In this document: in pieces, positions 1-39,535 of the stretch
How the letters are laid out: every line of letters starts with the position of its first letter
Position numbering within the stretch: the first letter of the stretch is position 1
Source of the DNA: an uncultured Acidimicrobiaceae bacterium
Lineage (GTDB): Bacteria > Actinomycetota > Acidimicrobiia > Spongiisociales > ZC4RG35
Reading direction: 5' to 3'
Assembly (NCBI GenBank): GCA_964485005.1
Contig: CAZAHX010000001.1
Location: 1-39,535, forward strand
DNA: 39,535 nt
Notes under the pieces: generated by a model
What the model was told of the DNA's origin: nothing
The model's database searches: none
What the model saw: only the letters and a program-made list of their open reading frames with translations
Position numbers and translations under genes: made by a program

Positions 1-1203
1 CCCCAGCTGGTTTCCCGCCGACGCGAGGACAGCGTCAGCGGCGTCGGTGTCCAGCGAAATCCCCCCTGCCAGCAAGGACGTCCGCGGTAATCTCCCGAGA
101 CGGAGGTTTGCGTCGGTGATAGTGGGTTCCGTGCCGCCCGACCCATAGCACGCTGGACCCGGTTCGGCACCCGCCGACTGAGGCCCGACCCGCAACCCGC
201 CGCCTTCCACGTGGCCGATGCTCCCTCCACCGGCACCTATCGTGTGGATCGCCACGGCGGGAGCGAGCAGCGGATGTCCCTGCAACGTCGATTCCAGCTC
301 GATCTCGGCCTTCCCGGCGACCACCAAGCTCATGTCGAACGACGTTCCCCCCATATCGACACAGATAAAGCGGTCGACGTCCAGTTCTCCTCGCAGGTCC
401 GACGCGATAGCGGCCGAGGCGATTGTCCCGCCAACCGGACCGGAGAATAGTGTCTGGATCGGCTTTCCCCGCGCAATTGCTGCGGTCATCACTCCCCCAT
501 TGGACTGCATCACACGCAGTTGCCCGGTGAGACCTCGTTCAGCGAGGCGCTTCTCCAGATCTTCCAGGTAGTGCTCCACGATCGGAGCGATGTACGCGGT
601 TATCACCGTGGAGCTCGTGCGCTCGTACTCTCGCCACTCCGGCGCGACCTCGTGGGAGCAGACGATCGATAGATGAGGAGCAACCTCACGGACGAGCCCG
701 GCAACCTGCTGCTCATGAACAGGGTTGGCGTATGAGTGGAGGAAGCAGATGGCTACTGCATCGTACGAGTCCGCAAGTCCCTTGACGAGCAAGCGCACAG
801 CGGCCTCGTCGACCGGGCGTAGTTCGAAACCATCCGCACCCATCCGCTCGTCGACCTCGTACACAGACCGACGCGCGACGAGAGGTGTGGGAGGCCGGTA
901 GCGCACGTTATACATCTCCGGTCGATTGGCCCTACCCAGCTCGTAAACATCCCGGAATCCCTTGGTTGTGAGCAACGTGACCCTTGCTCCCCGTCGCTCG
1001 AGGAAGGCATTTAGACCGGCTGTGGTCCCGTGGATGACCGACTCGAGGGAGTCCCAGCTCACCCCCAGCTGCTCCAGCGCCTCGATCACCCCGTCGTGGA
1101 GACGTCCCGGGGTGGTGAGCGCCTTGGCGGCCCGGACCCGTCCGTCCGGATCGATGGCCACGGCGTCGGTGAACGTCCCGCCAATATCTACTCCTACTCG
1201 CAT
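1..1203 (-). CDS. Hydantoinase/oxoprolinase family protein, A-type subunit (HyuA/OplA-like); N-terminal 401 codons, 3' end runs off the window
   Basis: Absent from the ORF track because it is open at position 1. My translation of the minus strand from ATG 1203 reads MRVGVDIGGTFTDAVAIDPDG...KGFRDVYELGRANRPEMYN...ICFLHSYANPVHEQ...CVDMGGTSFDMSLV...IGAGGGSI, with no stop down to position 1. These are hallmark motifs of the hydantoinase A / oxoprolinase family. Confidence 0.85.
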   Translation of the reverse strand, partial: MRVGVDIGGTFTDAVAIDPDGRVRAAKALTTPGRLHDGVIEALEQLGVSWDSLESVIHGTTAGLNAFLERRGARVTLLTTKGFRDVYELGRANRPEMYNVRYRPPTPLVARRSVYEVDERMGADGFELRPVDEAAVRLLVKGLADSYDAVAICFLHSYANPVHEQQVAGLVREVAPHLSIVCSHEVAPEWREYERTSSTVITAYIAPIVEHYLEDLEKRLAERGLTGQLRVMQSNGGVMTAAIARGKPIQTLFSGPVGGTIASAAIASDLRGELDVDRFICVDMGGTSFDMSLVVAGKAEIELESTLQGHPLLAPAVAIHTIGAGGGSIGHVEGGGLRVGPQSAGAEPGPACYGSGGTEPTITDANLRLGRLPRTSLLAGGISLDTDAADAVLASAGNQLG

Positions 1204-1320
1204 CCCATCCTCACCCTCACCGGGCAGCTGCTACCTCTGTCGCGCTGTCGTGTCGTGATGCGTCCTGATGAGCAGGGCAACATGCCGATCGACCCTCCTT
1301 CGGTCGTGGCAGAGACAACG

Positions 1321-1336
1321 CGTACTGGCTAGTACT
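1321..1336. promoter_or_regulatory. Candidate operator, copy A of the 16-bp palindrome (cGTAC-TGGCTA-GTACT, 9/10 arm positions)
   Basis: Lies about 118 bp upstream of the HyuA-like ATG (1203) and about 96 bp past the tetR1 stop. Same architecture as copies B-F. Confidence 0.55.
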
Positions 1337-1431
1337 CACACAGAGCAATGTAGTACTTCTGTGATCAGGCCGACAGTGCCGCAGATGGCATGGCCTGCCA
1401 TTCAGCGAAACGGTTGCGGAAATGAACCACG

Positions 1432-2043
1432 TTAGGTGTGATCTGGCAACGCCGCGGTCGAGATCAATGAAACCATGGAGTCGATCACCTCCGGGGTAAA
1501 GGCGTGTTGGGCGATCACCGTTCGAGCGACGACTCCCGCTATCAAGCTGGCCAGAGCGAACGCATCGATCCCCGGGTCCACATCCCCCCGCGCCACGCCC
1601 CGCTCCACAACCCGCCGGATGGATCCGGACAACCGTTCGACCCACTGGGAGAACAGCTGTTGCAGTTGCGGATCGCTAACGGCAGCGCCGACGATCTCTG
1701 CCACGAGCGCAAGCGTCTTGGGGTCTCGATAGTCCCGCATCCGATGCTCGAGGATCCAGTGGACCTCCGCTCGGAACGATCCGAGATCGGGCGCCTCTAC
1801 ATCCCCGAAATGCATCCGGGCGGCATCGACGACGAGTTCTTGTTTCGACCGCCAGAAGCGGTATATGGTCGCTTTGCTCACTCGAGCTTCGGCCGCGATG
1901 TCATCGGTGGTGATAGCCGCGTATCCTCTCTCCTCCAGCAGCCGATAGGTGACATCGAGAATGGGCAACGTCATCGTCCTATCGGGATCATCCTGGCGCG
2001 TTGCGGTCCGCAAATGCGCTATCTGTTCCTGTTGTCGATCCAT
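1432..2043 (-). CDS. TetR/AcrR family transcriptional regulator (paralog 1)
   Basis: 203-aa ORF starting at ATG 2043. The N-terminal HTH LLEERGYAAITTDDIAAEARVSKATIYRFWRSKQELV is typical of TetR. It aligns over its full length with the TetR at 9941-10579. Confidence 0.9.
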   Translation of the reverse strand: MDRQQEQIAHLRTATRQDDPDRTMTLPILDVTYRLLEERGYAAITTDDIAAEARVSKATIYRFWRSKQELVVDAARMHFGDVEAPDLGSFRAEVHWILEHRMRDYRDPKTLALVAEIVGAAVSDPQLQQLFSQWVERLSGSIRRVVERGVARGDVDPGIDAFALASLIAGVVARTVIAQHAFTPEVIDSMVSLISTAALPDHT

Positions 2044-2205
2044 GCAGAATGCACCCTAGCCCTCGCCGGATTCGTAGTGACATGGTGGCCGTTTCTCTGT
2101 CGCCATCGCCGACTCACGTTCATCGAACCGACCAGCTTGACCGCGAATCTCGATCGACACGAGCTCCCTATGGTTCGTATCGACCGGAAGTAGGTGAGGA
2201 GCAGG

Positions 2206-3198
2206 ATGACATCTGAACACAATATGGAAGGATGGGGATTGTGCTTCGGCCCCGCATGGCAGACCTCGATTGCCGAGCTCATTACTCCTGCACGAGCAGC
2301 AGAGAATGCCGGATTCGATCGCGTCGCGACCGGTGAGTTCCGTAGCGATGCACTCGTATGGATGGCAGCACTGGCCGGAGCAACCCGATCGATCCCGGTA
2401 GCAACAACGATTGCAAGTATCGCCCTTCGCCATCCAACCGTCGTGGGCGAAGCGGTCGCTGCGCTCCGTGATCTCCACGGCGACCGTATCCAACTGGGAC
2501 TCGGCGTCAGCCACCCGAGCCTGGTCACCGATGACCTCGGCGTTGCCCAACCCACTCTCGACGACCTAGAGAACTACGTTGCGGCAGTCAGGGGAGTTCT
2601 CGAGGGAAGGGCATGGCGCGGTGGTGCATACCGTGTTCCCGCTCACGCCCGTAACCGCATCACCGCGTCCAGCGCTCCGATCCGCGTCTCCGTGCTGGGC
2701 GAGGTCGCAGCCAGGCGAGCAGCTCGTTACGCCGACGGCATCATCCTAACCTGGTCGCCGGTGACCTGGACGAGCCGGATCGTCACTGCGGTCCGCGAAG
2801 TGGACGCGGAAACCGGCCACAAAACCGACGTGTTGGTCGTGCTTCCAACTCTACCGAATAAAGACATCGCGGTAGCGCTGACAGCATGTGCCCGCCACCT
2901 TCGGCCATACCTGTCGCTGCCGTCGTATCGTCGAATGCTCGAGGCCGCCACGGGGGACCCGGAGACGGTCGCGAGTGCGGTTTCGCGAGAAATCGACGAC
3001 CAGCGGGCTGCCGATATCTTGGGACGAGAACTGATAGAAAGCGTCGCGGGAGTGGGCGATCGAGATTCAGTACTGGAAGCCATTCGATCGTCTCGAGAGG
3101 TTGGAGCCGACGGCATCCTTCTCTATCCGCTCGATACTGGCTCGGGCTGGAAGGAGGCTGTGAACACCACCATCACCCGATATGCGCCGAGCAACTAG
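2206..3198 (+). CDS. Luciferase-like monooxygenase (LLM) family oxidoreductase, possibly F420- or flavin-dependent
   Basis: The ORF spans 2194-3198. I prefer ATG 2206 because GAGGAG (2196-2201) lies 4 nt upstream. LLM-type sequence: AENAGFDRVATGEF...IQLGLGVSHP...GADGILLYP. Confidence 0.8.
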   Translation: MTSEHNMEGWGLCFGPAWQTSIAELITPARAAENAGFDRVATGEFRSDALVWMAALAGATRSIPVATTIASIALRHPTVVGEAVAALRDLHGDRIQLGLGVSHPSLVTDDLGVAQPTLDDLENYVAAVRGVLEGRAWRGGAYRVPAHARNRITASSAPIRVSVLGEVAARRAARYADGIILTWSPVTWTSRIVTAVREVDAETGHKTDVLVVLPTLPNKDIAVALTACARHLRPYLSLPSYRRMLEAATGDPETVASAVSREIDDQRAADILGRELIESVAGVGDRDSVLEAIRSSREVGADGILLYPLDTGSGWKEAVNTTITRYAPSN

Positions 3199-3393
3199 TG
3201 TCACGAGTCGCAATTCATGTACAGAATTTGCCCGGCTATCTATGCCCTTGACGCGTCTTCGTTCCCCGGCGAGCTGTCGAGCGTACCTTCGTCCTGCGTG
3301 GTGGTCAGATGACGTCGAGCAGCTCGGAGAGATCAGCACGGACTCAGGACACCAGATAAGGCGACGCAGTCAATTCGGCTCGTTCGCGGGGAC

Positions 3394-3792
3394 TCAACCC
3401 GTTCGACGCGCTACCGCATCTATCTGAACCTGCGCCCCCTTCCAGAGGAATGCCACACCAAAACTCGTGCGAGCCGGATGCGGCGTCGGGAATCGCTCTC
3501 CGTAGATGCCATTCATGGCATCGAGGTCAACCTCGTCAACGAATTGGACGGATGTCCGGACCACATCATTCAGTGAGAGATCGACCTCCTCGAGGATCCG
3601 CTCCAGATTGGTGATCGCCTGGTGGAACTCGGCGACAAACCCACCCTCGACGATATCACCCGTACCCGGATCCCTTCCGATCTGACCAGTGATCCACACG
3701 TGATCTCCGTCGATTCGCAGGTGCGGATATGGCCCTCGTGGGTCCGGCGCCCGGTTGCTGGTGAAGGCGACTCGATCCTCACTCGGTTCCAT
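3394..3792 (-). CDS. RidA/YjgF/TdcF family reactive-intermediate (enamine/imine) deaminase-like protein
   Basis: The ORF extends up to 3927. The internal ATG at 3792 is preceded by GAGAGGAAA and gives a 132-aa protein of typical RidA size. Motifs: GPYPHLRIDGDHVWITGQIGRDPGTGDIV...ARTSFGVAFLWKGAQVQIDAVA. Confidence 0.85.
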   Translation of the reverse strand: MEPSEDRVAFTSNRAPDPRGPYPHLRIDGDHVWITGQIGRDPGTGDIVEGGFVAEFHQAITNLERILEEVDLSLNDVVRTSVQFVDEVDLDAMNGIYGERFPTPHPARTSFGVAFLWKGAQVQIDAVARRTG

Positions 3793-4024
3793 TTTCCTCT
3801 CGATCCTGAATGCTGGTTCGGACCAATCTACCACTGCTGCATCCTGAAATCGCTCTCCGGCTAAACAAAGGATCTTCCTCGAGGGGACGGTCACACCGCG
3901 AAACATTTCCCAGCGTACTCGGACCATGACGTGTAATGAGCACTACGACTGTGCAAGCCGATGACTACTGTGCTTGACGATGGCATGATGAGATTTCGCC
4001 CTATCCGAAGGGAGCAATCGAACG

Positions 4025-4504
4025 ATGATCGATACGAAGCGCTTTCCTGACCCACGGGTCGATCAGCTCCTGGATCGATGGAGAATCACGGAGGTCCTCA
4101 ACGCCTACGCCTTTCACTTTGACCGCAACGAGCCCCAGAAGGTGGGTGAATTGTTCACCATCGATGCGGTGATCGACTACGGCCCCGAGATGGAGCAGAT
4201 AAGAGGCAATGAGGCTCTTATCTCCGTGATCACTCGAGGATTGGAAGAGATATTCGCCGCCACGAGTCACCACATCAGCAACGTGTCCGTTCGCTTCACC
4301 GATCAACGCTCCGCTGATGCCATCGCCTATCTGTATGCGTGGCATCGCTACCTCGACGGATCACCAGACGGCTACCTGTGGGGTCAGTATCACACCCGGC
4401 TGCGTCTTACAGACGACGGATGGAAGCTCACGCACATGACCCTCAAGGTCGCCGGCTCCGCCGACTTCCACCGAGAGTCGATGCATCCGATCGGCCGCCG
4501 CTAA
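4025..4504 (+). CDS. SnoaL-like / NTF2-fold domain protein, function unknown
   Basis: 159-aa ORF with ATG 4025 preceded by GAAGGGAG (4007-4014). The pattern RITEVLNAYAFHFDRNE...SHHISNVSV...GWKLTHMTL fits the SnoaL_4/NTF2-like fold. Confidence 0.65.
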   Translation: MIDTKRFPDPRVDQLLDRWRITEVLNAYAFHFDRNEPQKVGELFTIDAVIDYGPEMEQIRGNEALISVITRGLEEIFAATSHHISNVSVRFTDQRSADAIAYLYAWHRYLDGSPDGYLWGQYHTRLRLTDDGWKLTHMTLKVAGSADFHRESMHPIGRR

Positions 4505-4585
4505 ACACAGTGCTGTTCTTGCCGATCGCGAAACTCGCTTGGCGTACGGAGGGCCGTGCAGTCGACGGTCGACAGCCGAACCCAG

Positions 4586-5689
4586 TCAGCCGTTTGCACT
4601 GAACAGCGGCTGCCCCAACTCCGCCTCGTCTACTTCGACTCCCATGCCGGGACGCTGCGGCGCCCGGATGCGTCCGCCCTGCCGCCGCGGCGCTCCCTCG
4701 CCGTAGCTTCGGGTGATGTACCCGTTCAGGTCCGTGGACGCCAGACGCAGGCGTTCGAGGGTGGAATGGGCGAGGTGACTTACGGCGGCCGTGACGAGGT
4801 CACCACCGCAGGCGTCCTCGATGATCATCGCAATGCCCAGCTCGGCGCACACGTCCCGGATCCTCATCGCCTTGGTGAGGCCGCCGTATTTGCTGACCTT
4901 GATGTTGATGGCGTCCATGGCGTCGTCGCCGTGGGCGCGGATCAGGGCTCTGAGACTGTCGATCGACTCGTCCAGGATGAACGGTAGCCCGGTCCGTCGC
5001 CGCACCGACAGGCACTCCTCGTAGGACGCACACGGTTGCTCTACGTACACATCCAGCTCACCGAGCGCCGACACGACACGGACTGCCTCGTGGGTGAGCC
5101 AGCCCTTGTTGGCGTCGGCTATCACCGAGTCGCCCGGGCGCAACACATCAACAACCGCCCTGACCCGGTCCACATCGGCCTCGAAACCTTCCCCCACCTT
5201 CAGCTGGAAGCGCCTGTACCCCTCCTCCTGATAGCTCCGGACACGTTCTGCCATCACCTCGGAGGTGTCCTGGGACACCGCCCGGTACAGGTCGACGGCC
5301 TCCCCATCGACACCGCCCATCAGCGTCGACACCGGGGTCCCGGCCACCTGTCCGAGGATGTCCCAACAGGCCATGTCGAGTGCCGACTTGGCGTAAGGGT
5401 GACCGTTGAGCACGGCATCCATCCTCATGTTGATGCCGGACAGCCGTGTGGGGTCCATGCCGATGAGATGGCGTGCCAGGTGCCCAATGCCGGTTCGAGC
5501 TCCTTCTGCGTATGCGGGCAGGTAGGCGGGGCCCAGGGGGCAGACCTCCCCCCAGCCGCTGATGTCGTCGGTGGTGTCGATGCGGACGATCGTGCTGTCG
5601 AAGGCCGGCAAGACCCCTCCCGACCAGCGGAAAGTGCCCTCGGCCAGAGGGAGATCCATCTGCCACGCCGAGATCCGCGAGATCTTCAC
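4586..5689 (-). CDS. Enolase-superfamily enzyme, mandelate racemase/muconate lactonizing enzyme family (MLE subgroup-like)
   Basis: 367 aa, GTG start at 5689. Motifs: KxK in RRFQLKVGEG, metal ligands DANKGW / VEQPC / LDESI, and a second catalytic Lys context INIKVSKYGG. Confidence 0.85.
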   Translation of the reverse strand: MKISRISAWQMDLPLAEGTFRWSGGVLPAFDSTIVRIDTTDDISGWGEVCPLGPAYLPAYAEGARTGIGHLARHLIGMDPTRLSGINMRMDAVLNGHPYAKSALDMACWDILGQVAGTPVSTLMGGVDGEAVDLYRAVSQDTSEVMAERVRSYQEEGYRRFQLKVGEGFEADVDRVRAVVDVLRPGDSVIADANKGWLTHEAVRVVSALGELDVYVEQPCASYEECLSVRRRTGLPFILDESIDSLRALIRAHGDDAMDAINIKVSKYGGLTKAMRIRDVCAELGIAMIIEDACGGDLVTAAVSHLAHSTLERLRLASTDLNGYITRSYGEGAPRRQGGRIRAPQRPGMGVEVDEAELGQPLFSANG

Positions 5690-5723
5690 GTCGACCAGGT
5701 GCCCGCTGTGGCCATGGATCTAC

Positions 5724-5739
5724 AGTACCAGCTAGTACT
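5724..5739. promoter_or_regulatory. Candidate operator, copy B (AGTAC-CAGCTA-GTACT, perfect arms)
   Basis: Sits in the centre of the 71-bp divergent spacer between the enolase-superfamily gene (start 5689) and the SDR gene (start 5761). Confidence 0.6.
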
Positions 5740-5760
5740 TAGCCGACTCCGGGAGGCACC

Positions 5761-6492
5761 ATGGACGACAACCGAGTGAGTCTCGTCACCGGAGCAGGCT
5801 CGGGAATCGGGGCCGCCACCGCCGCCGCCCTGGCGCAAAGGGGCGACGCTGTCGTCTGTGCCGACCTCGACCTGGAGCGGGTCGAGAACGTGGCGGCGGG
5901 TCTCCCCGGGGCGCTCCCGGTCGGGGTCGACGTGGCAGACGAGGCACAGTGCGAGGCCATGCTCGAGAAGACCATCGCGACATTCGGACGGCTCGACGCC
6001 GTGGTGACCTGCGCCGGCATCGAGGTGGCCTCCCCCGCCCTCGACCTCGACCTCGACACGTTTCGCCGGGTATTGGACGTCAATCTAGTGGGCAGCTTCC
6101 TCACCGCCCAGCTCGGCGCCCGACACATGGTCGACCGGGGCGGCTCCATCGTCCTGATCGGCTCGCTCATGTCCCAACAGGCCCTGCCAGGATCGGCGGC
6201 CTACTCCGCCTCCAAGGGCGGCGTGTTGATGCTGGGCCGGGCGCTGGCGGTGGACCTCGCCCAGTACGGGATCCGGGTCAACGTGATCGGCCCCGGCGTC
6301 GCCGACACACCCATGAGCGCCGCCTCCCTGTCGGATCCGGAGCGGCGGCGAGCCCTCATGGACCGGGTCCCGCTGAAGCGACCCGCCGGCCCCGAGGAGA
6401 TTGCGGCGGTGGCGGCCTTCCTCACCTCCGACGAGGCCGGTTATGTGACGGGCGCCTTCGTCCCCGTCGACGGAGGCTGGCTGGCCGGTTGA
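5761..6492 (+). CDS. Short-chain dehydrogenase/reductase (SDR) family oxidoreductase
   Basis: 243 aa. GGGAGG lies upstream of ATG 5761. Motifs: TGAGSGIGAATA cofactor loop and YSASKGGV catalytic Tyr/Lys. Confidence 0.9.
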   Translation: MDDNRVSLVTGAGSGIGAATAAALAQRGDAVVCADLDLERVENVAAGLPGALPVGVDVADEAQCEAMLEKTIATFGRLDAVVTCAGIEVASPALDLDLDTFRRVLDVNLVGSFLTAQLGARHMVDRGGSIVLIGSLMSQQALPGSAAYSASKGGVLMLGRALAVDLAQYGIRVNVIGPGVADTPMSAASLSDPERRRALMDRVPLKRPAGPEEIAAVAAFLTSDEAGYVTGAFVPVDGGWLAG

Positions 6493-6498
6493 GAGTCC

Positions 6499-7578
6499 TC
6501 AGCCGGCGACGGGCGCCCCCACCTCGACGACGTGGCGCTTGCCACCGGTGCCGTGCTCGGCGATGTCGGCCAGCACCTCGGGGACGTCCTCCAGCTTGTA
6601 TGTGTCCCCGGCGAAGGAGGTGAGGTCGAGGCCGCCGGAGAGATAGATGGAGTTGCCGATCCGGAAGTCTCTCCTGGTGAAGCCGAACGTCGTCACCAGC
6701 CGGACTTCCCGGCGGACGAACTCACCGAGGTAATCCTGGAAGTCGATGGAGGTGGGCCCGTCGGTGATCCCCATGAGCAGGGCGGTACCTCCGGGCCGGA
6801 CGGCCCGTATGGTGGCGTCGAGGCTGGACGGGTGGCCGGCCGTCTCGAAGGCGAGATCCACTCCGTGCGGCGCCCCGGCCAGGTGGCGGACCTCCTCGGA
6901 CACCTCGTCGGGTGTCAGCGCCGCCACGTTCAAGAGCTCGTCTGCCCACGACGACACCGTCTGGAGTTGGTCGTCGCTCACGTCCGTGGCGATCACCGTG
7001 GTGGCCCCGAATGCCCGCACCACCTGGCTGACGGTGGCGCCGATGCTCCCCACTCCGCTCACCAGCACCCGGTCGCCGGCGGACACCCCCGAGCGGGTCA
7101 CGGCGTGCACCGCCGCCGGCAAGGCGGAGCCGAGCATCACCGCCTCGGAGATCGGGACGTCGTTGGGCAGGGGGAACATGTTCGCCTCCGGCACGGCGAC
7201 GTAGTCGGCGAACCCGCCGTCGAGGTCGATGCCCAGGTGGCGCATCCACGGGCAGATGCTCTCCTCTCCCCGCATACACCACTCGCAGATGCCGCACCCG
7301 ACCACGGCGTCGACCACCACCAGCGTGCCGGGCTTCGGGCTGGCCGGGGAAGACGTCTCTATGACCTCCCCGACGATCTCGTGGCCGAGGATGCGAGGGA
7401 GCCCGGCCGTGTCCAGCATCCCCTTCAGCATCTGGCTGTGGAAGAGTCCCACTGCCGAGCCGACCACCCGCACCGTGCCCCAACCAGGACCGGGCCGGGG
7501 CGCAGGCACCTCGTCGATCACGATGGATCCGACGTCCGTCATGAGCAGTGCCCGCATCTCGGCCGGGATGGTGGTCAC
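6499..7578 (-). CDS. Zinc-binding medium-chain alcohol dehydrogenase family protein
   Basis: 359 aa with GHEIVGEVIE and CGICEWCMRGEESIC zinc motifs and GVGSIG in the Rossmann fold. The start is uncertain: GTG 7578, or ATG 7557 which would give MRALLMTD. Confidence 0.9.
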   Translation of the reverse strand: MTTIPAEMRALLMTDVGSIVIDEVPAPRPGPGWGTVRVVGSAVGLFHSQMLKGMLDTAGLPRILGHEIVGEVIETSSPASPKPGTLVVVDAVVGCGICEWCMRGEESICPWMRHLGIDLDGGFADYVAVPEANMFPLPNDVPISEAVMLGSALPAAVHAVTRSGVSAGDRVLVSGVGSIGATVSQVVRAFGATTVIATDVSDDQLQTVSSWADELLNVAALTPDEVSEEVRHLAGAPHGVDLAFETAGHPSSLDATIRAVRPGGTALLMGITDGPTSIDFQDYLGEFVRREVRLVTTFGFTRRDFRIGNSIYLSGGLDLTSFAGDTYKLEDVPEVLADIAEHGTGGKRHVVEVGAPVAG

Positions 7579-7645
7579 AGCCGACTCACGGGAGGCAACT
7601 CAGGATCGCGATGGGCACGCCAAAACGATCCACATCGATGCGGTG

Positions 7646-8329
7646 CTATTCGATGATGTCGTCGGAATCCAGTTCCCAAATCAGTTCCGTATACAGGTCG
7701 CCTGCGGGAACCCAATGCCGCCGGGAATACTTGACCCTGGGGTTGTAGGCATGGACGATGAATTCGTCCAGGTCGCAATAGTTGGCCGAGTACTCGACAT
7801 CGGGCGCATTATCCCGGAGATAGTCGCCGATGGGGCAATTGAGCCGCAGCACGTACTTGACCATGTTGTCGTCTTGGTCGTAGTAGCGCTCGGTGTCGAC
7901 CTTGGGCGACCACTGGAAGTAGGACCAGAACTCCTCGAAGAAGTTGCCGAGACTGAGCGCCTTCCCCTTCGCCCGGACACGCTCGGCCATGCGGCGACCC
8001 ATGTCCTCACCCTGCCGTTTCCGGGCTCGGGCCACGGCCTCCCGGCCATCTTCTGCTCCTAGCTCGGTCTCCATGGCGTCGGCGAGGACCGAGAAGATCT
8101 TGGTCTTGGCGTGGAATTCCGGCTCGTTCCTGTCCCATCCCTGCTGGACCGGATCATCAGCCGCCACCTCCCGATACTTCTCGAGATAGCGCCGCTGGCC
8201 CTCCGGGTCGGACTTGACCTTGGTGCGAGCGTACCTGTCTCCGGGCACGTCCTCGACCGCATCGGCCAGTTCCTTCAGCTCGGGATGGTTCACCTCCACA
8301 CGAGCGTATTCCTGCACCTCGGACCTCAC
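7646..8329 (-). CDS. Hypothetical protein, possibly L-2-amino-thiazoline-4-carboxylate (ATC) hydrolase-like
   Basis: 227-aa ORF with coding-like composition and a GTG start at 8329. The C-terminal NYCDLDEFIVHAYNPRVKYSRR resembles the CDLD region I recall from the ATC_hydrolase family. That family assignment is from memory only and is weak. Confidence 0.45.
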   Translation of the reverse strand: MRSEVQEYARVEVNHPELKELADAVEDVPGDRYARTKVKSDPEGQRRYLEKYREVAADDPVQQGWDRNEPEFHAKTKIFSVLADAMETELGAEDGREAVARARKRQGEDMGRRMAERVRAKGKALSLGNFFEEFWSYFQWSPKVDTERYYDQDDNMVKYVLRLNCPIGDYLRDNAPDVEYSANYCDLDEFIVHAYNPRVKYSRRHWVPAGDLYTELIWELDSDDIIE

Positions 8330-8361
8330 TTTCGCACGCTGTTCTGGCTGCCAACGACTCT

Positions 8362-8377
8362 AGTACTAGTGAGTACT
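8362..8377. promoter_or_regulatory. Candidate operator, copy C (AGTAC-TAGTGA-GTACT, perfect arms)
   Basis: About 32 bp upstream of GTG 8329. A minus-strand TAGAGT hexamer (8357-8362) abuts it. Confidence 0.6.
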
Positions 8378-8418
8378 GAAGGACACCCCTGACCCAAGTC
8401 CCTCGCCCGGCAGAGGAT

Positions 8419-9363
8419 TCACGCCGGTCCGGGGCGATCCTGACCAACGGCAGCGACCGCCACCGGCAATGGACGACGGCGGGACAAGGCGATGGCTGCC
8501 ACTCCCCCGAAGACCAACAGCAGACCGAGGGCCTGAGTTGGCGAGAACGTCTCGCCGAAGATCATGTAGGCCCAAAGCACGGTTGCGGCCGGCTCCATCA
8601 CCAGCAGGATCGACGATTGCCACGCCTCTACCCGCGCCAGGTTCGAGGAGATCACCAGCCAGCCCAGCACCTGGGCGCCGAGCGCGAGGGCCAGCAGCCA
8701 CCCGTGGGCCGGCCAGGAGGGCGCCAGCGTGAATCGGGGGTCGAGGGGCACTAGAAGGAGGCTACCCACCACCGCCCCTACCGTGGCATCCCTCAGCGTT
8801 CCGACCGGCGCCGACCCCGAGACTCCGGCGTGGCGCAGCAACAACAGGAAGGCTACGTAACAGGTCGCCATCAGTATCCCGAACAACACGCCCCGGACCG
8901 GATCGGCACCCTGAGGTTGGACACCCACGACACCGGAGATGAGGACCACCCCCACCATCACCACTGGGGCGGTGGCGATGCCCAGCCGCGAGGGCCGCTG
9001 GCCCAGCAGCAGCCATCCCACCGCCATCATGATCACCACGTGGGTGCTGCCCACGACCGTGGCCAGGCCGGCGCCCATCAGCTCGATGGCGGCATGCCAG
9101 GCGGCGTGGTTTCCGGCGAGGATCAGCCCGGCGGCATAGGCGATGAGCCGTTGGCGTCGCGGCCGGGGCGGGTTGCGCCCGAAGGCGTCGAGCACGAAGA
9201 GGACGGGAACGGCGTAAACGGCCCTGAAGAAAGCCACCGTGACCGGGGAGGACTCGGCCAGACGCACGAAGATGGCGCTGAACGACACCACCATGACCCC
9301 GAAGCCGAGGTACAGCCGGACCGCCAGATCGCTTCGACCGGCGCCGGTGAGGGGCTCAGCCAA
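8419..9363 (-). CDS. EamA/DMT-superfamily transporter (10-TM type)
   Basis: 314 aa, hydrophobic throughout, with the two-repeat EamA-like pattern. It follows the VOC gene after a 12-nt gap. The TTG start at 9363 is uncertain. Confidence 0.8.
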   Translation of the reverse strand: MAEPLTGAGRSDLAVRLYLGFGVMVVSFSAIFVRLAESSPVTVAFFRAVYAVPVLFVLDAFGRNPPRPRRQRLIAYAAGLILAGNHAAWHAAIELMGAGLATVVGSTHVVIMMAVGWLLLGQRPSRLGIATAPVVMVGVVLISGVVGVQPQGADPVRGVLFGILMATCYVAFLLLLRHAGVSGSAPVGTLRDATVGAVVGSLLLVPLDPRFTLAPSWPAHGWLLALALGAQVLGWLVISSNLARVEAWQSSILLVMEPAATVLWAYMIFGETFSPTQALGLLLVFGGVAAIALSRRRPLPVAVAAVGQDRPGPA

Positions 9364-9375
9364 GTGGGAGCGGTC

Positions 9376-9846
9376 TCACTGCCATGAGGAACCGGTCTGG
9401 AACAGCTCGAGGACGAGACCCCCGACCCGGCGTGTGTCGAAGTAGGCGAACTTACCGCCGTCTTCGAGGATGCCGTGGGAGATGACCTCGTAGCCGAGGC
9501 CGGTCAGCTCTTCGACGTCGCGGTCCAGGTCGTCTGTGTGAGCGCAGATGTGGACCACTCCCTCTCCGTGCTGCTCGAGGAACTCGCCTTGCACCGTCCT
9601 TCCCGAGACCGGCTGCAACAGCTCGAACTCGATGCTTCCCATCTGCGCGATCCGGCCGCGGACCGCGGCATCGGGCGACGGCTCTCCGTACACCCGCCGC
9701 TCGATGGTATGAGCCGACGGGCCCTCCTCGAACGGTCCGATCCCCAGCCTCTCGTAGAACTCCACGGCCTCGTCCAGGTCGCTAACCACCACCCCCACCT
9801 GGTAGGCCCGATCCCATATCCCGGGTCTGGCACGCTCGTCGCTCAT
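9376..9846 (-). CDS. VOC (glyoxalase/bleomycin-resistance/dioxygenase) family protein
   Basis: The ORF extends up to 10032. ATG 9846 is preceded by GGAGAAGGGAG and gives 156 aa. Motifs: YQVGVVVSDLDEAVEFYERLG...IEFELLQP...GVVHICAHTDDLD. Confidence 0.8.
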   Translation of the reverse strand: MSDERARPGIWDRAYQVGVVVSDLDEAVEFYERLGIGPFEEGPSAHTIERRVYGEPSPDAAVRGRIAQMGSIEFELLQPVSGRTVQGEFLEQHGEGVVHICAHTDDLDRDVEELTGLGYEVISHGILEDGGKFAYFDTRRVGGLVLELFQTGSSWQ

Positions 9847-9870
9847 CTCGCTCCCTTCTCCTTGCGACTC

Positions 9871-9886
9871 AGTACGGATCAGTACT
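9871..9886. promoter_or_regulatory. Candidate operator, copy D (AGTAC-GGATCA-GTACT, perfect arms)
   Basis: Lies in the divergent spacer between the VOC-EamA operon (ATG 9846) and tetR2 (9941/9953). A TACTCT hexamer (9883-9888) overlaps its right arm. Confidence 0.6.
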
Positions 9887-9940
9887 CTACCGGGTCGTCG
9901 GTGGCGGCGCCGGGGCGGGAGACGGTGTGGCGCGGCTAGT

Positions 9941-10579
9941 GTGCCGCCCCAGATGTCGGGTACAGTCGAATCAGGTCCTCCCGAGAAACACACCGAGTGG
10001 ACCATCGAGGATGATGACCCCACCCGGGCCACGATCCTGCAGGTGACGCTCGGTTTGCTCGAGGAGCGGGGTTACGCGGCAGTCACCACCGACCTCATCG
10101 CCGCCGAGGCGCAGGTCAGCAAGACGACCATCTACCGCTATTGGCGAACGAAGCAAGAGGCGGTCATCGATGCCATCCGGCTCAAGCTCTTCCCGCTCGA
10201 TGTCCCCGAGCTGGGATCGACCGAGAAGGAGATCCGCTGGATCCTCGAGCACCGGCTGGAGGACTATCGCAACCCGGGCACGCTACGGCTGGTGGGGAGC
10301 CTGGTCGGGGCCTCCACCAGCGACCCCCAGTTCCGTCCCTTGTTCGACGAATGGATCGACCGGCTGGGCGGCGCAATCCGCCAGGTGATACAGCGGGGGA
10401 TCCGACGCGGAGACGTACGAGAGGAGATCGACACCGCAGCTCTGGAGACCCTGATCGCCGGCGTGGTTGCCCGGACGGTGGTGATGCAACACAGCTACCC
10501 CGAGGAGACGGTCGACCACATAATCGAGCTGCTCCGCATGACCTTCCAGCCCGACAGCCCCCAAGAGGAGGGTTCGTAG
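9941..10579 (+). CDS. TetR/AcrR family transcriptional regulator (paralog 2)
   Basis: 212 aa counted from GTG 9941; ATG 9953 is an alternative start. The HTH LLEERGYAAVTTDLIAAEAQVSKTTIYRYWRTKQEAV is nearly identical to that of paralog 1. Confidence 0.9.
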   Translation: MPPQMSGTVESGPPEKHTEWTIEDDDPTRATILQVTLGLLEERGYAAVTTDLIAAEAQVSKTTIYRYWRTKQEAVIDAIRLKLFPLDVPELGSTEKEIRWILEHRLEDYRNPGTLRLVGSLVGASTSDPQFRPLFDEWIDRLGGAIRQVIQRGIRRGDVREEIDTAALETLIAGVVARTVVMQHSYPEETVDHIIELLRMTFQPDSPQEEGS

Positions 10580-10597
10580 CCGTCTTCCCGGCAGGTG

Positions 10598-10613
10598 AGT
10601 ACTGGGTAGTACT
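10598..10613. promoter_or_regulatory. Candidate operator, copy E (AGTAC-TGGGTA-GTACT, perfect arms)
   Basis: About 19 bp after the tetR2 stop and 38 bp before ATG 10652. A TAACCT hexamer (10613-10618) overlaps its right end. Confidence 0.6.
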
Positions 10614-10651
10614 AACCTCGGGCACATGACGCTCCCTTTCCCTGAGCGCGC

Positions 10652-11764
10652 ATGACCACCGTCCTGCTGTCGGGGGTCGGAAACCTGGGGGGCTGGGCCC
10701 TCGAGTTCCTGGCCCGCGCCCCCGGAATCGACCGCATCGTCACCCTCAAACGCAGTGAGTGGGTTGGTCCCTCACGAACGGCCCTGGCCATGATCGGGTC
10801 GGTCTTCTCGGGTCACACCAAGGATTTCAGCCATCACCGGCTCGACCTGGACGACGTGGAAGGAGTGGCTCGGCTGATCGCCGATACGAAGCCTTCTGTC
10901 ATCCTCCACTCGGCCACGGTGGGATCTCCCCGACGGCTGATGCAAGCCGACCTCGACCCGGGAATGAGGGCGACCCTCGAAGCCGCCACGTTCGGGATGT
11001 GGCTGCCCTGGCATCTGCTTCCGGCGACCCGGCTGATGGAGGCGGTGCTCGAGTCGGGGGTAGAGACCCGAGTAGTCAACGCCTCGTTTCCGGATGTCGT
11101 CAACGTGAGCCTGTGGAACGCCCTGGGCGCGGGACCCAGCGCCGGGGCGGGAAACGTGGAAGTCCTGGCCGCCCAGGCCTTTCGTCATGTCGTGGCCCAC
11201 TCCGGAGCCGCTCCCTCGCAGGTGGAGGTGTCCCTCGTCGGTTCCCATGCCCTCCTCACTCACGGTCCGGGAGCGGGCGTCCCCTACCACCTCCACGTCG
11301 CCGTCGGAGGTCGGGACGTCAGCGATGAGTACGACCTGGCCTCCATCGTCGCCGAGAGCCCGGAGCCCATCGACTGGCGGCGAGTCCCTGAGTTCTCCGT
11401 CTTCGCCGCCTCGGCGGTGAAGAATCTGCTCGCCCTGGTGGGCGACGACGCCGTAGCCACCCATGTCACCGGCCCGCTGGGACTCCCGGGTGGCTACCCG
11501 GCCGACATCGGACCCGACGGGGTGCGGTTGAGGCTTCCTCCGGGACTGACGAGAGAGGAGGCCGTGGGGATCAACGAGAGAGCCGCCCGCTGGGATGGGA
11601 TCGAGCGGATCGACGACGATGGGACAGTCGTCTACACAGCTGAGGTCGCCGGAGCGATGGCCGAGCTGGGCTACTCCGTCGACTCGATCTCCGTCGACGA
11701 GGCGGCGCACCGAAGCGAGCAGTTGATGGCCCTGATGGATGACCTGACACGACAGGAGAAATGA
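10652..11764 (+). CDS. NAD(P)-binding Rossmann-fold protein, saccharopine-dehydrogenase-like; function unknown
   Basis: 370 aa. The N-terminal VLLSGVGNLGGWALEFLA is a GxGxxG dinucleotide-binding loop. The overall layout resembles saccharopine-DH-like NAD(P)-binding proteins. I recognise no specific family. Confidence 0.5.
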   Translation: MTTVLLSGVGNLGGWALEFLARAPGIDRIVTLKRSEWVGPSRTALAMIGSVFSGHTKDFSHHRLDLDDVEGVARLIADTKPSVILHSATVGSPRRLMQADLDPGMRATLEAATFGMWLPWHLLPATRLMEAVLESGVETRVVNASFPDVVNVSLWNALGAGPSAGAGNVEVLAAQAFRHVVAHSGAAPSQVEVSLVGSHALLTHGPGAGVPYHLHVAVGGRDVSDEYDLASIVAESPEPIDWRRVPEFSVFAASAVKNLLALVGDDAVATHVTGPLGLPGGYPADIGPDGVRLRLPPGLTREEAVGINERAARWDGIERIDDDGTVVYTAEVAGAMAELGYSVDSISVDEAAHRSEQLMALMDDLTRQEK

Positions 11765-11765
11765 A

Positions 11766-12710
11766 ATGCCCGACTTCGTTCGCCGACCTCTGGCAGGGCT
11801 CTTCCCCCTCATACCCCTCACGCTGGGCACCGACGAAGAGATCGACTTCGACGAGCTGCGTCGAAGTGTCAAGACGGTGGCCGGAGCGGGGGCTCCGGGC
11901 TGCATCGTGTTCGGCTCCATGGGTCAAATGACGAGTGTCTCCGAGCGGGAGTTCGACGCGGTGTGCGAGGCGGCGGTCGAGGTTGGATCAGAGGCCGGGA
12001 TCGCCGTGGTGATCGGCAGCACGGCCAGCTACCAGCGAGAAGCGGTGAGACGGGCCCGCGTGGCGGAACGAGCGGGGGCCGACGGCTCGATGCTCGCCGC
12101 CCCGTACGCACTTCCCCTGTCGCCGGAATGGGTGACCGACTTCTTCGTGGAGGTGGCCGAATCACTGGACGGTGACATGGCTCTGATGCTGTACAACTAC
12201 TCGCCCCTCAATGCCGTGAACGTCACCGCCGAGATGTGGGAGCGCCTGGTGGAAGTGGACAACATCAAGGCGATCAAGGAGTCGAATACGGCCCTCCCCC
12301 ATTTCGACCAGGTGCTTCTCACGGTCGCCGAGCGCATCAACGTGTTCACCGGCAACGACCCGGCCTTCTTCCACGGTTCGACTTTGGGAGCCGCCGGTGC
12401 CACCGGCATCTTCAGCTGGGCCGGCCTGAGAACCGGGGTCCGATTCATCGAAGAGTGCCGGCTGGGTCACCAGGAAGACCCCTGGGTGCGACAGGCGTTC
12501 CGGGCGCTGCAGAACATGTCGGCCGCCATCCGCCGACCGGACATGCCGCCGATGCTCTCCTACGAGCACGGCTACCTCAACGCCCTGTCACAACTCGGCG
12601 GCATCCACCCGGGACCACCCCGCAAGCCCTACAGACCGCTGCCCGACGAGGCGCTCGCCGAGCTGAGAAGCGCAGCTCAACCACTCATGGAGATGGAGGC
12701 GGGACTGTGA
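11766..12710 (+). CDS. Dihydrodipicolinate synthase/N-acetylneuraminate lyase family (class I aldolase) protein
   Basis: 314 aa. The ATG is 1 nt after the upstream TGA. DHDPS-family pattern: GSMGQ (in place of GTTGE), LYNYSP, and IKAIKESN carrying the Schiff-base Lys context. Confidence 0.8.
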   Translation: MPDFVRRPLAGLFPLIPLTLGTDEEIDFDELRRSVKTVAGAGAPGCIVFGSMGQMTSVSEREFDAVCEAAVEVGSEAGIAVVIGSTASYQREAVRRARVAERAGADGSMLAAPYALPLSPEWVTDFFVEVAESLDGDMALMLYNYSPLNAVNVTAEMWERLVEVDNIKAIKESNTALPHFDQVLLTVAERINVFTGNDPAFFHGSTLGAAGATGIFSWAGLRTGVRFIEECRLGHQEDPWVRQAFRALQNMSAAIRRPDMPPMLSYEHGYLNALSQLGGIHPGPPRKPYRPLPDEALAELRSAAQPLMEMEAGL

Positions 12711-13747
12711 GCCCGGGCGATCGCAAACCCGGAGAGATCCTCGTCGTGTCCCGAGGCGACGTAGAGTCTCTCCTCACGCCGGCGGCTTGCCTGGAGCGAT
12801 GCCTCGAGACGTTCGAGTGGGTCGGGCAGGGAGAGGTCGAACAGGTCAACCCGGTCAACCTCTACGTCCATGACCGGTCCCAGCCGGAGCCCCCCTTCGG
12901 GCACGGCGTCGTCCAAGCTTTCCCGGCCATGATCCGGCCGCTGGAGCGGGCGGCGGTGAAATGGCTGTCCAGCTTCCGCAAGAACCCCCGGCGCGGGCTA
13001 CCCGGTATCTCCGCTCTCGACCTCCTCACCGACACGGAGACCGGGATGCCCCTGGCACTGATCGACGGTACTTCCGTGACCAACATGCGAACCGGCGGCC
13101 ACGCCGCCGTCGGAGCCAAGTTCCTCGCCAGGGCCGACTCCAGCACGGTGGCGATCATCGGATGCGGAAACGAGGGACGGACTCACCTGCAGCATCTCGC
13201 CGAGCTCTTCACCCTCAGCAACGCCGTCGCCTTCGACATCGACAGCACCCAGCTCGGGAAGTTCCAAGAGGAGATGTCTCATGATCTGGGCCTCGAGGTG
13301 GCCGCAGCGTCAACCGTCGAAGAGGCCGTGGCCGAGGCAGACATCGTCTGTATCGTCACCAATGCGTCCGGGCCGGTTCTGATGGAGCCGTGGGTACGGG
13401 CGGGAACCCACGTGTGTGCGACCACCGGCTTTTTCGACGTCGACAAGGCCTGCGCCACGAAGTTCGACAAGTGGGTGGTCGGCTGGTACGGGCGGGACCT
13501 GGAGTGGATCGAAGGCCCCGAGGTGGGCAAGCTCGGGGGGTTGAAGCCAGGCGATCTCACCACGGCCGACATATGGGCCGACATCGCCACCGAGATAATG
13601 GGAGGAACCAGACCGGGCCGGGAGTCCGACGACGAGCGGACCATCATGACGCACCTGGGGATGTCTGCCCTCGACGCGGCGGTAGCATCCCTGGTCTACG
13701 ACCTGGCGCTGGAGGCGGGAGCCGGAAACTGGGTCGAGGTCTTCTGA
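12707..13747 (+). CDS. Ornithine cyclodeaminase/mu-crystallin family protein
   Basis: The long ORF 12236-13747 overlaps the upstream gene. An in-frame GTG at 12707 forms a GTGA overlap with that gene's stop and gives 346 aa. Motif: GTSVTNMRTGGHAAVGAKFLARADSSTVAIIGCGNEGRTHL. Confidence 0.85.
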   Translation: MSPGDRKPGEILVVSRGDVESLLTPAACLERCLETFEWVGQGEVEQVNPVNLYVHDRSQPEPPFGHGVVQAFPAMIRPLERAAVKWLSSFRKNPRRGLPGISALDLLTDTETGMPLALIDGTSVTNMRTGGHAAVGAKFLARADSSTVAIIGCGNEGRTHLQHLAELFTLSNAVAFDIDSTQLGKFQEEMSHDLGLEVAAASTVEEAVAEADIVCIVTNASGPVLMEPWVRAGTHVCATTGFFDVDKACATKFDKWVVGWYGRDLEWIEGPEVGKLGGLKPGDLTTADIWADIATEIMGGTRPGRESDDERTIMTHLGMSALDAAVASLVYDLALEAGAGNWVEVF

Positions 13748-13748
13748 T

Positions 13749-14039
13749 ATGGACGAATCGACTACCACTGAGAATCAGCCCGGCAGGGTCGACCTCGATC
13801 TGCTCGATGCAACCCTCGACTACATCCGGCCGGCGCTGCAGTCGGACGGAGGGGACATGATCTTCCACGGGGTCGACGACAAGGGTGTGGTCAAGCTGGA
13901 GCTGCTCGGGGCGTGCGGAACATGTCCACTGTCCATCGTCACCCTCGTGTCAGGGATCGAGCGGCTGGTCATGCAGAGGGTGCCGGGCGTGTCGGGAGTG
14001 GTGGCCCACTCGCCGGCGATTCCCGACCTCGGCGGCTGA
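13749..14039 (+). CDS. NifU C-terminal (Nfu-type) domain protein
   Basis: 96 aa. The ATG is 1 nt after the OCD-like TGA. IRPALQSDGGDMIFHGVDDKGVVKLELLGACGTCPLSIVTLVSGIE matches the Nfu/NifU C-terminal CxxC domain. Confidence 0.85.
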   Translation: MDESTTTENQPGRVDLDLLDATLDYIRPALQSDGGDMIFHGVDDKGVVKLELLGACGTCPLSIVTLVSGIERLVMQRVPGVSGVVAHSPAIPDLGG

Positions 14040-14054
14040 ACCGGTCTCCTACGG

Positions 14055-14924
14055 TTACCAGGAAAGGGCGGAGCGAAGAGTCTCGACGGTCCGGCGCGGC
14101 CCGTCACCGACCCAGTCGACGTCCACGACCACGTCGGTGACGCCTGCTCTCGCAACAGCGGCGAGACGAGAGGCAACGACTGGAGTGGGACCCGGAATCC
14201 GCATCGCCACCCGATCAGGCGCCGCCCGGTCGTTCCTCTCCGCCTCGGCTCGGATACGTGCGACACCCTTCTCGATGACGCCGACGTCTATCTCATGGGC
14301 GTTCTGGAGAGCGAACCAGCCGTCGCCTCTGGTAGCGACCCGACAGAGCGCGGCAGACGACATGCCACCTATGAGGATCGGCAAGTCGCGTACCGGAGTC
14401 GGATAGCACAACAGTCCTTCTGTCACCGGGTAGTGCCCCTGCTCTCTGGGCGATAGCTCACCGGTCCAGCACTCGCGCAGGATCTCGATCCATTCGTCCA
14501 GCACCGCGCCGCGAGCCTCGAAAGGTGCTTGCAGGGCCTGGAACTCCTCTCGCAGCCACCCCGCTCCCACACCGGCGACGATCCTTCCCTCACTCATGAG
14601 GTCGAGGCTGGCCAACTGCTTGGCGAGGATGAGGGGGTTGCGCATCGGGACAATCAGAACACCCACACCGATGTCGACGGACTCAGTCGCCGCCGCGGCC
14701 GTCGCCATGGCGATGAGCGCGTCGACCCACGGCTCCTCCGGGCGCCAGGTCATCGTTCCGTCGGCCGAGAAGGGATACCGAGACGACATCTCTCGCGGCA
14801 TGACGACGTGATCGCTGACCCAGAGGCCGTCGAATCCAGATGCCTCGGCGACTTGCGCCAGCTCCGCCAGGAGACCGACTCCCGGAACCGCGCCGGAGGA
14901 AGGCAGTTTGGCTCCGATTCTCAC
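14055..14924 (-). CDS. LLM-class oxidoreductase (resembles the F420-dependent Rv2161c-type subgroup)
   Basis: 289 aa. GTG 14924 is preceded by AGGACGAG. Motifs: FDGLWVSDHVVMP...GVGAGWLREEF...PILIGG. Confidence 0.85.
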   Translation of the reverse strand: MRIGAKLPSSGAVPGVGLLAELAQVAEASGFDGLWVSDHVVMPREMSSRYPFSADGTMTWRPEEPWVDALIAMATAAAATESVDIGVGVLIVPMRNPLILAKQLASLDLMSEGRIVAGVGAGWLREEFQALQAPFEARGAVLDEWIEILRECWTGELSPREQGHYPVTEGLLCYPTPVRDLPILIGGMSSAALCRVATRGDGWFALQNAHEIDVGVIEKGVARIRAEAERNDRAAPDRVAMRIPGPTPVVASRLAAVARAGVTDVVVDVDWVGDGPRRTVETLRSALSW

Positions 14925-14952
14925 GTTGCTCGTCCTGATCGTTCGCGTCCCG

Positions 14953-15702
14953 TCATGTCAGCCATCCTCCGTCTACCACCAGGGTGTGGCCGGTGATGTA
15001 GCCGGCAGCGCTGGAGGAGATGAAATCCACGGCGCTCGCTACGTCTTCGGGGACTCCGAGCCGGCCGAGGGGTATCTGGCGGGTCGCCTGCTCTGCCAGG
15101 CCGTCGTCTCCCAGCAGGGATCGAACCAGCTCGGTGTCGATCGTTCCGGGAGCGATGGCGTTGACCCGCACCCCGTGAGGTGCCAGCTCTCTGGCAGCCG
15201 AAACGGTCATTCCGCGCACTGCGCTCTTCGACATGTCGTAGGGGACCATGGGGCTCGTCGAGGACGTGAAGGCCGAAGTCGAAGCGACGTTCACTATCGA
15301 CCCGCTACCTCGCCTCACCATGACTCGGGCTGCGGCTCGAAGGACGAAGAACGAACCACGGAGGTTGACCGCCATGAGTCGGTCGAACTCGTCCCTCTCT
15401 ATCTCGGTCAGCGGCTTCGACCAACCGACCCCGGCGTTGTTCACGACCGTGCCCAACGGCACATGGGCGTCGAGTTCGGATACCGTCTTTTCCACCTCGT
15501 CTGTGGCGGTGACGTCCATATGGACGGCGCGCACATCGAGGCCCACGTCTATCAACGGCTGCGTCGCCGCCACTGCCGCCTCGTAGTCGACGTCGGTCAG
15601 GAACACGACATCACCCCGCCGTGCCAGCCGCTCCGCTATCGCAGATCCGATGCCTCCAGCGCCCCCGGTGACGAGGGCGCCGGAGCGCACAGGATCAGGC
15701 AT
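14953..15702 (-). CDS. SDR family oxidoreductase
   Basis: 249 aa with TGGAGGIGSAIA and YDMSKSAV motifs. Confidence 0.9.
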   Translation of the reverse strand: MPDPVRSGALVTGGAGGIGSAIAERLARRGDVVFLTDVDYEAAVAATQPLIDVGLDVRAVHMDVTATDEVEKTVSELDAHVPLGTVVNNAGVGWSKPLTEIERDEFDRLMAVNLRGSFFVLRAAARVMVRRGSGSIVNVASTSAFTSSTSPMVPYDMSKSAVRGMTVSAARELAPHGVRVNAIAPGTIDTELVRSLLGDDGLAEQATRQIPLGRLGVPEDVASAVDFISSSAAGYITGHTLVVDGGWLT

Positions 15703-15714
15703 TCCAGACGTGGC

Positions 15715-16575
15715 TCAGGGCAGTCCCTGAGTAGGGCCGATGATCTCTTCATACAACTGGTCGAGGGTGCCGCTGGCGGTGTAGAAGTCGATCCAGTTGT
15801 CGACGTAGCGCCACCAGATCACGTCGCCCACCGGGACCACCCAGCGGCCATAGGCCTGGCTGAAGGGGTCGTCGGGGTTGAGAACCGACGTGTTGGGATT
15901 CTCCTCGACGAACCGGAAGGCCTGGTACTCCTCGACGACGATGGCATCCGCCCGGCCGGCTGCGACCTCCAGAAAGGCAGGCTGTTGTTCCAGCTCTACC
16001 AATTCCGCGTCGGGGAAGTTGGTGCTCACGAAGTTGGCTGCCGTGGATCCGATCAATGCGGTGATCGTGACATCCGAGGAGTTGAGATCATCCACCGAGT
16101 CGATCCCAGAATCGTCGTTGATCACAGCTACCTGACGGTAAGGAACATACGGCCGTGTGAACCAGAGCTGTTCCGCCCGCTCCGGTCGGTTGACGAGACC
16201 CACCGAGATCATGTCGAACTGGCCGGCCAGCATCCCGGGAATCAACGAGTCGAACTCCTGATCCATGATCTGCAGTTCAACCTGGAGGTCTTCGGCGAGC
16301 ATGGTCACAAGCTCGACGTCGTATCCAGCCGGCTCGTTGTTCTCGTCGCGGTACATCTGTGGCTCGAACTGCAACGTCATGCCGACGATCAATGTCCCAC
16401 GATCCTTGATGACCGACAGGCGGTCCTCACCTGGTGTCGGCGCCGCGCCGCCGTCCTCCGCCGGGACGGTCTCCTGAGCATCTGCGTCCTCGGTGGCCGT
16501 CCCCGTGCACGCGCCCAGGATCAGCGCCGTCACCAGGAGCAACACGAGTTGCCGCCCCATTCTGCTTGTCTTCAT
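15715..16575 (-). CDS. Polar amino-acid ABC transporter substrate-binding lipoprotein (family 3 SBP)
   Basis: 286 aa. GGAAGGAGA lies upstream of ATG 16575. Signal peptide plus lipobox LILGAC, followed by a typical SBP_bac_3 body (GTLIVGMTLQFEP...GYDVEL...FDMISVGL). Confidence 0.85.
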   Translation of the reverse strand: MKTSRMGRQLVLLLVTALILGACTGTATEDADAQETVPAEDGGAAPTPGEDRLSVIKDRGTLIVGMTLQFEPQMYRDENNEPAGYDVELVTMLAEDLQVELQIMDQEFDSLIPGMLAGQFDMISVGLVNRPERAEQLWFTRPYVPYRQVAVINDDSGIDSVDDLNSSDVTITALIGSTAANFVSTNFPDAELVELEQQPAFLEVAAGRADAIVVEEYQAFRFVEENPNTSVLNPDDPFSQAYGRWVVPVGDVIWWRYVDNWIDFYTASGTLDQLYEEIIGPTQGLP

Positions 16576-16587
16576 CAGGTCTCCTTC

Positions 16588-17388
16588 CTACGGTCCGGTG
16601 ATCGGCCCATGGCCCATCGCCTGCGGTTCGTCACTTCCCCCCAGCACCGCTTCTTGCAGTTCCCGCAAGCGAGCGGTGCGTCGACGCTGTCGAAACGAGC
16701 GGAGCGGCTTTACTTCGGTGAGGACGTCGACGGCCGTGAAGCGCTTCTCCAGGTACTTCACGCCGTAATAGATCACCGTGGTGAGCCCCAAGTAGATGAC
16801 CAGGAGCGCGAGATACACCTCGAAATATCGGAAGGTTCGGTTGGCAAGTGTGTTGGTGACACGAAGGAGTTCCGCTACACCGATTATGTAGAGCAACGCC
16901 GAATCTTTGACCATGCCGATGAGCATGTTGCCGGTGGGTGGAATCACTATCCGGGTTGCCTGAGGTAGCGTCACGGTGAAGAAGGTCCAGGGCGATGTCA
17001 TACCTACCGAGAACGCTGCCTCCTTTTGCCCGTGAGGTACGGCTTGGATTCCCGCCCGGAATATCTCGCCCAGCCAGGCGGAATACTGGACGCACAGCGC
17101 TATCATTCCCGCACCGATCGCGGTGAGAAACCGGATATTGAAAGCTATGGCCAGGCCATAGTAAACAAAGAGGATGAACACGAGCATGGGAATAGCCCTG
17201 AATACATTCACATAGAGGGCCATTACCGGTGCGATGATCCGATTCTTCGACATTCGCAACAGTGCCACCACAACACCCAGCACCGTCGATATCGCGAAAG
17301 AGACGACGACGACGAACACCGTTATCTGAAGACCCTGCCAGTAGAGGTCGAGATTCCCTGTCACAACGTCCCAGCGGAAGTCGATCAT
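16588..17388 (-). CDS. Amino-acid ABC transporter permease (His/Glu/Gln/Arg/opine type)
   Basis: 266 aa. Multi-TM protein with the EAA-loop region EAAFSVGMTSPWTFFTVTLPQA. Its ATG overlaps the ATPase stop by 1 nt (TGATG). Confidence 0.9.
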   Translation of the reverse strand: MIDFRWDVVTGNLDLYWQGLQITVFVVVVSFAISTVLGVVVALLRMSKNRIIAPVMALYVNVFRAIPMLVFILFVYYGLAIAFNIRFLTAIGAGMIALCVQYSAWLGEIFRAGIQAVPHGQKEAAFSVGMTSPWTFFTVTLPQATRIVIPPTGNMLIGMVKDSALLYIIGVAELLRVTNTLANRTFRYFEVYLALLVIYLGLTTVIYYGVKYLEKRFTAVDVLTEVKPLRSFRQRRRTARLRELQEAVLGGSDEPQAMGHGPITGP

Positions 17389-18167
17389 CAGAGAACCGCC
17401 TGGATGAAGGCGCGGGTACGTGTTTCCCGGCAGTCGGTATAGAGCTCCCGGCCCCCTTGCTCGACGATCATCCCTTCGTCCATGAAGATGTTGAGGTCTC
17501 CTACCTCACGACCAAACGCCATCTCATGGGTGACGACCACCATCGTCATTCCCTCTATGGCGAGCTCCCTCATGACTGCCAGTACCTCGCCCACCAACTC
17601 CGGATCCAGGGCAGATGTCGGTTCATCGAACAGCATTATCCGGGGTTCCATTGCCAGCGAGCGGGCGATGGCCACCCGCTGTTGCTGGCCCCCCGACAGC
17701 ATCGTGGGATAGCTACCCAGCTTTTTCAACAAGCCGACTCGATGCAGCTGCTTGGCGGCCCGCAACTCTGCTTCCTCCCGGGTCATTTGCTTCACCCGCT
17801 TGAGAGCGATAGCGACGTTGTCGAGGGCTGTCAGGTGCGGAAAGAGGTTGAACTGCTGAAACACCATGCCGATGCGTTGACGGAGCTGACGCGGCTTTCC
17901 CCTCACAGGTGACTGGTTGTCAGGATCGGATAGGTACTCGACACCTTCGAATCTCACGGAGCCGGAGTCGGGTATTTCCAGGAGGTTCATCGTGCGGAGG
18001 AGAGTCGACTTGCCGGAGCCCGATGGGCCGAAGATGACGACGTGTTCTCCCTGAGCCACGTCGAGATCGATTCCATTCAGCACGTGGTTGCTGCCGAATG
18101 ACTTGTGAATTGCGCGCAAGCTGAGGAGTGGATCCGGTTTCACACCATTGAGATAGCGTGCGCTCAC
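17388..18167 (-). CDS. Amino-acid ABC transporter ATP-binding protein
   Basis: 259 aa with Walker [10 protein letters not shown], signature [16 protein letters not shown] and Walker [16 protein letters not shown] start at 18167 with GAGGA upstream. Confidence 0.95.
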
Positions 18168-18339
18168 AGCGATATCACATCCTCAGGACTCCATGAGCAG
18201 TTCCTAGCAGACATGGTGCAAGAGAGCCCATCATCATCAATTTCAGATGCGCAAATCAGCAAACACATTCACAAACCTCACCTGGAATACCGCATAATCT
18301 CTGCCGGCTAGTGTCAAGCAAGAACCTGTTGACCGTCCG

Positions 18340-18362
18340 ATTCGAGGCTCACAGCCTCGAAT
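18340..18362. repeat. Perfect 10-bp inverted repeat (stem-loop) in a long non-coding gap
   Basis: attcgaggct-cac-agcctcgaat. There is no adjacent T or A tract, so it is not a canonical intrinsic terminator. Confidence 0.6.
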
Positions 18363-18438
18363 CCTCAGCCATTCAACGTCCGATGGCGAGGGGGTGTCAG
18401 GCGCTCGTTTTCCGCTCAGGCACTTACTCCTTTGACCG

Positions 18439-18454
18439 AGTACGCTAGCGTACT
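18439..18454. promoter_or_regulatory. Candidate operator, copy F (AGTAC-GCTAGC-GTACT, palindromic over all 16 nt)
   Basis: About 272 bp upstream of the GTG (18167) that starts the amino-acid ABC / SDR / LLM operon. Confidence 0.55.
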
Positions 18455-18663
18455 GATCACGACCGCGTCGTGTGGATTCGCCAAGATTTCACAGCCAAGG
18501 GCGAGACCGGCATGGTGGCTGTGATGGAAGATCGGGTCGAGGATCCGCGAGCAGGAACGGGGCGCGTCGATACCTCAGTGAGCTCTCTCGTGTTGGGGAC
18601 TCTACGGCCAGCCATCAATCCAGGACCCTTCCCGACTGCGGAGGCAACAGTCCTCGGCGTGCA

Positions 18664-18897
18664 TCAAGTCTGCGCCCGGTCCAGGGGTTCGGCGTCACGA
18701 GTGGCGTCTTGAACCGGGCTACAGGGAAAGCGCGTGACATCAATAGGGCAGACGCCGCGGGTGTCGACTTGGATGACTGTCTGAGCGATGTCGCCGGCGG
18801 ACCGCCCGGCGACGGCGCCCTTGGCGGTGATCGTCGCTGCCTTGGATGAACAAATGGCCAGGTGGGAGACCTGACCGATATGTCCGGATGGAGCCAT
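18664..18897 (-). CDS. Candidate small ORF (77 aa) or gene remnant downstream of the LLM gene; no family recognised
   Basis: The ATG is 25 nt after the LLM stop. Third-position GC is fairly high by eye (many NNC/NNG codons). There is no clear SD and I recognise no motif. Confidence 0.15.
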   Translation of the reverse strand: MAPSGHIGQVSHLAICSSKAATITAKGAVAGRSAGDIAQTVIQVDTRGVCPIDVTRFPCSPVQDATRDAEPLDRAQT

Positions 18898-18922
18898 CGG
18901 CGGGCCACCCGAGCGGATCGTC

Positions 18923-19789
18923 TCATAGTCGCTCGATCATTTCGACAACGGTATCTACAGCCGTGCGTGGTACCGGGTCTCCACCGGGAAAGAGACTGAT
19001 CCAATCGACCAGGCCCTCATAGCGTCGTATCTGCTGGTAGCACTCTTCCGGTGCTCCGACCACGCACATCTCGGAGACGAACCCGTCCGAGAGGTGCTCC
19101 GCCTCGGAAGGCTCCCGCGCTCCAACCGCTGCCACCTCGGTCAGCAGCTGCGGGCTGCTCCGGGACACCTCGTCCCTCAAGCTCCGGATGGCGGCCTCTC
19201 TGTCGTCCGTGACGGCGCACCGAACGAGAACACCCCGCTCGATGCGCCTGCTCGATGTCTTCTCGCCGTCCTCCACCGCCGGTGCTATCACCTTCCGAAG
19301 CCAGTCGATGGTGTGGACCCGGCTGATCAGGACACCGTCGGCGACCTCTCCGGCGAGCCTCGCCATACCGGGACGTGCCGCCGCCAGATGCACCGGCAGG
19401 CCGGGAAAGGCCATGTCGCCTCGCACGGCCGCCAGGTAGCTGCGCATGCGGGAGAGTGGTCTCGCCTGCTGGTCCCTGGTGTTGGGGACGCCGGCCCCCA
19501 GACCGAGGACGTAACGTCCGGGTGCCAACCCATGCACCGTCGCTGCCGCTCGGGCGGCAAGAGCTGGGGGATGATGCCAGGAGGCGACGGCCGACATGAT
19601 CCGGGTCGACCGTGTCGCCACAGCCATGGCCGCCGCCGACACGTACCCGTCCCAGGTCGCCTCGCCCACACCGATCGTGTCGACGCCTGCCGCCTCCAGT
19701 CTCCCGGCATAGGTGATGGCGTCGGCGAGTTCGAGGCCGGGCACGCTGAGAGCGACTCCCAGACGGATCGAACGCTTCTCCCCGGTCAT
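18923..19789 (-). CDS. LLM-class (luciferase-like) oxidoreductase
   Basis: 288 aa. ATG 19789 forms an ATGA overlap with the upstream PrpD-family stop. Motifs: GVDTIGVGE...YVLGLGAG. Confidence 0.8.
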   Translation of the reverse strand: MTGEKRSIRLGVALSVPGLELADAITYAGRLEAAGVDTIGVGEATWDGYVSAAAMAVATRSTRIMSAVASWHHPPALAARAAATVHGLAPGRYVLGLGAGVPNTRDQQARPLSRMRSYLAAVRGDMAFPGLPVHLAAARPGMARLAGEVADGVLISRVHTIDWLRKVIAPAVEDGEKTSSRRIERGVLVRCAVTDDREAAIRSLRDEVSRSSPQLLTEVAAVGAREPSEAEHLSDGFVSEMCVVGAPEECYQQIRRYEGLVDWISLFPGGDPVPRTAVDTVVEMIERL

Positions 19790-21186
19790 TTCGTGGCGGC
19801 TGCGAGCAGTTCCGAGACGGACCCGGCCGAAGGCAGACCTGCGACCGCGTCCCGCAATCCCGACACGCTCGCTGCTCCCAGAACCGGCTCGACGTTGAGG
19901 GACACCTTCGTGCCGAGGTCCTCATCGGTCAGGGGGCGCTCGGGCCCACCCCGAGTGTGTTCTACCCGGTGCTCCCACACGGCCCCATCGCGAAGGGTGG
20001 CGCGGAGGACGGCCGGTAGCTGGTGAGGGAAAACCCGGGACGCCTCGTCATCGACGACGCACACCACCCGGGCGGCCAGGTCCAAGCGGCGGGGATCTCT
20101 CACTGACTCGTCGGTGAAGTCGGATAAGGCAACTCCCAGACCTCCGCCCCCCAAGAGGGCCGCCGCAACCGTGAACGGTCCGCTGAACTTGGCGTGGTGC
20201 CCGGACCGGGGCCTGGCCTTCTCGTCGGGTGGTTCGGCGATGGTGCGCAACACCGGCTCAGGGACACCCAGCTCCAACGACTGGATCTCGTCGGGGCAGA
20301 CTCCTTGGGCCCGCAGAGCCATCGCCGCGTCGATGCCGGCGTGGGTGAAGTGGTTGGTGGGGTAGGGCTTGATGAACAGCCGGGATATCTCCCAGTGCTC
20401 CCCCAGCCCTCCGATCAGCCGCCCCTGGTCGAACCCCCCGGTGTGGGACTCGAAGAAACCGAACCGGCCTTCGATGGCTGTGGGCGGGCCGGTCATCGCG
20501 GCCCCCGCCAGCTCGACGGCGGTGATTCCCGCCTGAGCAGCCCACCCGCAGTGGAACGGCTTGACTGTTCCGCCGGTCCGGTTGGCCTCCAGGATCCCCG
20601 AGCCGAGAGAGGCGGCGATGGCAAGGGCGTGGGCCATCGTCTCGGTGTCGGCACCGGATACGAGGGAGGCGCCCGCGGCTGCACCCACCGCTCCGCATAT
20701 CGAGGTGGCGTGGAATCCCCGCTCGAAGAACACCGAGTTGCGCAGGGCGGGGTCGTAGGCGGCCATCCCCAGGCGACAGGCGATCTCGTTGCCTACCGCC
20801 ACCGCCGTCAGCAGGTCCGCCCCCGGTACTCCGTGGGCTTCGGCGGCCGCGAGCACGGCGGGAGCGACCGAAGCGGAGGGATGGAGCACCGAGGGAAGAT
20901 GGGTATCGTCGAAGTCGAGGGCATGAGCCATGGTTCCGTTGACCATGGCGGCGGCCGCAGCTGGGAGGCGCTCTCCCGTCACGAGCACGGTCGCCTCCTC
21001 CCGACCACCCCGGCGGGTAGCCACCTCCCGGACCGACGCCACCGGGGACTCTCCCGAACCGGCCACCGCCACCCCAAGCAGGTCGAGGAGGGTCCTCTGC
21101 ACCGATTCGGTCAAGGACGGGCTCAGAGGCCGGGCCCGGGTAGCGCCGGCGAAGGCGGCAAGATGGCCTACCAGCCCGTCAGGCAT
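19786..21186 (-). CDS. MmgE/PrpD family protein (2-methylcitrate dehydratase-like fold)
   Basis: 466 aa. NGTMAHALDFDDTHLPSVLHPSASVAPAVLAAAE is the family signature. It overlaps the upstream gene's stop by 8 bp. Confidence 0.9.
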   Translation of the reverse strand: MPDGLVGHLAAFAGATRARPLSPSLTESVQRTLLDLLGVAVAGSGESPVASVREVATRRGGREEATVLVTGERLPAAAAAMVNGTMAHALDFDDTHLPSVLHPSASVAPAVLAAAEAHGVPGADLLTAVAVGNEIACRLGMAAYDPALRNSVFFERGFHATSICGAVGAAAGASLVSGADTETMAHALAIAASLGSGILEANRTGGTVKPFHCGWAAQAGITAVELAGAAMTGPPTAIEGRFGFFESHTGGFDQGRLIGGLGEHWEISRLFIKPYPTNHFTHAGIDAAMALRAQGVCPDEIQSLELGVPEPVLRTIAEPPDEKARPRSGHHAKFSGPFTVAAALLGGGGLGVALSDFTDESVRDPRRLDLAARVVCVVDDEASRVFPHQLPAVLRATLRDGAVWEHRVEHTRGGPERPLTDEDLGTKVSLNVEPVLGAASVSGLRDAVAGLPSAGSVSELLAAATK

Positions 21187-21982
21187 CGATCAGGGCGAGA
21201 GGGCGGAGAGGCGACCCGGTGGCTCCCCGCAGGTTCAGGGGGACACCGACGAAGCCGAACTCGTAGATGCCGGTGGCGGCGAGGCCCTCGAGGTTCATCG
21301 CCTCGATGATGTGGATGCCCGACTCGACAAGGAGCAGGCGATGTACCGGAAGGAGGGCGTGGCCGGCTCCCGGACGGATCGCTTCATAGGCGACGGTCTC
21401 GGCACCGGTAACACCGATGCGTCGGTCGGCCAGCCAGGCGGCCGCCTCCTCGCCGGGACCGGGGGCGCCATCGACCTGACCCAGAAACACCTCGGCATTG
21501 TTCCAATGGCGGGACCAGCCGGAGCGGACGAGAACAGCGTCGCCCTCGCCCACGGCCACCCCGGCCAGTTTCTCGGCCTGCTCGAGGTCGTCGACGCTGA
21601 TCTTATAGCCCGGTTCGAGCACGTCCTCGTCGCGGGCAGCGGCAACGTCGAGAAGGACACCCCGGCCGAGGAAGGGCCGGATCTCGTCGGCGCCCAGGCG
21701 AGAGAAGCCCACCTGGGACTGGACGGAGCCCGCTTCGACACCACCGTGGAGGCGTCCCTGGTGACTCACGTGACACAAGGCGTCGACATGGGTACCAACG
21801 TGGCCCCCCATGACGATCAGCTCGTTGGCGGCGGAGCTGCCGTCGGCACGGGTCATGTCGCCGTGACGGCGGATCAGGGCCATCTGATAGGGCGGATGGT
21901 TGGGAGACACGGGCATGCCCCGCTCCCATGGATGGGCGAGATCCACGAGCTGGGCCGACGACAGATTCTCCCACAGGCTCAT
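21179..21982 (-). CDS. Cyclase family protein (kynurenine formamidase/isatin hydrolase-like)
   Basis: The ORF extends up to 22081. ATG 21982 forms an ATGA overlap with the CoA-transferase stop and gives 267 aa. HVGTHVDALCH is the family metal motif. Confidence 0.8.
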   Translation of the reverse strand: MSLWENLSSAQLVDLAHPWERGMPVSPNHPPYQMALIRRHGDMTRADGSSAANELIVMGGHVGTHVDALCHVSHQGRLHGGVEAGSVQSQVGFSRLGADEIRPFLGRGVLLDVAAARDEDVLEPGYKISVDDLEQAEKLAGVAVGEGDAVLVRSGWSRHWNNAEVFLGQVDGAPGPGEEAAAWLADRRIGVTGAETVAYEAIRPGAGHALLPVHRLLLVESGIHIIEAMNLEGLAATGIYEFGFVGVPLNLRGATGSPLRPLALIDA

Positions 21983-23178
21983 ACGACCCCTTCGGAGCGT
22001 AGACGCGCCAGCTCGGCCTCGCCGACTCCAAGCTCGCCGAGAACCTCGGCGTTGTCGGCGCCCACGGGACGTCCTGCCCACCGGATCGAGCCGGGGGTCT
22101 CCGAAAGCCGGAACATCACGTTCTGCATCCTCACCTCCCCCAGGTCGTGGTCCTCGACCCGGGCGATCGTGCCCAGAGCCTGATACTGCGGATCTTCGAA
22201 GATCTGGGTGATGTCGTAGACGGGCGCCACCGCTGCCTCGGCCTTCTCGAATTCCTCCACCACCTCGTCCAGGTCACGGTGGGCGATCCAGTTCGCCACA
22301 TAGCCGTCGAGTTGGTCGGCGTGGCGGGCCCGGTCCGACCCGGTGGCGAACCACTCCTCGTCGATGACCTCAGGATGGCCGACCAGTCGCATGACCCGTT
22401 CGGCGACCGCCTGGGCGCTGGTGGAGACCGCCACCCAACGGCCGTCGGCGGTGCGGTAGGTGTTACGGGGGGCGTTGTTGACCGACCGGTTGCCGGTGCG
22501 CTCCTGGACGATCCCGAGCTGGTCGTACCAGATGGGCTGGGGACCAAGGATGCTCAGAATCGGCTCGATGATCGCCAGGTCGACCACCTGGCCGGTGCCA
22601 CCGCCGACGTCACGGTGGTAGAGGCACATCTGGATGGCATTGGCGGCGGCCAGGGCGGCGATGCCGTCGGCCAGGCCGAAGGGGGGAAGGGTGGGGGGTC
22701 CGTCGGGTTGCCCGGTGATGGCCGCGAACCCGCTCATCGACTCGGCCAGCGTGCCGAAGCCGGGGCGGGAAGCATAAGGGCCGAACTGGCCGAAGCCGGT
22801 CACCCGGGCGAGGACCAGGCCCGGATTCACCTCCATCAGCCGGGTGGGGCTCAGGTTCCATCGCTCCAGGGTGCCGGGGCGGAAGTTCTCGATCAGGACG
22901 TCGGTCGACTGGACCAGCCGGAGCATCAGCTCCTGGCCTTGTCGACGCGAGAGATCGATGCTCGCGTTGCGCTTGTTCCGGCCCAGCATCTTCCACCACA
23001 GGTTGACGCCGTTGCGTTCATGCCCGTGGTGACGGACCGGGTCGCCCCGGGGGTGTTCCACCTTGATGACGTCGGCCCCGAAATCTCCCAGGATGGTGGC
23101 GGCCAGAGGGCCCGCGAACAGGGTGGACGCGTCGATGACTCTCACTCCGGCCAGTGGACCTCTCGGTGTGCTAGCCAC
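21979..23178 (-). CDS. Family III (CaiB/BaiF-type) CoA-transferase
   Basis: PLAGVRVIDASTLFAGPLAATILGDFGADVIKVEHP is the typical N-terminus. I prefer GTG 23178 (VASTPRGPLAG...). The ORF is open up to GTG 23268, so the start is uncertain. Confidence 0.88.
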   Translation of the reverse strand: MASTPRGPLAGVRVIDASTLFAGPLAATILGDFGADVIKVEHPRGDPVRHHGHERNGVNLWWKMLGRNKRNASIDLSRRQGQELMLRLVQSTDVLIENFRPGTLERWNLSPTRLMEVNPGLVLARVTGFGQFGPYASRPGFGTLAESMSGFAAITGQPDGPPTLPPFGLADGIAALAAANAIQMCLYHRDVGGGTGQVVDLAIIEPILSILGPQPIWYDQLGIVQERTGNRSVNNAPRNTYRTADGRWVAVSTSAQAVAERVMRLVGHPEVIDEEWFATGSDRARHADQLDGYVANWIAHRDLDEVVEEFEKAEAAVAPVYDITQIFEDPQYQALGTIARVEDHDLGEVRMQNVMFRLSETPGSIRWAGRPVGADNAEVLGELGVGEAELARLRSEGVV

Positions 23179-23258
23179 TATGTTCCACGCGACGGAATCA
23201 CGTTCCGAAACTATAACAGCGGGGTTGCACCCGTCCCTCAACGAATCGGAGTTCGGTC

Positions 23259-24104
23259 TTGGTCCCACATTCCTACCTATATGTGCCCGGAGACCGGCCG
23301 GAGATGCTCACGGGGGCCCTCGGCCGGGGAGCCGACGCCTTGATCGTCGACCTGGAGGACTCGGTGGCGCCCTCTCACAAAGACGAGGCCCGAGAGATCG
23401 TCGCCGGCTGGCTGAGCGACCTTCCGGCGAATTCGCCCCTGCCCGAGATCTGGATCCGCGTCAACCACGGCCCCGATGGCGTGCCCGGGGGCGACATGGC
23501 ACTCGTCCGGCTCGGCCCGGTGACGGGTATCACCCTGCCCAAGACCGAGAGCCCCGAGCAAGTGGAGAACGTGGGCAGGCAAGCCTCGGGGGGGGTGATC
23601 CCCCTGATCGAGTCAGCCAGAGGCATGCTCTGCGCCGATGCCGTCGGCCGGGCGCCTCAGGTGACGCGGCTGGCGCTGGGCGAGGCCGACCTGGCTGCCG
23701 ACCTCGGATGTGAGCCCTCCCCAGACGTGCTCCATCCCTTGCGCATGTCGATTGTCGTCTCCTCGGCCGCCGCCGGCCTTCCTCGCCCCATCGGGCCTGT
23801 CTCCACCGACTTCAACGACATGGAGGATTTCCGGCGTTCCAACCGGGAGTTGAAACGGATTGGCTTCGGAGCCCGCTCGGCCATCCATCCCGTCCAGGTG
23901 GGACCCATCAACGAGGTGTTCGCCCCCGATCCGAACGAGATCGAAGCCGCTCGGCGGGTCGTCCGCGAGGCCGACGAGGCCCAGGCCGCCGGCTCAGGGG
24001 TGTTCTTGGCAGAGGACGGCCGCATGGTCGACGCCGCCGTCGTTCGTCGGGCCCGTCGACTCCTCGACGAGTCCGAGGCCGGAACTGAAGGCGATCGGCA
24101 CTAG
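23259..24104 (+). CDS. HpcH/HpaI aldolase / citrate-lyase beta subunit (CitE)-like acyl-CoA lyase
   Basis: 281 aa from TTG 23259. Motifs: SYLYVPGDRPEM...GADALIVDLEDSVAP...IPLIESARG...LALGEADLAADLG. Confidence 0.85.
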   Translation: MVPHSYLYVPGDRPEMLTGALGRGADALIVDLEDSVAPSHKDEAREIVAGWLSDLPANSPLPEIWIRVNHGPDGVPGGDMALVRLGPVTGITLPKTESPEQVENVGRQASGGVIPLIESARGMLCADAVGRAPQVTRLALGEADLAADLGCEPSPDVLHPLRMSIVVSSAAAGLPRPIGPVSTDFNDMEDFRRSNRELKRIGFGARSAIHPVQVGPINEVFAPDPNEIEAARRVVREADEAQAAGSGVFLAEDGRMVDAAVVRRARRLLDESEAGTEGDRH

Positions 24105-24148
24105 GAGGACGCTCCTCCGGAACCGACCGGTACAGTCAGGTCCCGCCG

Positions 24149-24928
24149 ATGAACGCCACCGAAACCCCTCGCAGCCAGACGATCGCCACCGTGGAGCGGG
24201 CCGCCGATGTGCTCAACGCCTTCACTCGGGCGGACGGGGAAACGCTGGGCGTGACCGAGTTGGCTGACACACTCGGCCTCTCCAAGGCCGTTGTCCATCG
24301 CATCCTCAGCTCGCTGCGGATGAAGGGCTTCGTCGAGGTCCACGAGGGGACCCGCCGCTACTCCCTCGGGCCCGCCGCTCTCGCCCTCGGCCTCACCTAC
24401 CTCCAGGGCATCGACGTGCGAGACCGAGCCCGCCCGGTCCTCCGCGAGCTGAGCGAACGCACCAACGAGACGGCGACCCTGTCGGTACGGCGCGGAGACA
24501 GCCGCATATACGTCGACCAGATCACCCCGCCCCGCGAGGTGCGGATGACGGTGCGGCTCGGCCACCCCTACCCCCTTCACGCCGGCGGCTCCTCCAAGAC
24601 ATTCCTGGCCCATCTTCCCGAAGAAGAAGTTGATGCCTACCTTGCCAGGGACCTCGAGAGGCTGACGCCGACAACCATCGTCGACAAGACGAAGCTCCGC
24701 GCCGAGATAGAACGCATCCGCCGGGCGGGATACGGGATCTCGTTCGGCGAGCGCCAGGACGGCGCCGGGTCGGTAGCGGCGCCGGTGTTCGACCACGAGG
24801 GAGGCCCGGTGGCGGTGATCAGCGTTTGCGGTCCGGTCGAGAGATTCCGCGGCGAAGTCGAGGACATCGCTCCGTTGCTGCTCGAAGCCACCAGGCGGCT
24901 CTCCCGTCAGCTCGGCTGGAAGCCCTAG
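24149..24928 (+). CDS. IclR family transcriptional regulator
   Basis: 259 aa. HTH region VERAADVLNAFTR...LGVTELADTLGLSKAVVHRILSSLRMKGFVE, followed by an IclR effector domain (GYGISFGERQDGAGSVAAPV). Confidence 0.9.
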   Translation: MNATETPRSQTIATVERAADVLNAFTRADGETLGVTELADTLGLSKAVVHRILSSLRMKGFVEVHEGTRRYSLGPAALALGLTYLQGIDVRDRARPVLRELSERTNETATLSVRRGDSRIYVDQITPPREVRMTVRLGHPYPLHAGGSSKTFLAHLPEEEVDAYLARDLERLTPTTIVDKTKLRAEIERIRRAGYGISFGERQDGAGSVAAPVFDHEGGPVAVISVCGPVERFRGEVEDIAPLLLEATRRLSRQLGWKP

Positions 24929-26382
24929 CCGCCGGGACGGGAGATGTAATGCCCGGTGGGCTCTCCCACCACCTGGCCGTCGTCGAGAATGCGGTTGCCC
25001 CGCAGGAACACGTGCTTGACACGGGCGGTCAGCTCGTGGCCCTCGAAAGGGGAGTACTCCTGGGTCGACTCGGACCTCGCCGCCTCCACCGTCCACGACT
25101 CATCGGGGTCGAGGAGCACGACGTCGGCATCGAACCCGGGGGCGAGGTCGCCCTTGTTGTCAAGACCGAAACGCCGGGCGGGGTTCCGCGACACCAGCTC
25201 TGCGACCCGGTTGGGCGTAAGGCCCCGGCGGCGACCCTCGCTGAACAGGCCGGCGAGCAGGTACTCGGTCCCTCCGAAGCCGGACTTGGCCTGCCAGATG
25301 TCGTCTGGATCGGAGCCCAGCTTGGTGGCCTCCCGACAGCAGGCGTGGTCGGACACGACCCAGTCGATTTCGCCGGCAGTCACCGCCTCCCATAGCGCCT
25401 CCACGTCGGCGCGGGGACGGATGGGCGGGTTCACCTTCCCGTAGAGCCCCCCGGCATGGTCGAGGTCGGCGAGGAGGTGGCCAACCGTGACCTCCCTTCG
25501 CATGTCGAGCTCGGGAAACACCTTCGCCATGAGACGCGCCGCCTCCACCGCCCGCAACGACGACAGGTGGAGCAGGTTGATGTTGGGGAACGCGGTCACG
25601 TGAGCGAGATAGGCGGCGATGGTGATGGCCAGCCCCTCAGAGTGGGGCGGGCGGGCGGCCGAGTAGGCGGCCAGGCCCCGGAGGTCGGGATCCGCCTCCG
25701 CCATCTCGGTGTATGCGGTCATGATCTCGGCGCTCTCGCAGTGCAGGCTCACCGATATCTGGTCGGCGATGTGGGGATGCGACTCCCGGGCCGCCTGAGC
25801 CTCGCGCATGATGAACTCGAAATGGGCGTAGTCGTAGCGCTCGCCGGGGGACGTCATCAAGAACGAGGCCTGATCGTCGGAGCGGCCGTGGAGGCCGTGA
25901 CCTCCGTAAAACATGAAGATCTTGAAGGAGGGCACCCCGAAATCGTCGATCAGCAGCGGCATCTCGTCGATGTGGCGCCGTTCGATGGGCGCTAGGTGAA
26001 AGGCATAGTCGACGTGGGCGAGGCCCGAGGTGGTTGCGAGCACCTCGGGAAAGAACTCGGCGTAGGGCCCGCCCCTGTTCAAGTAGTACTGGCCGGTCCG
26101 GAAGTACGTCATGGCGGTGGTAGTCCCGCCCTGGGCGGCAGCCCGGCTTTCGCTGACGGCGTCCTCGGACAGGGGGTTGTAGATGCCCCAGTGGCAGTGG
26201 GCATCGACCACACCGGGGAACGCGAGGAGCCCGGCGGCGTCGACCACCTGGGCGTTGTTGGCTTCCAGGTTCGGTCCGATGGCGGCGATCTCTCCGGAGC
26301 GGACGGCAATGTCGGCGGTCTCGGTTGCCGCCGCACCGGGGCGCACCACTTCCGCACCCCGGATCACCAGATCGTATTGCAT
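24925..26382 (-). CDS. Cyclic amidohydrolase, dihydropyrimidinase/D-hydantoinase/allantoinase-like
   Basis: The ORF extends up to 26520. ATG 26382 is preceded by AAGGAGGAG and gives 485 aa. Motifs: GVVDAHCHW (HxH), SFKIFMFYGG (carboxylated-Lys context), VSLHCES, LLHLSS, VSDHACC. Confidence 0.85.
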   Translation of the reverse strand: MQYDLVIRGAEVVRPGAAATETADIAVRSGEIAAIGPNLEANNAQVVDAAGLLAFPGVVDAHCHWGIYNPLSEDAVSESRAAAQGGTTTAMTYFRTGQYYLNRGGPYAEFFPEVLATTSGLAHVDYAFHLAPIERRHIDEMPLLIDDFGVPSFKIFMFYGGHGLHGRSDDQASFLMTSPGERYDYAHFEFIMREAQAARESHPHIADQISVSLHCESAEIMTAYTEMAEADPDLRGLAAYSAARPPHSEGLAITIAAYLAHVTAFPNINLLHLSSLRAVEAARLMAKVFPELDMRREVTVGHLLADLDHAGGLYGKVNPPIRPRADVEALWEAVTAGEIDWVVSDHACCREATKLGSDPDDIWQAKSGFGGTEYLLAGLFSEGRRRGLTPNRVAELVSRNPARRFGLDNKGDLAPGFDADVVLLDPDESWTVEAARSESTQEYSPFEGHELTARVKHVFLRGNRILDDGQVVGEPTGHYISRPGG

Positions 26383-26407
26383 TGCTCCTCCTTGTCTCGG
26401 CGGGGTC

Positions 26408-27808
26408 TCATTCGAACGGCCAGGTAGCCAGGGGACGGTCGGGACCGGCTTCCGCGAGCGCGCGGGCCACGACCCGATTGACGTCGGCGACCACCTCGTC
26501 CATGTCCCAGGCGACGACACGCCCGGACTCGACGATGACCTCGCCGGCCACCATCACCGTCTCCACCTCGGAAGGTCCGACCGCGTAGACGAGATTCGAG
26601 ATAGTCGCCGGGTACGGGTTGAGCGGTGCCCGACGTCTATCGAGCACCACCAGGTCGGCCTGTTTGCCGACCTCGATCGAGCCCAGGGTTTCCTCCAGGT
26701 GAAGGGCGCGGGCGCCACCCCACGTGGCGAGCTGGAGCATCATTTCGGGGTCGCCGAACGAGGCGTCACCTGCCTCGGCCCGTTGATGGAGGATGGTCGT
26801 CTTCATGGCCTGGAAGAAGTCGTGAGCGTCGTTGGGCTGGTCGGTACCGAGGCCAAGCCGAACACCGGCCTCGACCAAGCCGTTGACCGGGGCGGCCTTC
26901 ATGCCGATGAGCATGTTCGCGCCGGCGCAGAGGGAAACGCCGGCGTCGGCCTCGGCGACAGCCTGGATCTCGGAGTCGTCGAGCCACACCGGGTGGTATC
27001 CGAGGAATCGGTGGTCGAGTATCTCCCAGTCGGCGAGCAAGGTCATCAGGGGCTGGCCGTGCTCCTCGACAGTATGGCTAGCGGCCGCCTCCGAGTAGGA
27101 GATGTGCATGGCGAACCCGGTGTCCGCCTCCACTGCCCAGTCGTGCAGGCCCCGGAGCAGGGGCGGGGTCACCCGATGGGCCGACATCGCCTCGGCTCCA
27201 ACCTGGACCCGGTCGCTGTTCCAGCGGTGCTGGAGCCGGGAGAGCTCCGAACGGGCCAGTTCGAGGTCGTCGTGGCGGTGTGCGGGAACCAGCTCGCTCC
27301 GATCGACCGAAGCCCGGTAGAAGAACCCGCGGAGGCCGGACTCCGTCAATGCCCGCAGAGTGCCGTCGGCGGCACCTTCCAGGCCCCGTCGAGCGGCCTG
27401 GCTGTCGGTGGTGGTCGTCACCCCCGAGAGCATCAGCTCGGTGAGAGCGAGCCGGGCACCGGAGTAAGCGGCCTCTTCGTCCATCGCCTCTCGGATGGCG
27501 GTCGCCATCGCCGCCCCGGCGGGATCTCCACCGACCAGAAAGCGGTCGCCGCCCAGGCCCCGGGTGAGCGATGAGACCAGATGAGCGTGAGTGTTGACGA
27601 AACCCGGGATCACCACCCGGTCTGCCAGGTCACGTACCTCGACGGCAGCGGGAACCGGTCCGGCGGCGGCTGCCACGCCAACGATGCGGCCGCCGGCTAT
27701 GGATACCCTCCCGGGATCGATGACGCGGGGGGCAGGTCCCATGGTCAGGACCATCGACCCTTCCAGGACGAGGTCGACCGGCTCGGGCTCGGGGAGGTCA
27801 GGCGACAC
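26408..27808 (-). CDS. Amidohydrolase-superfamily deaminase/hydrolase (cytosine/guanine deaminase, chlorohydrolase, MtaD-like group)
   Basis: The ORF extends up to 28033. An in-frame GTG at 27808 overlaps the upstream stop by 11 bp and gives 466 aa. Motifs: IPGFVNTHAHL, FAMHISYSE, LGLGTDQPN. Confidence 0.85.
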   Translation of the reverse strand: MSPDLPEPEPVDLVLEGSMVLTMGPAPRVIDPGRVSIAGGRIVGVAAAAGPVPAAVEVRDLADRVVIPGFVNTHAHLVSSLTRGLGGDRFLVGGDPAGAAMATAIREAMDEEAAYSGARLALTELMLSGVTTTTDSQAARRGLEGAADGTLRALTESGLRGFFYRASVDRSELVPAHRHDDLELARSELSRLQHRWNSDRVQVGAEAMSAHRVTPPLLRGLHDWAVEADTGFAMHISYSEAAASHTVEEHGQPLMTLLADWEILDHRFLGYHPVWLDDSEIQAVAEADAGVSLCAGANMLIGMKAAPVNGLVEAGVRLGLGTDQPNDAHDFFQAMKTTILHQRAEAGDASFGDPEMMLQLATWGGARALHLEETLGSIEVGKQADLVVLDRRRAPLNPYPATISNLVYAVGPSEVETVMVAGEVIVESGRVVAWDMDEVVADVNRVVARALAEAGPDRPLATWPFE

Positions 27809-29552
27809 TGTCTGAGGGATCCTCCTGGTGGGCGGGAAGGTCGCCGTCGATGGCGCGGTCTCCCGTGGGTATCCCCAGCGCCCACTTGCCGTAGACACCG
27901 CCGTTGCGGTCCCAGTTGAGGCCGATCTGGGCAGCCATCGCCGAGATGTCCCGAAAGTGTCGCTGGACCGGGTTCGTGTGAGAGAGCCCGCTCGCTCCCA
28001 TCTGCCGGACCAGGCGATGGACGGCATCGACACACTGGCGGGTCAGCCAGGCCCGATCACGCATCGTCTCCACCCGTTCCCGGGGATTCAGCAGGTCACC
28101 CGCCCGGGCCCGGCGGACCAGCGTGTCGGTGATCCCTTCCACCAGCCGGGCCGCCGCCCCGATCTGAGCGGCCGACTCAGCCACTCGCAACTGGACCGGG
28201 ACCGACTCGGCGATGCGGTTGGCGAAGATGGCACCGATACGGGCCCGGGTTGCCTCCAGGTAGTCCTCGAGGGCGCCCTCGGCCGCACCCAGGATCGGGC
28301 CGAGGAGGATGGTGCCGAAGGCGGGGCCCAGCTCCATGCGATACACGGGGTGCTCGTTGGCGTCGGCCCCGGGAGGGTTCGAGCCCAGGAGCTCGAGAAA
28401 GCCCAGCGTACGATGGTCGGGAACGAACACCGGCTCGGCGAGAAGCGCCTGCTTGCTCCCGGTGCCCTGCAATCCGGATACATGCCAGTCGTCGACGATC
28501 TCGTACTCGGACGCGGGGATGAGGCATTGGCGCAACACTGCCGGACCGCTGCCTTCGAGGCCTTCAACGGGGGCAGGGACGATGACCCACTGGGCGTGGT
28601 CGATGCCGCTGGCGAACCGCCATCCCCCGTCGACCAGAAAGCCGCCGTCCACCGGCACTGCCTTACCTGAGACCCGGGCTGATCCGGTGGCGATGAGAAC
28701 GTCATCGTCGGTGCTCCACACCTCTTGCTGGGCCTGGTCCGCATAGCGGCCCACCATGACGGAGTGGGTGGTGACCACCGCGGCGATCCATCCGGTGGAC
28801 CCGCATGCCCGGGCGAGCAGGCGCGCCGCCTCGATCTGGACGCCCCACTCCACTTCGATCCCTCCGTAGCGCTCGGGCCGAAAGAGGCGGAACAAGCCGG
28901 CGGCCTTGAGCTCGTCGATGGTCTCGCCGGGCAGCTCGCCGAGCTCCTCCGTGTCCCGCGCTCTCTCGCGAATTCCGGTCACCAGGTCGCGGACGTTGTC
29001 CAGCACGGATTCGGCCACCTCGGTGTGGGCTGCGGTTGTCATCGCGGATCTTCTCCTTTGTACATCGGTCTCGACCGGCGGCGCCGGCGGAGAGGTGTGA
29101 AAGCTTCGATTCCAGGACAGGAGCGGGCCGGCCGACGCCACTGACGTCGACAAGACAAGCCCGATCACTACCGTGTGATCCCCGTGCGTCACGACCGAAT
29201 CGACATGGCAGATGGCGTGTCCGACGCTGCCGGCCAGGACGGGCACGCCTTCCTCCCACCCCCACTCCACCTGCTGGAACTTGTCGGGCCGCTTGGACGC
29301 AAAGAGGTAGGCGCTGTTCTGCTGGCCGGGAGCGAGCATCATGAGCCCGAAGGTGTCGCCGCCGACGAGGGCATCGTGGCTGAAGGCCGACCGGTCGATC
29401 GAAACCATGAGGGAGGCGGGATCGTGAGCATGGGGAGATACCGACGTGGCCGTGAACCCGCGGGGTCGACCCAGGTCGTCCTTGCCTGTCACCACGTACA
29501 CGGCCGACGCCACCATGGCCATCGCCTGGCGGAAGAGCTCAGCGGTGGTCAT
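27798..29552 (-). CDS. Single ORF fusing an N-terminal flavin reductase domain to an HsaA/C2-HpaH-type (acyl-CoA-dehydrogenase-fold) flavin-dependent monooxygenase
   Basis: 584 aa from ATG 29552. Residues 1 to about 155 (FRQAMAMVASAVYVVTG...GFTATSVSPHAHDPASLMVSI...GDHTVVIGLV...GPLLSWNRSF) form a flavin_reduct domain. Residues about 171-584 (LRRLPGETIDELKAAGLFRLFRPERYGG...ACGSTGWIAAVV...GGWRFASGIDHAQW...SGLQGTGS...NPVQRHFRD) resemble HsaA-type oxygenases. There is no stop between the two parts. Confidence 0.8.
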   Translation of the reverse strand: MTTAELFRQAMAMVASAVYVVTGKDDLGRPRGFTATSVSPHAHDPASLMVSIDRSAFSHDALVGGDTFGLMMLAPGQQNSAYLFASKRPDKFQQVEWGWEEGVPVLAGSVGHAICHVDSVVTHGDHTVVIGLVLSTSVASAGPLLSWNRSFHTSPPAPPVETDVQRRRSAMTTAAHTEVAESVLDNVRDLVTGIRERARDTEELGELPGETIDELKAAGLFRLFRPERYGGIEVEWGVQIEAARLLARACGSTGWIAAVVTTHSVMVGRYADQAQQEVWSTDDDVLIATGSARVSGKAVPVDGGFLVDGGWRFASGIDHAQWVIVPAPVEGLEGSGPAVLRQCLIPASEYEIVDDWHVSGLQGTGSKQALLAEPVFVPDHRTLGFLELLGSNPPGADANEHPVYRMELGPAFGTILLGPILGAAEGALEDYLEATRARIGAIFANRIAESVPVQLRVAESAAQIGAAARLVEGITDTLVRRARAGDLLNPRERVETMRDRAWLTRQCVDAVHRLVRQMGASGLSHTNPVQRHFRDISAMAAQIGLNWDRNGGVYGKWALGIPTGDRAIDGDLPAHQEDPSDSVA

Positions 29553-29587
29553 GGCGCGTCCCCCCAATCGTCGGCGAACGACCAGGG

Positions 29588-30502
29588 GTGCACGTGCGCC
29601 AGGTGAGTCTCATCCGACCGGGAGATCCGCCGACGCTGGTGGTCGAGTCCGTCCAAGGGGCCGGGTTGCCGATGGTGTACGCCGAGGTGGAGCCGCTCGA
29701 CGTCCAGGTCGCCATGGGACATGTGCCGCGCCCCCTTCCCACACTCCCCGGGGCGACCGCCATCGTGCAGACCGCCGATGGGCTTGGCTACGTGATGCCG
29801 GGCGGGTGCGATGGCACCTGGGCCGACAAGATCGACGTGGATAGCCGCTGGGTCGTTCCGCTGCCGCCGGGCATCGACCCGGCCACGGTCGCCTGCACGA
29901 CCGGTGCCGGGGTGGTCGCTCGCCTGGCCCTCTTCGATCGGGGTGGGCTGGCCAAGGGCGAAACGGTGCTGGTGATCGGGGCCAGTGGATTCGTGGGGCG
30001 TGCCGCCGTAGAGCTCGCCACCCACGCCGGTGCGAGGGTGATCGCCACCGCCCGCAACCCGGCCGCGATCCCGGAAGGACCCGAGGGGGCGCTGAGCCTC
30101 GACGGGTTCGCGGACAAGGTCCGTTCGCTGACCGACGGACATGGAGCCGATTTGATCGTCGACGTGCTGGGAGGAGACAGCCTCAACGAGGCAATCCGAG
30201 CCGGTGCCATAGGATGCCGCCACCTCCTGGTCGGCACTGCCTCCGGGACCAGGCCCGGAGTCTCCTTGCCCCTCCTTCTCATACGGCAACACCGCCTCGA
30301 GGGGTTTCGCCGCTCGGCCACGAACGCTGACGTCTTGCGCGAGGCCCATCAGGACACGTTGTCGGACATCGAAGCGGGTGTCATCACCGCCCGACAGGCG
30401 CCCGTGTTCGACCTGGAGTTGGCCGCGGCTGCGATCCAGACGGTCCGGGAAGGAGGGCACGCACTGCTGTCGGGAAGACATCACGAAGGCTCCGAGGGAT
30501 AA
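29588..30502 (+). CDS. Quinone oxidoreductase / zeta-crystallin-like MDR family protein (no zinc motifs)
   Basis: 304 aa from GTG 29588. GETVLVIGASGFVGRAAVELA is the cofactor loop. The structural and catalytic Zn Cys motifs are absent. Confidence 0.8.
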   Translation: MHVRQVSLIRPGDPPTLVVESVQGAGLPMVYAEVEPLDVQVAMGHVPRPLPTLPGATAIVQTADGLGYVMPGGCDGTWADKIDVDSRWVVPLPPGIDPATVACTTGAGVVARLALFDRGGLAKGETVLVIGASGFVGRAAVELATHAGARVIATARNPAAIPEGPEGALSLDGFADKVRSLTDGHGADLIVDVLGGDSLNEAIRAGAIGCRHLLVGTASGTRPGVSLPLLLIRQHRLEGFRRSATNADVLREAHQDTLSDIEAGVITARQAPVFDLELAAAAIQTVREGGHALLSGRHHEGSEG

Positions 30503-30933
30503 AGAGAACCATCCCACCAGACCAGTGGATCTCCGCTGCCAATGACGACCTCCACCACATCTCCGATCACCAGGAAGCGGTCGAGGATGAGCGACCGGAC
30601 GACCGTCTCACAAGCGAGAGCGCACAGAGATCCTTCCACGACAGGGACGCCGGCCAGCAGCGCGTAGTCGAACAAGCTATCAACGGACCCCCAGAAGCCC
30701 GTCGCCAGGGATAGGTGGGATCGCGTGAGTATCGACACCCCGAACCTTTCCCCGAGAGGGAGTTCTTTCGGTAGGGACACCATCACGGAGGGCGGATCGA
30801 CCGAGTAGGAGGCCACGGTGGGGACGACCACCATTGACGCCTCTGTGTCCTCCAACGTCGAGATGGCGGCCGCGGCCGAGGCCATCGCCTCGAGGAACTC
30901 GGCGGGCGCTGTGGCGATAGCGGGTCTCGTCAT
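30481..30933 (-). CDS. Flavin reductase-like (FMN-binding split-barrel) domain protein
   Basis: The ORF extends up to 30978. ATG 30933 forms an ATGA overlap with the upstream membrane-protein stop and gives 150 aa. Motifs: FLEAMASAAAAISTL...SYSVDPPSVMVSL...DRFLVIGDVVEV. Confidence 0.7.
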   Translation of the reverse strand: MTRPAIATAPAEFLEAMASAAAAISTLEDTEASMVVVPTVASYSVDPPSVMVSLPKELPLGERFGVSILTRSHLSLATGFWGSVDSLFDYALLAGVPVVEGSLCALACETVVRSLILDRFLVIGDVVEVVIGSGDPLVWWDGSLYPSEPS

Positions 30934-31619
30934 GGTCGTGCCACCGCCAGGATCACCATCACCACCAGTGCCCCCCACACGAACAGCACGGCCGGGTAGA
31001 CGCCTGGAATCGAAGAGTTGACTGCCGCCAGCCTCTCCGGGGTCTCACCCAACTCGAGCAGCTCGGTCAGGGCAGGTCGGTAACGGGCGGCCGCCACCCG
31101 GATCCACAACCCGGCGGCGATGACCACTCCGAAGAGGAGTGCCTTCAAGGCCAGCCAGGTAGGAGCAAAGGGAACCTGGACCGAGAGGGATGTCACCCCC
31201 ATGACCACGAACGCGACCGAAGCCAGGATTCGCAAGGAGATGTCGGACCGGTTGAAAGAGTCGAGTCTCTCATCTGTCGGCTCCTCCTGCCGCCGCCGAA
31301 AGGCCCAGACCGATGCCGCTACCCAGACCAGCGCCAGGATGGTCACCGCCCAAAGAAGCGCAGCGATCAGGGTGGGGTCGGCCGTCCCGAAACCGAACCC
31401 GGATACGCGAGCCAGACCTAGCGCCACCGGGATCATGAGGATGAGGCTCAGACGGGGTGCCAGGTCCAGGCTCGTCATCATCTTCCGCACCTGCGCCCTC
31501 GCCTCCGGGGTCAGCCCCGGCCGGCGCATGACGAAGCTCCCATAGAAGACCCCGACGTCGATCCCCAGCCACGCGACCAGAAGCAGGATATGGAGGATCA
31601 GCAGACCGTCTCGTGCCAT
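30930..31619 (-). CDS. Integral membrane protein of unknown function (about 6 predicted TM segments)
   Basis: 229 aa from ATG 31619. It has repeated hydrophobic stretches (LLILHILLLVAWLGIDVGVFY, LSLILMIPVALGLA, LLWAVTILALVWVAASVWAF, and others). I recognise no family. Confidence 0.6.
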   Translation of the reverse strand: MARDGLLILHILLLVAWLGIDVGVFYGSFVMRRPGLTPEARAQVRKMMTSLDLAPRLSLILMIPVALGLARVSGFGFGTADPTLIAALLWAVTILALVWVAASVWAFRRRQEEPTDERLDSFNRSDISLRILASVAFVVMGVTSLSVQVPFAPTWLALKALLFGVVIAAGLWIRVAAARYRPALTELLELGETPERLAAVNSSIPGVYPAVLFVWGALVVMVILAVARP

Positions 31620-31709
31620 TCGCCTTCACCTCTCTGGCCTTCCCGGGAAATGTGGCTGATCGGCCCGGTTCCTCTCCCGGACGCGCGCTACACTCGTTTC
31701 AGTGACAGC

Positions 31710-31726
31710 GTTCCGTTCACCGGAAC
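31710..31726. promoter_or_regulatory. Palindrome GTTCCG-N5-CGGAAC in a divergent promoter region (candidate regulator site)
   Basis: Perfect 6-bp arms, about 90 bp upstream of the family-5 SBP ATG (31816). GTTCC(G/A) half-sites also occur in the CoA-transferase/CitE divergent spacer at 23182-23207. Confidence 0.3.
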
Positions 31727-31815
31727 CGTTAGGGAGCTTAGCATTCGTGAGGCCGGGGAGTCACCCCCACGGAGTTGCGGATACTGGCCAATACCGACGC
31801 ACGGGAGGAAGGCGA

Positions 31816-33444
31816 ATGCGACAAAGATCGAGCCGATGGATGGTTGTATTGATGGCGATGGCAGTGGTCGTCGCCGGTTGCGGCCCGGCCGCCGAGGAGA
31901 CAACGACTACCGGAGTCGAGCTCCCCGCGACCGAGGCGCCCGAGACCACCACGACGACGGAGGCGCCGGCTACCACCGAGCCCACGACCCCTCCGGAAGC
32001 GACAGCGATATCGGTGGGCATGGGCCTGATGCCTCCTTCGGGCGTTCCCTGGACCGGCGCGGGGTCACCCGGCCAGTATGTGTGGAGCCAGATCTTCGAC
32101 GCCCTCACCTACATCGCCCCCGACGGCACCGTCCAGCCAGGTCTGGCGACCGGGTGGACGTCGGTGGACGAGAACACCTGGGAGTTCACGCTGCAGGAAG
32201 GCGTCAGCTTCGCCAACGGAGAGCCGTTCAACGCCGACGCCGTGGTGGCCACGTTCGACGTCCTTCTTTCAGAGGAGGGGCGGGCGACCTACGCAGCCAG
32301 CGTGGGGAATTACGGGTTCGTCACGTCTGTCGAGGCGATTGACGAATCGACGGTTCGTGTCATCACCGAGACGCCCAACCCGCTTACCCCCAATGCCCTG
32401 TCGCTCGCCTACATCGTGCCTCCGGCGGAGTTCGCCGACGTCGGCGCCGAAGGCTTCGCCTCCTCGCCGTTAGGAACGGGCCCGTATCAGACGACGGCGT
32501 GGAGCGATCAGGAGATAACGCTTGAAGCCTGGGATGGATCATGGCGCGGGGTGCCAGCCATCTCGACCGTCACTTTCATCAACCTGGGCGACGCGGCGGC
32601 ACGTGTCCAGGCCTTGCAGTCGGGTCAGGTCCAGATCGCCCACTCGGTCAGCCCTGACCAGATCGCCGCCCTCGAGGGTGAGGGATTCGGTGTCTTCAGT
32701 GGTACCCGCGGCTCGATGATGTCCCTCGCATTCATCGCCAACGAAGGGGGACCGCTCGCCGAGCAGGCGGTCCGTCAGGCGATGAACTATGCGGTCGACG
32801 TGCAGTCGATCGTCGACGAGCTTCTCCTCGGCTACTCGTCTCCGGGGATGTGGCCACCGGAGGGTGTGACGGGACATGACCCGTCGCGGCCACCGTACCC
32901 CTACGATCCGGACATGGCACGGATGTTGCTGGCCGACGCCGGCTACGCCGACGGGTTCGACATGGTCGCCGAAGTCACCGTTGGCTCTTTCCCCAGCGAC
33001 GCCGACATCTACGAGGCGATGGCCGGCTTCCTGACGGAGGTCGGCATAAACGTCGAGCTGCGCCAGATCGACTTTGCCGGCGAGTGGCTTCCCAAGTTCC
33101 TCGGCACCGACGGAGCCGACTGGGAAGGCGACGCCTTCGGGTTGTCTTGGAACGCGGCGCCACTGATGGATGCCATCAGGCCCTTCTCGTTCTTCAGTTG
33201 CGGGCACGGCAACGAGTTCTTCTGCGACGAGGAGGCCGAGTCCCTCATCAATGAAGTGTCAGCCACCTTCGACGTGGCCGCCCGTGACGCCCTGATGGCT
33301 GACCTGCTCGACATGACCAGAGAGAACCCTTCTGCCCTGTGGCTGGTCGTTACCCCGGAGCTCTGGAGCTTCGACAGCAGCGTGCAGGGCTTCTCGGTCG
33401 ACAACTTCAACATCCGGTTCGAATCGGTGACGGTGGGTGGCTGA
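31816..33444 (+). CDS. ABC transporter substrate-binding lipoprotein, family 5 (Dpp/Opp/Nik-type)
   Basis: The ORF starts at 31702. ATG 31816 is preceded by GGGAGGAAGG and gives 542 aa. Signal peptide plus lipobox VVAGC, then a Thr/Pro/Glu-rich tether, then an SBP_bac_5 body (YIAPDGTVQPGLATGW...ENTWEFTLQEGVSFANGEPFNADAV). Confidence 0.85.
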   Translation: MRQRSSRWMVVLMAMAVVVAGCGPAAEETTTTGVELPATEAPETTTTTEAPATTEPTTPPEATAISVGMGLMPPSGVPWTGAGSPGQYVWSQIFDALTYIAPDGTVQPGLATGWTSVDENTWEFTLQEGVSFANGEPFNADAVVATFDVLLSEEGRATYAASVGNYGFVTSVEAIDESTVRVITETPNPLTPNALSLAYIVPPAEFADVGAEGFASSPLGTGPYQTTAWSDQEITLEAWDGSWRGVPAISTVTFINLGDAAARVQALQSGQVQIAHSVSPDQIAALEGEGFGVFSGTRGSMMSLAFIANEGGPLAEQAVRQAMNYAVDVQSIVDELLLGYSSPGMWPPEGVTGHDPSRPPYPYDPDMARMLLADAGYADGFDMVAEVTVGSFPSDADIYEAMAGFLTEVGINVELRQIDFAGEWLPKFLGTDGADWEGDAFGLSWNAAPLMDAIRPFSFFSCGHGNEFFCDEEAESLINEVSATFDVAARDALMADLLDMTRENPSALWLVVTPELWSFDSSVQGFSVDNFNIRFESVTVGG

Positions 33445-34468
33445 TCGCGAGGGGCTCAGCCGCTCCCCCGTCGAGGAATTGTCGGTCCCGGCCTCGCATG
33501 AGGCCGGGACCGACATCATCAGGGACACCGGCTATGGACGCTACGCACTCCACAAGCTCGGTTATCGGATACTTCAGCTGGTCGGGCTGGTTCTGGGAAT
33601 CACGACCCTCCTCTTCTTCCTCTTGCGCGTCACCGGTGACCCGGCCAGTGTCCTGGTGGGTGATCTCGCCTCCGCTGAGGACGTAGCCCGGGTTCGGCGC
33701 TTCTACGGCCTCGACGAACCGCTGATCGTCCAGTACTTCAAGTTCATCGGCCAGGCAGTGCAGCTCAACTTCGGCAACTCCCTGCGCTCATTCACCGATG
33801 CGTTCGACCTCGTGCTGTCCAAGGTCCCGGCGACGATGATCCTCGCCGCCGCCGCCGTCATGTTGAATCTGATAATCGCCTTGGCGTTCGGGACCTGGCT
33901 CGGCTACCGACCGGAGCGACCAGATCGCCGCCTCGGATTGGCCGCCGTTCTCGTCAGCCAGGGGATCCCCGGGTTCGTCATCGGACTTGTGCTGATCCAG
34001 CTCGTAGCCGTCGAATGGAGGCTGCTTCCGAGCATCGGCTTCGACGGATTACGGAGCCTGATCCTGCCGTCGATCACCCTCGCCTCCTTTCTCCTGCCCC
34101 GAGTCATCCGCCTGACCGCAGCCAACGTGGACCAAGCGATGCGACAGAACTACGTCCGTACAGCCCGGGCATCGGGAGCCTCGTCGCGAGCGGTCATGTG
34201 GCGACACGTCCTACCCAATGCCGTCGTCGGGACCGTCGCCCTGGTGGGTGTCCAGTTCGGGTTCCTGCTGTCGGGCTCGTTGATCACCGAGACGCTGTTT
34301 GCATGGCCGGGCATGGGCCTTCTACTGATCGAGTCGGTGCGGGGTCTGGACTTCCCGGTCGTCCAGGCGGCGATCGCGGTCGTTGCCATCCTCGTGTTCG
34401 CTGTCAACACGCTCACCGACCTCGCTTTTCCTCTCCTGGATCCCCGGCTGCGGAGAGCCCGGGCATGA
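33437..34468 (+). CDS. ABC transporter permease (DppB/OppB-type)
   Basis: LHKLGYRILQLVGLVLGITTLLFFLLRVTGDP is the typical N-terminus, and an EAA-like loop YVRTARASGAS is present. The start is uncertain. The only in-frame canonical starts are GTG 33437 and TTG 33479, and both lie upstream of or inside the stem-loop. Confidence 0.85.
   Translation: MADREGLSRSPVEELSVPASHEAGTDIIRDTGYGRYALHKLGYRILQLVGLVLGITTLLFFLLRVTGDPASVLVGDLASAEDVARVRRFYGLDEPLIVQYFKFIGQAVQLNFGNSLRSFTDAFDLVLSKVPATMILAAAAVMLNLIIALAFGTWLGYRPERPDRRLGLAAVLVSQGIPGFVIGLVLIQLVAVEWRLLPSIGFDGLRSLILPSITLASFLLPRVIRLTAANVDQAMRQNYVRTARASGASSRAVMWRHVLPNAVVGTVALVGVQFGFLLSGSLITETLFAWPGMGLLLIESVRGLDFPVVQAAIAVVAILVFAVNTLTDLAFPLLDPRLRRARA
33480..33515. 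repeat. Perfect 16-bp GC-rich stem with 4-nt loop immediately downstream of the SBP gene
   Basis: tgtcggtcccggcctc-gcat-gaggccgggaccgaca, beginning 36 nt after the SBP stop (33444). It is followed by tcatcagg with no U tract. Confidence 0.75.
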
Positions 34469-35346
34469 CCACACCCGAGACTCAGATCGACGGGACCGGC
34501 TTGAGCCGGCGAGCCCTCAGGTCAACCTACCGGAGGGTCCCTGGTCTGCTCGTGACCGGCCTGGTGGGAGCTGTGATGGTGGTGATCTTGACCTTCTGGG
34601 GCAGCAACCTGGCCGGATTCGAGCCTGGAGCCCAATCGCTCAGCAACCGGCTACAGCCGCCCCTCGAAGGCAGGCACCTCCTGGGTACAGACCGGCTCGG
34701 ACGCGACGTCTTCTCCCGGGTGACCGCCGGGTTCTCATGGTCGCTCCCCGTAGCGCTGGTGGCCACAACCATCGCCTCCACTCTTGGCACCTTGGCCGGC
34801 GTCGCTGCCGGGTGGAACGACGGCTGGGTGAGGACTCTCCTGGTCCGCTTCATGGATATCGCCATCTCGTTTCCCTACCTGGTGCTGGCAGTGGCGATCA
34901 TCGCCGTCACCGGCCGCGGTTTCTGGGCGCTCACTCTGGTGCTCGGACTCGTGTCATGGGTGTCGTTCGCCCGGGTCGTCTACGCCGAGACCCAGCAGAT
35001 CCGCAGCCGCGAGTACGTTCTGGCCGCCCGTCTCATGGCTATCCCCTCCTGGCGCATCCTCGCCACGTATGTGCTGCGTGGCCTCCGTCACACCATCGCC
35101 GTCATGTATGCCTTCATCTTCGCCGACCTGCTTGTCGCCGAGGCGGGCCTCTCGTTTCTAGGCGTCGGGGCTCCGCTCGGCGAGCCGTCGTGGGGCAACA
35201 TGCTGTCCGACTCTCGCCAACAGCTCTTCACGGCGCCATGGCTGATGTACGGACCGGCGATGGCGGTAGTGCTGGCGGTCCTCACGGCCAACCTCATCGG
35301 TGACGGGCTCATTCAACGCTGGGGGAGAGGCACCTCTCAACAATGA
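34465..35346 (+). CDS. ABC transporter permease (DppC/OppC-type)
   Basis: ATG 34465 forms an ATGA overlap with the upstream stop and gives 293 aa. Motifs: HLLGTDRLGRDVFSRV and REYVLAARLMA (EAA loop). Confidence 0.9.
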   Translation: MTTPETQIDGTGLSRRALRSTYRRVPGLLVTGLVGAVMVVILTFWGSNLAGFEPGAQSLSNRLQPPLEGRHLLGTDRLGRDVFSRVTAGFSWSLPVALVATTIASTLGTLAGVAAGWNDGWVRTLLVRFMDIAISFPYLVLAVAIIAVTGRGFWALTLVLGLVSWVSFARVVYAETQQIRSREYVLAARLMAIPSWRILATYVLRGLRHTIAVMYAFIFADLLVAEAGLSFLGVGAPLGEPSWGNMLSDSRQQLFTAPWLMYGPAMAVVLAVLTANLIGDGLIQRWGRGTSQQ

Positions 35347-35359
35347 AGGACGGAACAAC

Positions 35360-35734
35360 ATGAGTGAAGCGGACGGCTCGACGATCCTCGAACAGATCAG
35401 GGAAGCCGGGAGGCGGGTTCTACCAATGCACGAATATCTCGCCGAGCATCACCCGGAGGGCCTCGATGGATACAACTCCTTCTTGACGTCGAGCATCTAC
35501 GACAACGGCTCATTGGAGCCGAGGTATCGAGAGATGGTGTTGGCATGCATCTGCGTCGCGGTCGGCTCGTCGACTCCGGTGATCGCAGCTCATTGCCGCA
35601 AGGCCCTCGGATTTGGTGCCACCCGCGAGGAACTGATCCAGGCGATCGAGATGACTGCTGCGGTCATGGCGACCAGAGGCATGGGGGCCGGGCTCCTCGC
35701 CCTTCTCGAAGCCGACGACGGGGACAACCCATGA
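35360..35734 (+). CDS. Carboxymuconolactone decarboxylase (CMD/AhpD-like) family protein
   Basis: ATG 35360, about 9 nt after AAGGA, gives 124 aa. Motifs: LEPRYREMVLACICVAVGSSTPVIAAHCRKALGFGATREELIQAIE. Confidence 0.8.
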   Translation: MSEADGSTILEQIREAGRRVLPMHEYLAEHHPEGLDGYNSFLTSSIYDNGSLEPRYREMVLACICVAVGSSTPVIAAHCRKALGFGATREELIQAIEMTAAVMATRGMGAGLLALLEADDGDNP

Positions 35735-36561
35735 TCGGAGCAGGCCAGCCCTTAGGAACGTCGAAGCGGCTCTCGTACACCATGTCGGCCGACCGTTACA
35801 CCGGTCGGGTCCTCTACGTGACGTTTCGGACCCCGGCCGATCTTGGCCAGTGGCTTCCCCCTCCGCTGGTGGCCGCGGACCCACATGAGGGCTTCTTGAA
35901 AGTGTACGAGTTGAAGCGTCGCCCCGAACACGGGGAGCCGTATCCGCCATCCTTCAGCCAGTACCGGGAGGTGTGCGTGACCGTGCTCGCTGGACCGCCC
36001 GGCGAGGCGCTGCGTCACTACAACCTCTTCATGTGGGTGAACCGGGACTGGGCGACCTATAAGGCCCGAGAGGCTCTCGGCTGGCCCAAGAAACTGGCGG
36101 ACATAGAAGTCACCACCACCTTTCCCGCTTCTGGCCGCTACGACGCCGATGTGGGGACCCGAGCTTTCGCCGCCGACGTGGTGCGTCATGGCTATCCGTT
36201 GATACGTGTCCGAGCAGCTCTTGATCCAGACGCCCCCGAGCAACCCACTCCTCCATTCAACGGTTTCTACACGGTTCGGCACATCCCTGCCCCTATCGGC
36301 GGCGATGCGATAAGGGAGCTGCTGGTCATCGAGACCCGGGACGGCTGGTTCGGCGACGGAACATACGGCCAGGCTACGGTCGAGTTGGGTGAGGCTCCCG
36401 ACGAGGAGCTCGGTTTGCTGGCCCCCGCCGAGGTGACCGGCTGCGTCCTGCGTGATGTCGGCTGGGTCCTTCCCGGCTGGCCGGCCCGCCGTCAGGCGAC
36501 GTTGGATCCCTGGCCCGTCGAAGTCGGAGAAGCACAACCCGAGAAGGAGAAGATCACATGA
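35731..36561 (+). CDS. Acetoacetate decarboxylase (ADC) family protein
   Basis: ATG 35731 forms an ATGA overlap and gives 276 aa. Motifs: LYVTFRTPADLGQWLPPPL...YREVCVTVLA...YNLFMWVNRDWATYKAREALGWPKKLADI. Confidence 0.75.
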   Translation: MIGAGQPLGTSKRLSYTMSADRYTGRVLYVTFRTPADLGQWLPPPLVAADPHEGFLKVYELKRRPEHGEPYPPSFSQYREVCVTVLAGPPGEALRHYNLFMWVNRDWATYKAREALGWPKKLADIEVTTTFPASGRYDADVGTRAFAADVVRHGYPLIRVRAALDPDAPEQPTPPFNGFYTVRHIPAPIGGDAIRELLVIETRDGWFGDGTYGQATVELGEAPDEELGLLAPAEVTGCVLRDVGWVLPGWPARRQATLDPWPVEVGEAQPEKEKIT

Positions 36562-37475
36562 CCGCCTACCGAGGAGTGTTCCCCGCCATCGTGGCACCCC
36601 AGGACGACGACAACGAGATCCTCTGGGACGCGATGGGAGAGTTGGCCCGGCATCAGGTCGGGCAGGGGGCAGCTGGATTCCTGGTCAACGGCCACACCGG
36701 CGAGCACATGCTGTTGTCGGGCGAGGAGAGGCGGACGGCGCTGCACACCGTTCGGGACGCCGTCGGTGTCTCGGTGCCGATCGTGGCCGGTGTCCACGTG
36801 CAGGCCGCGAGGAAGTTCGCGGGCCATGCCGAGTCCGCAGCAGAGCTGGGTGCCGACGCGATCCTCATCTTCTCACCGTTCTCCTTCGCCCGTGGAGCGT
36901 TTCAGTTCGCCCCCGAGGCAGTGATCGGCTTCTATCAGCGAGCGGCCGAGGAGTCACCAGTACCGCTGTTCTTCATGCAGTACCGCCCGCAAACCAACCT
37001 GATGATGCCCCGAGACGTGCTCACGGCGGTAGCGAGTCTGCCCAATGTGATAGGCATCAAGCAGGAGGTCGAGGACAACATCGAGTACGAACGAGACTGG
37101 CACGCCCTCAAGGAAGCGAGCCCCGATCTGTCGGTGCTGACCGCCACCGAGCGGGGACTGCTGGGCAACTACGTGGTGGGCGCCGACGGCTGCACGATCG
37201 GCCTAGCCAACTTCGTCACTCCGGTGAAGGCGGTCCAGGATGCAGTGTGGAACGGTGACCTGGCGGCCGCCCGCGCCGCCGCCGCCAAACTCCGCCCTCT
37301 CGCCGACGCCATCTACCGACCCCCCTCCTACCGATGGTCCGCCCGACTCAAGTACGCCATGCACACCGCCGGGCTCATCCCGACACCGAGCATACGTTCG
37401 CCGCTCTTCCCGGCGACGACACCGGAACGAAAGGTCATCGATGCCGCGGTGGCGTCCCTGAAGGTGGCTGCATGA
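36558..37475 (+). CDS. Dihydrodipicolinate synthase family (class I aldolase) protein, second copy
   Basis: ATG 36558 forms an ATGA overlap and gives 305 aa. Motifs: FLVNGHTGEHMLLSGEERR, FFMQYRPQ, VIGIKQE. Confidence 0.8.
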   Translation: MTAYRGVFPAIVAPQDDDNEILWDAMGELARHQVGQGAAGFLVNGHTGEHMLLSGEERRTALHTVRDAVGVSVPIVAGVHVQAARKFAGHAESAAELGADAILIFSPFSFARGAFQFAPEAVIGFYQRAAEESPVPLFFMQYRPQTNLMMPRDVLTAVASLPNVIGIKQEVEDNIEYERDWHALKEASPDLSVLTATERGLLGNYVVGADGCTIGLANFVTPVKAVQDAVWNGDLAAARAAAAKLRPLADAIYRPPSYRWSARLKYAMHTAGLIPTPSIRSPLFPATTPERKVIDAAVASLKVAA

Positions 37476-38134
37476 AGTGGGTCGACGACCGGTCATATTT
37501 CGACACCCTGGAGGAGATGGTTGCCCCCCGGCACTCTGCGCTTCTGGTCATCGACCAGCAGAACGACTTCACTCACCCGGACGGCTACTACGCCAGATTC
37601 GGGCTCGATCTGAGCATCGTCCAGGAGATGACACCCAACCTGAACGCCCTGACGCACGCGGCGAGGGCAGCCGGAGTCATGGTCATCTGGTCACAGAATG
37701 TGATCAAGCCGGGATTCGTGTCCGACTCACCGGTGTGGCTGGCCGCTCACGCCAAGATGGGCCTCAAACACCTCGACCAGACCGACTTCTACACCATGGA
37801 AGGCACCTGGGGCGCCGAGATCTTCGACGATTGCCACGTCGACGAGACCGACATCGTCATCCCCAAGCTCCGCAGCACCGTATTCCACAACACCCCGCTC
37901 GAAGCCTTGCTCCGGGCCCACGGCATCGAAACACTCGTGCTCGCCGGCCAGGTCACTGAAGGGTGCGTGGACAACACGATTCGTGGTGCCCGAGACCGCG
38001 ACTTCTACACGCCCCTAGTCGCCGACGCAGTTGGGTCTACCAGCCAGGAGCGTCACGATCGGGTCATGGCCATCTGGACCGGACGAATCCCCACCCCCTC
38101 TACCAATGACCTGGTCGAGCTCTGGAGCACCTGA
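37472..38134 (+). CDS. Isochorismatase-family cysteine hydrolase (amidase-type)
   Basis: ATG 37472 forms an ATGA overlap and gives 220 aa. Motifs: SALLVIDQQNDF (Asp), IVIPKLRSTVF (Lys), LVLAGQVTEGCVDNT (Cys nucleophile). Confidence 0.85.
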   Translation: MKWVDDRSYFDTLEEMVAPRHSALLVIDQQNDFTHPDGYYARFGLDLSIVQEMTPNLNALTHAARAAGVMVIWSQNVIKPGFVSDSPVWLAAHAKMGLKHLDQTDFYTMEGTWGAEIFDDCHVDETDIVIPKLRSTVFHNTPLEALLRAHGIETLVLAGQVTEGCVDNTIRGARDRDFYTPLVADAVGSTSQERHDRVMAIWTGRIPTPSTNDLVELWST

Positions 38135-39113
38135 CCTCGCCGCCTCCACCAGTGACGTGGTGCTGGCCGTCGAGGGCCTACGGGTCGAGTTCCCCATGGG
38201 TGACGGCTCGTGGCGCCCGGTAGTGGATGGCATTTCGTTCGAGATGCGCCGGGGCGAGACTTTGGGGGTCGTAGGAGAATCCGGCTCCGGCAAGACAATG
38301 ACCGCCCTCTCCCTGATGGGGCTCGTGCCGCGCCCAGGACGGATGACGGCGGGGACGATCGTCCTGAACGGGCGGCCGGTCCACGCCCTGTCGATGAGGG
38401 AGTGGACCAGGGTGCGTGGCCGGGACGTCGCCATGGTCTTTCAAGATGCCCTCAGCGGTTTGAACCCCGTGCGCACCATCGGGTCGGCGCTCATCGAGTC
38501 GATCCGGCGACACCAGCCGCTCACCAACCCCCAGGCCAAAGAGCTGGCGATCGACACACTCAGGGCAGTCGGTATCCCCCGGCCCAACGAGCGGCTCAGC
38601 GTGTACCCCCACCAGTTGTCGGGTGGTATGCGCCAACGCGTGATGATCGCCCTCGCGATCGCCAATCATCCCTCCGTGATAATCGCCGACGAGCCCACGA
38701 CGGCCCTCGACGCCACCATCCAGGCCCAGATTCTCCAGCTCCTGGGTGAACTCACAAGAGAAAGGTCGCTCGTGCTGATCACCCACGACCTCGGCGTCGC
38801 GGCAGCTCGCTGTGACCGCATCGCCGTCATGTATGCCGGACGACTGGCCGAGGTCGGAAACGCCGACCTCGTCCTGACCCGCCCCCGTCACCCTTACACG
38901 GTCGGCTTGATCGATGCCGTCCCCACGTTTACGGCTGAACGCCGTCCACTAGTGCCAATACCGGGATCACCGCCCAGCATCGACGATGTCCTTCCCGGAT
39001 GTGCGTTCGCCCCCCGTTGCTTCAACGCGCTCGACCGGTGCCCAACCGACCGGCCGCTCCTGGAGGAAGTCGAGGGTCGCACCATCGCCTGCTGGAACCC
39101 TCATCATGGGTGA
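38106..39113 (+). CDS. ABC transporter ATP-binding protein (DppD/OppD-type)
   Basis: Walker A GESGSGKT, signature LSGGMRQRVMIALA, Walker B VIIADEPTTALD, and a C-terminal oligopeptide-type domain with Cys residues. The start is ATG 38106 (29-nt overlap with the hydrolase gene) or GTG 38157/38160. Confidence 0.9.
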   Translation: MTWSSSGAPDLAASTSDVVLAVEGLRVEFPMGDGSWRPVVDGISFEMRRGETLGVVGESGSGKTMTALSLMGLVPRPGRMTAGTIVLNGRPVHALSMREWTRVRGRDVAMVFQDALSGLNPVRTIGSALIESIRRHQPLTNPQAKELAIDTLRAVGIPRPNERLSVYPHQLSGGMRQRVMIALAIANHPSVIIADEPTTALDATIQAQILQLLGELTRERSLVLITHDLGVAAARCDRIAVMYAGRLAEVGNADLVLTRPRHPYTVGLIDAVPTFTAERRPLVPIPGSPPSIDDVLPGCAFAPRCFNALDRCPTDRPLLEEVEGRTIACWNPHHG

Positions 39114-39535
39114 ACCGTTGCTGTCCCTCCATGACGTGACTGTCCGGTTCAAGGTCGGGAGAGAGATCCTTACCGCGGTCGACGATGTGACGCTGGGGGT
39201 GGAGCGCGGCTCGACGCTGGGCCTGGTGGGTGAGAGCGGGGCAGGCAAGTCCACCCTCGGGCTGGCCATCGTCCGGGCGCACCGACCTGACCGGGGAAAA
39301 ATCGTTTTCGATGGGGCCGATATCACCGCCATGCCGGAACGGGAGCTGCGCTCGTATCGGCGCCGGGTGCAGATGATCTTCCAGGATCCCTATGCCAGCA
39401 TCGACCCGCAGATGAAGGTGGCAGCAGTGATCGCCGAGCCCATCAGGATCCATCGCCTCGAGGCGCGGGAAGCCATCATGGACCGGGTGGCAGAGCTGTT
39501 GCGTGCGGTTGGTCTTCCCGCCGCCGCTGCCGGGC
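39106..39535 (+). CDS. ABC transporter ATP-binding protein (DppF/OppF-type), 5' part only; runs off the window
   Basis: Not in the ORF track because it is open-ended. ATG 39106 overlaps the upstream stop by 8 nt. My translation reads MGEPLLSLHDVTVRFKVGREILTAVDDVTLGVERGSTLGLVGESGAGKSTL...RRRVQMIFQDPYASIDP. Confidence 0.9.
   Translation, partial: MGEPLLSLHDVTVRFKVGREILTAVDDVTLGVERGSTLGLVGESGAGKSTLGLAIVRAHRPDRGKIVFDGADITAMPERELRSYRRRVQMIFQDPYASIDPQMKVAAVIAEPIRIHRLEAREAIMDRVAELLRAVGLPAAAAG

Follow-up and report, generated by a model that had tools for sequence, protein, structure and literature searches.

A conserved 16-bp palindrome as predicted operator of two paralogous TetR regulators in uncultured Acidimicrobiia-like bacteria

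McbR from Corynebacterium glutamicum belongs to the TetR family and recognises the operator TAGAC-N6-GTCTA, and AcnR, a TetR-family protein of the same organism, has the operator CAGNACnnncGTACTG (PMC2723105). KstR and KstR2 of mycobacteria, also from the TetR family, govern catabolic regulons composed of multiple operons (PMC1995591). Two other types of site contain the word GTAC: the operators of the YefM-YoeB antitoxin, which carry paired TGTACA hexamers (PMC1802561), and the binding site of VnfA from Azotobacter vinelandii, reported as GTAC-N6-GTAC (cited in PMC7294313).

The locus analysed here lies in a DNA stretch of 39,535 nt (the window) and displays a 16-bp palindrome, RGTACY-N4-RGTACY, whose cores are 10 bp apart centre to centre. 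With McbR it shares a predicted actinobacterial TetR-type repressor, a 16-bp palindrome of 5-N6-5 layout and one strictly conserved operator placed before many transcription units with a single metabolic theme; however, the half-site is AGTAC instead of TAGAC, and McbR controls sulphur metabolism genome-wide in response to S-adenosylhomocysteine, whereas the window holds a compact island of catabolic genes. The AcnR half-site contains GTAC(TG), and GTACTG is also the commonest left arm among the sites of the type found in the window, but the GTAC cores of AcnR are 4 bases apart instead of 6 and its single target is aconitase; neither an aconitase gene among the called genes nor orthology to AcnR was found in the window. 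KstR is comparable in that the short palindromic operator of a TetR repressor stands in front of many operons belonging to one catabolic pathway and is kept across related genomes. Its regulon, which covers lipid and cholesterol catabolism, is much larger, its ligand is known, and its motif, TnnAACnnGTTnnA, is different. As in the YefM-YoeB operators, two short GTAC-centred hexamer palindromes stand side by side in a promoter, the hexamers being TGTACA and antitoxin-bound in that system and RGTACY at 10 bp in the window, where no toxin-antitoxin genes were seen among the called genes. The YefM-YoeB hexamers are reportedly spaced 12 bp centre to centre. In the case of VnfA, core word and spacing are identical to those of the window; VnfA is, however, a sigma-54 enhancer-binding activator acting from a distance, and the window has neither such a protein nor a -24/-12 promoter, its sites appearing to overlap promoters.

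The sites, both tetR genes and the predicted targets are the following:

Positions 1 to 1203, minus strand: hyuA-like gene (ATP-dependent lactamase/hydantoinase alpha subunit), cut by the window end; predicted target of site A.
Positions 1321 to 1336: site A, CGTACTGGCTAGTACT, between the tetR1 stop codon and the hyuA start, 117 bp upstream of hyuA.
Positions 1432 to 2043, minus strand: tetR1, paralogue of tetR2 (54% identical, with near-identical helix-turn-helix residues).
Positions 4586 to 5689, minus strand: enolase-superfamily gene (512.6 bits against a cut-off of 500); predicted target of site B.
Positions 5724 to 5739: site B, AGTACCAGCTAGTACT, in a 71-bp divergent region, 34 bp from the enolase-superfamily gene and 21 bp from the SDR gene.
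Positions 5761 to 6492, plus strand: SDR gene; predicted target of site B.
Positions 6499 to 8329, minus strand: operon of ATC_hydrolase-like and Zn-ADH genes; predicted target of site C.
Positions 8362 to 8377: site C, AGTACTAGTGAGTACT, 32 bp upstream of the minus-strand ATC_hydrolase-ADH operon.
Positions 8419 to 9846, minus strand: operon of VOC/glyoxalase and EamA exporter genes; predicted target of site D.
Positions 9871 to 9886: site D, AGTACGGATCAGTACT, in a 94-bp divergent region, 24 bp from VOC-EamA and 54-66 bp from tetR2.
Positions 9941 to 10579, plus strand: tetR2, regulator with TetR_N and TetR_C_11 domains; the database protein starts at 9953 (208 aa).
Positions 10598 to 10613: site E, AGTACTGGGTAGTACT, 18 bp past the stop codon of tetR2, with the next operon 38 bp further on.
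Positions 10652 to 14039, plus strand: operon of a 370-aa Rossmann-like protein, DHDPS-like, OCD/mu-crystallin and NifU-like genes; predicted target of site E.
Positions 14055 to 18167, minus strand: operon of a polar amino-acid ABC transporter (ATPase, permease, SBP_bac_3), SDR and F420-type LLM; predicted target of site F.
Positions 18439 to 18454: site F, AGTACGCTAGCGTACT, 271 bp upstream of the minus-strand ABC transporter/SDR/LLM operon.

When up to one mismatch was allowed, the pattern AGTACNNNNNNGTACT matched the window exactly six times (1321, 5724, 8362, 9871, 10598 and 18439), which recovers all the copies of the original prediction; five are perfect and site A alone has C for A at position 1. 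Shuffled sequences led to an expectation of 0.17 copies and none of 100 shuffles gave six, in agreement with the earlier claim that the copies are not due to chance. The word GTAC appears 85 times in the window, and pairs GTAC-Nk-GTAC were found six times at k=6 and never at any other k from 0 to 13. At two mismatches only 1342-1357, involving a third AGTACT at 1352 beside site A, and 26085, within a gene, were added, and at three mismatches the search fell to background (66 matches, 53 expected). All six sites are located within the non-coding 5.8% of the window (P ~4e-8) and at the 5' ends of transcription units, as had been proposed, next to genes whose earlier labels all match the independent gene map. 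The palindrome is absent from the remaining 21 kb of the window, being confined to an island beside the TetR genes. Related to this, the statement that no full palindrome exists elsewhere in the window holds, although the half-site examples given with it were incomplete (AGTACT is also present at 1352, 26085 and 33732), and the number of genes downstream of a site is ~17 instead of the ~20 first supposed.

The tetR2 gene, between sites D and E, matches TetR_N (1.5e-14) and TetR_C_11 (4.8e-15), and tetR1, 96 bp from site A, matches TetR_N (5.1e-17). Both products fall within a single tight TetR_C_11 subfamily, present in uncultured Acidimicrobiia-like actinobacteria, with ~100 metagenomic members, none of which has a named equivalog or a close solved structure. 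No named NCBIfam equivalog was reached with the TetRs of the window, and KstR is among their sequence-similar PDB matches, over the DNA-binding domain. In 17 subfamily members, including both paralogues of the window, the helix-turn-helix residues T49, T50, I53, A54, A57, S60, K61, T63, Y65, R66, W68, K71 and Q72 are invariant. Site D is a candidate autoregulatory operator of tetR2; on the other hand, the region upstream of tetR1 (2044-2193) does not contain any site, which implies that this motif does not serve tetR1 for autoregulation.

The search of related genomes suggested by the original prediction was carried out, as were the suggested tests for intergenic enrichment and for conservation before orthologous operons, and the outcome was favourable in all three. 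The metagenomes provided 21 non-redundant orthologous clusters, with TetRs that share 56-90% identity with tetR2. Eleven of these loci contain 36 copies of GTAC-N6-GTAC in 208.6 kb, compared with 0-8 for each other spacing, and an independent metagenome scan provided ten more, each with at least one site (17 sites in 62 kb). Every one of the 21 loci has at least one site, and the total amounts to 53 in 271 kb, with the same distance between cores in all 53 and spacing 6 far above all others. Wherever tetR-adjacent DNA was covered, a site was present within ~210 bp of tetR. In the intergenic DNA upstream of orthologous operons, the sites keep to positions C, D, E, B and F while their flanks have diverged, and the positions with a 'missing' site hold versions with one core mismatch. 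Non-coding location was also maintained: a crude gene caller placed 49 of the 53 outside genes, the other four being start-codon overcalls or overlaps with the last codons of EamA. Orthologues of site B were found in L015, L016, L039 and L042, and those of site F in L016 (18394) and L039 (17122); site C has an orthologue in nine further loci and a version with one core mismatch in L016, and site D has an orthologue in eight further loci. E-type sites follow the tetR stop codon at a distance of 16-208 bp in all 11 aligned loci, and L025 shows the arrangement orthologous to that of site A, tetR - site - nifU-hyuA-hyuB. In the matrix of 36 sites, positions 2-5 are always GTAC and flank positions reach at most 0.5 bit. 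Core conservation in this set is partly circular because the sites were collected by pattern search; the evidence free of this circularity consists of where they lie and how often they occur relative to controls. Operators of the McbR type were discarded, since the half-site TAGAC was not found and GTAC occupies positions 2-5 in 36 of 36 sites, as were those of the AcnR type, GTAC-N4-GTAC being absent from the window and aconitase from its called genes.

Control loci consisted of ~0.8 Mb of DNA around distant TetRs (24-37% identity). No sites were found in 288 kb of this DNA and five in 530 kb. Three of the five precede the TetR match by at most 300 bp (0.06 expected, P = 4e-5), in gene neighbourhoods that are unrelated. 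Upstream of distant TetRs there was also an excess of versions with one core mismatch (20 against 3.6 expected), among which GGTACGATACCGTATC is recurrent. Some related loci enter this enrichment more than once. The motif travels with orthologues of both TetR paralogues, and control DNA lacks it apart from the stretches directly before some distant TetR homologues.

From the co-occurrence of motif and TetR and from the kept positions, the six palindromes are best interpreted as operators of the locally encoded TetR repressors, TetR2 and its paralogue TetR1, with a probability of about 0.82. This supports the shared regulon of the original prediction, with binding and co-regulation as its inferred part. 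According to the geometry and to general knowledge on the TetR family, one homodimer would occupy each 16-bp site, each helix-turn-helix contacting one RGTACY hexamer, and the two hexamers, 10 bp apart, would be exposed in successive major grooves on the same DNA face. The DNA-reading residues of the two paralogues being almost identical, both probably read the same sites. From sites within or against the core promoters, the bound repressor would occlude RNA polymerase at eight promoters in the six intergenic regions, so keeping ~17 genes repressed, until a pathway substrate or intermediate entered the C-terminal pocket and freed it, whereupon the whole island would be derepressed together. 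As a guess, the inducer could be a cyclic imino or amino acid, or a lactam.

The repressor geometry proposed earlier is borne out in part. Sites B and D are 21-54 bp from start codons, and the divergent regions measure only 71 bp (B) and 94 bp (D); within such short regions, overlap of the operator with both core promoters is unavoidable. The four TAnnnT hexamers originally quoted are all present at the coordinates given. All 9 D-type sites keep a T two bases past the site and a TAC(T/C)(C/G)T hexamer that overlaps their right arm, and a TAnnnT hexamer abuts most C-type sites; nevertheless, an overlapping TAnnnT hexamer was detected in only ~4 of 11 loci for E-type sites. The E-type site of L016 stops 12 nt short of the start codon and TACACT overlaps its right arm, which implies a leaderless transcript. 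Occlusion is less obvious at A and F because they are 117 bp and 271 bp from start codons. A simple sigma-70 consensus scan found no promoters here, so that all -10 assignments rest on TAnnnT look-alikes.

It is possible, though doubtful, that the sites are operators read by only one of the paralogues, for example TetR2 at B-F and TetR1 only at A, or the reverse, with private regulons told apart by spacer or flanks. Site A, beside tetR1, is the sole imperfect site and comes with an additional half-site; loci of the TetR1 type, L025 among them, would control a different operon set (nifU-hyuAB-racemases), and the paralogues are just 54% identical overall. Nevertheless, the helix-turn-helix residues are invariant across the subfamily, no class-specific spacer rule was found beyond shared ancestry, and P0024 and P0041, which occupy the tetR2 position elsewhere, resemble TetR1 more than TetR2 in sequence and have the same motif.

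Less probable by far is that another, unlinked transcription factor, such as a global regulator of the lineage, reads the motif and that the proximity of the TetRs is incidental. The report of GTAC-N6-GTAC for the unrelated VnfA (PMC7294313) indicates that the word is not TetR-specific, but the motif is confined to the TetR-adjacent island, with none in the other 21 kb of the window or in the non-cluster flanks of L016, and it reappears immediately before distant TetR_C_11 homologues whose contexts are unrelated. Besides the TetRs, just one regulator was detected in the window, an IclR gene that is ~5.7 kb away from site F, the closest to it, and has no full site near it.

That the palindromes act as RNA or DNA structures (hairpins, terminators, attenuators) or as a small dispersed repeat is very improbable. 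Site E is just past the tetR2 stop codon, and E and F with their flanks fold to -14 and -11.7 kcal/mol (z = -3.4 for F); however, five of the six hairpins are no better than shuffles, none has a U-tract, no Rfam match was obtained, and several sites are in divergent promoter regions, where no one transcript orientation applies. What is kept is limited to the GTAC cores and the 10-bp spacing, and does not include stem complementarity in the spacer. A dispersed repeat of the REP/MITE type was rejected, as flanks differ between copies (at most 0.5 bit), with no conservation beyond the palindrome core, and the copies stand at the 5' ends of transcription units instead of being scattered relative to gene starts.

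Sigma-54 is not known to occur in Actinobacteria. The idea that the sites are VnfA-type upstream activator sequences for a sigma-54 enhancer-binding protein can practically be dismissed, given that, despite the core identical to the VnfA word reported in PMC7294313 and the NifU-like genes of the regulon, no window protein has a Sigma54_activat domain, -24/-12-like words (TGGCAC-N5-TTGC-like) are at background (24 against 30 expected) and never have GG intact in a site-bearing promoter region, and sites 12-54 bp from start codons are too close for such sequences.

Returning to the TetR operators, a broader and rather unlikely proposal is that GTAC-N6-GTA(C/T) might be a family-wide recognition code of a TetR_C_11 clade across very different bacteria. 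One operator set might then serve two paralogous sensors in this lineage, nearly identical in their DNA-reading heads but with diverged ligand domains, the island being derepressed only with two different metabolites (AND logic). It might encode an undescribed catabolic route for cyclic imino acids or lactams around the 370-aa protein of the site E operon, which is conserved and without family assignment, together with the ATC-hydrolase-like, OCD-, DHDPS- and NifU-like proteins.

The predicted local regulon is solid but ordinary, and it leaves the general understanding of gene regulation unchanged. It supplies a comparatively validated predicted operator for an uncharacterised TetR_C_11 subfamily and delimits a predicted co-regulated island of ~17 genes in uncultured Acidimicrobiia-like bacteria. 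The predicted operator-repressor pair is also a handle for tracing the inducer and, hence, the substrate.

Phylogenetic footprinting gives good support to the prediction that the six intergenic palindromes are operators of a local regulon under an uncharacterised TetR_C_11 subfamily. A search of the whole window with AGTACNNNNNNGTACT and up to one mismatch returned exactly six matches, at 1321, 5724, 8362, 9871, 10598 and 18439 (sites A to F), which is where the original prediction had located them; the shuffle expectation is 0.17 and none of 100 shuffles reached six. Five matches are exact; the sixth, site A, deviates at position 1, where C replaces A. Allowing two mismatches added two words (1342-1357, beside site A, and an intragenic one at 26085), and three mismatches gave 66 words versus 53, the background level. 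Among the 85 GTAC words of the window, the spacing k = 6 accounts for six GTAC-Nk-GTAC pairs and no pair has any other k from 0 to 13, and the non-coding 5.8% of the window contains all six sites (P about 4e-8). A third AGTACT (1352-1357) is present 21 bp, or two helical turns, past the right arm of site A, and an extra GTAC likewise directly follows the D-type sites of two orthologous loci (L030 and L031).

Genes were called by codon usage and named with Pfam and NCBIfam, and all the gene labels in the original prediction were correct against the resulting map:

1..1203, minus: hyuA-like gene, truncated by the window end
Site A: between the hyuA-like gene and tetR1
1432..2043, minus: tetR1
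Between tetR1 and the enolase-superfamily gene: LLM, RidA and SnoaL genes
4586..5689, minus: enolase-superfamily gene
Site B: between the enolase-superfamily and SDR genes
5761..6492, plus: SDR gene
6499..8329, minus: Zn-ADH and ATC_hydrolase-like genes
Site C: between the ATC_hydrolase-like gene and the EamA/VOC genes
8419..9846, minus: EamA and VOC genes
Site D: between VOC and tetR2
9941..10579, plus: tetR2
Site E: between tetR2 and the gene for a 370-aa protein
10652..14039, plus: genes for the 370-aa unknown, DHDPS-like, OCD and NifU-like proteins
14055..18167, minus: LLM, SDR, SBP_bac_3, permease and ATPase genes
Site F: beyond the ABC/SDR/LLM operon

Within the first 19 kb a promoter is required in eight intergenic regions, six of which have a site; the exceptions are the tetR1/LLM (2044-2193) and RidA/SnoaL (3928-4024) divergent promoter regions. 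In other genomes SnoaL immediately follows the D-type site and RidA belongs to the LLM/ABC operon, and in the window genome both genes appear to have moved out of the control of the motif. The remaining 21 kb, which has its own IclR regulator, contains zero full sites. Immediately upstream of this IclR-family gene (24149..24928), GGAACCGACCGGTACAGTCAGGTCCC at 24119-24144 contains two overlapping words, each one core base off GTAC-N6-GTAC, and may be the regulator's own operator or a product of chance. A 229-aa ORF in the same part of the window (30930-31619, minus) scores well as coding sequence and matches no Pfam family.

The products of tetR1 and tetR2 each consist of TetR_N and TetR_C_11 domains and are 54% identical to each other. 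Database searches returned about 100 proteins with 50-90% identity, all of them derived from metagenomes or MAGs, the few named relatives being labelled Acidimicrobiia or Actinomycetota (MAGs). Since identity falls to 32% or less beyond these, both paralogues belong to one tight subfamily, in which thirteen residues of the helix-turn-helix (T49, T50, I53, A54, A57, S60, K61, T63, Y65, R66, W68, K71 and Q72) are invariant in 17 of 17 members. Where other genomes have a regulator in the place of tetR2, its sequence is slightly more similar to that of tetR1, and no spacer or flank rule separating TetR1 from TetR2 sites was found. The window proteins reach no named NCBIfam equivalog, and the closest protein of known structure is 2fq4, itself an uncharacterised TetR. 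A scan of genome contigs with TetR2 alone recovered only distant TetRs (at most 35% identity) because its peptide patterns were TetR2-specific; it is uninformative on the subfamily in cultured genomes, and its loci were used solely as negative controls.

The same island, with local variations, is present on the contigs encoding ten subfamily members, with genes for SDR, ADH, ATC_hydrolase, EamA, VOC, (SnoaL), tetR, (E1 alpha/beta), 370-aa protein, DHDPS, OCD, NifU, LLM, SDR and ABC transporter; one TetR1-like member heads a different operon (nifU-hyuA-hyuB-racemase-peptide ABC). Many orthologous islands (L019-L024, L030 and L031, about 4980-7130) encode a 685-aa Oxidored_FMN and Pyr_redox_2 flavoprotein between ATC_hydrolase and ADH, and also have an E1 alpha/beta dehydrogenase pair inserted between tetR and the 370-aa gene; the window has neither. 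Across 208.6 kb from 11 non-redundant loci, the window among them, GTAC-N6-GTAC was counted 36 times, with 0-8 occurrences for each of the other spacings from 0 to 20, and 16 control loci around distant TetRs (287.7 kb) contain none. A separate scan of metagenome contigs provided ten further orthologous loci (58-76% identity), each bearing one or more sites for a total of 17 over 62 kb, and 70 distant-TetR loci (24-37% identity) whose 530 kb contained 5 sites.

The sites recur, as the original prediction expected of related genomes, at equivalent intergenic positions: C ahead of ATC_hydrolase, D in the gap between VOC and SnoaL/tetR, E shortly after tetR, B in the enolase-SDR gap and F ahead of the ABC operon, and the intergenic sequence around them has diverged. 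Orthologous positions without an exact site have a version with one core mismatch (L016 7929, L027 9614, L025 8548 and 8679). The expected intergenic enrichment was also found, 49 of 53 sites being located in the 13.7% of sequence that a crude gene caller leaves as non-coding; the remaining four either are orthologous to intergenic sites, masked by start codons that were called too early, or extend into the final EamA codons. Invariance of the GTAC core is circular, because the sites were found by pattern, and the non-circular evidence consists of site frequency, spacing and position against the controls.

A matrix built from the 36 sites has the following composition:

Position 1: A 25, G 9
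Positions 2-5: GTAC
Position 6: T 21, C 12
Positions 7-10: weak RG·CY preference
Position 11: A 20, G 10
Positions 12-15: GTAC
Position 16: T 23, C 9
Flank positions: at most 0.5 bit

The predicted operator therefore consists of two RGTACY hexamers at a 10-bp spacing and, as each hexamer is itself palindromic, the site reads equally as an inverted or a direct repeat. A TetR dimer needs both half-sites on one face of the helix, and the 10-bp spacing places both hexamers in this way.

Regarding the protein that would recognise the sites, all 21 non-redundant orthologous loci have at least one site and, wherever the DNA adjacent to tetR is covered, a site is found within about 210 bp of this gene. 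At the distant-TetR loci, three of the five exact sites precede the TetR match by no more than 300 bp, against an expectation of 0.06 (P = 4e-5), and words with one core mismatch are likewise enriched there (20 versus 3.6 expected), these counts being somewhat inflated because some loci are related to one another. GGTACGATACCGTATC recurs upstream of distant TetRs, and L047 204-224 is a 21-bp perfect palindrome, AGTACGATAC-C-GTATCGTACT. The overlap of these loci with the window island is limited to generic SDR, ADH and LLM superfamily matches far from the TetR. The TetR gene is the sole element common to all these places. Words of the form GTAC-N6-GTA(C/T) stand 35-200 bp upstream of the genes of distant TetR_C_11 homologues (24-37% identity) in unrelated gene contexts, which suggests a wider recognition code for this TetR clade:

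L047 204-224
L058 9884
L059 9889
L080 1177
L098 9836
L109 4481
L101 157
L107 253

The repressor geometry proposed originally, with the sites overlapping -10 elements, is well supported by positions and hexamers at B, C and D and is less clear at A, E and F; the four TAnnnT hexamers quoted for it were all in place when read from the sequence. Site B is in a divergent region of 71 bp (21 and 34 bp to the start codons) and site D in one of 94 bp (24 and 54 bp), so short that, wherever the -10 boxes may be, both divergent core promoters must overlap the operator. In all nine D-type sites the right arm and flank form TAC(T/C)(C/G)T, the T two bases past the site being invariant. A TAnnnT hexamer (TAGAGT, TAGACT, TACACT, TAAAGT or TATGAT) abuts most C-type sites, upstream in most genomes and downstream in the window and the orthologous locus L015. 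Among E-type sites an overlapping hexamer is found in only about 4 of 11 loci and is not evident at the rest; the E-type site of L016, whose right arm is overlapped by TACACT, stops 12 nt short of the start codon, which implies a leaderless transcript. Sites A and F are farther from start codons (117 and 271 bp, the latter upstream of the ABC ATPase). A sigma-70 consensus scan of 1-19500 found no promoters versus 3.2 expected, a result uninformative for a high-GC actinobacterium. Between site F and the ABC ATPase there is a long, lower-GC untranslated stretch (about 114 bp at the equivalent place in L016), and the 755-bp gap at 18168-18922 has no convincing ORF or Rfam match. Rfam returned no matches in the whole window, so no riboswitch or leader accounts for this length.

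Literature searches for a TetR with such an operator, or for the gene cluster, gave no match other than the look-alikes AcnR, McbR, VnfA and YefM. The nearest characterised TetR operators are those of AcnR (CAGNACnnncGTACTG), which differs from the window sites in spacing, and McbR (TAGAC-N6-GTCTA), which differs in half-site (both quoted in PMC2723105), whereas YefM-type TGTACA pairs (PMC1802561) differ in hexamer, spacing and partner gene. VnfA of Azotobacter has been reported to bind GTAC-N6-GTAC itself (PMC7294313), but a sigma-54 system of this kind was rejected, the window having no sigma-54 activator and no -24/-12 promoters, and the sites being too near start codons. A reading as RNA hairpins was also discarded, as the hairpins are weak, five of six no better than shuffles, and match no Rfam family.

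With the sites read as TetR operators, the gene content suggests that the island would serve the catabolism of a cyclic imino/amino acid or lactam. Its importer is of the polar amino-acid type, and the OCD-family protein reaches the cut-off of no model, its sub-threshold scores being with those for alanine dehydrogenase and pyrroline/piperideine-2-carboxylate reductase. The gene for the 370-aa protein (10652-11764, plus) is always the first after the E-type site in orthologous islands; its product matches nothing in Pfam, NCBIfam or PDB at the sequence level and presents only a Rossmann-like N-terminus (VLLSGVGNLG), and its orthologues have only weak Sacchrp_dh_NADP or Epimerase marks. The enolase-superfamily gene (4586-5689, minus) is a clue to the substrate class; it is present, together with site B, in a subset of the orthologous islands, and for this reason hydroxyproline may not be the core substrate. 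The interpretation of the six palindromes as a multi-operon regulon is sound on the footprinting evidence, from which we infer binding, repression and an inducer, and a TetR operator with its local regulon is a very well-known kind of system.

Follow-up and report, generated by a model that had tools for sequence, protein, structure and literature searches.

A flavin reductase-oxygenase gene fusion from an uncultured Acidimicrobiaceae bacterium with a conserved candidate internal start at the domain junction

Among two-component flavin monooxygenases, natural fusions with the reductase have so far been described from group E, as in StyA2B/IndA2B, the fused styrene/indole monooxygenase-reductase of Rhodococcus opacus 1CP and Variovorax paradoxus EPS; there the fusion is itself mainly a reductase, and an unfused StyA1/IndA1 works beside it (PMC6165268, PMC6017014). 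In group D, HsaA (of HsaAB, the 3-HSA hydroxylase of Mycobacterium and Rhodococcus; PDB 3afe, 3aff, 2rfq) has a separate PF01613 reductase, HsaB, and the C1-C2 p-hydroxyphenylacetate hydroxylase of Acinetobacter baumannii (2jbr; reductase 5zc2) likewise has its ACAD-fold oxygenase and its reductase, of the PF01613 family, as two separate polypeptides, with an extra regulatory domain on the C1 reductase. In-frame internal initiation is known from aspartokinase alpha/beta (lysC of Bacillus and Corynebacterium), ClpB-79 and IF2-beta, and the long and short products of aspartokinase co-assemble. In E. coli, an internal start at a domain boundary yields the free C-terminal domain ArcB-C (bioRxiv 10.1101/520783).

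We analysed a stretch of 39,535 nucleotides from an uncultured Acidimicrobiaceae bacterium (positions 1 to 39,535 of contig CAZAHX010000001.1; here called the window), in which one reading frame joins a reductase domain to an HsaA-like oxygenase domain:

27798..29552, minus strand: fused reductase-oxygenase ORF, 584 aa plus stop, open throughout
29094..29522, minus strand: short-chain flavin reductase domain (PF01613), aa 11-153
29043..29093, minus strand: linker, aa 154-170, PPAPPVETDVQRRRSA, placed by pLDDT and homolog alignment
27801..29042, minus strand: HsaA-like ACAD-fold (group D) oxygenase domain, aa 171-584, placed by profiles and PDB matches

The first-pass annotation had read this ORF as a complete reductase joined to a complete HsaA-like oxygenase, and domain profiles and the 584-aa open frame agree. 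The start ATG at 29552 has GGGGGGA directly 5' of it, and the N-terminus MT(T/I/V)... is common to it and the fused homologs P0002-P0005. The N-terminal domain scores 97.6 bits against Flavin_Reduct (PF01613; cut-off 27) over profile positions 1-151 of 153, the full domain of an HpaC/StyB-type NAD(P)H:flavin reductase; its closest PDB relatives are 8ct0, 9fd4 and StyB (4f07), and an AF2 model predicts a folded beta-barrel. The GDH motif of short-chain flavin reductases matters for function. Among the six fused genes, HGDHT is invariant, an S-x-x-(D/E)P(P/A) stretch occurs in five, and 46 alignment columns of this domain are invariant, H123, D125 and H126 included; both the motif and the purifying selection are those of a PF01613 reductase. 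The linker is predicted to be disordered (pLDDT below 50 over aa 146-175 in the AF2 model), spans some 20-30 aa between the two domains, and differs in sequence and length among homologs except at a Shine-Dalgarno (SD) sequence and an ATG.

In the C-terminal part, Acyl-CoA_dh_N and Acyl-CoA_dh_2 (PF02771 and PF08028, both above cut-offs) span aa 178-546, and two PDB matches cover the whole domain (HsaA 3afe, E = 9e-73; C2 2jbr, E = 2e-49), with 2rfq as a further match. These domains and the similarity to HsaA and C2-HpaH place it among group D ACAD-fold oxygenases, with HsaA as its closest solved relative; C1-C2 is the second-best structural relative of both halves of the fusion. The NCBIfam HsaA model (NF045629) matches end-to-end over aa 184-566 at 323.4 bits, below its cut-off of 450, and steroid-catabolic (hsaBCD) context is absent; we therefore rejected assignment as an HsaA equivalog. 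Similarity to C1-C2 is lower, at 208 bits (cut-off 650). Homology and the attached reductase suggest that the oxygenase acts as a reduced-flavin hydroxylase.

The gene resembles StyA2B/IndA2B in being a natural one-polypeptide fusion of a PF01613-type NADH:flavin reductase and a two-component oxygenase partner, found in one ORF on six independent contigs. It differs in the oxygenase fold, which is Rossmann/PHBH-like (group E) in StyA2B and ACAD-like (group D) here, and in domain order, the reductase being C-terminal in StyA2B and N-terminal here. The gene would work like StyA2B without belonging to that family. In contrast to HsaAB, it holds both components in one polypeptide and lies among amidohydrolases, an ABC importer and IclR instead of steroid-catabolic genes.

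Our fused set comprised six sequences (seven with L085), all metagenomic. The other fused homologs, four full-length and one frameshifted, are 53-78% identical to the window protein (P0002-P0005: 78, 62, 59 and 59%; 579-583 aa), and the same in-frame junction occurs in P0002-P0005 and P0016, which come from different samples and independent assemblies. Protein divergence between fused genes is 22-47%, and identity at four-fold degenerate sites is 0.29-0.47 against a chance expectation of 0.36; silent sites are thus at or near saturation, and the fusion is old. Linkers are visibly homologous within the pair formed by the window and L001 and within the pair L002/L003, so the fusion also predates those two splits. 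Because residues stay invariant and profile matches full-length despite saturated silent sites, the sequences indicate that the fusion is under purifying selection in both domains.

The architecture is very rare, and homolog and literature searches bore out an earlier remark that it is unusual. A scan of genome contigs yielded one close locus, L011, which is unfused, the remaining matches being stand-alone reductases or two-domain reductases of about 306 aa; a scan of metagenome contigs added only a truncated relative, L006. A protein search with the reductase profile returned 97 stand-alone reductases and 0 further ACAD fusions, the known fused proteins being likewise unlisted there. Two other long hits, P0171 and P0233, were rejected because the N-terminal partners of these fusions are Glyoxalase and ABC_tran domains. 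No natural reductase-ACAD-fold fusion is described in the literature searched, an absence that is not proof.

The following features mark the junction between the two domains:

29053..29058, minus strand: internal Shine-Dalgarno sequence AAGGAG, its AGGAG core invariant in 6/6 fused genes
29040..29042, minus strand: internal in-frame ATG (Met171), conserved in 6/6 fused genes
29019..29078, minus strand: mRNA stretch of low structure, from -36 to +24 relative to the internal ATG, by MFE and recoding

The AAGGAG reported earlier 10 nt 5' of the in-frame ATG at 29042 is present, with the 10-nt spacer AAGATCCGCG after AGGAG. The first-pass annotation had also allowed for homologs with an in-frame junction and no SD conservation; we found the opposite. 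AGGAG and ATG occur unchanged in each of the six fused genes, 7 or 10 nt apart, inside the 5-10 nt expected between an SD and a conserved start codon. Met171 is the sole conserved Met codon that an SD precedes in all the homologs; its counterpart in the unfused orthologs P0007, P0008, P0009 and P0012 is the N-terminal Met, and in the AF2 model it sits at the end of the disordered linker just ahead of the first oxygenase helix. Initiation there would give a product of 414 aa, and Met171 is probably the start of a stand-alone oxygenase of that length. AGGAG-type SDs precede real starts in the window and related loci, and several fused genes lack any SD at their first start. The ATG does lie in an ATGA tetranucleotide (29042..29039), as had been pointed out, and ATGA recurs in four of the six fused genes (absent in L004 and L005); it arises because the second codon is Thr/Ser, as in most unfused oxygenase genes, and we set it aside as uninformative. 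A scan of 27600-29800, of limited value for this phylum, found no sigma-70-like promoter for a separate oxygenase transcript.

The mRNA around the internal ATG has the reduced structure expected at an internal initiation site. Its MFE is -9.9 kcal/mol, where the gene averages -19.9, which ranks 6 of 565, and in the six fused genes the 60-nt window at Met171 ranks 6/565, 19/564, 1/564, 7/560, 4/562 and 17/392 for least structure. Just 0.3% of synonymous recodings of the window gene are equally unstructured at this site, and in all six genes the region is less structured than 93-99.7% of recodings; in 180 control windows the same test gave a median p of 0.49, with 3.9% at p <= 0.07. Selection for a flexible linker rich in Pro, Thr and Asp could account for part of the low structure, an origin against which the synonymous-recoding control speaks.

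A comparison of orthologous loci for two genes or one ORF, proposed in the first-pass annotation, found both states among relatives. The nearest unfused loci are L083/L084 (Logan, two independent contigs) and L011 (uncultured Acidimicrobiaceae MAG CAYVTP010000009.1), with 47-57% identity to the fused reductase domain and about 59% to the oxygenase. In L083/L084 the reductase has 184 aa and the oxygenase 398 aa, and their genes overlap in an ATGA that AAGGA precedes by 6 nt: at the junction, ...cacAAGGAatccaaATGAtc, the TGA that ends the reductase overlaps the start ATG of the oxygenase. In L011 the junction reads TGA-C-ATG, with GGAG 9 nt upstream, and deletion of a single C from a C8 run would produce an in-frame fusion. 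The SD and ATG of these loci stand at the same position as in the window, and a one-nucleotide frame difference separates two polypeptides from one. The reductase tail is 54 nt in the fused gene and 53 nt in L083, and this extra nucleotide amounts to a frame change; the linker's RR comes from translating the SD in the frame of the oxygenase, where the fusion has A AGG AGA and L083 has AAG GAA. The earlier suggestion that a two-component pair was recently welded together therefore gains support for the mechanism, for which L083/L084 and L011 supply precursor junctions, and fails for recency, given silent sites at or near saturation. Whether alternative frames are open 5' of the junction, tried as a locator of the ancestral frameshift, was uninformative at this divergence.

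We favour, at a probability of roughly 0.6, an old and labile fusion of a coupled pair, maintained by selection, whose internal start would still be used so that two products are made. The precursor would have been a translationally coupled pair with the reductase stop over the oxygenase start (ATGA), and a frame change by one nucleotide, within the tail of the reductase, would have fused it. The former intergenic signals would now lie inside the disordered linker, where the SD encodes Arg-Arg and the old start codon has become Met171, and both would remain under selection at the nucleotide level, most likely for 30S initiation at Met171. The gene would then yield two proteins, a fusion of 584 aa and about 63 kDa and an oxygenase of 414 aa and about 45 kDa. 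The reductase domain would reduce free flavin with NAD(P)H and pass it to oxygenase active sites; free oxygenase subunits would raise the oxygenase:reductase ratio and could co-assemble with fusion subunits in the usual tetramer, and the higher ratio or the co-assembly may lessen wasteful autoxidation of reduced flavin. Our analysis establishes the fusion with both domains intact, the relatives of precursor type and an internal start region that is conserved and accessible; we infer internal initiation, the two products, their stoichiometric rationale and the enzyme activities from sequence. Ribosomes already translating from the upstream start could block access to the internal site. Dual products is nonetheless the reading that gains most, by indirect evidence, among the three offered by the first-pass annotation (recent welding, dual products, 1-nt assembly error), with SD and ATG invariant and the mRNA unstructured in six lineages.

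The proposed free oxygenase would parallel the role of StyA1/IndA1, although it would come from an internal start of the same ORF whereas StyA2B relies on a separate paralogous gene. The candidate start shares with those of ArcB-C and aspartokinase its own SD at a domain boundary and a short product that would match the C-terminal portion of the long product exactly; such starts are not known as gene-fusion relics, whereas this one demonstrably once began a separate gene.

A more ambitious version of the two-product reading, which we hold tentatively and at somewhat under even odds, makes the second product obligate, with mixed tetramers of tuned reductase:oxygenase ratio and the junction serving as an evolutionary toggle. 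Single-nucleotide indels would switch lineages back and forth between an ATGA-coupled pair and a fusion with an internal start, and oxygenase expression would never be lost. Such a toggle would account for the mixing of fused and unfused forms on the tree: in NJ trees of either domain, internal branches are short, fused genes are monophyletic in 0/100 bootstraps, the unfused L011 and L083 nest among them, and no alternative topology is well supported.

The same trees lend weight to a serious though rather doubtful alternative, an ordinary fusion with a single product, in which SD and ATG would be relics of several independent and rather young fusions, the outcome of a constraint for an Arg-rich linker followed by Met, or an interdomain pause that aids co-translational folding. 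Without monophyly, repeated fusion is possible, and the single C that separates L011 from a fusion suggests that such events are easy; several independent, younger fusions may have occurred, and the SD/ATG conservation would then partly descend from ancestors that were still unfused. A lone AGGAG-N5-10-ATG is also not rare: the window has 12, against 7.4 +/- 2.7 in shuffles, so that the motif in a single sequence is not beyond chance and the argument rests solely on the homolog comparison. That comparison, however, shows linkers shared within the window/L001 and L002/L003 pairs, and all eight nucleotides persist despite silent sites at or near saturation. A constraint on Arg at the protein level would favour CGN, which makes up 86% of Arg codons in the fused genes, yet the SD of the window fusion encodes the rare codons AGG-AGA (8% and 6%); L002 reads AGG AGC (Arg-Ser) and so kept the AGGAG nucleotides though the residue changed. 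A pause or relic, finally, leaves unexplained both an ATG at initiation spacing and structure-minimising codons in 6/6 genes. A 1-nt assembly error that merged two ATGA-coupled genes, or a pseudogene, is very improbable and was rejected: unfused relatives do lie one single-nucleotide frame change away and related contigs are disrupted (a frameshift in L005, an in-frame TAA in L085), but five other independently assembled contigs at 53-78% identity have the identical in-frame junction, the window junction has no homopolymer, and both domains are under purifying selection, since family-invariant residues and profile matches over the full length persist at a divergence that has saturated silent sites.

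An N-terminal reductase on an ACAD-fold oxygenase would be a second, independent solution beside that of StyA2B/IndA2B, and may serve as a template for group D biocatalysts (HpaB-, HsaA- and DszC-like) that are self-sufficient; such enzymes are usually fused artificially. If the obligate two-product reading is true, the locus would be the first case of natural self-sufficiency in a group D (ACAD-fold) flavin monooxygenase. Close relatives preserve both sides of the fusion event, as an ATGA-coupled pair, as TGA-C-ATG and as an in-frame fusion; if the toggle reading is true, the locus would be a worked example of translational coupling signals that pre-adapt gene pairs for reversible fusion. Nucleotide-level selection on a former ribosome-binding site makes expression of a lone downstream domain from fused genes testable, and annotation pipelines, which will list the 584-aa product alone, will overlook a likely 414-aa proteoform.

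The surroundings of the fusion include these genes:

26408..27808, minus strand: TRZ/ATZ-family amidohydrolase, downstream; its start GTG at 27808 overlaps the fusion end by 11 nt
29588..30502, plus strand: MDR/Zn-ADH-family gene (ADH_zinc_N, 2e-12; GC3 pattern)
30481..30933, minus strand: small divergent Flavin_Reduct-like paralog, about 150 aa (PF01613, 43.6 bits)
30930..31619, minus strand: gene for a 229-aa membrane protein of no known family, present in all related loci

Unfused and fused loci have an operon in common: the membrane protein, the small reductase-like paralog, reductase, oxygenase and two amidohydrolases. The membrane protein gene comes first and is ATGA-coupled to the small paralog, which is 27% identical to the fused N-terminal domain and lies directly 5' of the reductase or fusion in related loci. 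The MDR/Zn-ADH gene stands between small paralog and fusion in the window only (absent there in L003, L004, L005 and L083), and by this insertion the window fusion heads its own transcription unit. The description of ATGA-coupled pairs throughout the locus thus applies to the membrane protein gene and the small paralog, and lapses for the ORF at 29549..30517 on the minus strand, rejected as an upstream coupled gene because it is an antisense shadow of the plus-strand MDR/Zn-ADH gene. Downstream, the amidohydrolase has its SD, AGGAGG at 27826..27821, within the C-terminal tail of the fusion, as in L001 and L005, and the 11-nt overlap recurs in L001. Besides this gene, the fusion's neighbours encode an allantoinase-like amidohydrolase, IclR and an HpcH/HpaI aldolase, and further a CoA-transferase III, a cyclase, MmgE/PrpD and an ABC importer; the conserved ones (two amidohydrolases, ABC importer, IclR) suggest catabolism of an imported nitrogen-containing compound.

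The minus-strand ORF at 27798..29552 is open and joins a flavin reductase domain to an HsaA-like oxygenase, and the junction motif described by the first-pass annotation (AAGGAG, an in-frame ATG, an ATGA and a 584-aa reading frame) was found again at every position.

27798..29552, minus: fused reductase-oxygenase ORF, open, encoding 584 aa
aa 11-153 of the fusion: Flavin_Reduct domain (Pfam, complete, 97.6 bits)
aa 178-546 of the fusion: ACAD-type N- and C-terminal domains (Pfam)
29058..29053, minus: SD AAGGAG in the linker
29042..29040, minus: internal in-frame ATG (Met171), spaced 10 nt after AGGAG
29042..29039, minus: ATGA tetranucleotide at the internal start

Aligned over its full length, the NCBIfam HsaA model covers aa 184-566 with 323 bits, short of the 450 bits required for an equivalog. 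Among solved structures, the oxygenase part is closest to HsaA (3afe, E = 9e-73; 2rfq) and C2-HpaH (2jbr), and the reductase part to the short-chain flavin reductases 8ct0, 9fd4 and StyB 4f07. In an AlphaFold2 model (mean pLDDT 73) two folded domains flank a stretch, aa 146-175, whose pLDDT is under 50; the oxygenase's first helix begins at aa 174, which puts Met171 at the extreme end of the linker. Taken singly, without homologs, the motif is unremarkable: the window contains 12 copies of AGGAG-N5-10-ATG, and shuffled sequences contain 7.4 +/- 2.7.

Searching 5.8 billion clustered proteins gave the full-length fused homologs P0002-P0005 (78, 62, 59 and 59% identity; 579-583 aa) and P0016, a fused gene with a frameshift further downstream, in its oxygenase part; each comes from a different sample. 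The six fused linkers, from the window and relatives L001-L005, differ in sequence and length, and all hold AGGAG, then 7 or 10 nt, then ATG. L085, a further scaffold of low quality, has the same arrangement in the reductase frame.

Internal start regions
Window: CAA AGG AGA AGA TCC GCG ATG
L001: CAA AGG AGA CCC TCG ATG
L002: ACG AGG AGC CCG CAG ATG
L003: GGA AGG AGA CCT CAG CTG ATG
L004: GAC AGG AGA CGG GAG ATG
L005: ACG AGG AGA ACA GAC ATG
L085: CAC AGG AGA TCG CCG ATG

Two fused-type copies are disrupted: L005 has a frameshift within its oxygenase part (9220..9236), and L085, whose scaffold has N gaps, has an in-frame TAA nine codons past the internal ATG (1828..1858). Sequencing error or gene decay may account for them.

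From these comparisons we argue for nucleotide-level selection on the internal start region, because the linker uses codons that are rare in the fused genes (AGG 8% and AGA 6% of Arg codons), L002 retains the AGGAG nucleotides while the encoded residue has changed to Ser, the internal ATG aligns with the N-terminal Met of unfused orthologs (P0007, P0008, P0009 and P0012), and no other conserved Met has an SD throughout. Eight Met columns are conserved in at least four fused genes; the internal-start column alone has an SD in every gene. Of the remaining columns, one shows an SD-like motif in 2/5 genes and the rest show it nowhere.

Messenger structure was assessed over the 60 nt that span -36 to +24 of the internal ATG, a stretch among the least structured of each gene (ranks 6/565, 19/564, 1/564, 7/560, 4/562 and 17/392). 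When synonymous codons were resampled with the protein held constant, 0.3, 0.7, 3.0, 4.3, 6.8 and 6.2% of recodings of the six fused genes were as unstructured as the native sequence; across 180 control windows the median fraction was 0.49, and 3.9% of windows lay at 0.07 or below. SDs of AGGAG/GGAGG type precede real starts in the window (e.g. 11766, 16575, 26382, 36558), and an SD-like motif is present at 25/45 called genes in related loci. In L002, L003 and L005, no SD can be recognised ahead of the fused gene's own first start codon.

Relatives differ in the state of the boundary.

L079, L080, L081: no adjacent reductase
L082: separate reductase 57 bp upstream
L011 (uncultured Acidimicrobiaceae MAG): TGA-C-ATG, reductase stop, one nucleotide, oxygenase start
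L083, L084 (two independent contigs): ATGA overlap with AAGGA 6 nt upstream
Window, L001-L005: in-frame fusion

Between the conserved (W/Y)xRxF motif and the ATG, fused L001 has 54 nt and unfused L083 has 53 nt, a one-nucleotide frame change. Read in the oxygenase frame, the SD itself gives the linker's Arg-Arg: the fusion has A AGG AGA where L083 has AAG GAA (Lys-Glu). In L011 (region 6455..6499) a C8 homopolymer lies 30 nt upstream of the junction, and loss of one C would join its two genes in frame. The proposal that an ATGA-type pair was recently welded by a frame change or loss of the stop is thus right on mechanism, because tail length, SD reading frame and the C8 run tie these states together, but wrong on recency. 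The unfused state of L011 could itself be a real fission or a homopolymer error in a third-party MAG assembly.

Four-fold degenerate sites among fused genes are 29-47% identical, with 36% predicted from base composition alone; even the closest pair, window and L001, is near saturation. Linkers are visibly homologous within the pairs window/L001 and L002/L003, and therefore the fusion is older than those splits; on this silent-site evidence the fusion in the window is not recent. In neighbor-joining trees of either domain the unfused L011/L083 pair falls among fused sequences, internal branches are short, and monophyly of the fused genes was recovered in 0/100 bootstraps. There may have been a single fusion with later fissions or losses, or more than one fusion; under either history the junction is labile in evolution.

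The evidence best supports an old fusion whose internal translation initiation region has been kept and is putatively functional. Two proteins would come from such a locus, the reductase-oxygenase fusion and a free oxygenase, as the first-pass annotation had suggested; SD/ATG conservation and unstructured mRNA are indirect evidence that makes this likely. The reductase would be needed only catalytically, so that an oxygenase excess would limit free reduced flavin and H2O2 formation, a plausible selective reason for making more oxygenase than reductase. The alpha and beta subunits of aspartokinase resemble the proposed pair. StyA1/StyA2B, in which the fusion serves mainly as reductase beside a free oxygenase (PMC6165268, PMC6017014), is alike in logic, the free oxygenase being putative here. 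An internal start at a domain boundary, likewise putative in the window, gives a free C-terminal domain in ArcB/ArcB-C (10.1101/520783).

The main rival, less likely but still plausible, is a fusion with one product, in which the SD and ATG are left over from young fusions that happened repeatedly, reflect constraint on the protein, or act as a pause site. Four observations weaken it: silent sites that are saturated within pairs having a common linker, the Arg-to-Ser change that leaves AGGAG intact, the rare codons used for linker Arg, and codon choice that minimises mRNA structure. An artefact explanation of the junction is essentially excluded, and a 1-nt assembly error, also raised earlier, is rejected by the recurrence of fused homologs in different samples.

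What is new is a natural reductase fusion on an ACAD-fold oxygenase with the internal start kept. When 1.84 billion representatives were scanned exhaustively with HMMER, the best 150 matches held no reductase-ACAD fusion beyond two fused clusters already among these homologs, and the remaining long matches were only Glyoxalase-ACAD and ABC_tran-ACAD proteins. P0171 and P0233 carry these other N-terminal partners on HsaA-like oxygenases, a Glyoxalase/VOC (535 aa) and an ABC_tran ATPase (646 aa), the latter possibly a gene-calling artefact. Searching with a profile built from the six reductase domains yielded 97 relatives, each of them stand-alone and no longer than 236 aa. Targeted literature searches brought up no reductase-ACAD-fold fusion; reviews of two-component flavin monooxygenases name natural reductase fusions for group E StyA2B/IndA2B only, in which the reductase is C-terminal, whereas here it is N-terminal. 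At 35-41% identity, the next-closest reductase relatives (L012-L077) have two domains and about 306 aa, a length similar to that of the C1 reductase of HpaH. They are plentiful in MAGs of sponge-associated Gammaproteobacteria (Poriferihabitaceae, Spongiihabitans, Arenicellales), and Aestuariivirga and Hyphomicrobiales have a version with a longer ORF.

In relatives the operon runs from a membrane protein through a small reductase-like paralog, the reductase(-)oxygenase and a TRZ/ATZ amidohydrolase to an allantoinase-like amidohydrolase, with IclR, an ABC importer and further catabolic genes nearby.

30930..31619, minus (L083 2321..3013; L079 5214..5951): multi-pass membrane protein, 229-245 aa
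30481..30933, minus (L003 1304..1726; L004 1354..1719; L005 7603..8004; L083 3010..3453): small divergent Flavin_Reduct-like gene
29588..30502, plus: MDR/Zn-ADH-family gene between the paralog and the fusion, in the window only
GTG 27808: start of the downstream amidohydrolase, overlapping the fusion by 11 nt, with SD AGGAGG inside the fusion's C-terminal tail
19786..27808 and 31702..36561: conserved catabolic island (TRZ/ATZ and allantoinase/hydantoinase-like amidohydrolases, IclR, HpcH/HpaI aldolase, CoA-transferase III, PF04199 cyclase, MmgE/PrpD, ADC, SBP_bac_5 ABC importer)

The membrane protein is the first operon gene in every related locus, has no Pfam or NCBIfam match, and in the window is ATGA-coupled to the small reductase-like gene. 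The latter has 27% identity to the fused N-domain, without its GDH motif; it lies directly upstream of the reductase or fusion wherever a reductase is present, is absent together with it in L079-L081, and may be a degenerate paralog partnering the reductase domain. The MDR gene starts just 35 bp from the fusion start on the opposite strand. Its insertion makes the fusion the first gene of a transcription unit of its own in the window. An ORF antisense to the MDR gene (29549..30517, minus, 322 aa), without a family match, seems at its end to overlap the fusion by ATGA; we rejected it as a coupled upstream gene, the overlap being mimicry. The coupling of fusion and amidohydrolase is of the normal type and recurs in L001 and L005.

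Much of the catabolic gene set is found again in L005 and L079-L082, and the pathway substrate may be an imported N-heterocycle or ureide. The allantoinase-like gene probably begins at ATG 26382 (minus), preceded by AGGAGGAG, and not at the first GTG (26520) of its long ORF (region 26380..26520, minus), to which family models align from residue 47-50 onward.

Follow-up and report, generated by a model that had tools for sequence, protein, structure and literature searches.

The window, that is, the whole stretch of 39,535 nt that was analysed, comes from a marine actinobacterial genome and carries a peptide/opine-type ABC importer operon (31816-39535, plus strand) in which four enzyme genes, closely packed, separate the permease genes from the ATPase genes. 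All nine ORFs called in the first-pass annotation were confirmed at the same coordinates, the last one being cut by the window end, and in a Pfam profile search all nine products scored well above the gathering score in the families given there. The gene order is SBP_bac_5 lipoprotein (SBP), permease (PermB), permease (PermC), CMD, ADC-fold, DHDPS-family, RutB/BiuH-like hydrolase (ISOC), ATPase and ATPase, as follows:

31816..33444, plus strand: substrate-binding lipoprotein, SBP_bac_5 (cluster C, Dpp/Nik/opine type; Pfam 241 bits, 2.3e-71)
33437..34468, plus strand: permease 1, DppB/NikB type (Pfam BPD_transp_1 and BPD_transp_1_N)
34465..35346, plus strand: permease 2, DppC/NikC type (Pfam BPD_transp_1)
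35360..35734, plus strand: CMD-family (AhpD-fold) protein of 124 aa (Pfam CMD, 39 bits vs 23)
35731..36561, plus strand: ADC-fold Schiff-base enzyme of the Swit_4259/Sbi00515/MppR branch (Pfam ADC PF06314, 97 bits)
36558..37475, plus strand: DHDPS/NAL-family class I (lysine Schiff-base) pyruvate aldolase-type enzyme (Pfam DHDPS, 122 bits)
37472..38134, plus strand: isochorismatase-fold cysteine amidohydrolase of the RutB/biuret-hydrolase clade (Pfam Isochorismatase, 125 bits)
38106..39113, plus strand: ATPase 1, DppD/OppD type (Pfam ABC_tran and oligo_HPY)
39106..39535, plus strand: ATPase 2, DppF/OppF type, cut by the window and contig end (Pfam ABC_tran)

The five products tested (5/5) are present in the public protein collection as called proteins with identical ends. 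The Logan assembly of run SRR12687321 independently reproduces the order PermB-PermC-CMD-ADC-DHDPS-ISOC-ATPase, so the gene order is not a mis-assembly. The Pfam matches, the independent gene calls and the independent assembly thus bear out the split importer with four inserted enzyme genes that had been proposed from the first reading. An Rfam search gave no match.

The junctions across the nine genes range from -29 to +13 nt. A GGAGGAAGG ribosome-binding site precedes the SBP start (ATG 31816), and permease 1 starts at GTG 33437, so that it shares 8 nt with the SBP gene (TTG 33479 is an alternative start). ATGA overlaps join PermB/PermC, CMD/ADC, ADC/DHDPS and DHDPS/ISOC, and the 13-nt gap from PermC to CMD contains a AAGGACGG ribosome-binding site. 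Given the ATG 38106 start, ISOC and the first ATPase gene overlap by 29 nt (alternative GTG starts at 38157 and 38160), and the two ATPase genes overlap by 8 nt. From the second permease on, every junction is an ATGA overlap, a longer overlap or the 13-nt gap, as first described, and this spacing supports the claim that the enzymes are packed as a translationally coupled unit with the transporter genes. A search of 30500-39535 for sigma-70-like promoters found none. The same interval contains seven weak terminator-like hairpins vs 3.6 expected; five are inside the operon, all intragenic.

The SBP has the lipobox VVAGC followed by a Thr/Pro-rich linker, both of which are common to all split-operon SBP orthologs. 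It scored under every NCBIfam equivalog cut-off (best Opp5A_nikA, 142 bits vs a cut-off of 600), and its PDB neighbours are 5u4o, AccA, AgaA, YliB (YliB/GsiB), NikA and DppA; the nearest solved relatives include binders of opines, nickel chelates and glutathione, plus DppA. The best NCBIfam models for the permeases were Opp2B (254 bits vs 350) and Opp2C (216 bits vs 300), and ATPase 1 reached 322 bits with the DppD model vs a cut-off of 541. The full-length ortholog of ATPase 2 in the related locus L001 is 332 aa long and contains oligo_HPY.

The CMD-family protein is devoid of the AhpD CxxC motif, scored 16 bits vs 156 for the PcaC equivalog and best matched PDB 2q0t (E 3e-15). Its orthologs (n=18) share 20 invariant residues, two His among them; our guess is a decarboxylase, an isomerase or a partner subunit of the ADC-fold enzyme. 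In the ADC-fold protein, GWPKK (K120/K121) and E80 are invariant across phyla, and Sbi00515 has its motifs FPKK and QYRE at the aligned positions. Foldseek searches with its AF2 model (pLDDT 83) placed 5upb (Swit_4259, E 4e-19) at the top, then 6eej/4zbo/4zbt and 4jm*; E values for Swit_4259/Sbi00515/MppR range from 4e-19 to 1e-15 vs about 1e-12 for true ADCs, and the profile search ranks the relatives in the same way. The true ADC model NF002614 gave 21 bits vs a cut-off of 150. The protein is a putative 2-oxo-3-enoate hydratase or aldolase-dehydratase. Of the two possible decarboxylases or Schiff-base enzymes in the first-pass annotation, the Schiff-base class stood for this protein; a decarboxylase role is unlikely, as it is nearer to Swit_4259/Sbi00515/MppR than to true ADCs.

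The DHDPS-family protein is the most conserved member of the cassette (119 of 305 residues invariant over two phyla), and it belongs to a tight clade with at least 64% identity. The Lys of VIGIKQEVED, invariant across phyla within GIKQE, aligns with the IIGIKEATGD segment of DapA chains, which we take to carry the Schiff-base Lys161. The identity as DapA was rejected (dapA equivalog, 88 bits vs 206); the protein differs from DapA at the positions aligned to Thr44, Tyr107 and Arg138 (E. coli DapA numbering). For the cysteine hydrolase, the family assignment of the first reading held and can be sharpened, on PDB and NCBIfam matches, to a RutB/biuret-hydrolase-like enzyme, kin of enzymes acting on ureido substrates. 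Its nearest relatives are RutB (8bkd, E 2e-25; 105 bits vs a cut-off of 378), biuret hydrolase (6xjm, E 2e-20; BiuH, 92 bits vs 370) and triuret hydrolase, all ureido-type amidases; 3ot4/3uao, which we take to be NicF, matched at merely 2e-5 and isochorismatases at about 6e-6. Its orthologs (n=15) all keep the catalytic Asp (IDQQND), Lys (K.R) and Cys (EGCV).

The divergent region and the genes beyond it contain further conserved features:

30930..31619, minus strand: orphan membrane protein memb229, divergent, a conserved transporter/cassette companion
31710..31726, no strand assigned: palindrome GTTCCG-TTCAC-CGGAAC in a conserved block of the divergent intergenic region, candidate operator
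27798..29567, minus strand: flavin reductase fused to an HsaA/p-hydroxyphenylacetate-hydroxylase-C2-like oxygenase of acyl-CoA-dehydrogenase fold (Pfam Flavin_Reduct and Acyl-CoA_dh_N/2)
26408..28033, minus strand: TRZ/ATZ-type amidohydrolase, deaminase/chlorohydrolase family (Amidohydro_1, 161 bits)
24925..26520, minus strand: allantoinase/hydantoinase/dihydropyrimidinase-like cyclic amidohydrolase, a recurrent neighbour (allantoinase TIGR03178, 226 bits vs 358)

memb229 has no Pfam or NCBIfam match, its 117 homologs are all unnamed, and its AF2 model (pLDDT 95.5) found no fold match in PDB. The palindrome occurs once in the window vs 0.06 expected, and the block GACAGCGTTCCGCTGAGCGGAAT..TTAGG..CTAGC is conserved in alignment A2 of the window and five related loci (L001, L010, L011, L013 and L018). 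L001, L010 and L011 each have, in the corresponding place, an ortholog of the oxygenase fusion (HsaA model, 323 bits vs 450) with 57-62% identity. The TRZ/ATZ-type amidohydrolase, whose true start is probably downstream of the longest-ORF start, best matched 5'-deoxyadenosine deaminase (209 bits vs 522) and also 8-oxoguanine deaminase, and has orthologs in L001, L010, L011, L013, L015 and L018. Orthologs of the cyclic amidohydrolase are found in L011, L012, L013, L015 and L019 (59-70%) and in Egicoccus L032 (63%). These three genes may belong to the system. The operon of L001 extends further, with 4-nt overlaps leading to an Ald_Xan_dh/MoCoBD protein (scoring best, at 595 bits, with the glyceraldehyde dehydrogenase alpha model) and Fer2, and the extension also includes MarR, an alpha/beta-hydrolase, an HbpS-like protein and a FAD_binding_2 protein. 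KstD/flavocytochrome-c-like FAD enzymes recur nearby, and in L009 and Hoeflea L028 the ADC-like homologs are partnered by Amidohydro_2 (LigI/LigJ/decarboxylase family). Neighbourhood genes are not the same in different phyla, and no ring-cleavage dioxygenase lies beside the operon.

We searched other genomes for the nine-gene arrangement and found it in eight further actinobacterial-type metagenomic loci (L001, L010, L011, L012 (cut), L013, L015, L018 and L019) with 52-81% amino acid identity and equally tight projected gaps (-50 to +73 nt). memb229 is adjacent in every split locus reaching far enough upstream (L019 begins inside permease 1) and is also present in Egicoccus, Woeseiaceae and Steroidobacteraceae loci. 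The four-gene cassette alone keeps its order in Steroidobacteraceae, Woeseiaceae, a Proteobacteria MAG and a TARA scaffold (47-72% identity), where it is flanked by TonB receptors, MFS/SSF carriers, LysR regulators or an unsplit Dpp-type transporter. TonB-dependent receptors adjoin it in three gammaproteobacterial contexts, some marine Gammaproteobacteria carry it without any ABC genes, and in Woeseiaceae it adjoins a homologous, unsplit Dpp-type transporter together with memb229. All carriers are uncultured MAGs or metagenome contigs. Cultured Egicoccus has an ortholog of the transporter whose genes are uninterrupted, and the cassette is absent within 10 kb of it; the split thus seems to have arisen when the cassette was inserted between the permease and ATPase genes in a single Acidimicrobiia-type lineage. 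The arrangement read as a unit at first is conserved in relatives, but what is conserved as a functional unit is the set of four enzymes and not the split transporter: a portable catabolic module coupled to other uptake systems elsewhere.

As the cassette is conserved with various uptake systems, it is probably part of a dedicated uptake-and-breakdown system for an amide- or ureido-bearing compound. We consider it reasonably probable that the operon combines a Dpp/Nik/opine-type importer with a catabolic module for one non-proteinogenic amide- or ureido-bearing organic acid. The SBP lipoprotein and the BCDF components would import the compound or a close precursor. The RutB/biuret-hydrolase-like enzyme would free ammonia, and possibly CO2, by taking off a carbamoyl or amide group, and so expose an enamine or 2-oxo-acid skeleton, which the CMD-fold protein might, at a guess, decarboxylate or isomerise. 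The ADC-fold protein, as a lysine Schiff-base hydratase/dehydratase like Swit_4259/Sbi00515, would interconvert a 2-oxo-3-enoate and a 4-hydroxy-2-oxo acid, and retro-aldol cleavage by the DHDPS-fold class I aldolase would yield pyruvate and an aldehyde or acid. The molybdenum aldehyde-oxidoreductase-like pair, next in the operon of relatives, could oxidise such an aldehyde. The reactions were ordered from family chemistry alone, and their assignments are analogies since the four enzymes score far below every curated equivalog cut-off. Judging by the neighbouring TRZ/ATZ deaminase, hydantoinase-like ring hydrolase, flavocytochrome-c-type FAD enzymes and HsaA-like hydroxylase, the ultimate substrate may be an N-heterocycle or a cyclic amide/ureide, possibly on an amino-acid-like or peptide-like scaffold. 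Because the Egicoccus transporter occurs without the cassette, the cassette alone does not define the transported compound, and the imported compound and the cassette substrate may lie several steps apart. Our literature search found no paper naming this four-enzyme set, in agreement with the initial view that it is not a described pathway.

The hydrolase might instead target an ester, a vinyl ether or a C-C bond in a meta-cleavage-like lower pathway (tautomerase/decarboxylase, hydratase and aldolase steps) for a non-nitrogenous aromatic or phenolic compound, with no amide involved. We regard this as unlikely, even though the fold closest to the ADC-fold protein is that of Swit_4259, whose gene presumably sits in an aromatic-degradation cluster, NahE-type hydratase-aldolases are DHDPS family members, and the HsaA/p-hydroxyphenylacetate-hydroxylase-like oxygenase, the pairing with Amidohydro_2 and the KstD/flavocytochrome-c-like enzymes fit such a route. 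The hydrolase is far nearer to RutB/BiuH than to isochorismatases, two N-heterocycle-type amidohydrolases are among the conserved neighbours, and no extradiol or intradiol dioxygenase is adjacent. That the importer is a generic di-/oligopeptide or glutathione-type permease, and the enzymes unlinked passengers recombined between dppC and dppD, seems quite improbable. The best scores of the transport genes are with generic Dpp/Opp/Nik/Gsi models, DppA is a solved SBP relative, and cassette and transporter each occur without the other; however, at least nine loci retain the insertion together with its overlaps of start and stop codons, the Woeseiaceae cassette again adjoins a homologous transporter and memb229, and the SBP is under all peptide-binder equivalog cut-offs.

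Uptake of a nickel- or opine-type metallophore or metal chelate, with the enzymes degrading or recycling the ligand to free the metal, is slightly harder still to credit. The NikA/Opp2/Opp1 nickel-type models are the best for the SBP and permeases, the CntA/CntC staphylopine models match too, NikA and other nickel binders are PDB relatives of the SBP, and TonB-dependent receptors adjoin some cassettes. Every score is nevertheless far under the equivalog cut-offs, neither a metal-responsive regulator nor a metallophore synthase or an opine dehydrogenase turned up in the fetched neighbourhoods, and the neighbours (deaminase, hydantoinase-like hydrolase, hydroxylase, aldehyde oxidoreductase) are typical C/N catabolic enzymes. 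We give very little credence to biosynthesis or salvage, in which the enzymes would turn an imported precursor into a cofactor or a non-proteinogenic amino acid, as with MppR in enduracididine biosynthesis. In its favour, the ADC-fold protein is structurally close to MppR and to the aldolase-dehydratase Sbi00515, and DHDPS-family enzymes have a biosynthetic role in lysine synthesis. On the other hand, there is neither a PLP-dependent partner (MppP/MppQ type) nor an NRPS, exporter or resistance gene, the cassette occurs with importers, outer-membrane receptors and LysR/IclR/MarR regulators of the kind usual in catabolic operons, and an ammonia-releasing hydrolase suits catabolism.

Compared with known systems, the hydrolase resembles RutB, BiuH and TrtA in its isochorismatase fold and aligned Asp-Lys-Cys triad, and these are its best PDB/NCBIfam matches. 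Unlike in the Rut pathway, no rutA or rutC-G is adjacent and the score is far below the RutB cut-off; the Rut and cyanuric-acid pathways are devoid of the Schiff-base enzymes that partner the hydrolase here. Swit_4259 (5upb), Sbi00515 (4zbo/4zbt/6eej) and MppR (4jm3) act on pyruvate and 2-oxo acids as hydratase or aldolase-dehydratases. The ADC-fold protein shares their fold (TM 0.71-0.83), the Schiff-base Lys in G[WF]PKK and the Glu of QY.E, whereas identity is merely 19-24% and the gene context differs, that of MppR presumably being antibiotic biosynthesis.

Lower pathways with a hydratase and a class I aldolase include those with the NahE-type hydratase-aldolase of the DHDPS family and the meta-cleavage pair of 2-oxopent-4-enoate hydratase and 4-hydroxy-2-oxovalerate aldolase. 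The cassette may follow the same route by analogy (2-oxo-enoate to 4-hydroxy-2-oxo acid to pyruvate and aldehyde), and its DHDPS-family protein keeps the Lys aligned to the DapA Schiff-base segment. In contrast to those pathways, hydration and decarboxylation would fall here to an ADC fold and a CMD fold and an amidohydrolase is an integral member; the likeness to NahE is one of chemical logic, not established orthology. Pyridine-ring and cyclic-imide routes, such as the Aspergillus nidulans hxn nicotinate pathway and bacterial imide metabolism, employ a Mo-hydroxylase, flavin monooxygenase, ene-reductase, cyclic imide hydrolase and amidase. The MoCo oxidoreductase-like pair, HsaA-like monooxygenase, flavocytochrome-c-type FAD enzymes, hydantoinase-like hydrolase and amidase among the conserved neighbours would parallel them in enzyme classes alone, not orthology, and those routes are without the ADC-fold, DHDPS-fold and CMD trio.

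PepT-family (TC 3.A.1.5) Dpp/Opp/Nik importers with linked catabolic enzymes include Agrobacterium acc (agrocinopine) and aga (agropinic acid) and E. coli ddpXABCDF. The enzymes there lie at an end and not between the permease and ATPase genes, and the enzyme set here is different and uncharacterised. The SBP is distant from AccA/AgaA-type binders (E about 1e-32, partial coverage, no equivalog cut-off met), yet AccA and AgaA are among its closest solved relatives. The importer shares with this family a cluster-C SBP_bac_5 protein, two permeases and two oligo_HPY ATPases and, by analogy with acc, aga and ddp, its operon would likewise combine a transporter with enzymes acting on the imported non-peptide compound.

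The first-pass annotation described a nine-gene order from a substrate-binding protein (SBP) to two ATPases, in which four enzyme genes (hereafter the cassette) lie between the permease and ATPase genes. This order was confirmed: nine consecutive plus-strand ORFs occupy 31816-39535, and their Pfam families all agree. The window is one entire NCBI contig of 39,535 bp.

Genes of the operon (coordinates, strand, product)
31816-33444, +, SBP_bac_5 SBP (Pfam PF00496, 241 bits, E 2.3e-71)
33437-34468, +, permease, BPD_transp_1 with an N-terminal extension (Pfam)
34465-35346, +, second permease, BPD_transp_1 (Pfam)
35360-35734, +, CMD protein (Pfam CMD, 39 bits against a cut-off of 23)
35731-36561, +, ADC-fold protein (Pfam ADC PF06314, 97 bits)
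36558-37475, +, DHDPS-family protein (Pfam PF00701, 122 bits)
37472-38134, +, hydrolase, Isochorismatase (Pfam)
38106-39113, +, ATPase 1, ABC_tran and oligo_HPY (Pfam)
39106-39535, +, ATPase 2, ABC_tran (Pfam), cut by the window end

The tight junctions claimed for these genes were borne out when each was read directly. The SBP and first permease genes overlap by 8 nt, the two permease genes share an ATGA, and a 13-nt gap, preceded by AAGGACGG, separates the second permease gene from the CMD gene. All three junctions within the cassette (CMD/ADC, ADC/DHDPS and DHDPS/hydrolase) are ATGA overlaps. The hydrolase and ATPase 1 genes overlap by 29 nt, or are 22-25 nt apart if the ATPase starts at GTG 38157/38160, and the ATPase genes overlap by 8 nt. 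The five operon products that we looked up have identical boundaries among the called proteins of a public collection, and the stretch from the first permease through the cassette to the ATPase was recovered in an independent Logan assembly of SRR12687321 (L033). As the public called proteins and the independent assembly agree, we rejected mis-assembly and a gene-calling artefact. Consensus scans of the operon found no promoter-like sites and only weak, intragenic terminator-like hairpins, with no credible internal signal; because such scans are weak for high-GC Actinobacteria, these null results are not strong evidence. An Rfam scan of 30800-39535 returned neither a riboswitch nor any other RNA family. 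The operon is one tightly packed gene array of conserved order and spacing, with intact catalytic residues and products assignable to families and folds.

The transporter has the components of the Dpp/Opp/Nik (PepT) family: a cluster-C SBP_bac_5 SBP, two BPD_transp_1 permeases and two oligo_HPY ATPases, the oligo_HPY domain of ATPase 2 being read from the full-length ortholog in the related locus L001. The contiguous A-B-C-D-F order of this family is interrupted by the four enzyme genes between C and D, while the orthologous transporters are contiguous in Egicoccus and Woeseiaceae. The SBP reached none of the NCBIfam curated cut-offs for DppA, OppA, NikA, GsiB and CntA (best Opp5A_nikA, 142 bits vs 600; DppA 82/1005, GsiB 106/594 and CntA 79/800 bits), and its nearest solved relatives are all distant (5u4o, the opine binders AccA and AgaA, YliB/GsiB, NikA and DppA). 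Judged by these scores, the transport genes are generic PepT-family components that miss all NCBIfam equivalog cut-offs, with nickel/Opp2-type models fitting best.

We next consider how far this layout is shared. At >=46% identity, 83 ADC-fold relatives were found, nearly all metagenomic; neighbourhoods were obtained by exact-protein look-ups and one scan of species-representative genomes, and the window proteins were mapped by tblastn. The split order, with the cassette between permeases and ATPases, is kept in L001/L002, L010, L011, L012 (cut), L013, L015, L018 and L019, at 52-81% amino acid identity to the window and with projected intergenic distances of -50 to +73 nt at every junction. 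A divergent orphan membrane protein accompanies the full split order in those loci. The source genomes are Acidimicrobiia or Acidimicrobiaceae MAGs, a MAG labelled 'bacterium OM1' and one contig labelled Kiloniellales. In the SBPs of all split loci, a lipobox precedes a Thr/Pro-rich linker, which marks the genomes as actinobacterial in type. The Kiloniellales-labelled contig (L010, CAXMSN010000089.1) holds a complete split operon with 62-77% identity to the window; an alphaproteobacterial host was rejected on its actinobacterial-style lipobox and linker, and the contig is probably mis-binned.

The cassette also occurs in the same order outside any transporter, in Steroidobacteraceae (L003/L014, L022, L023 and L025), a Proteobacteria MAG (L017), a TARA scaffold (L005) and Woeseiaceae (L007, L016 and L021), where it is flanked by TonB-dependent receptors, MFS or SSF carriers, LysR regulators and an acyl-CoA ligase. 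In Woeseiaceae, LysR and a homolog of the orphan membrane protein come after the cassette, and then an SBP-permease-permease-fused-ATPase operon that is not split and is homologous to that of the window (34-52% identity). Conversely, the cultured Egicoccus sp. AB-alg2 has the orthologous transporter in contiguous form (47-61% identity), next to the orphan membrane protein, an HbpS-like protein, a FAD_binding_2 enzyme, an alpha/beta-hydrolase, a hydantoinase-like hydrolase, a cyclase and IclR, and no cassette within 10 kb. Therefore, the cassette is the conserved, portable unit. The split operon looks derived: its simplest explanation is a single insertion between dppC and dppD, made in an Acidimicrobiia-type lineage and retained there. 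All cassette carriers found are uncultured MAGs or metagenome contigs from marine and sediment lineages only.

A Propionibacteriales MAG (L009/L024) carries an independent Dpp-type operon at about 8813-14350 on the minus strand, in the order permease-permease-ADC-like-Amidohydro_2-ATPase-ATPase; its ADC-like gene has 28% identity, and the same contig has FAD_binding_2, CN_hydrolase and another ADC-like gene (57%) as consecutive genes. Placing enzyme genes between permease and ATPase genes may be a layout that recurs in Actinobacteria. Rhizobial ADC homologs (L026-L030, 49-50% identity), sought for a characterised context, lacked the cassette and gave no substrate clue; their neighbours are Amidohydro_2, IclR, an AMP-binding protein, CN_hydrolase and a Liv-type ABC transporter.

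The hydrolase aligned with RutB (8bkd, E 2e-25), biuret hydrolase (E 2e-20) and related cysteine hydrolases, and much more weakly with isochorismatases and 3ot4/3uao, the latter presumably NicF. It has the isochorismatase fold, and its Asp, Lys and Cys are in register with the catalytic triad of RutB and biuret hydrolase and invariant in 15 orthologs. As a RutB equivalog it falls short (TIGR03614, 105 vs 378 bits), and its neighbours are the CMD, ADC-like and DHDPS-like genes, with no rutA or rutC-G.

The DHDPS-like protein belongs to the DHDPS/NAL class I aldolase superfamily by its TIM-barrel family match and Schiff-base lysine: the Lys of GIKQEVED, invariant in 17 orthologs, aligns with the IIGIKEATGD segment of DapA, which we take to carry that residue. 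It is the best conserved member of the cassette, with 119/305 residues invariant across two phyla; its orthologs across phyla share 64-88% identity, and this tight clade (>=64%) ends in an abrupt fall to 47%. It is not placed with DapA itself, scoring 88 bits against 206 for TIGR00674 and differing at the DapA-specific residues (presumably Thr44, Tyr107 and Arg138 in E. coli numbering), with GHTGE for GTTGE, SPFSF for TPYYN and RPQT for PGRT relative to the DapA chains 6p90/3qze. Several JGI records (P0231, P0237, P0244 and others) nevertheless call the ortholog '4-hydroxy-tetrahydrodipicolinate synthase'. Because the score is far under the dapA cut-off and the DapA-specific residues are missing, this name is probably a propagated annotation error.

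Two first-pass labels, an acetoacetate-decarboxylase-family protein and a CMD/AhpD-like decarboxylase, held at the level of fold or domain. The ADC-fold protein has the superfamily fold with the conserved catalytic Lys (K120) and Glu (E80): its GWPKK lines up with FPKK of Sbi00515 and the Glu of its QY.E with QYRE, and both are invariant. Yet it scored 21 bits against the cut-off of 150 for true acetoacetate decarboxylase (NF002614), and its AlphaFold model (pLDDT 83) matched Swit_4259 best (5upb, E 4e-19, TM 0.77-0.83), followed by Sbi00515 and MppR, with true acetoacetate decarboxylase structures ranking lower (E about 1e-12). Swit_4259, Sbi00515 and MppR are not known as decarboxylases; they use a Schiff-base lysine as hydratases or aldolase-dehydratases, with pyruvate and 2-oxo acids as substrates. 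The CMD protein matches the general CMD Pfam domain only and resembles uncharacterised PcaC-like proteins; it lacks the active-site CxxC of AhpD and reached 16 bits against 156 for the PcaC 4-carboxymuconolactone decarboxylase (TIGR02425). The cassette is a compact four-enzyme module under strong purifying selection with invariant catalytic residues.

Four minus-strand genes lie on the other side of the SBP gene.

Genes on the divergent side (coordinates, strand, product)
30930-31619, -, orphan membrane protein of 229 aa (memb229), divergent from the operon
27798-29567, -, flavin-reductase/HsaA-like oxygenase fusion, 589 aa
26408-28033, -, TRZ/ATZ-type deaminase-family amidohydrolase
24925-26520, -, allantoinase/hydantoinase-like ring hydrolase

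Pfam and NCBIfam searches with memb229 gave no match, and none of its 117 homologs is named. Its AlphaFold model (pLDDT 95.5) has seven helices and found no match in a fold search against the PDB, the best being GPCR-like noise at E 0.4; H10, W17, G19, D21, G23, F25, R41, D52, R56 and K159 are invariant. Homologs occur in L001, L007, L010-L013, L015, L016, L018, L021-L023, L025 and Egicoccus (L032); memb229 accompanies the SBP5 transporter and/or the cassette in two phyla. Together with the HsaA-like fusion and the TRZ/ATZ amidohydrolase, it is syntenic in L001, L010 and L011, and the ring hydrolase recurs in several loci. The HsaA-like ortholog of L001 (3794-5035) is a 413-aa protein without the N-terminal flavin-reductase domain. 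Both amidohydrolase genes probably start internally, because their longest ORFs overlap neighbours by 113-236 nt. The divergent intergenic region contains a palindrome, GTTCCG-TTCAC-CGGAAC (31710-31726), followed by a TTAGG..(C/T)TAGC block; present once in the window, it is common to L001, L010, L011, L013 and L018. It is a candidate operator, likely for IclR (24149-24928), the MarR of the relatives' operon tail or another regulator.

That tail lies beyond the end of the window. In L001 (14374-20251), the operon runs past ATPase 2 with 4-nt overlaps into the large subunit of a MoCo aldehyde-oxidoreductase-like enzyme (best model, glyceraldehyde dehydrogenase alpha), then a 2Fe-2S subunit, MarR, an alpha/beta-hydrolase, an HbpS-like protein and a flavocytochrome-c/TcuA/KstD-like FAD enzyme; parts of it recur in L010, L011, L013, L015, L019 and Egicoccus. 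Elsewhere in the window, 10652-13747 (+) encodes a 370-aa protein without Pfam match, a second DHDPS-family protein and an ornithine cyclodeaminase/mu-crystallin protein, a set reminiscent of hydroxyproline or cyclic imino-acid catabolism. The region 18923-24928 encodes a luciferase-like monooxygenase, MmgE/PrpD, a cyclase of the kynurenine-formamidase family, a family III CoA-transferase, an HpcH/CitE-like lyase and IclR. Its CoA-transferase and lyase resemble those of itaconate/C5-dicarboxylate catabolism; synteny with L001 covers PrpD and the cyclase, and IclR and the cyclase appear again beside the Egicoccus transporter. GC content drops to 0.58-0.60 at 2000-5000 and 16000-19000, vs 0.64-0.69 elsewhere; a minus-strand polar-amino-acid-type ABC transporter (SBP_bac_3, permease and ATPase) lies at the second dip, and these low-GC stretches may be foreign DNA.

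The model that we favour, and hold to be reasonably probable, is a dedicated importer with a catabolic cassette. The importer would bring in a specific non-proteinogenic compound, from which the RutB/BiuH-like hydrolase would strip a carbamoyl or amide group; the CMD protein would carry out a decarboxylation or isomerisation, the ADC-fold enzyme would hydrate or dehydrate a 2-oxo-enoate, and the DHDPS-fold aldolase would release pyruvate and an aldehyde, which the downstream MoCo enzyme of the relatives could oxidise. The physical insertion of the enzyme genes among those of the transporter speaks for one molecule being both imported and broken down. That the enzymes are mere passengers inside a peptide permease would suit the generic PepT components but is less well supported. 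Metallophore recycling, with which the nickel-type SBP scores might be read, is also less well supported, the NikA and CntA cut-offs being missed. So is biosynthesis. A nitrogen-free aromatic lower pathway would share the hydratase and aldolase steps and is again less well supported. Within the favoured model, a deaminase, a ring hydrolase, a hydroxylase and FAD enzymes nearby suggest that the original substrate could be an N-heterocycle or a cyclic amide/ureide, an assignment we put forward tentatively. Perhaps it is built on an amino-acid-like scaffold, which would suit a Dpp-type binding protein. Put most broadly, it is quite possible, if short of probable, that the cassette and memb229 constitute a new catabolic route for an abundant marine N-containing metabolite (a ureido compound, cyclic amide or N-heterocycle conjugate), common to marine Acidimicrobiia, Woeseiaceae and Steroidobacteraceae, in which the canonical hydratase/aldolase pair gives way to an ADC-fold hydratase and a DHDPS-fold aldolase, and which has been spliced into its own ABC importer.

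The system is outside every curated equivalog tested (DppA, OppA, NikA, CntA, RutB, DapA, PcaC and true ADC). Literature searches on the enzyme-family combination, Woeseia/TonB and hydratase-aldolase found nothing relevant, in keeping with the first-pass view that the four-enzyme set is not a described pathway; those on 5UPB, Swit_4259 and Sbi00515 gave no usable paper, and those on the acetoacetate decarboxylase-like superfamily gave enduracididine and other unrelated papers only. To our knowledge, none of the nicotinate, picolinate, isonicotinate, pyrimidine Rut, cyanuric acid, creatinine, hydroxyproline, opine or siderophore pathways has this enzyme set.

Woeseiaceae and Acidimicrobiia are abundant in marine and sediment settings, and their use of organic-nitrogen substrates is largely uncharted. 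The module is a clean, tractable target in the search for a marine pathway that breaks down organic nitrogen. Function discovery has a natural handle in the SBP, the hydrolase and the two Schiff-base enzymes, which are small soluble proteins. Such work would give the poorly understood ADC-superfamily branch of non-decarboxylases a physiological role, and the analysis flags a probable DapA mis-annotation in databases. Substrate-specific ABC importers with co-encoded catabolic enzymes are common, and the placement of enzymes within the transporter is a curiosity rather than a conceptual surprise. The catabolic module is uncharacterised, and its layout, with the enzyme genes lying within those of the transporter, is unusual but recurs. 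The system resembles opine-type and other substrate-specific PepT-family importers in that the transporter is co-encoded with catabolic enzymes, and in its proposed working it would resemble hydratase/aldolase lower pathways.
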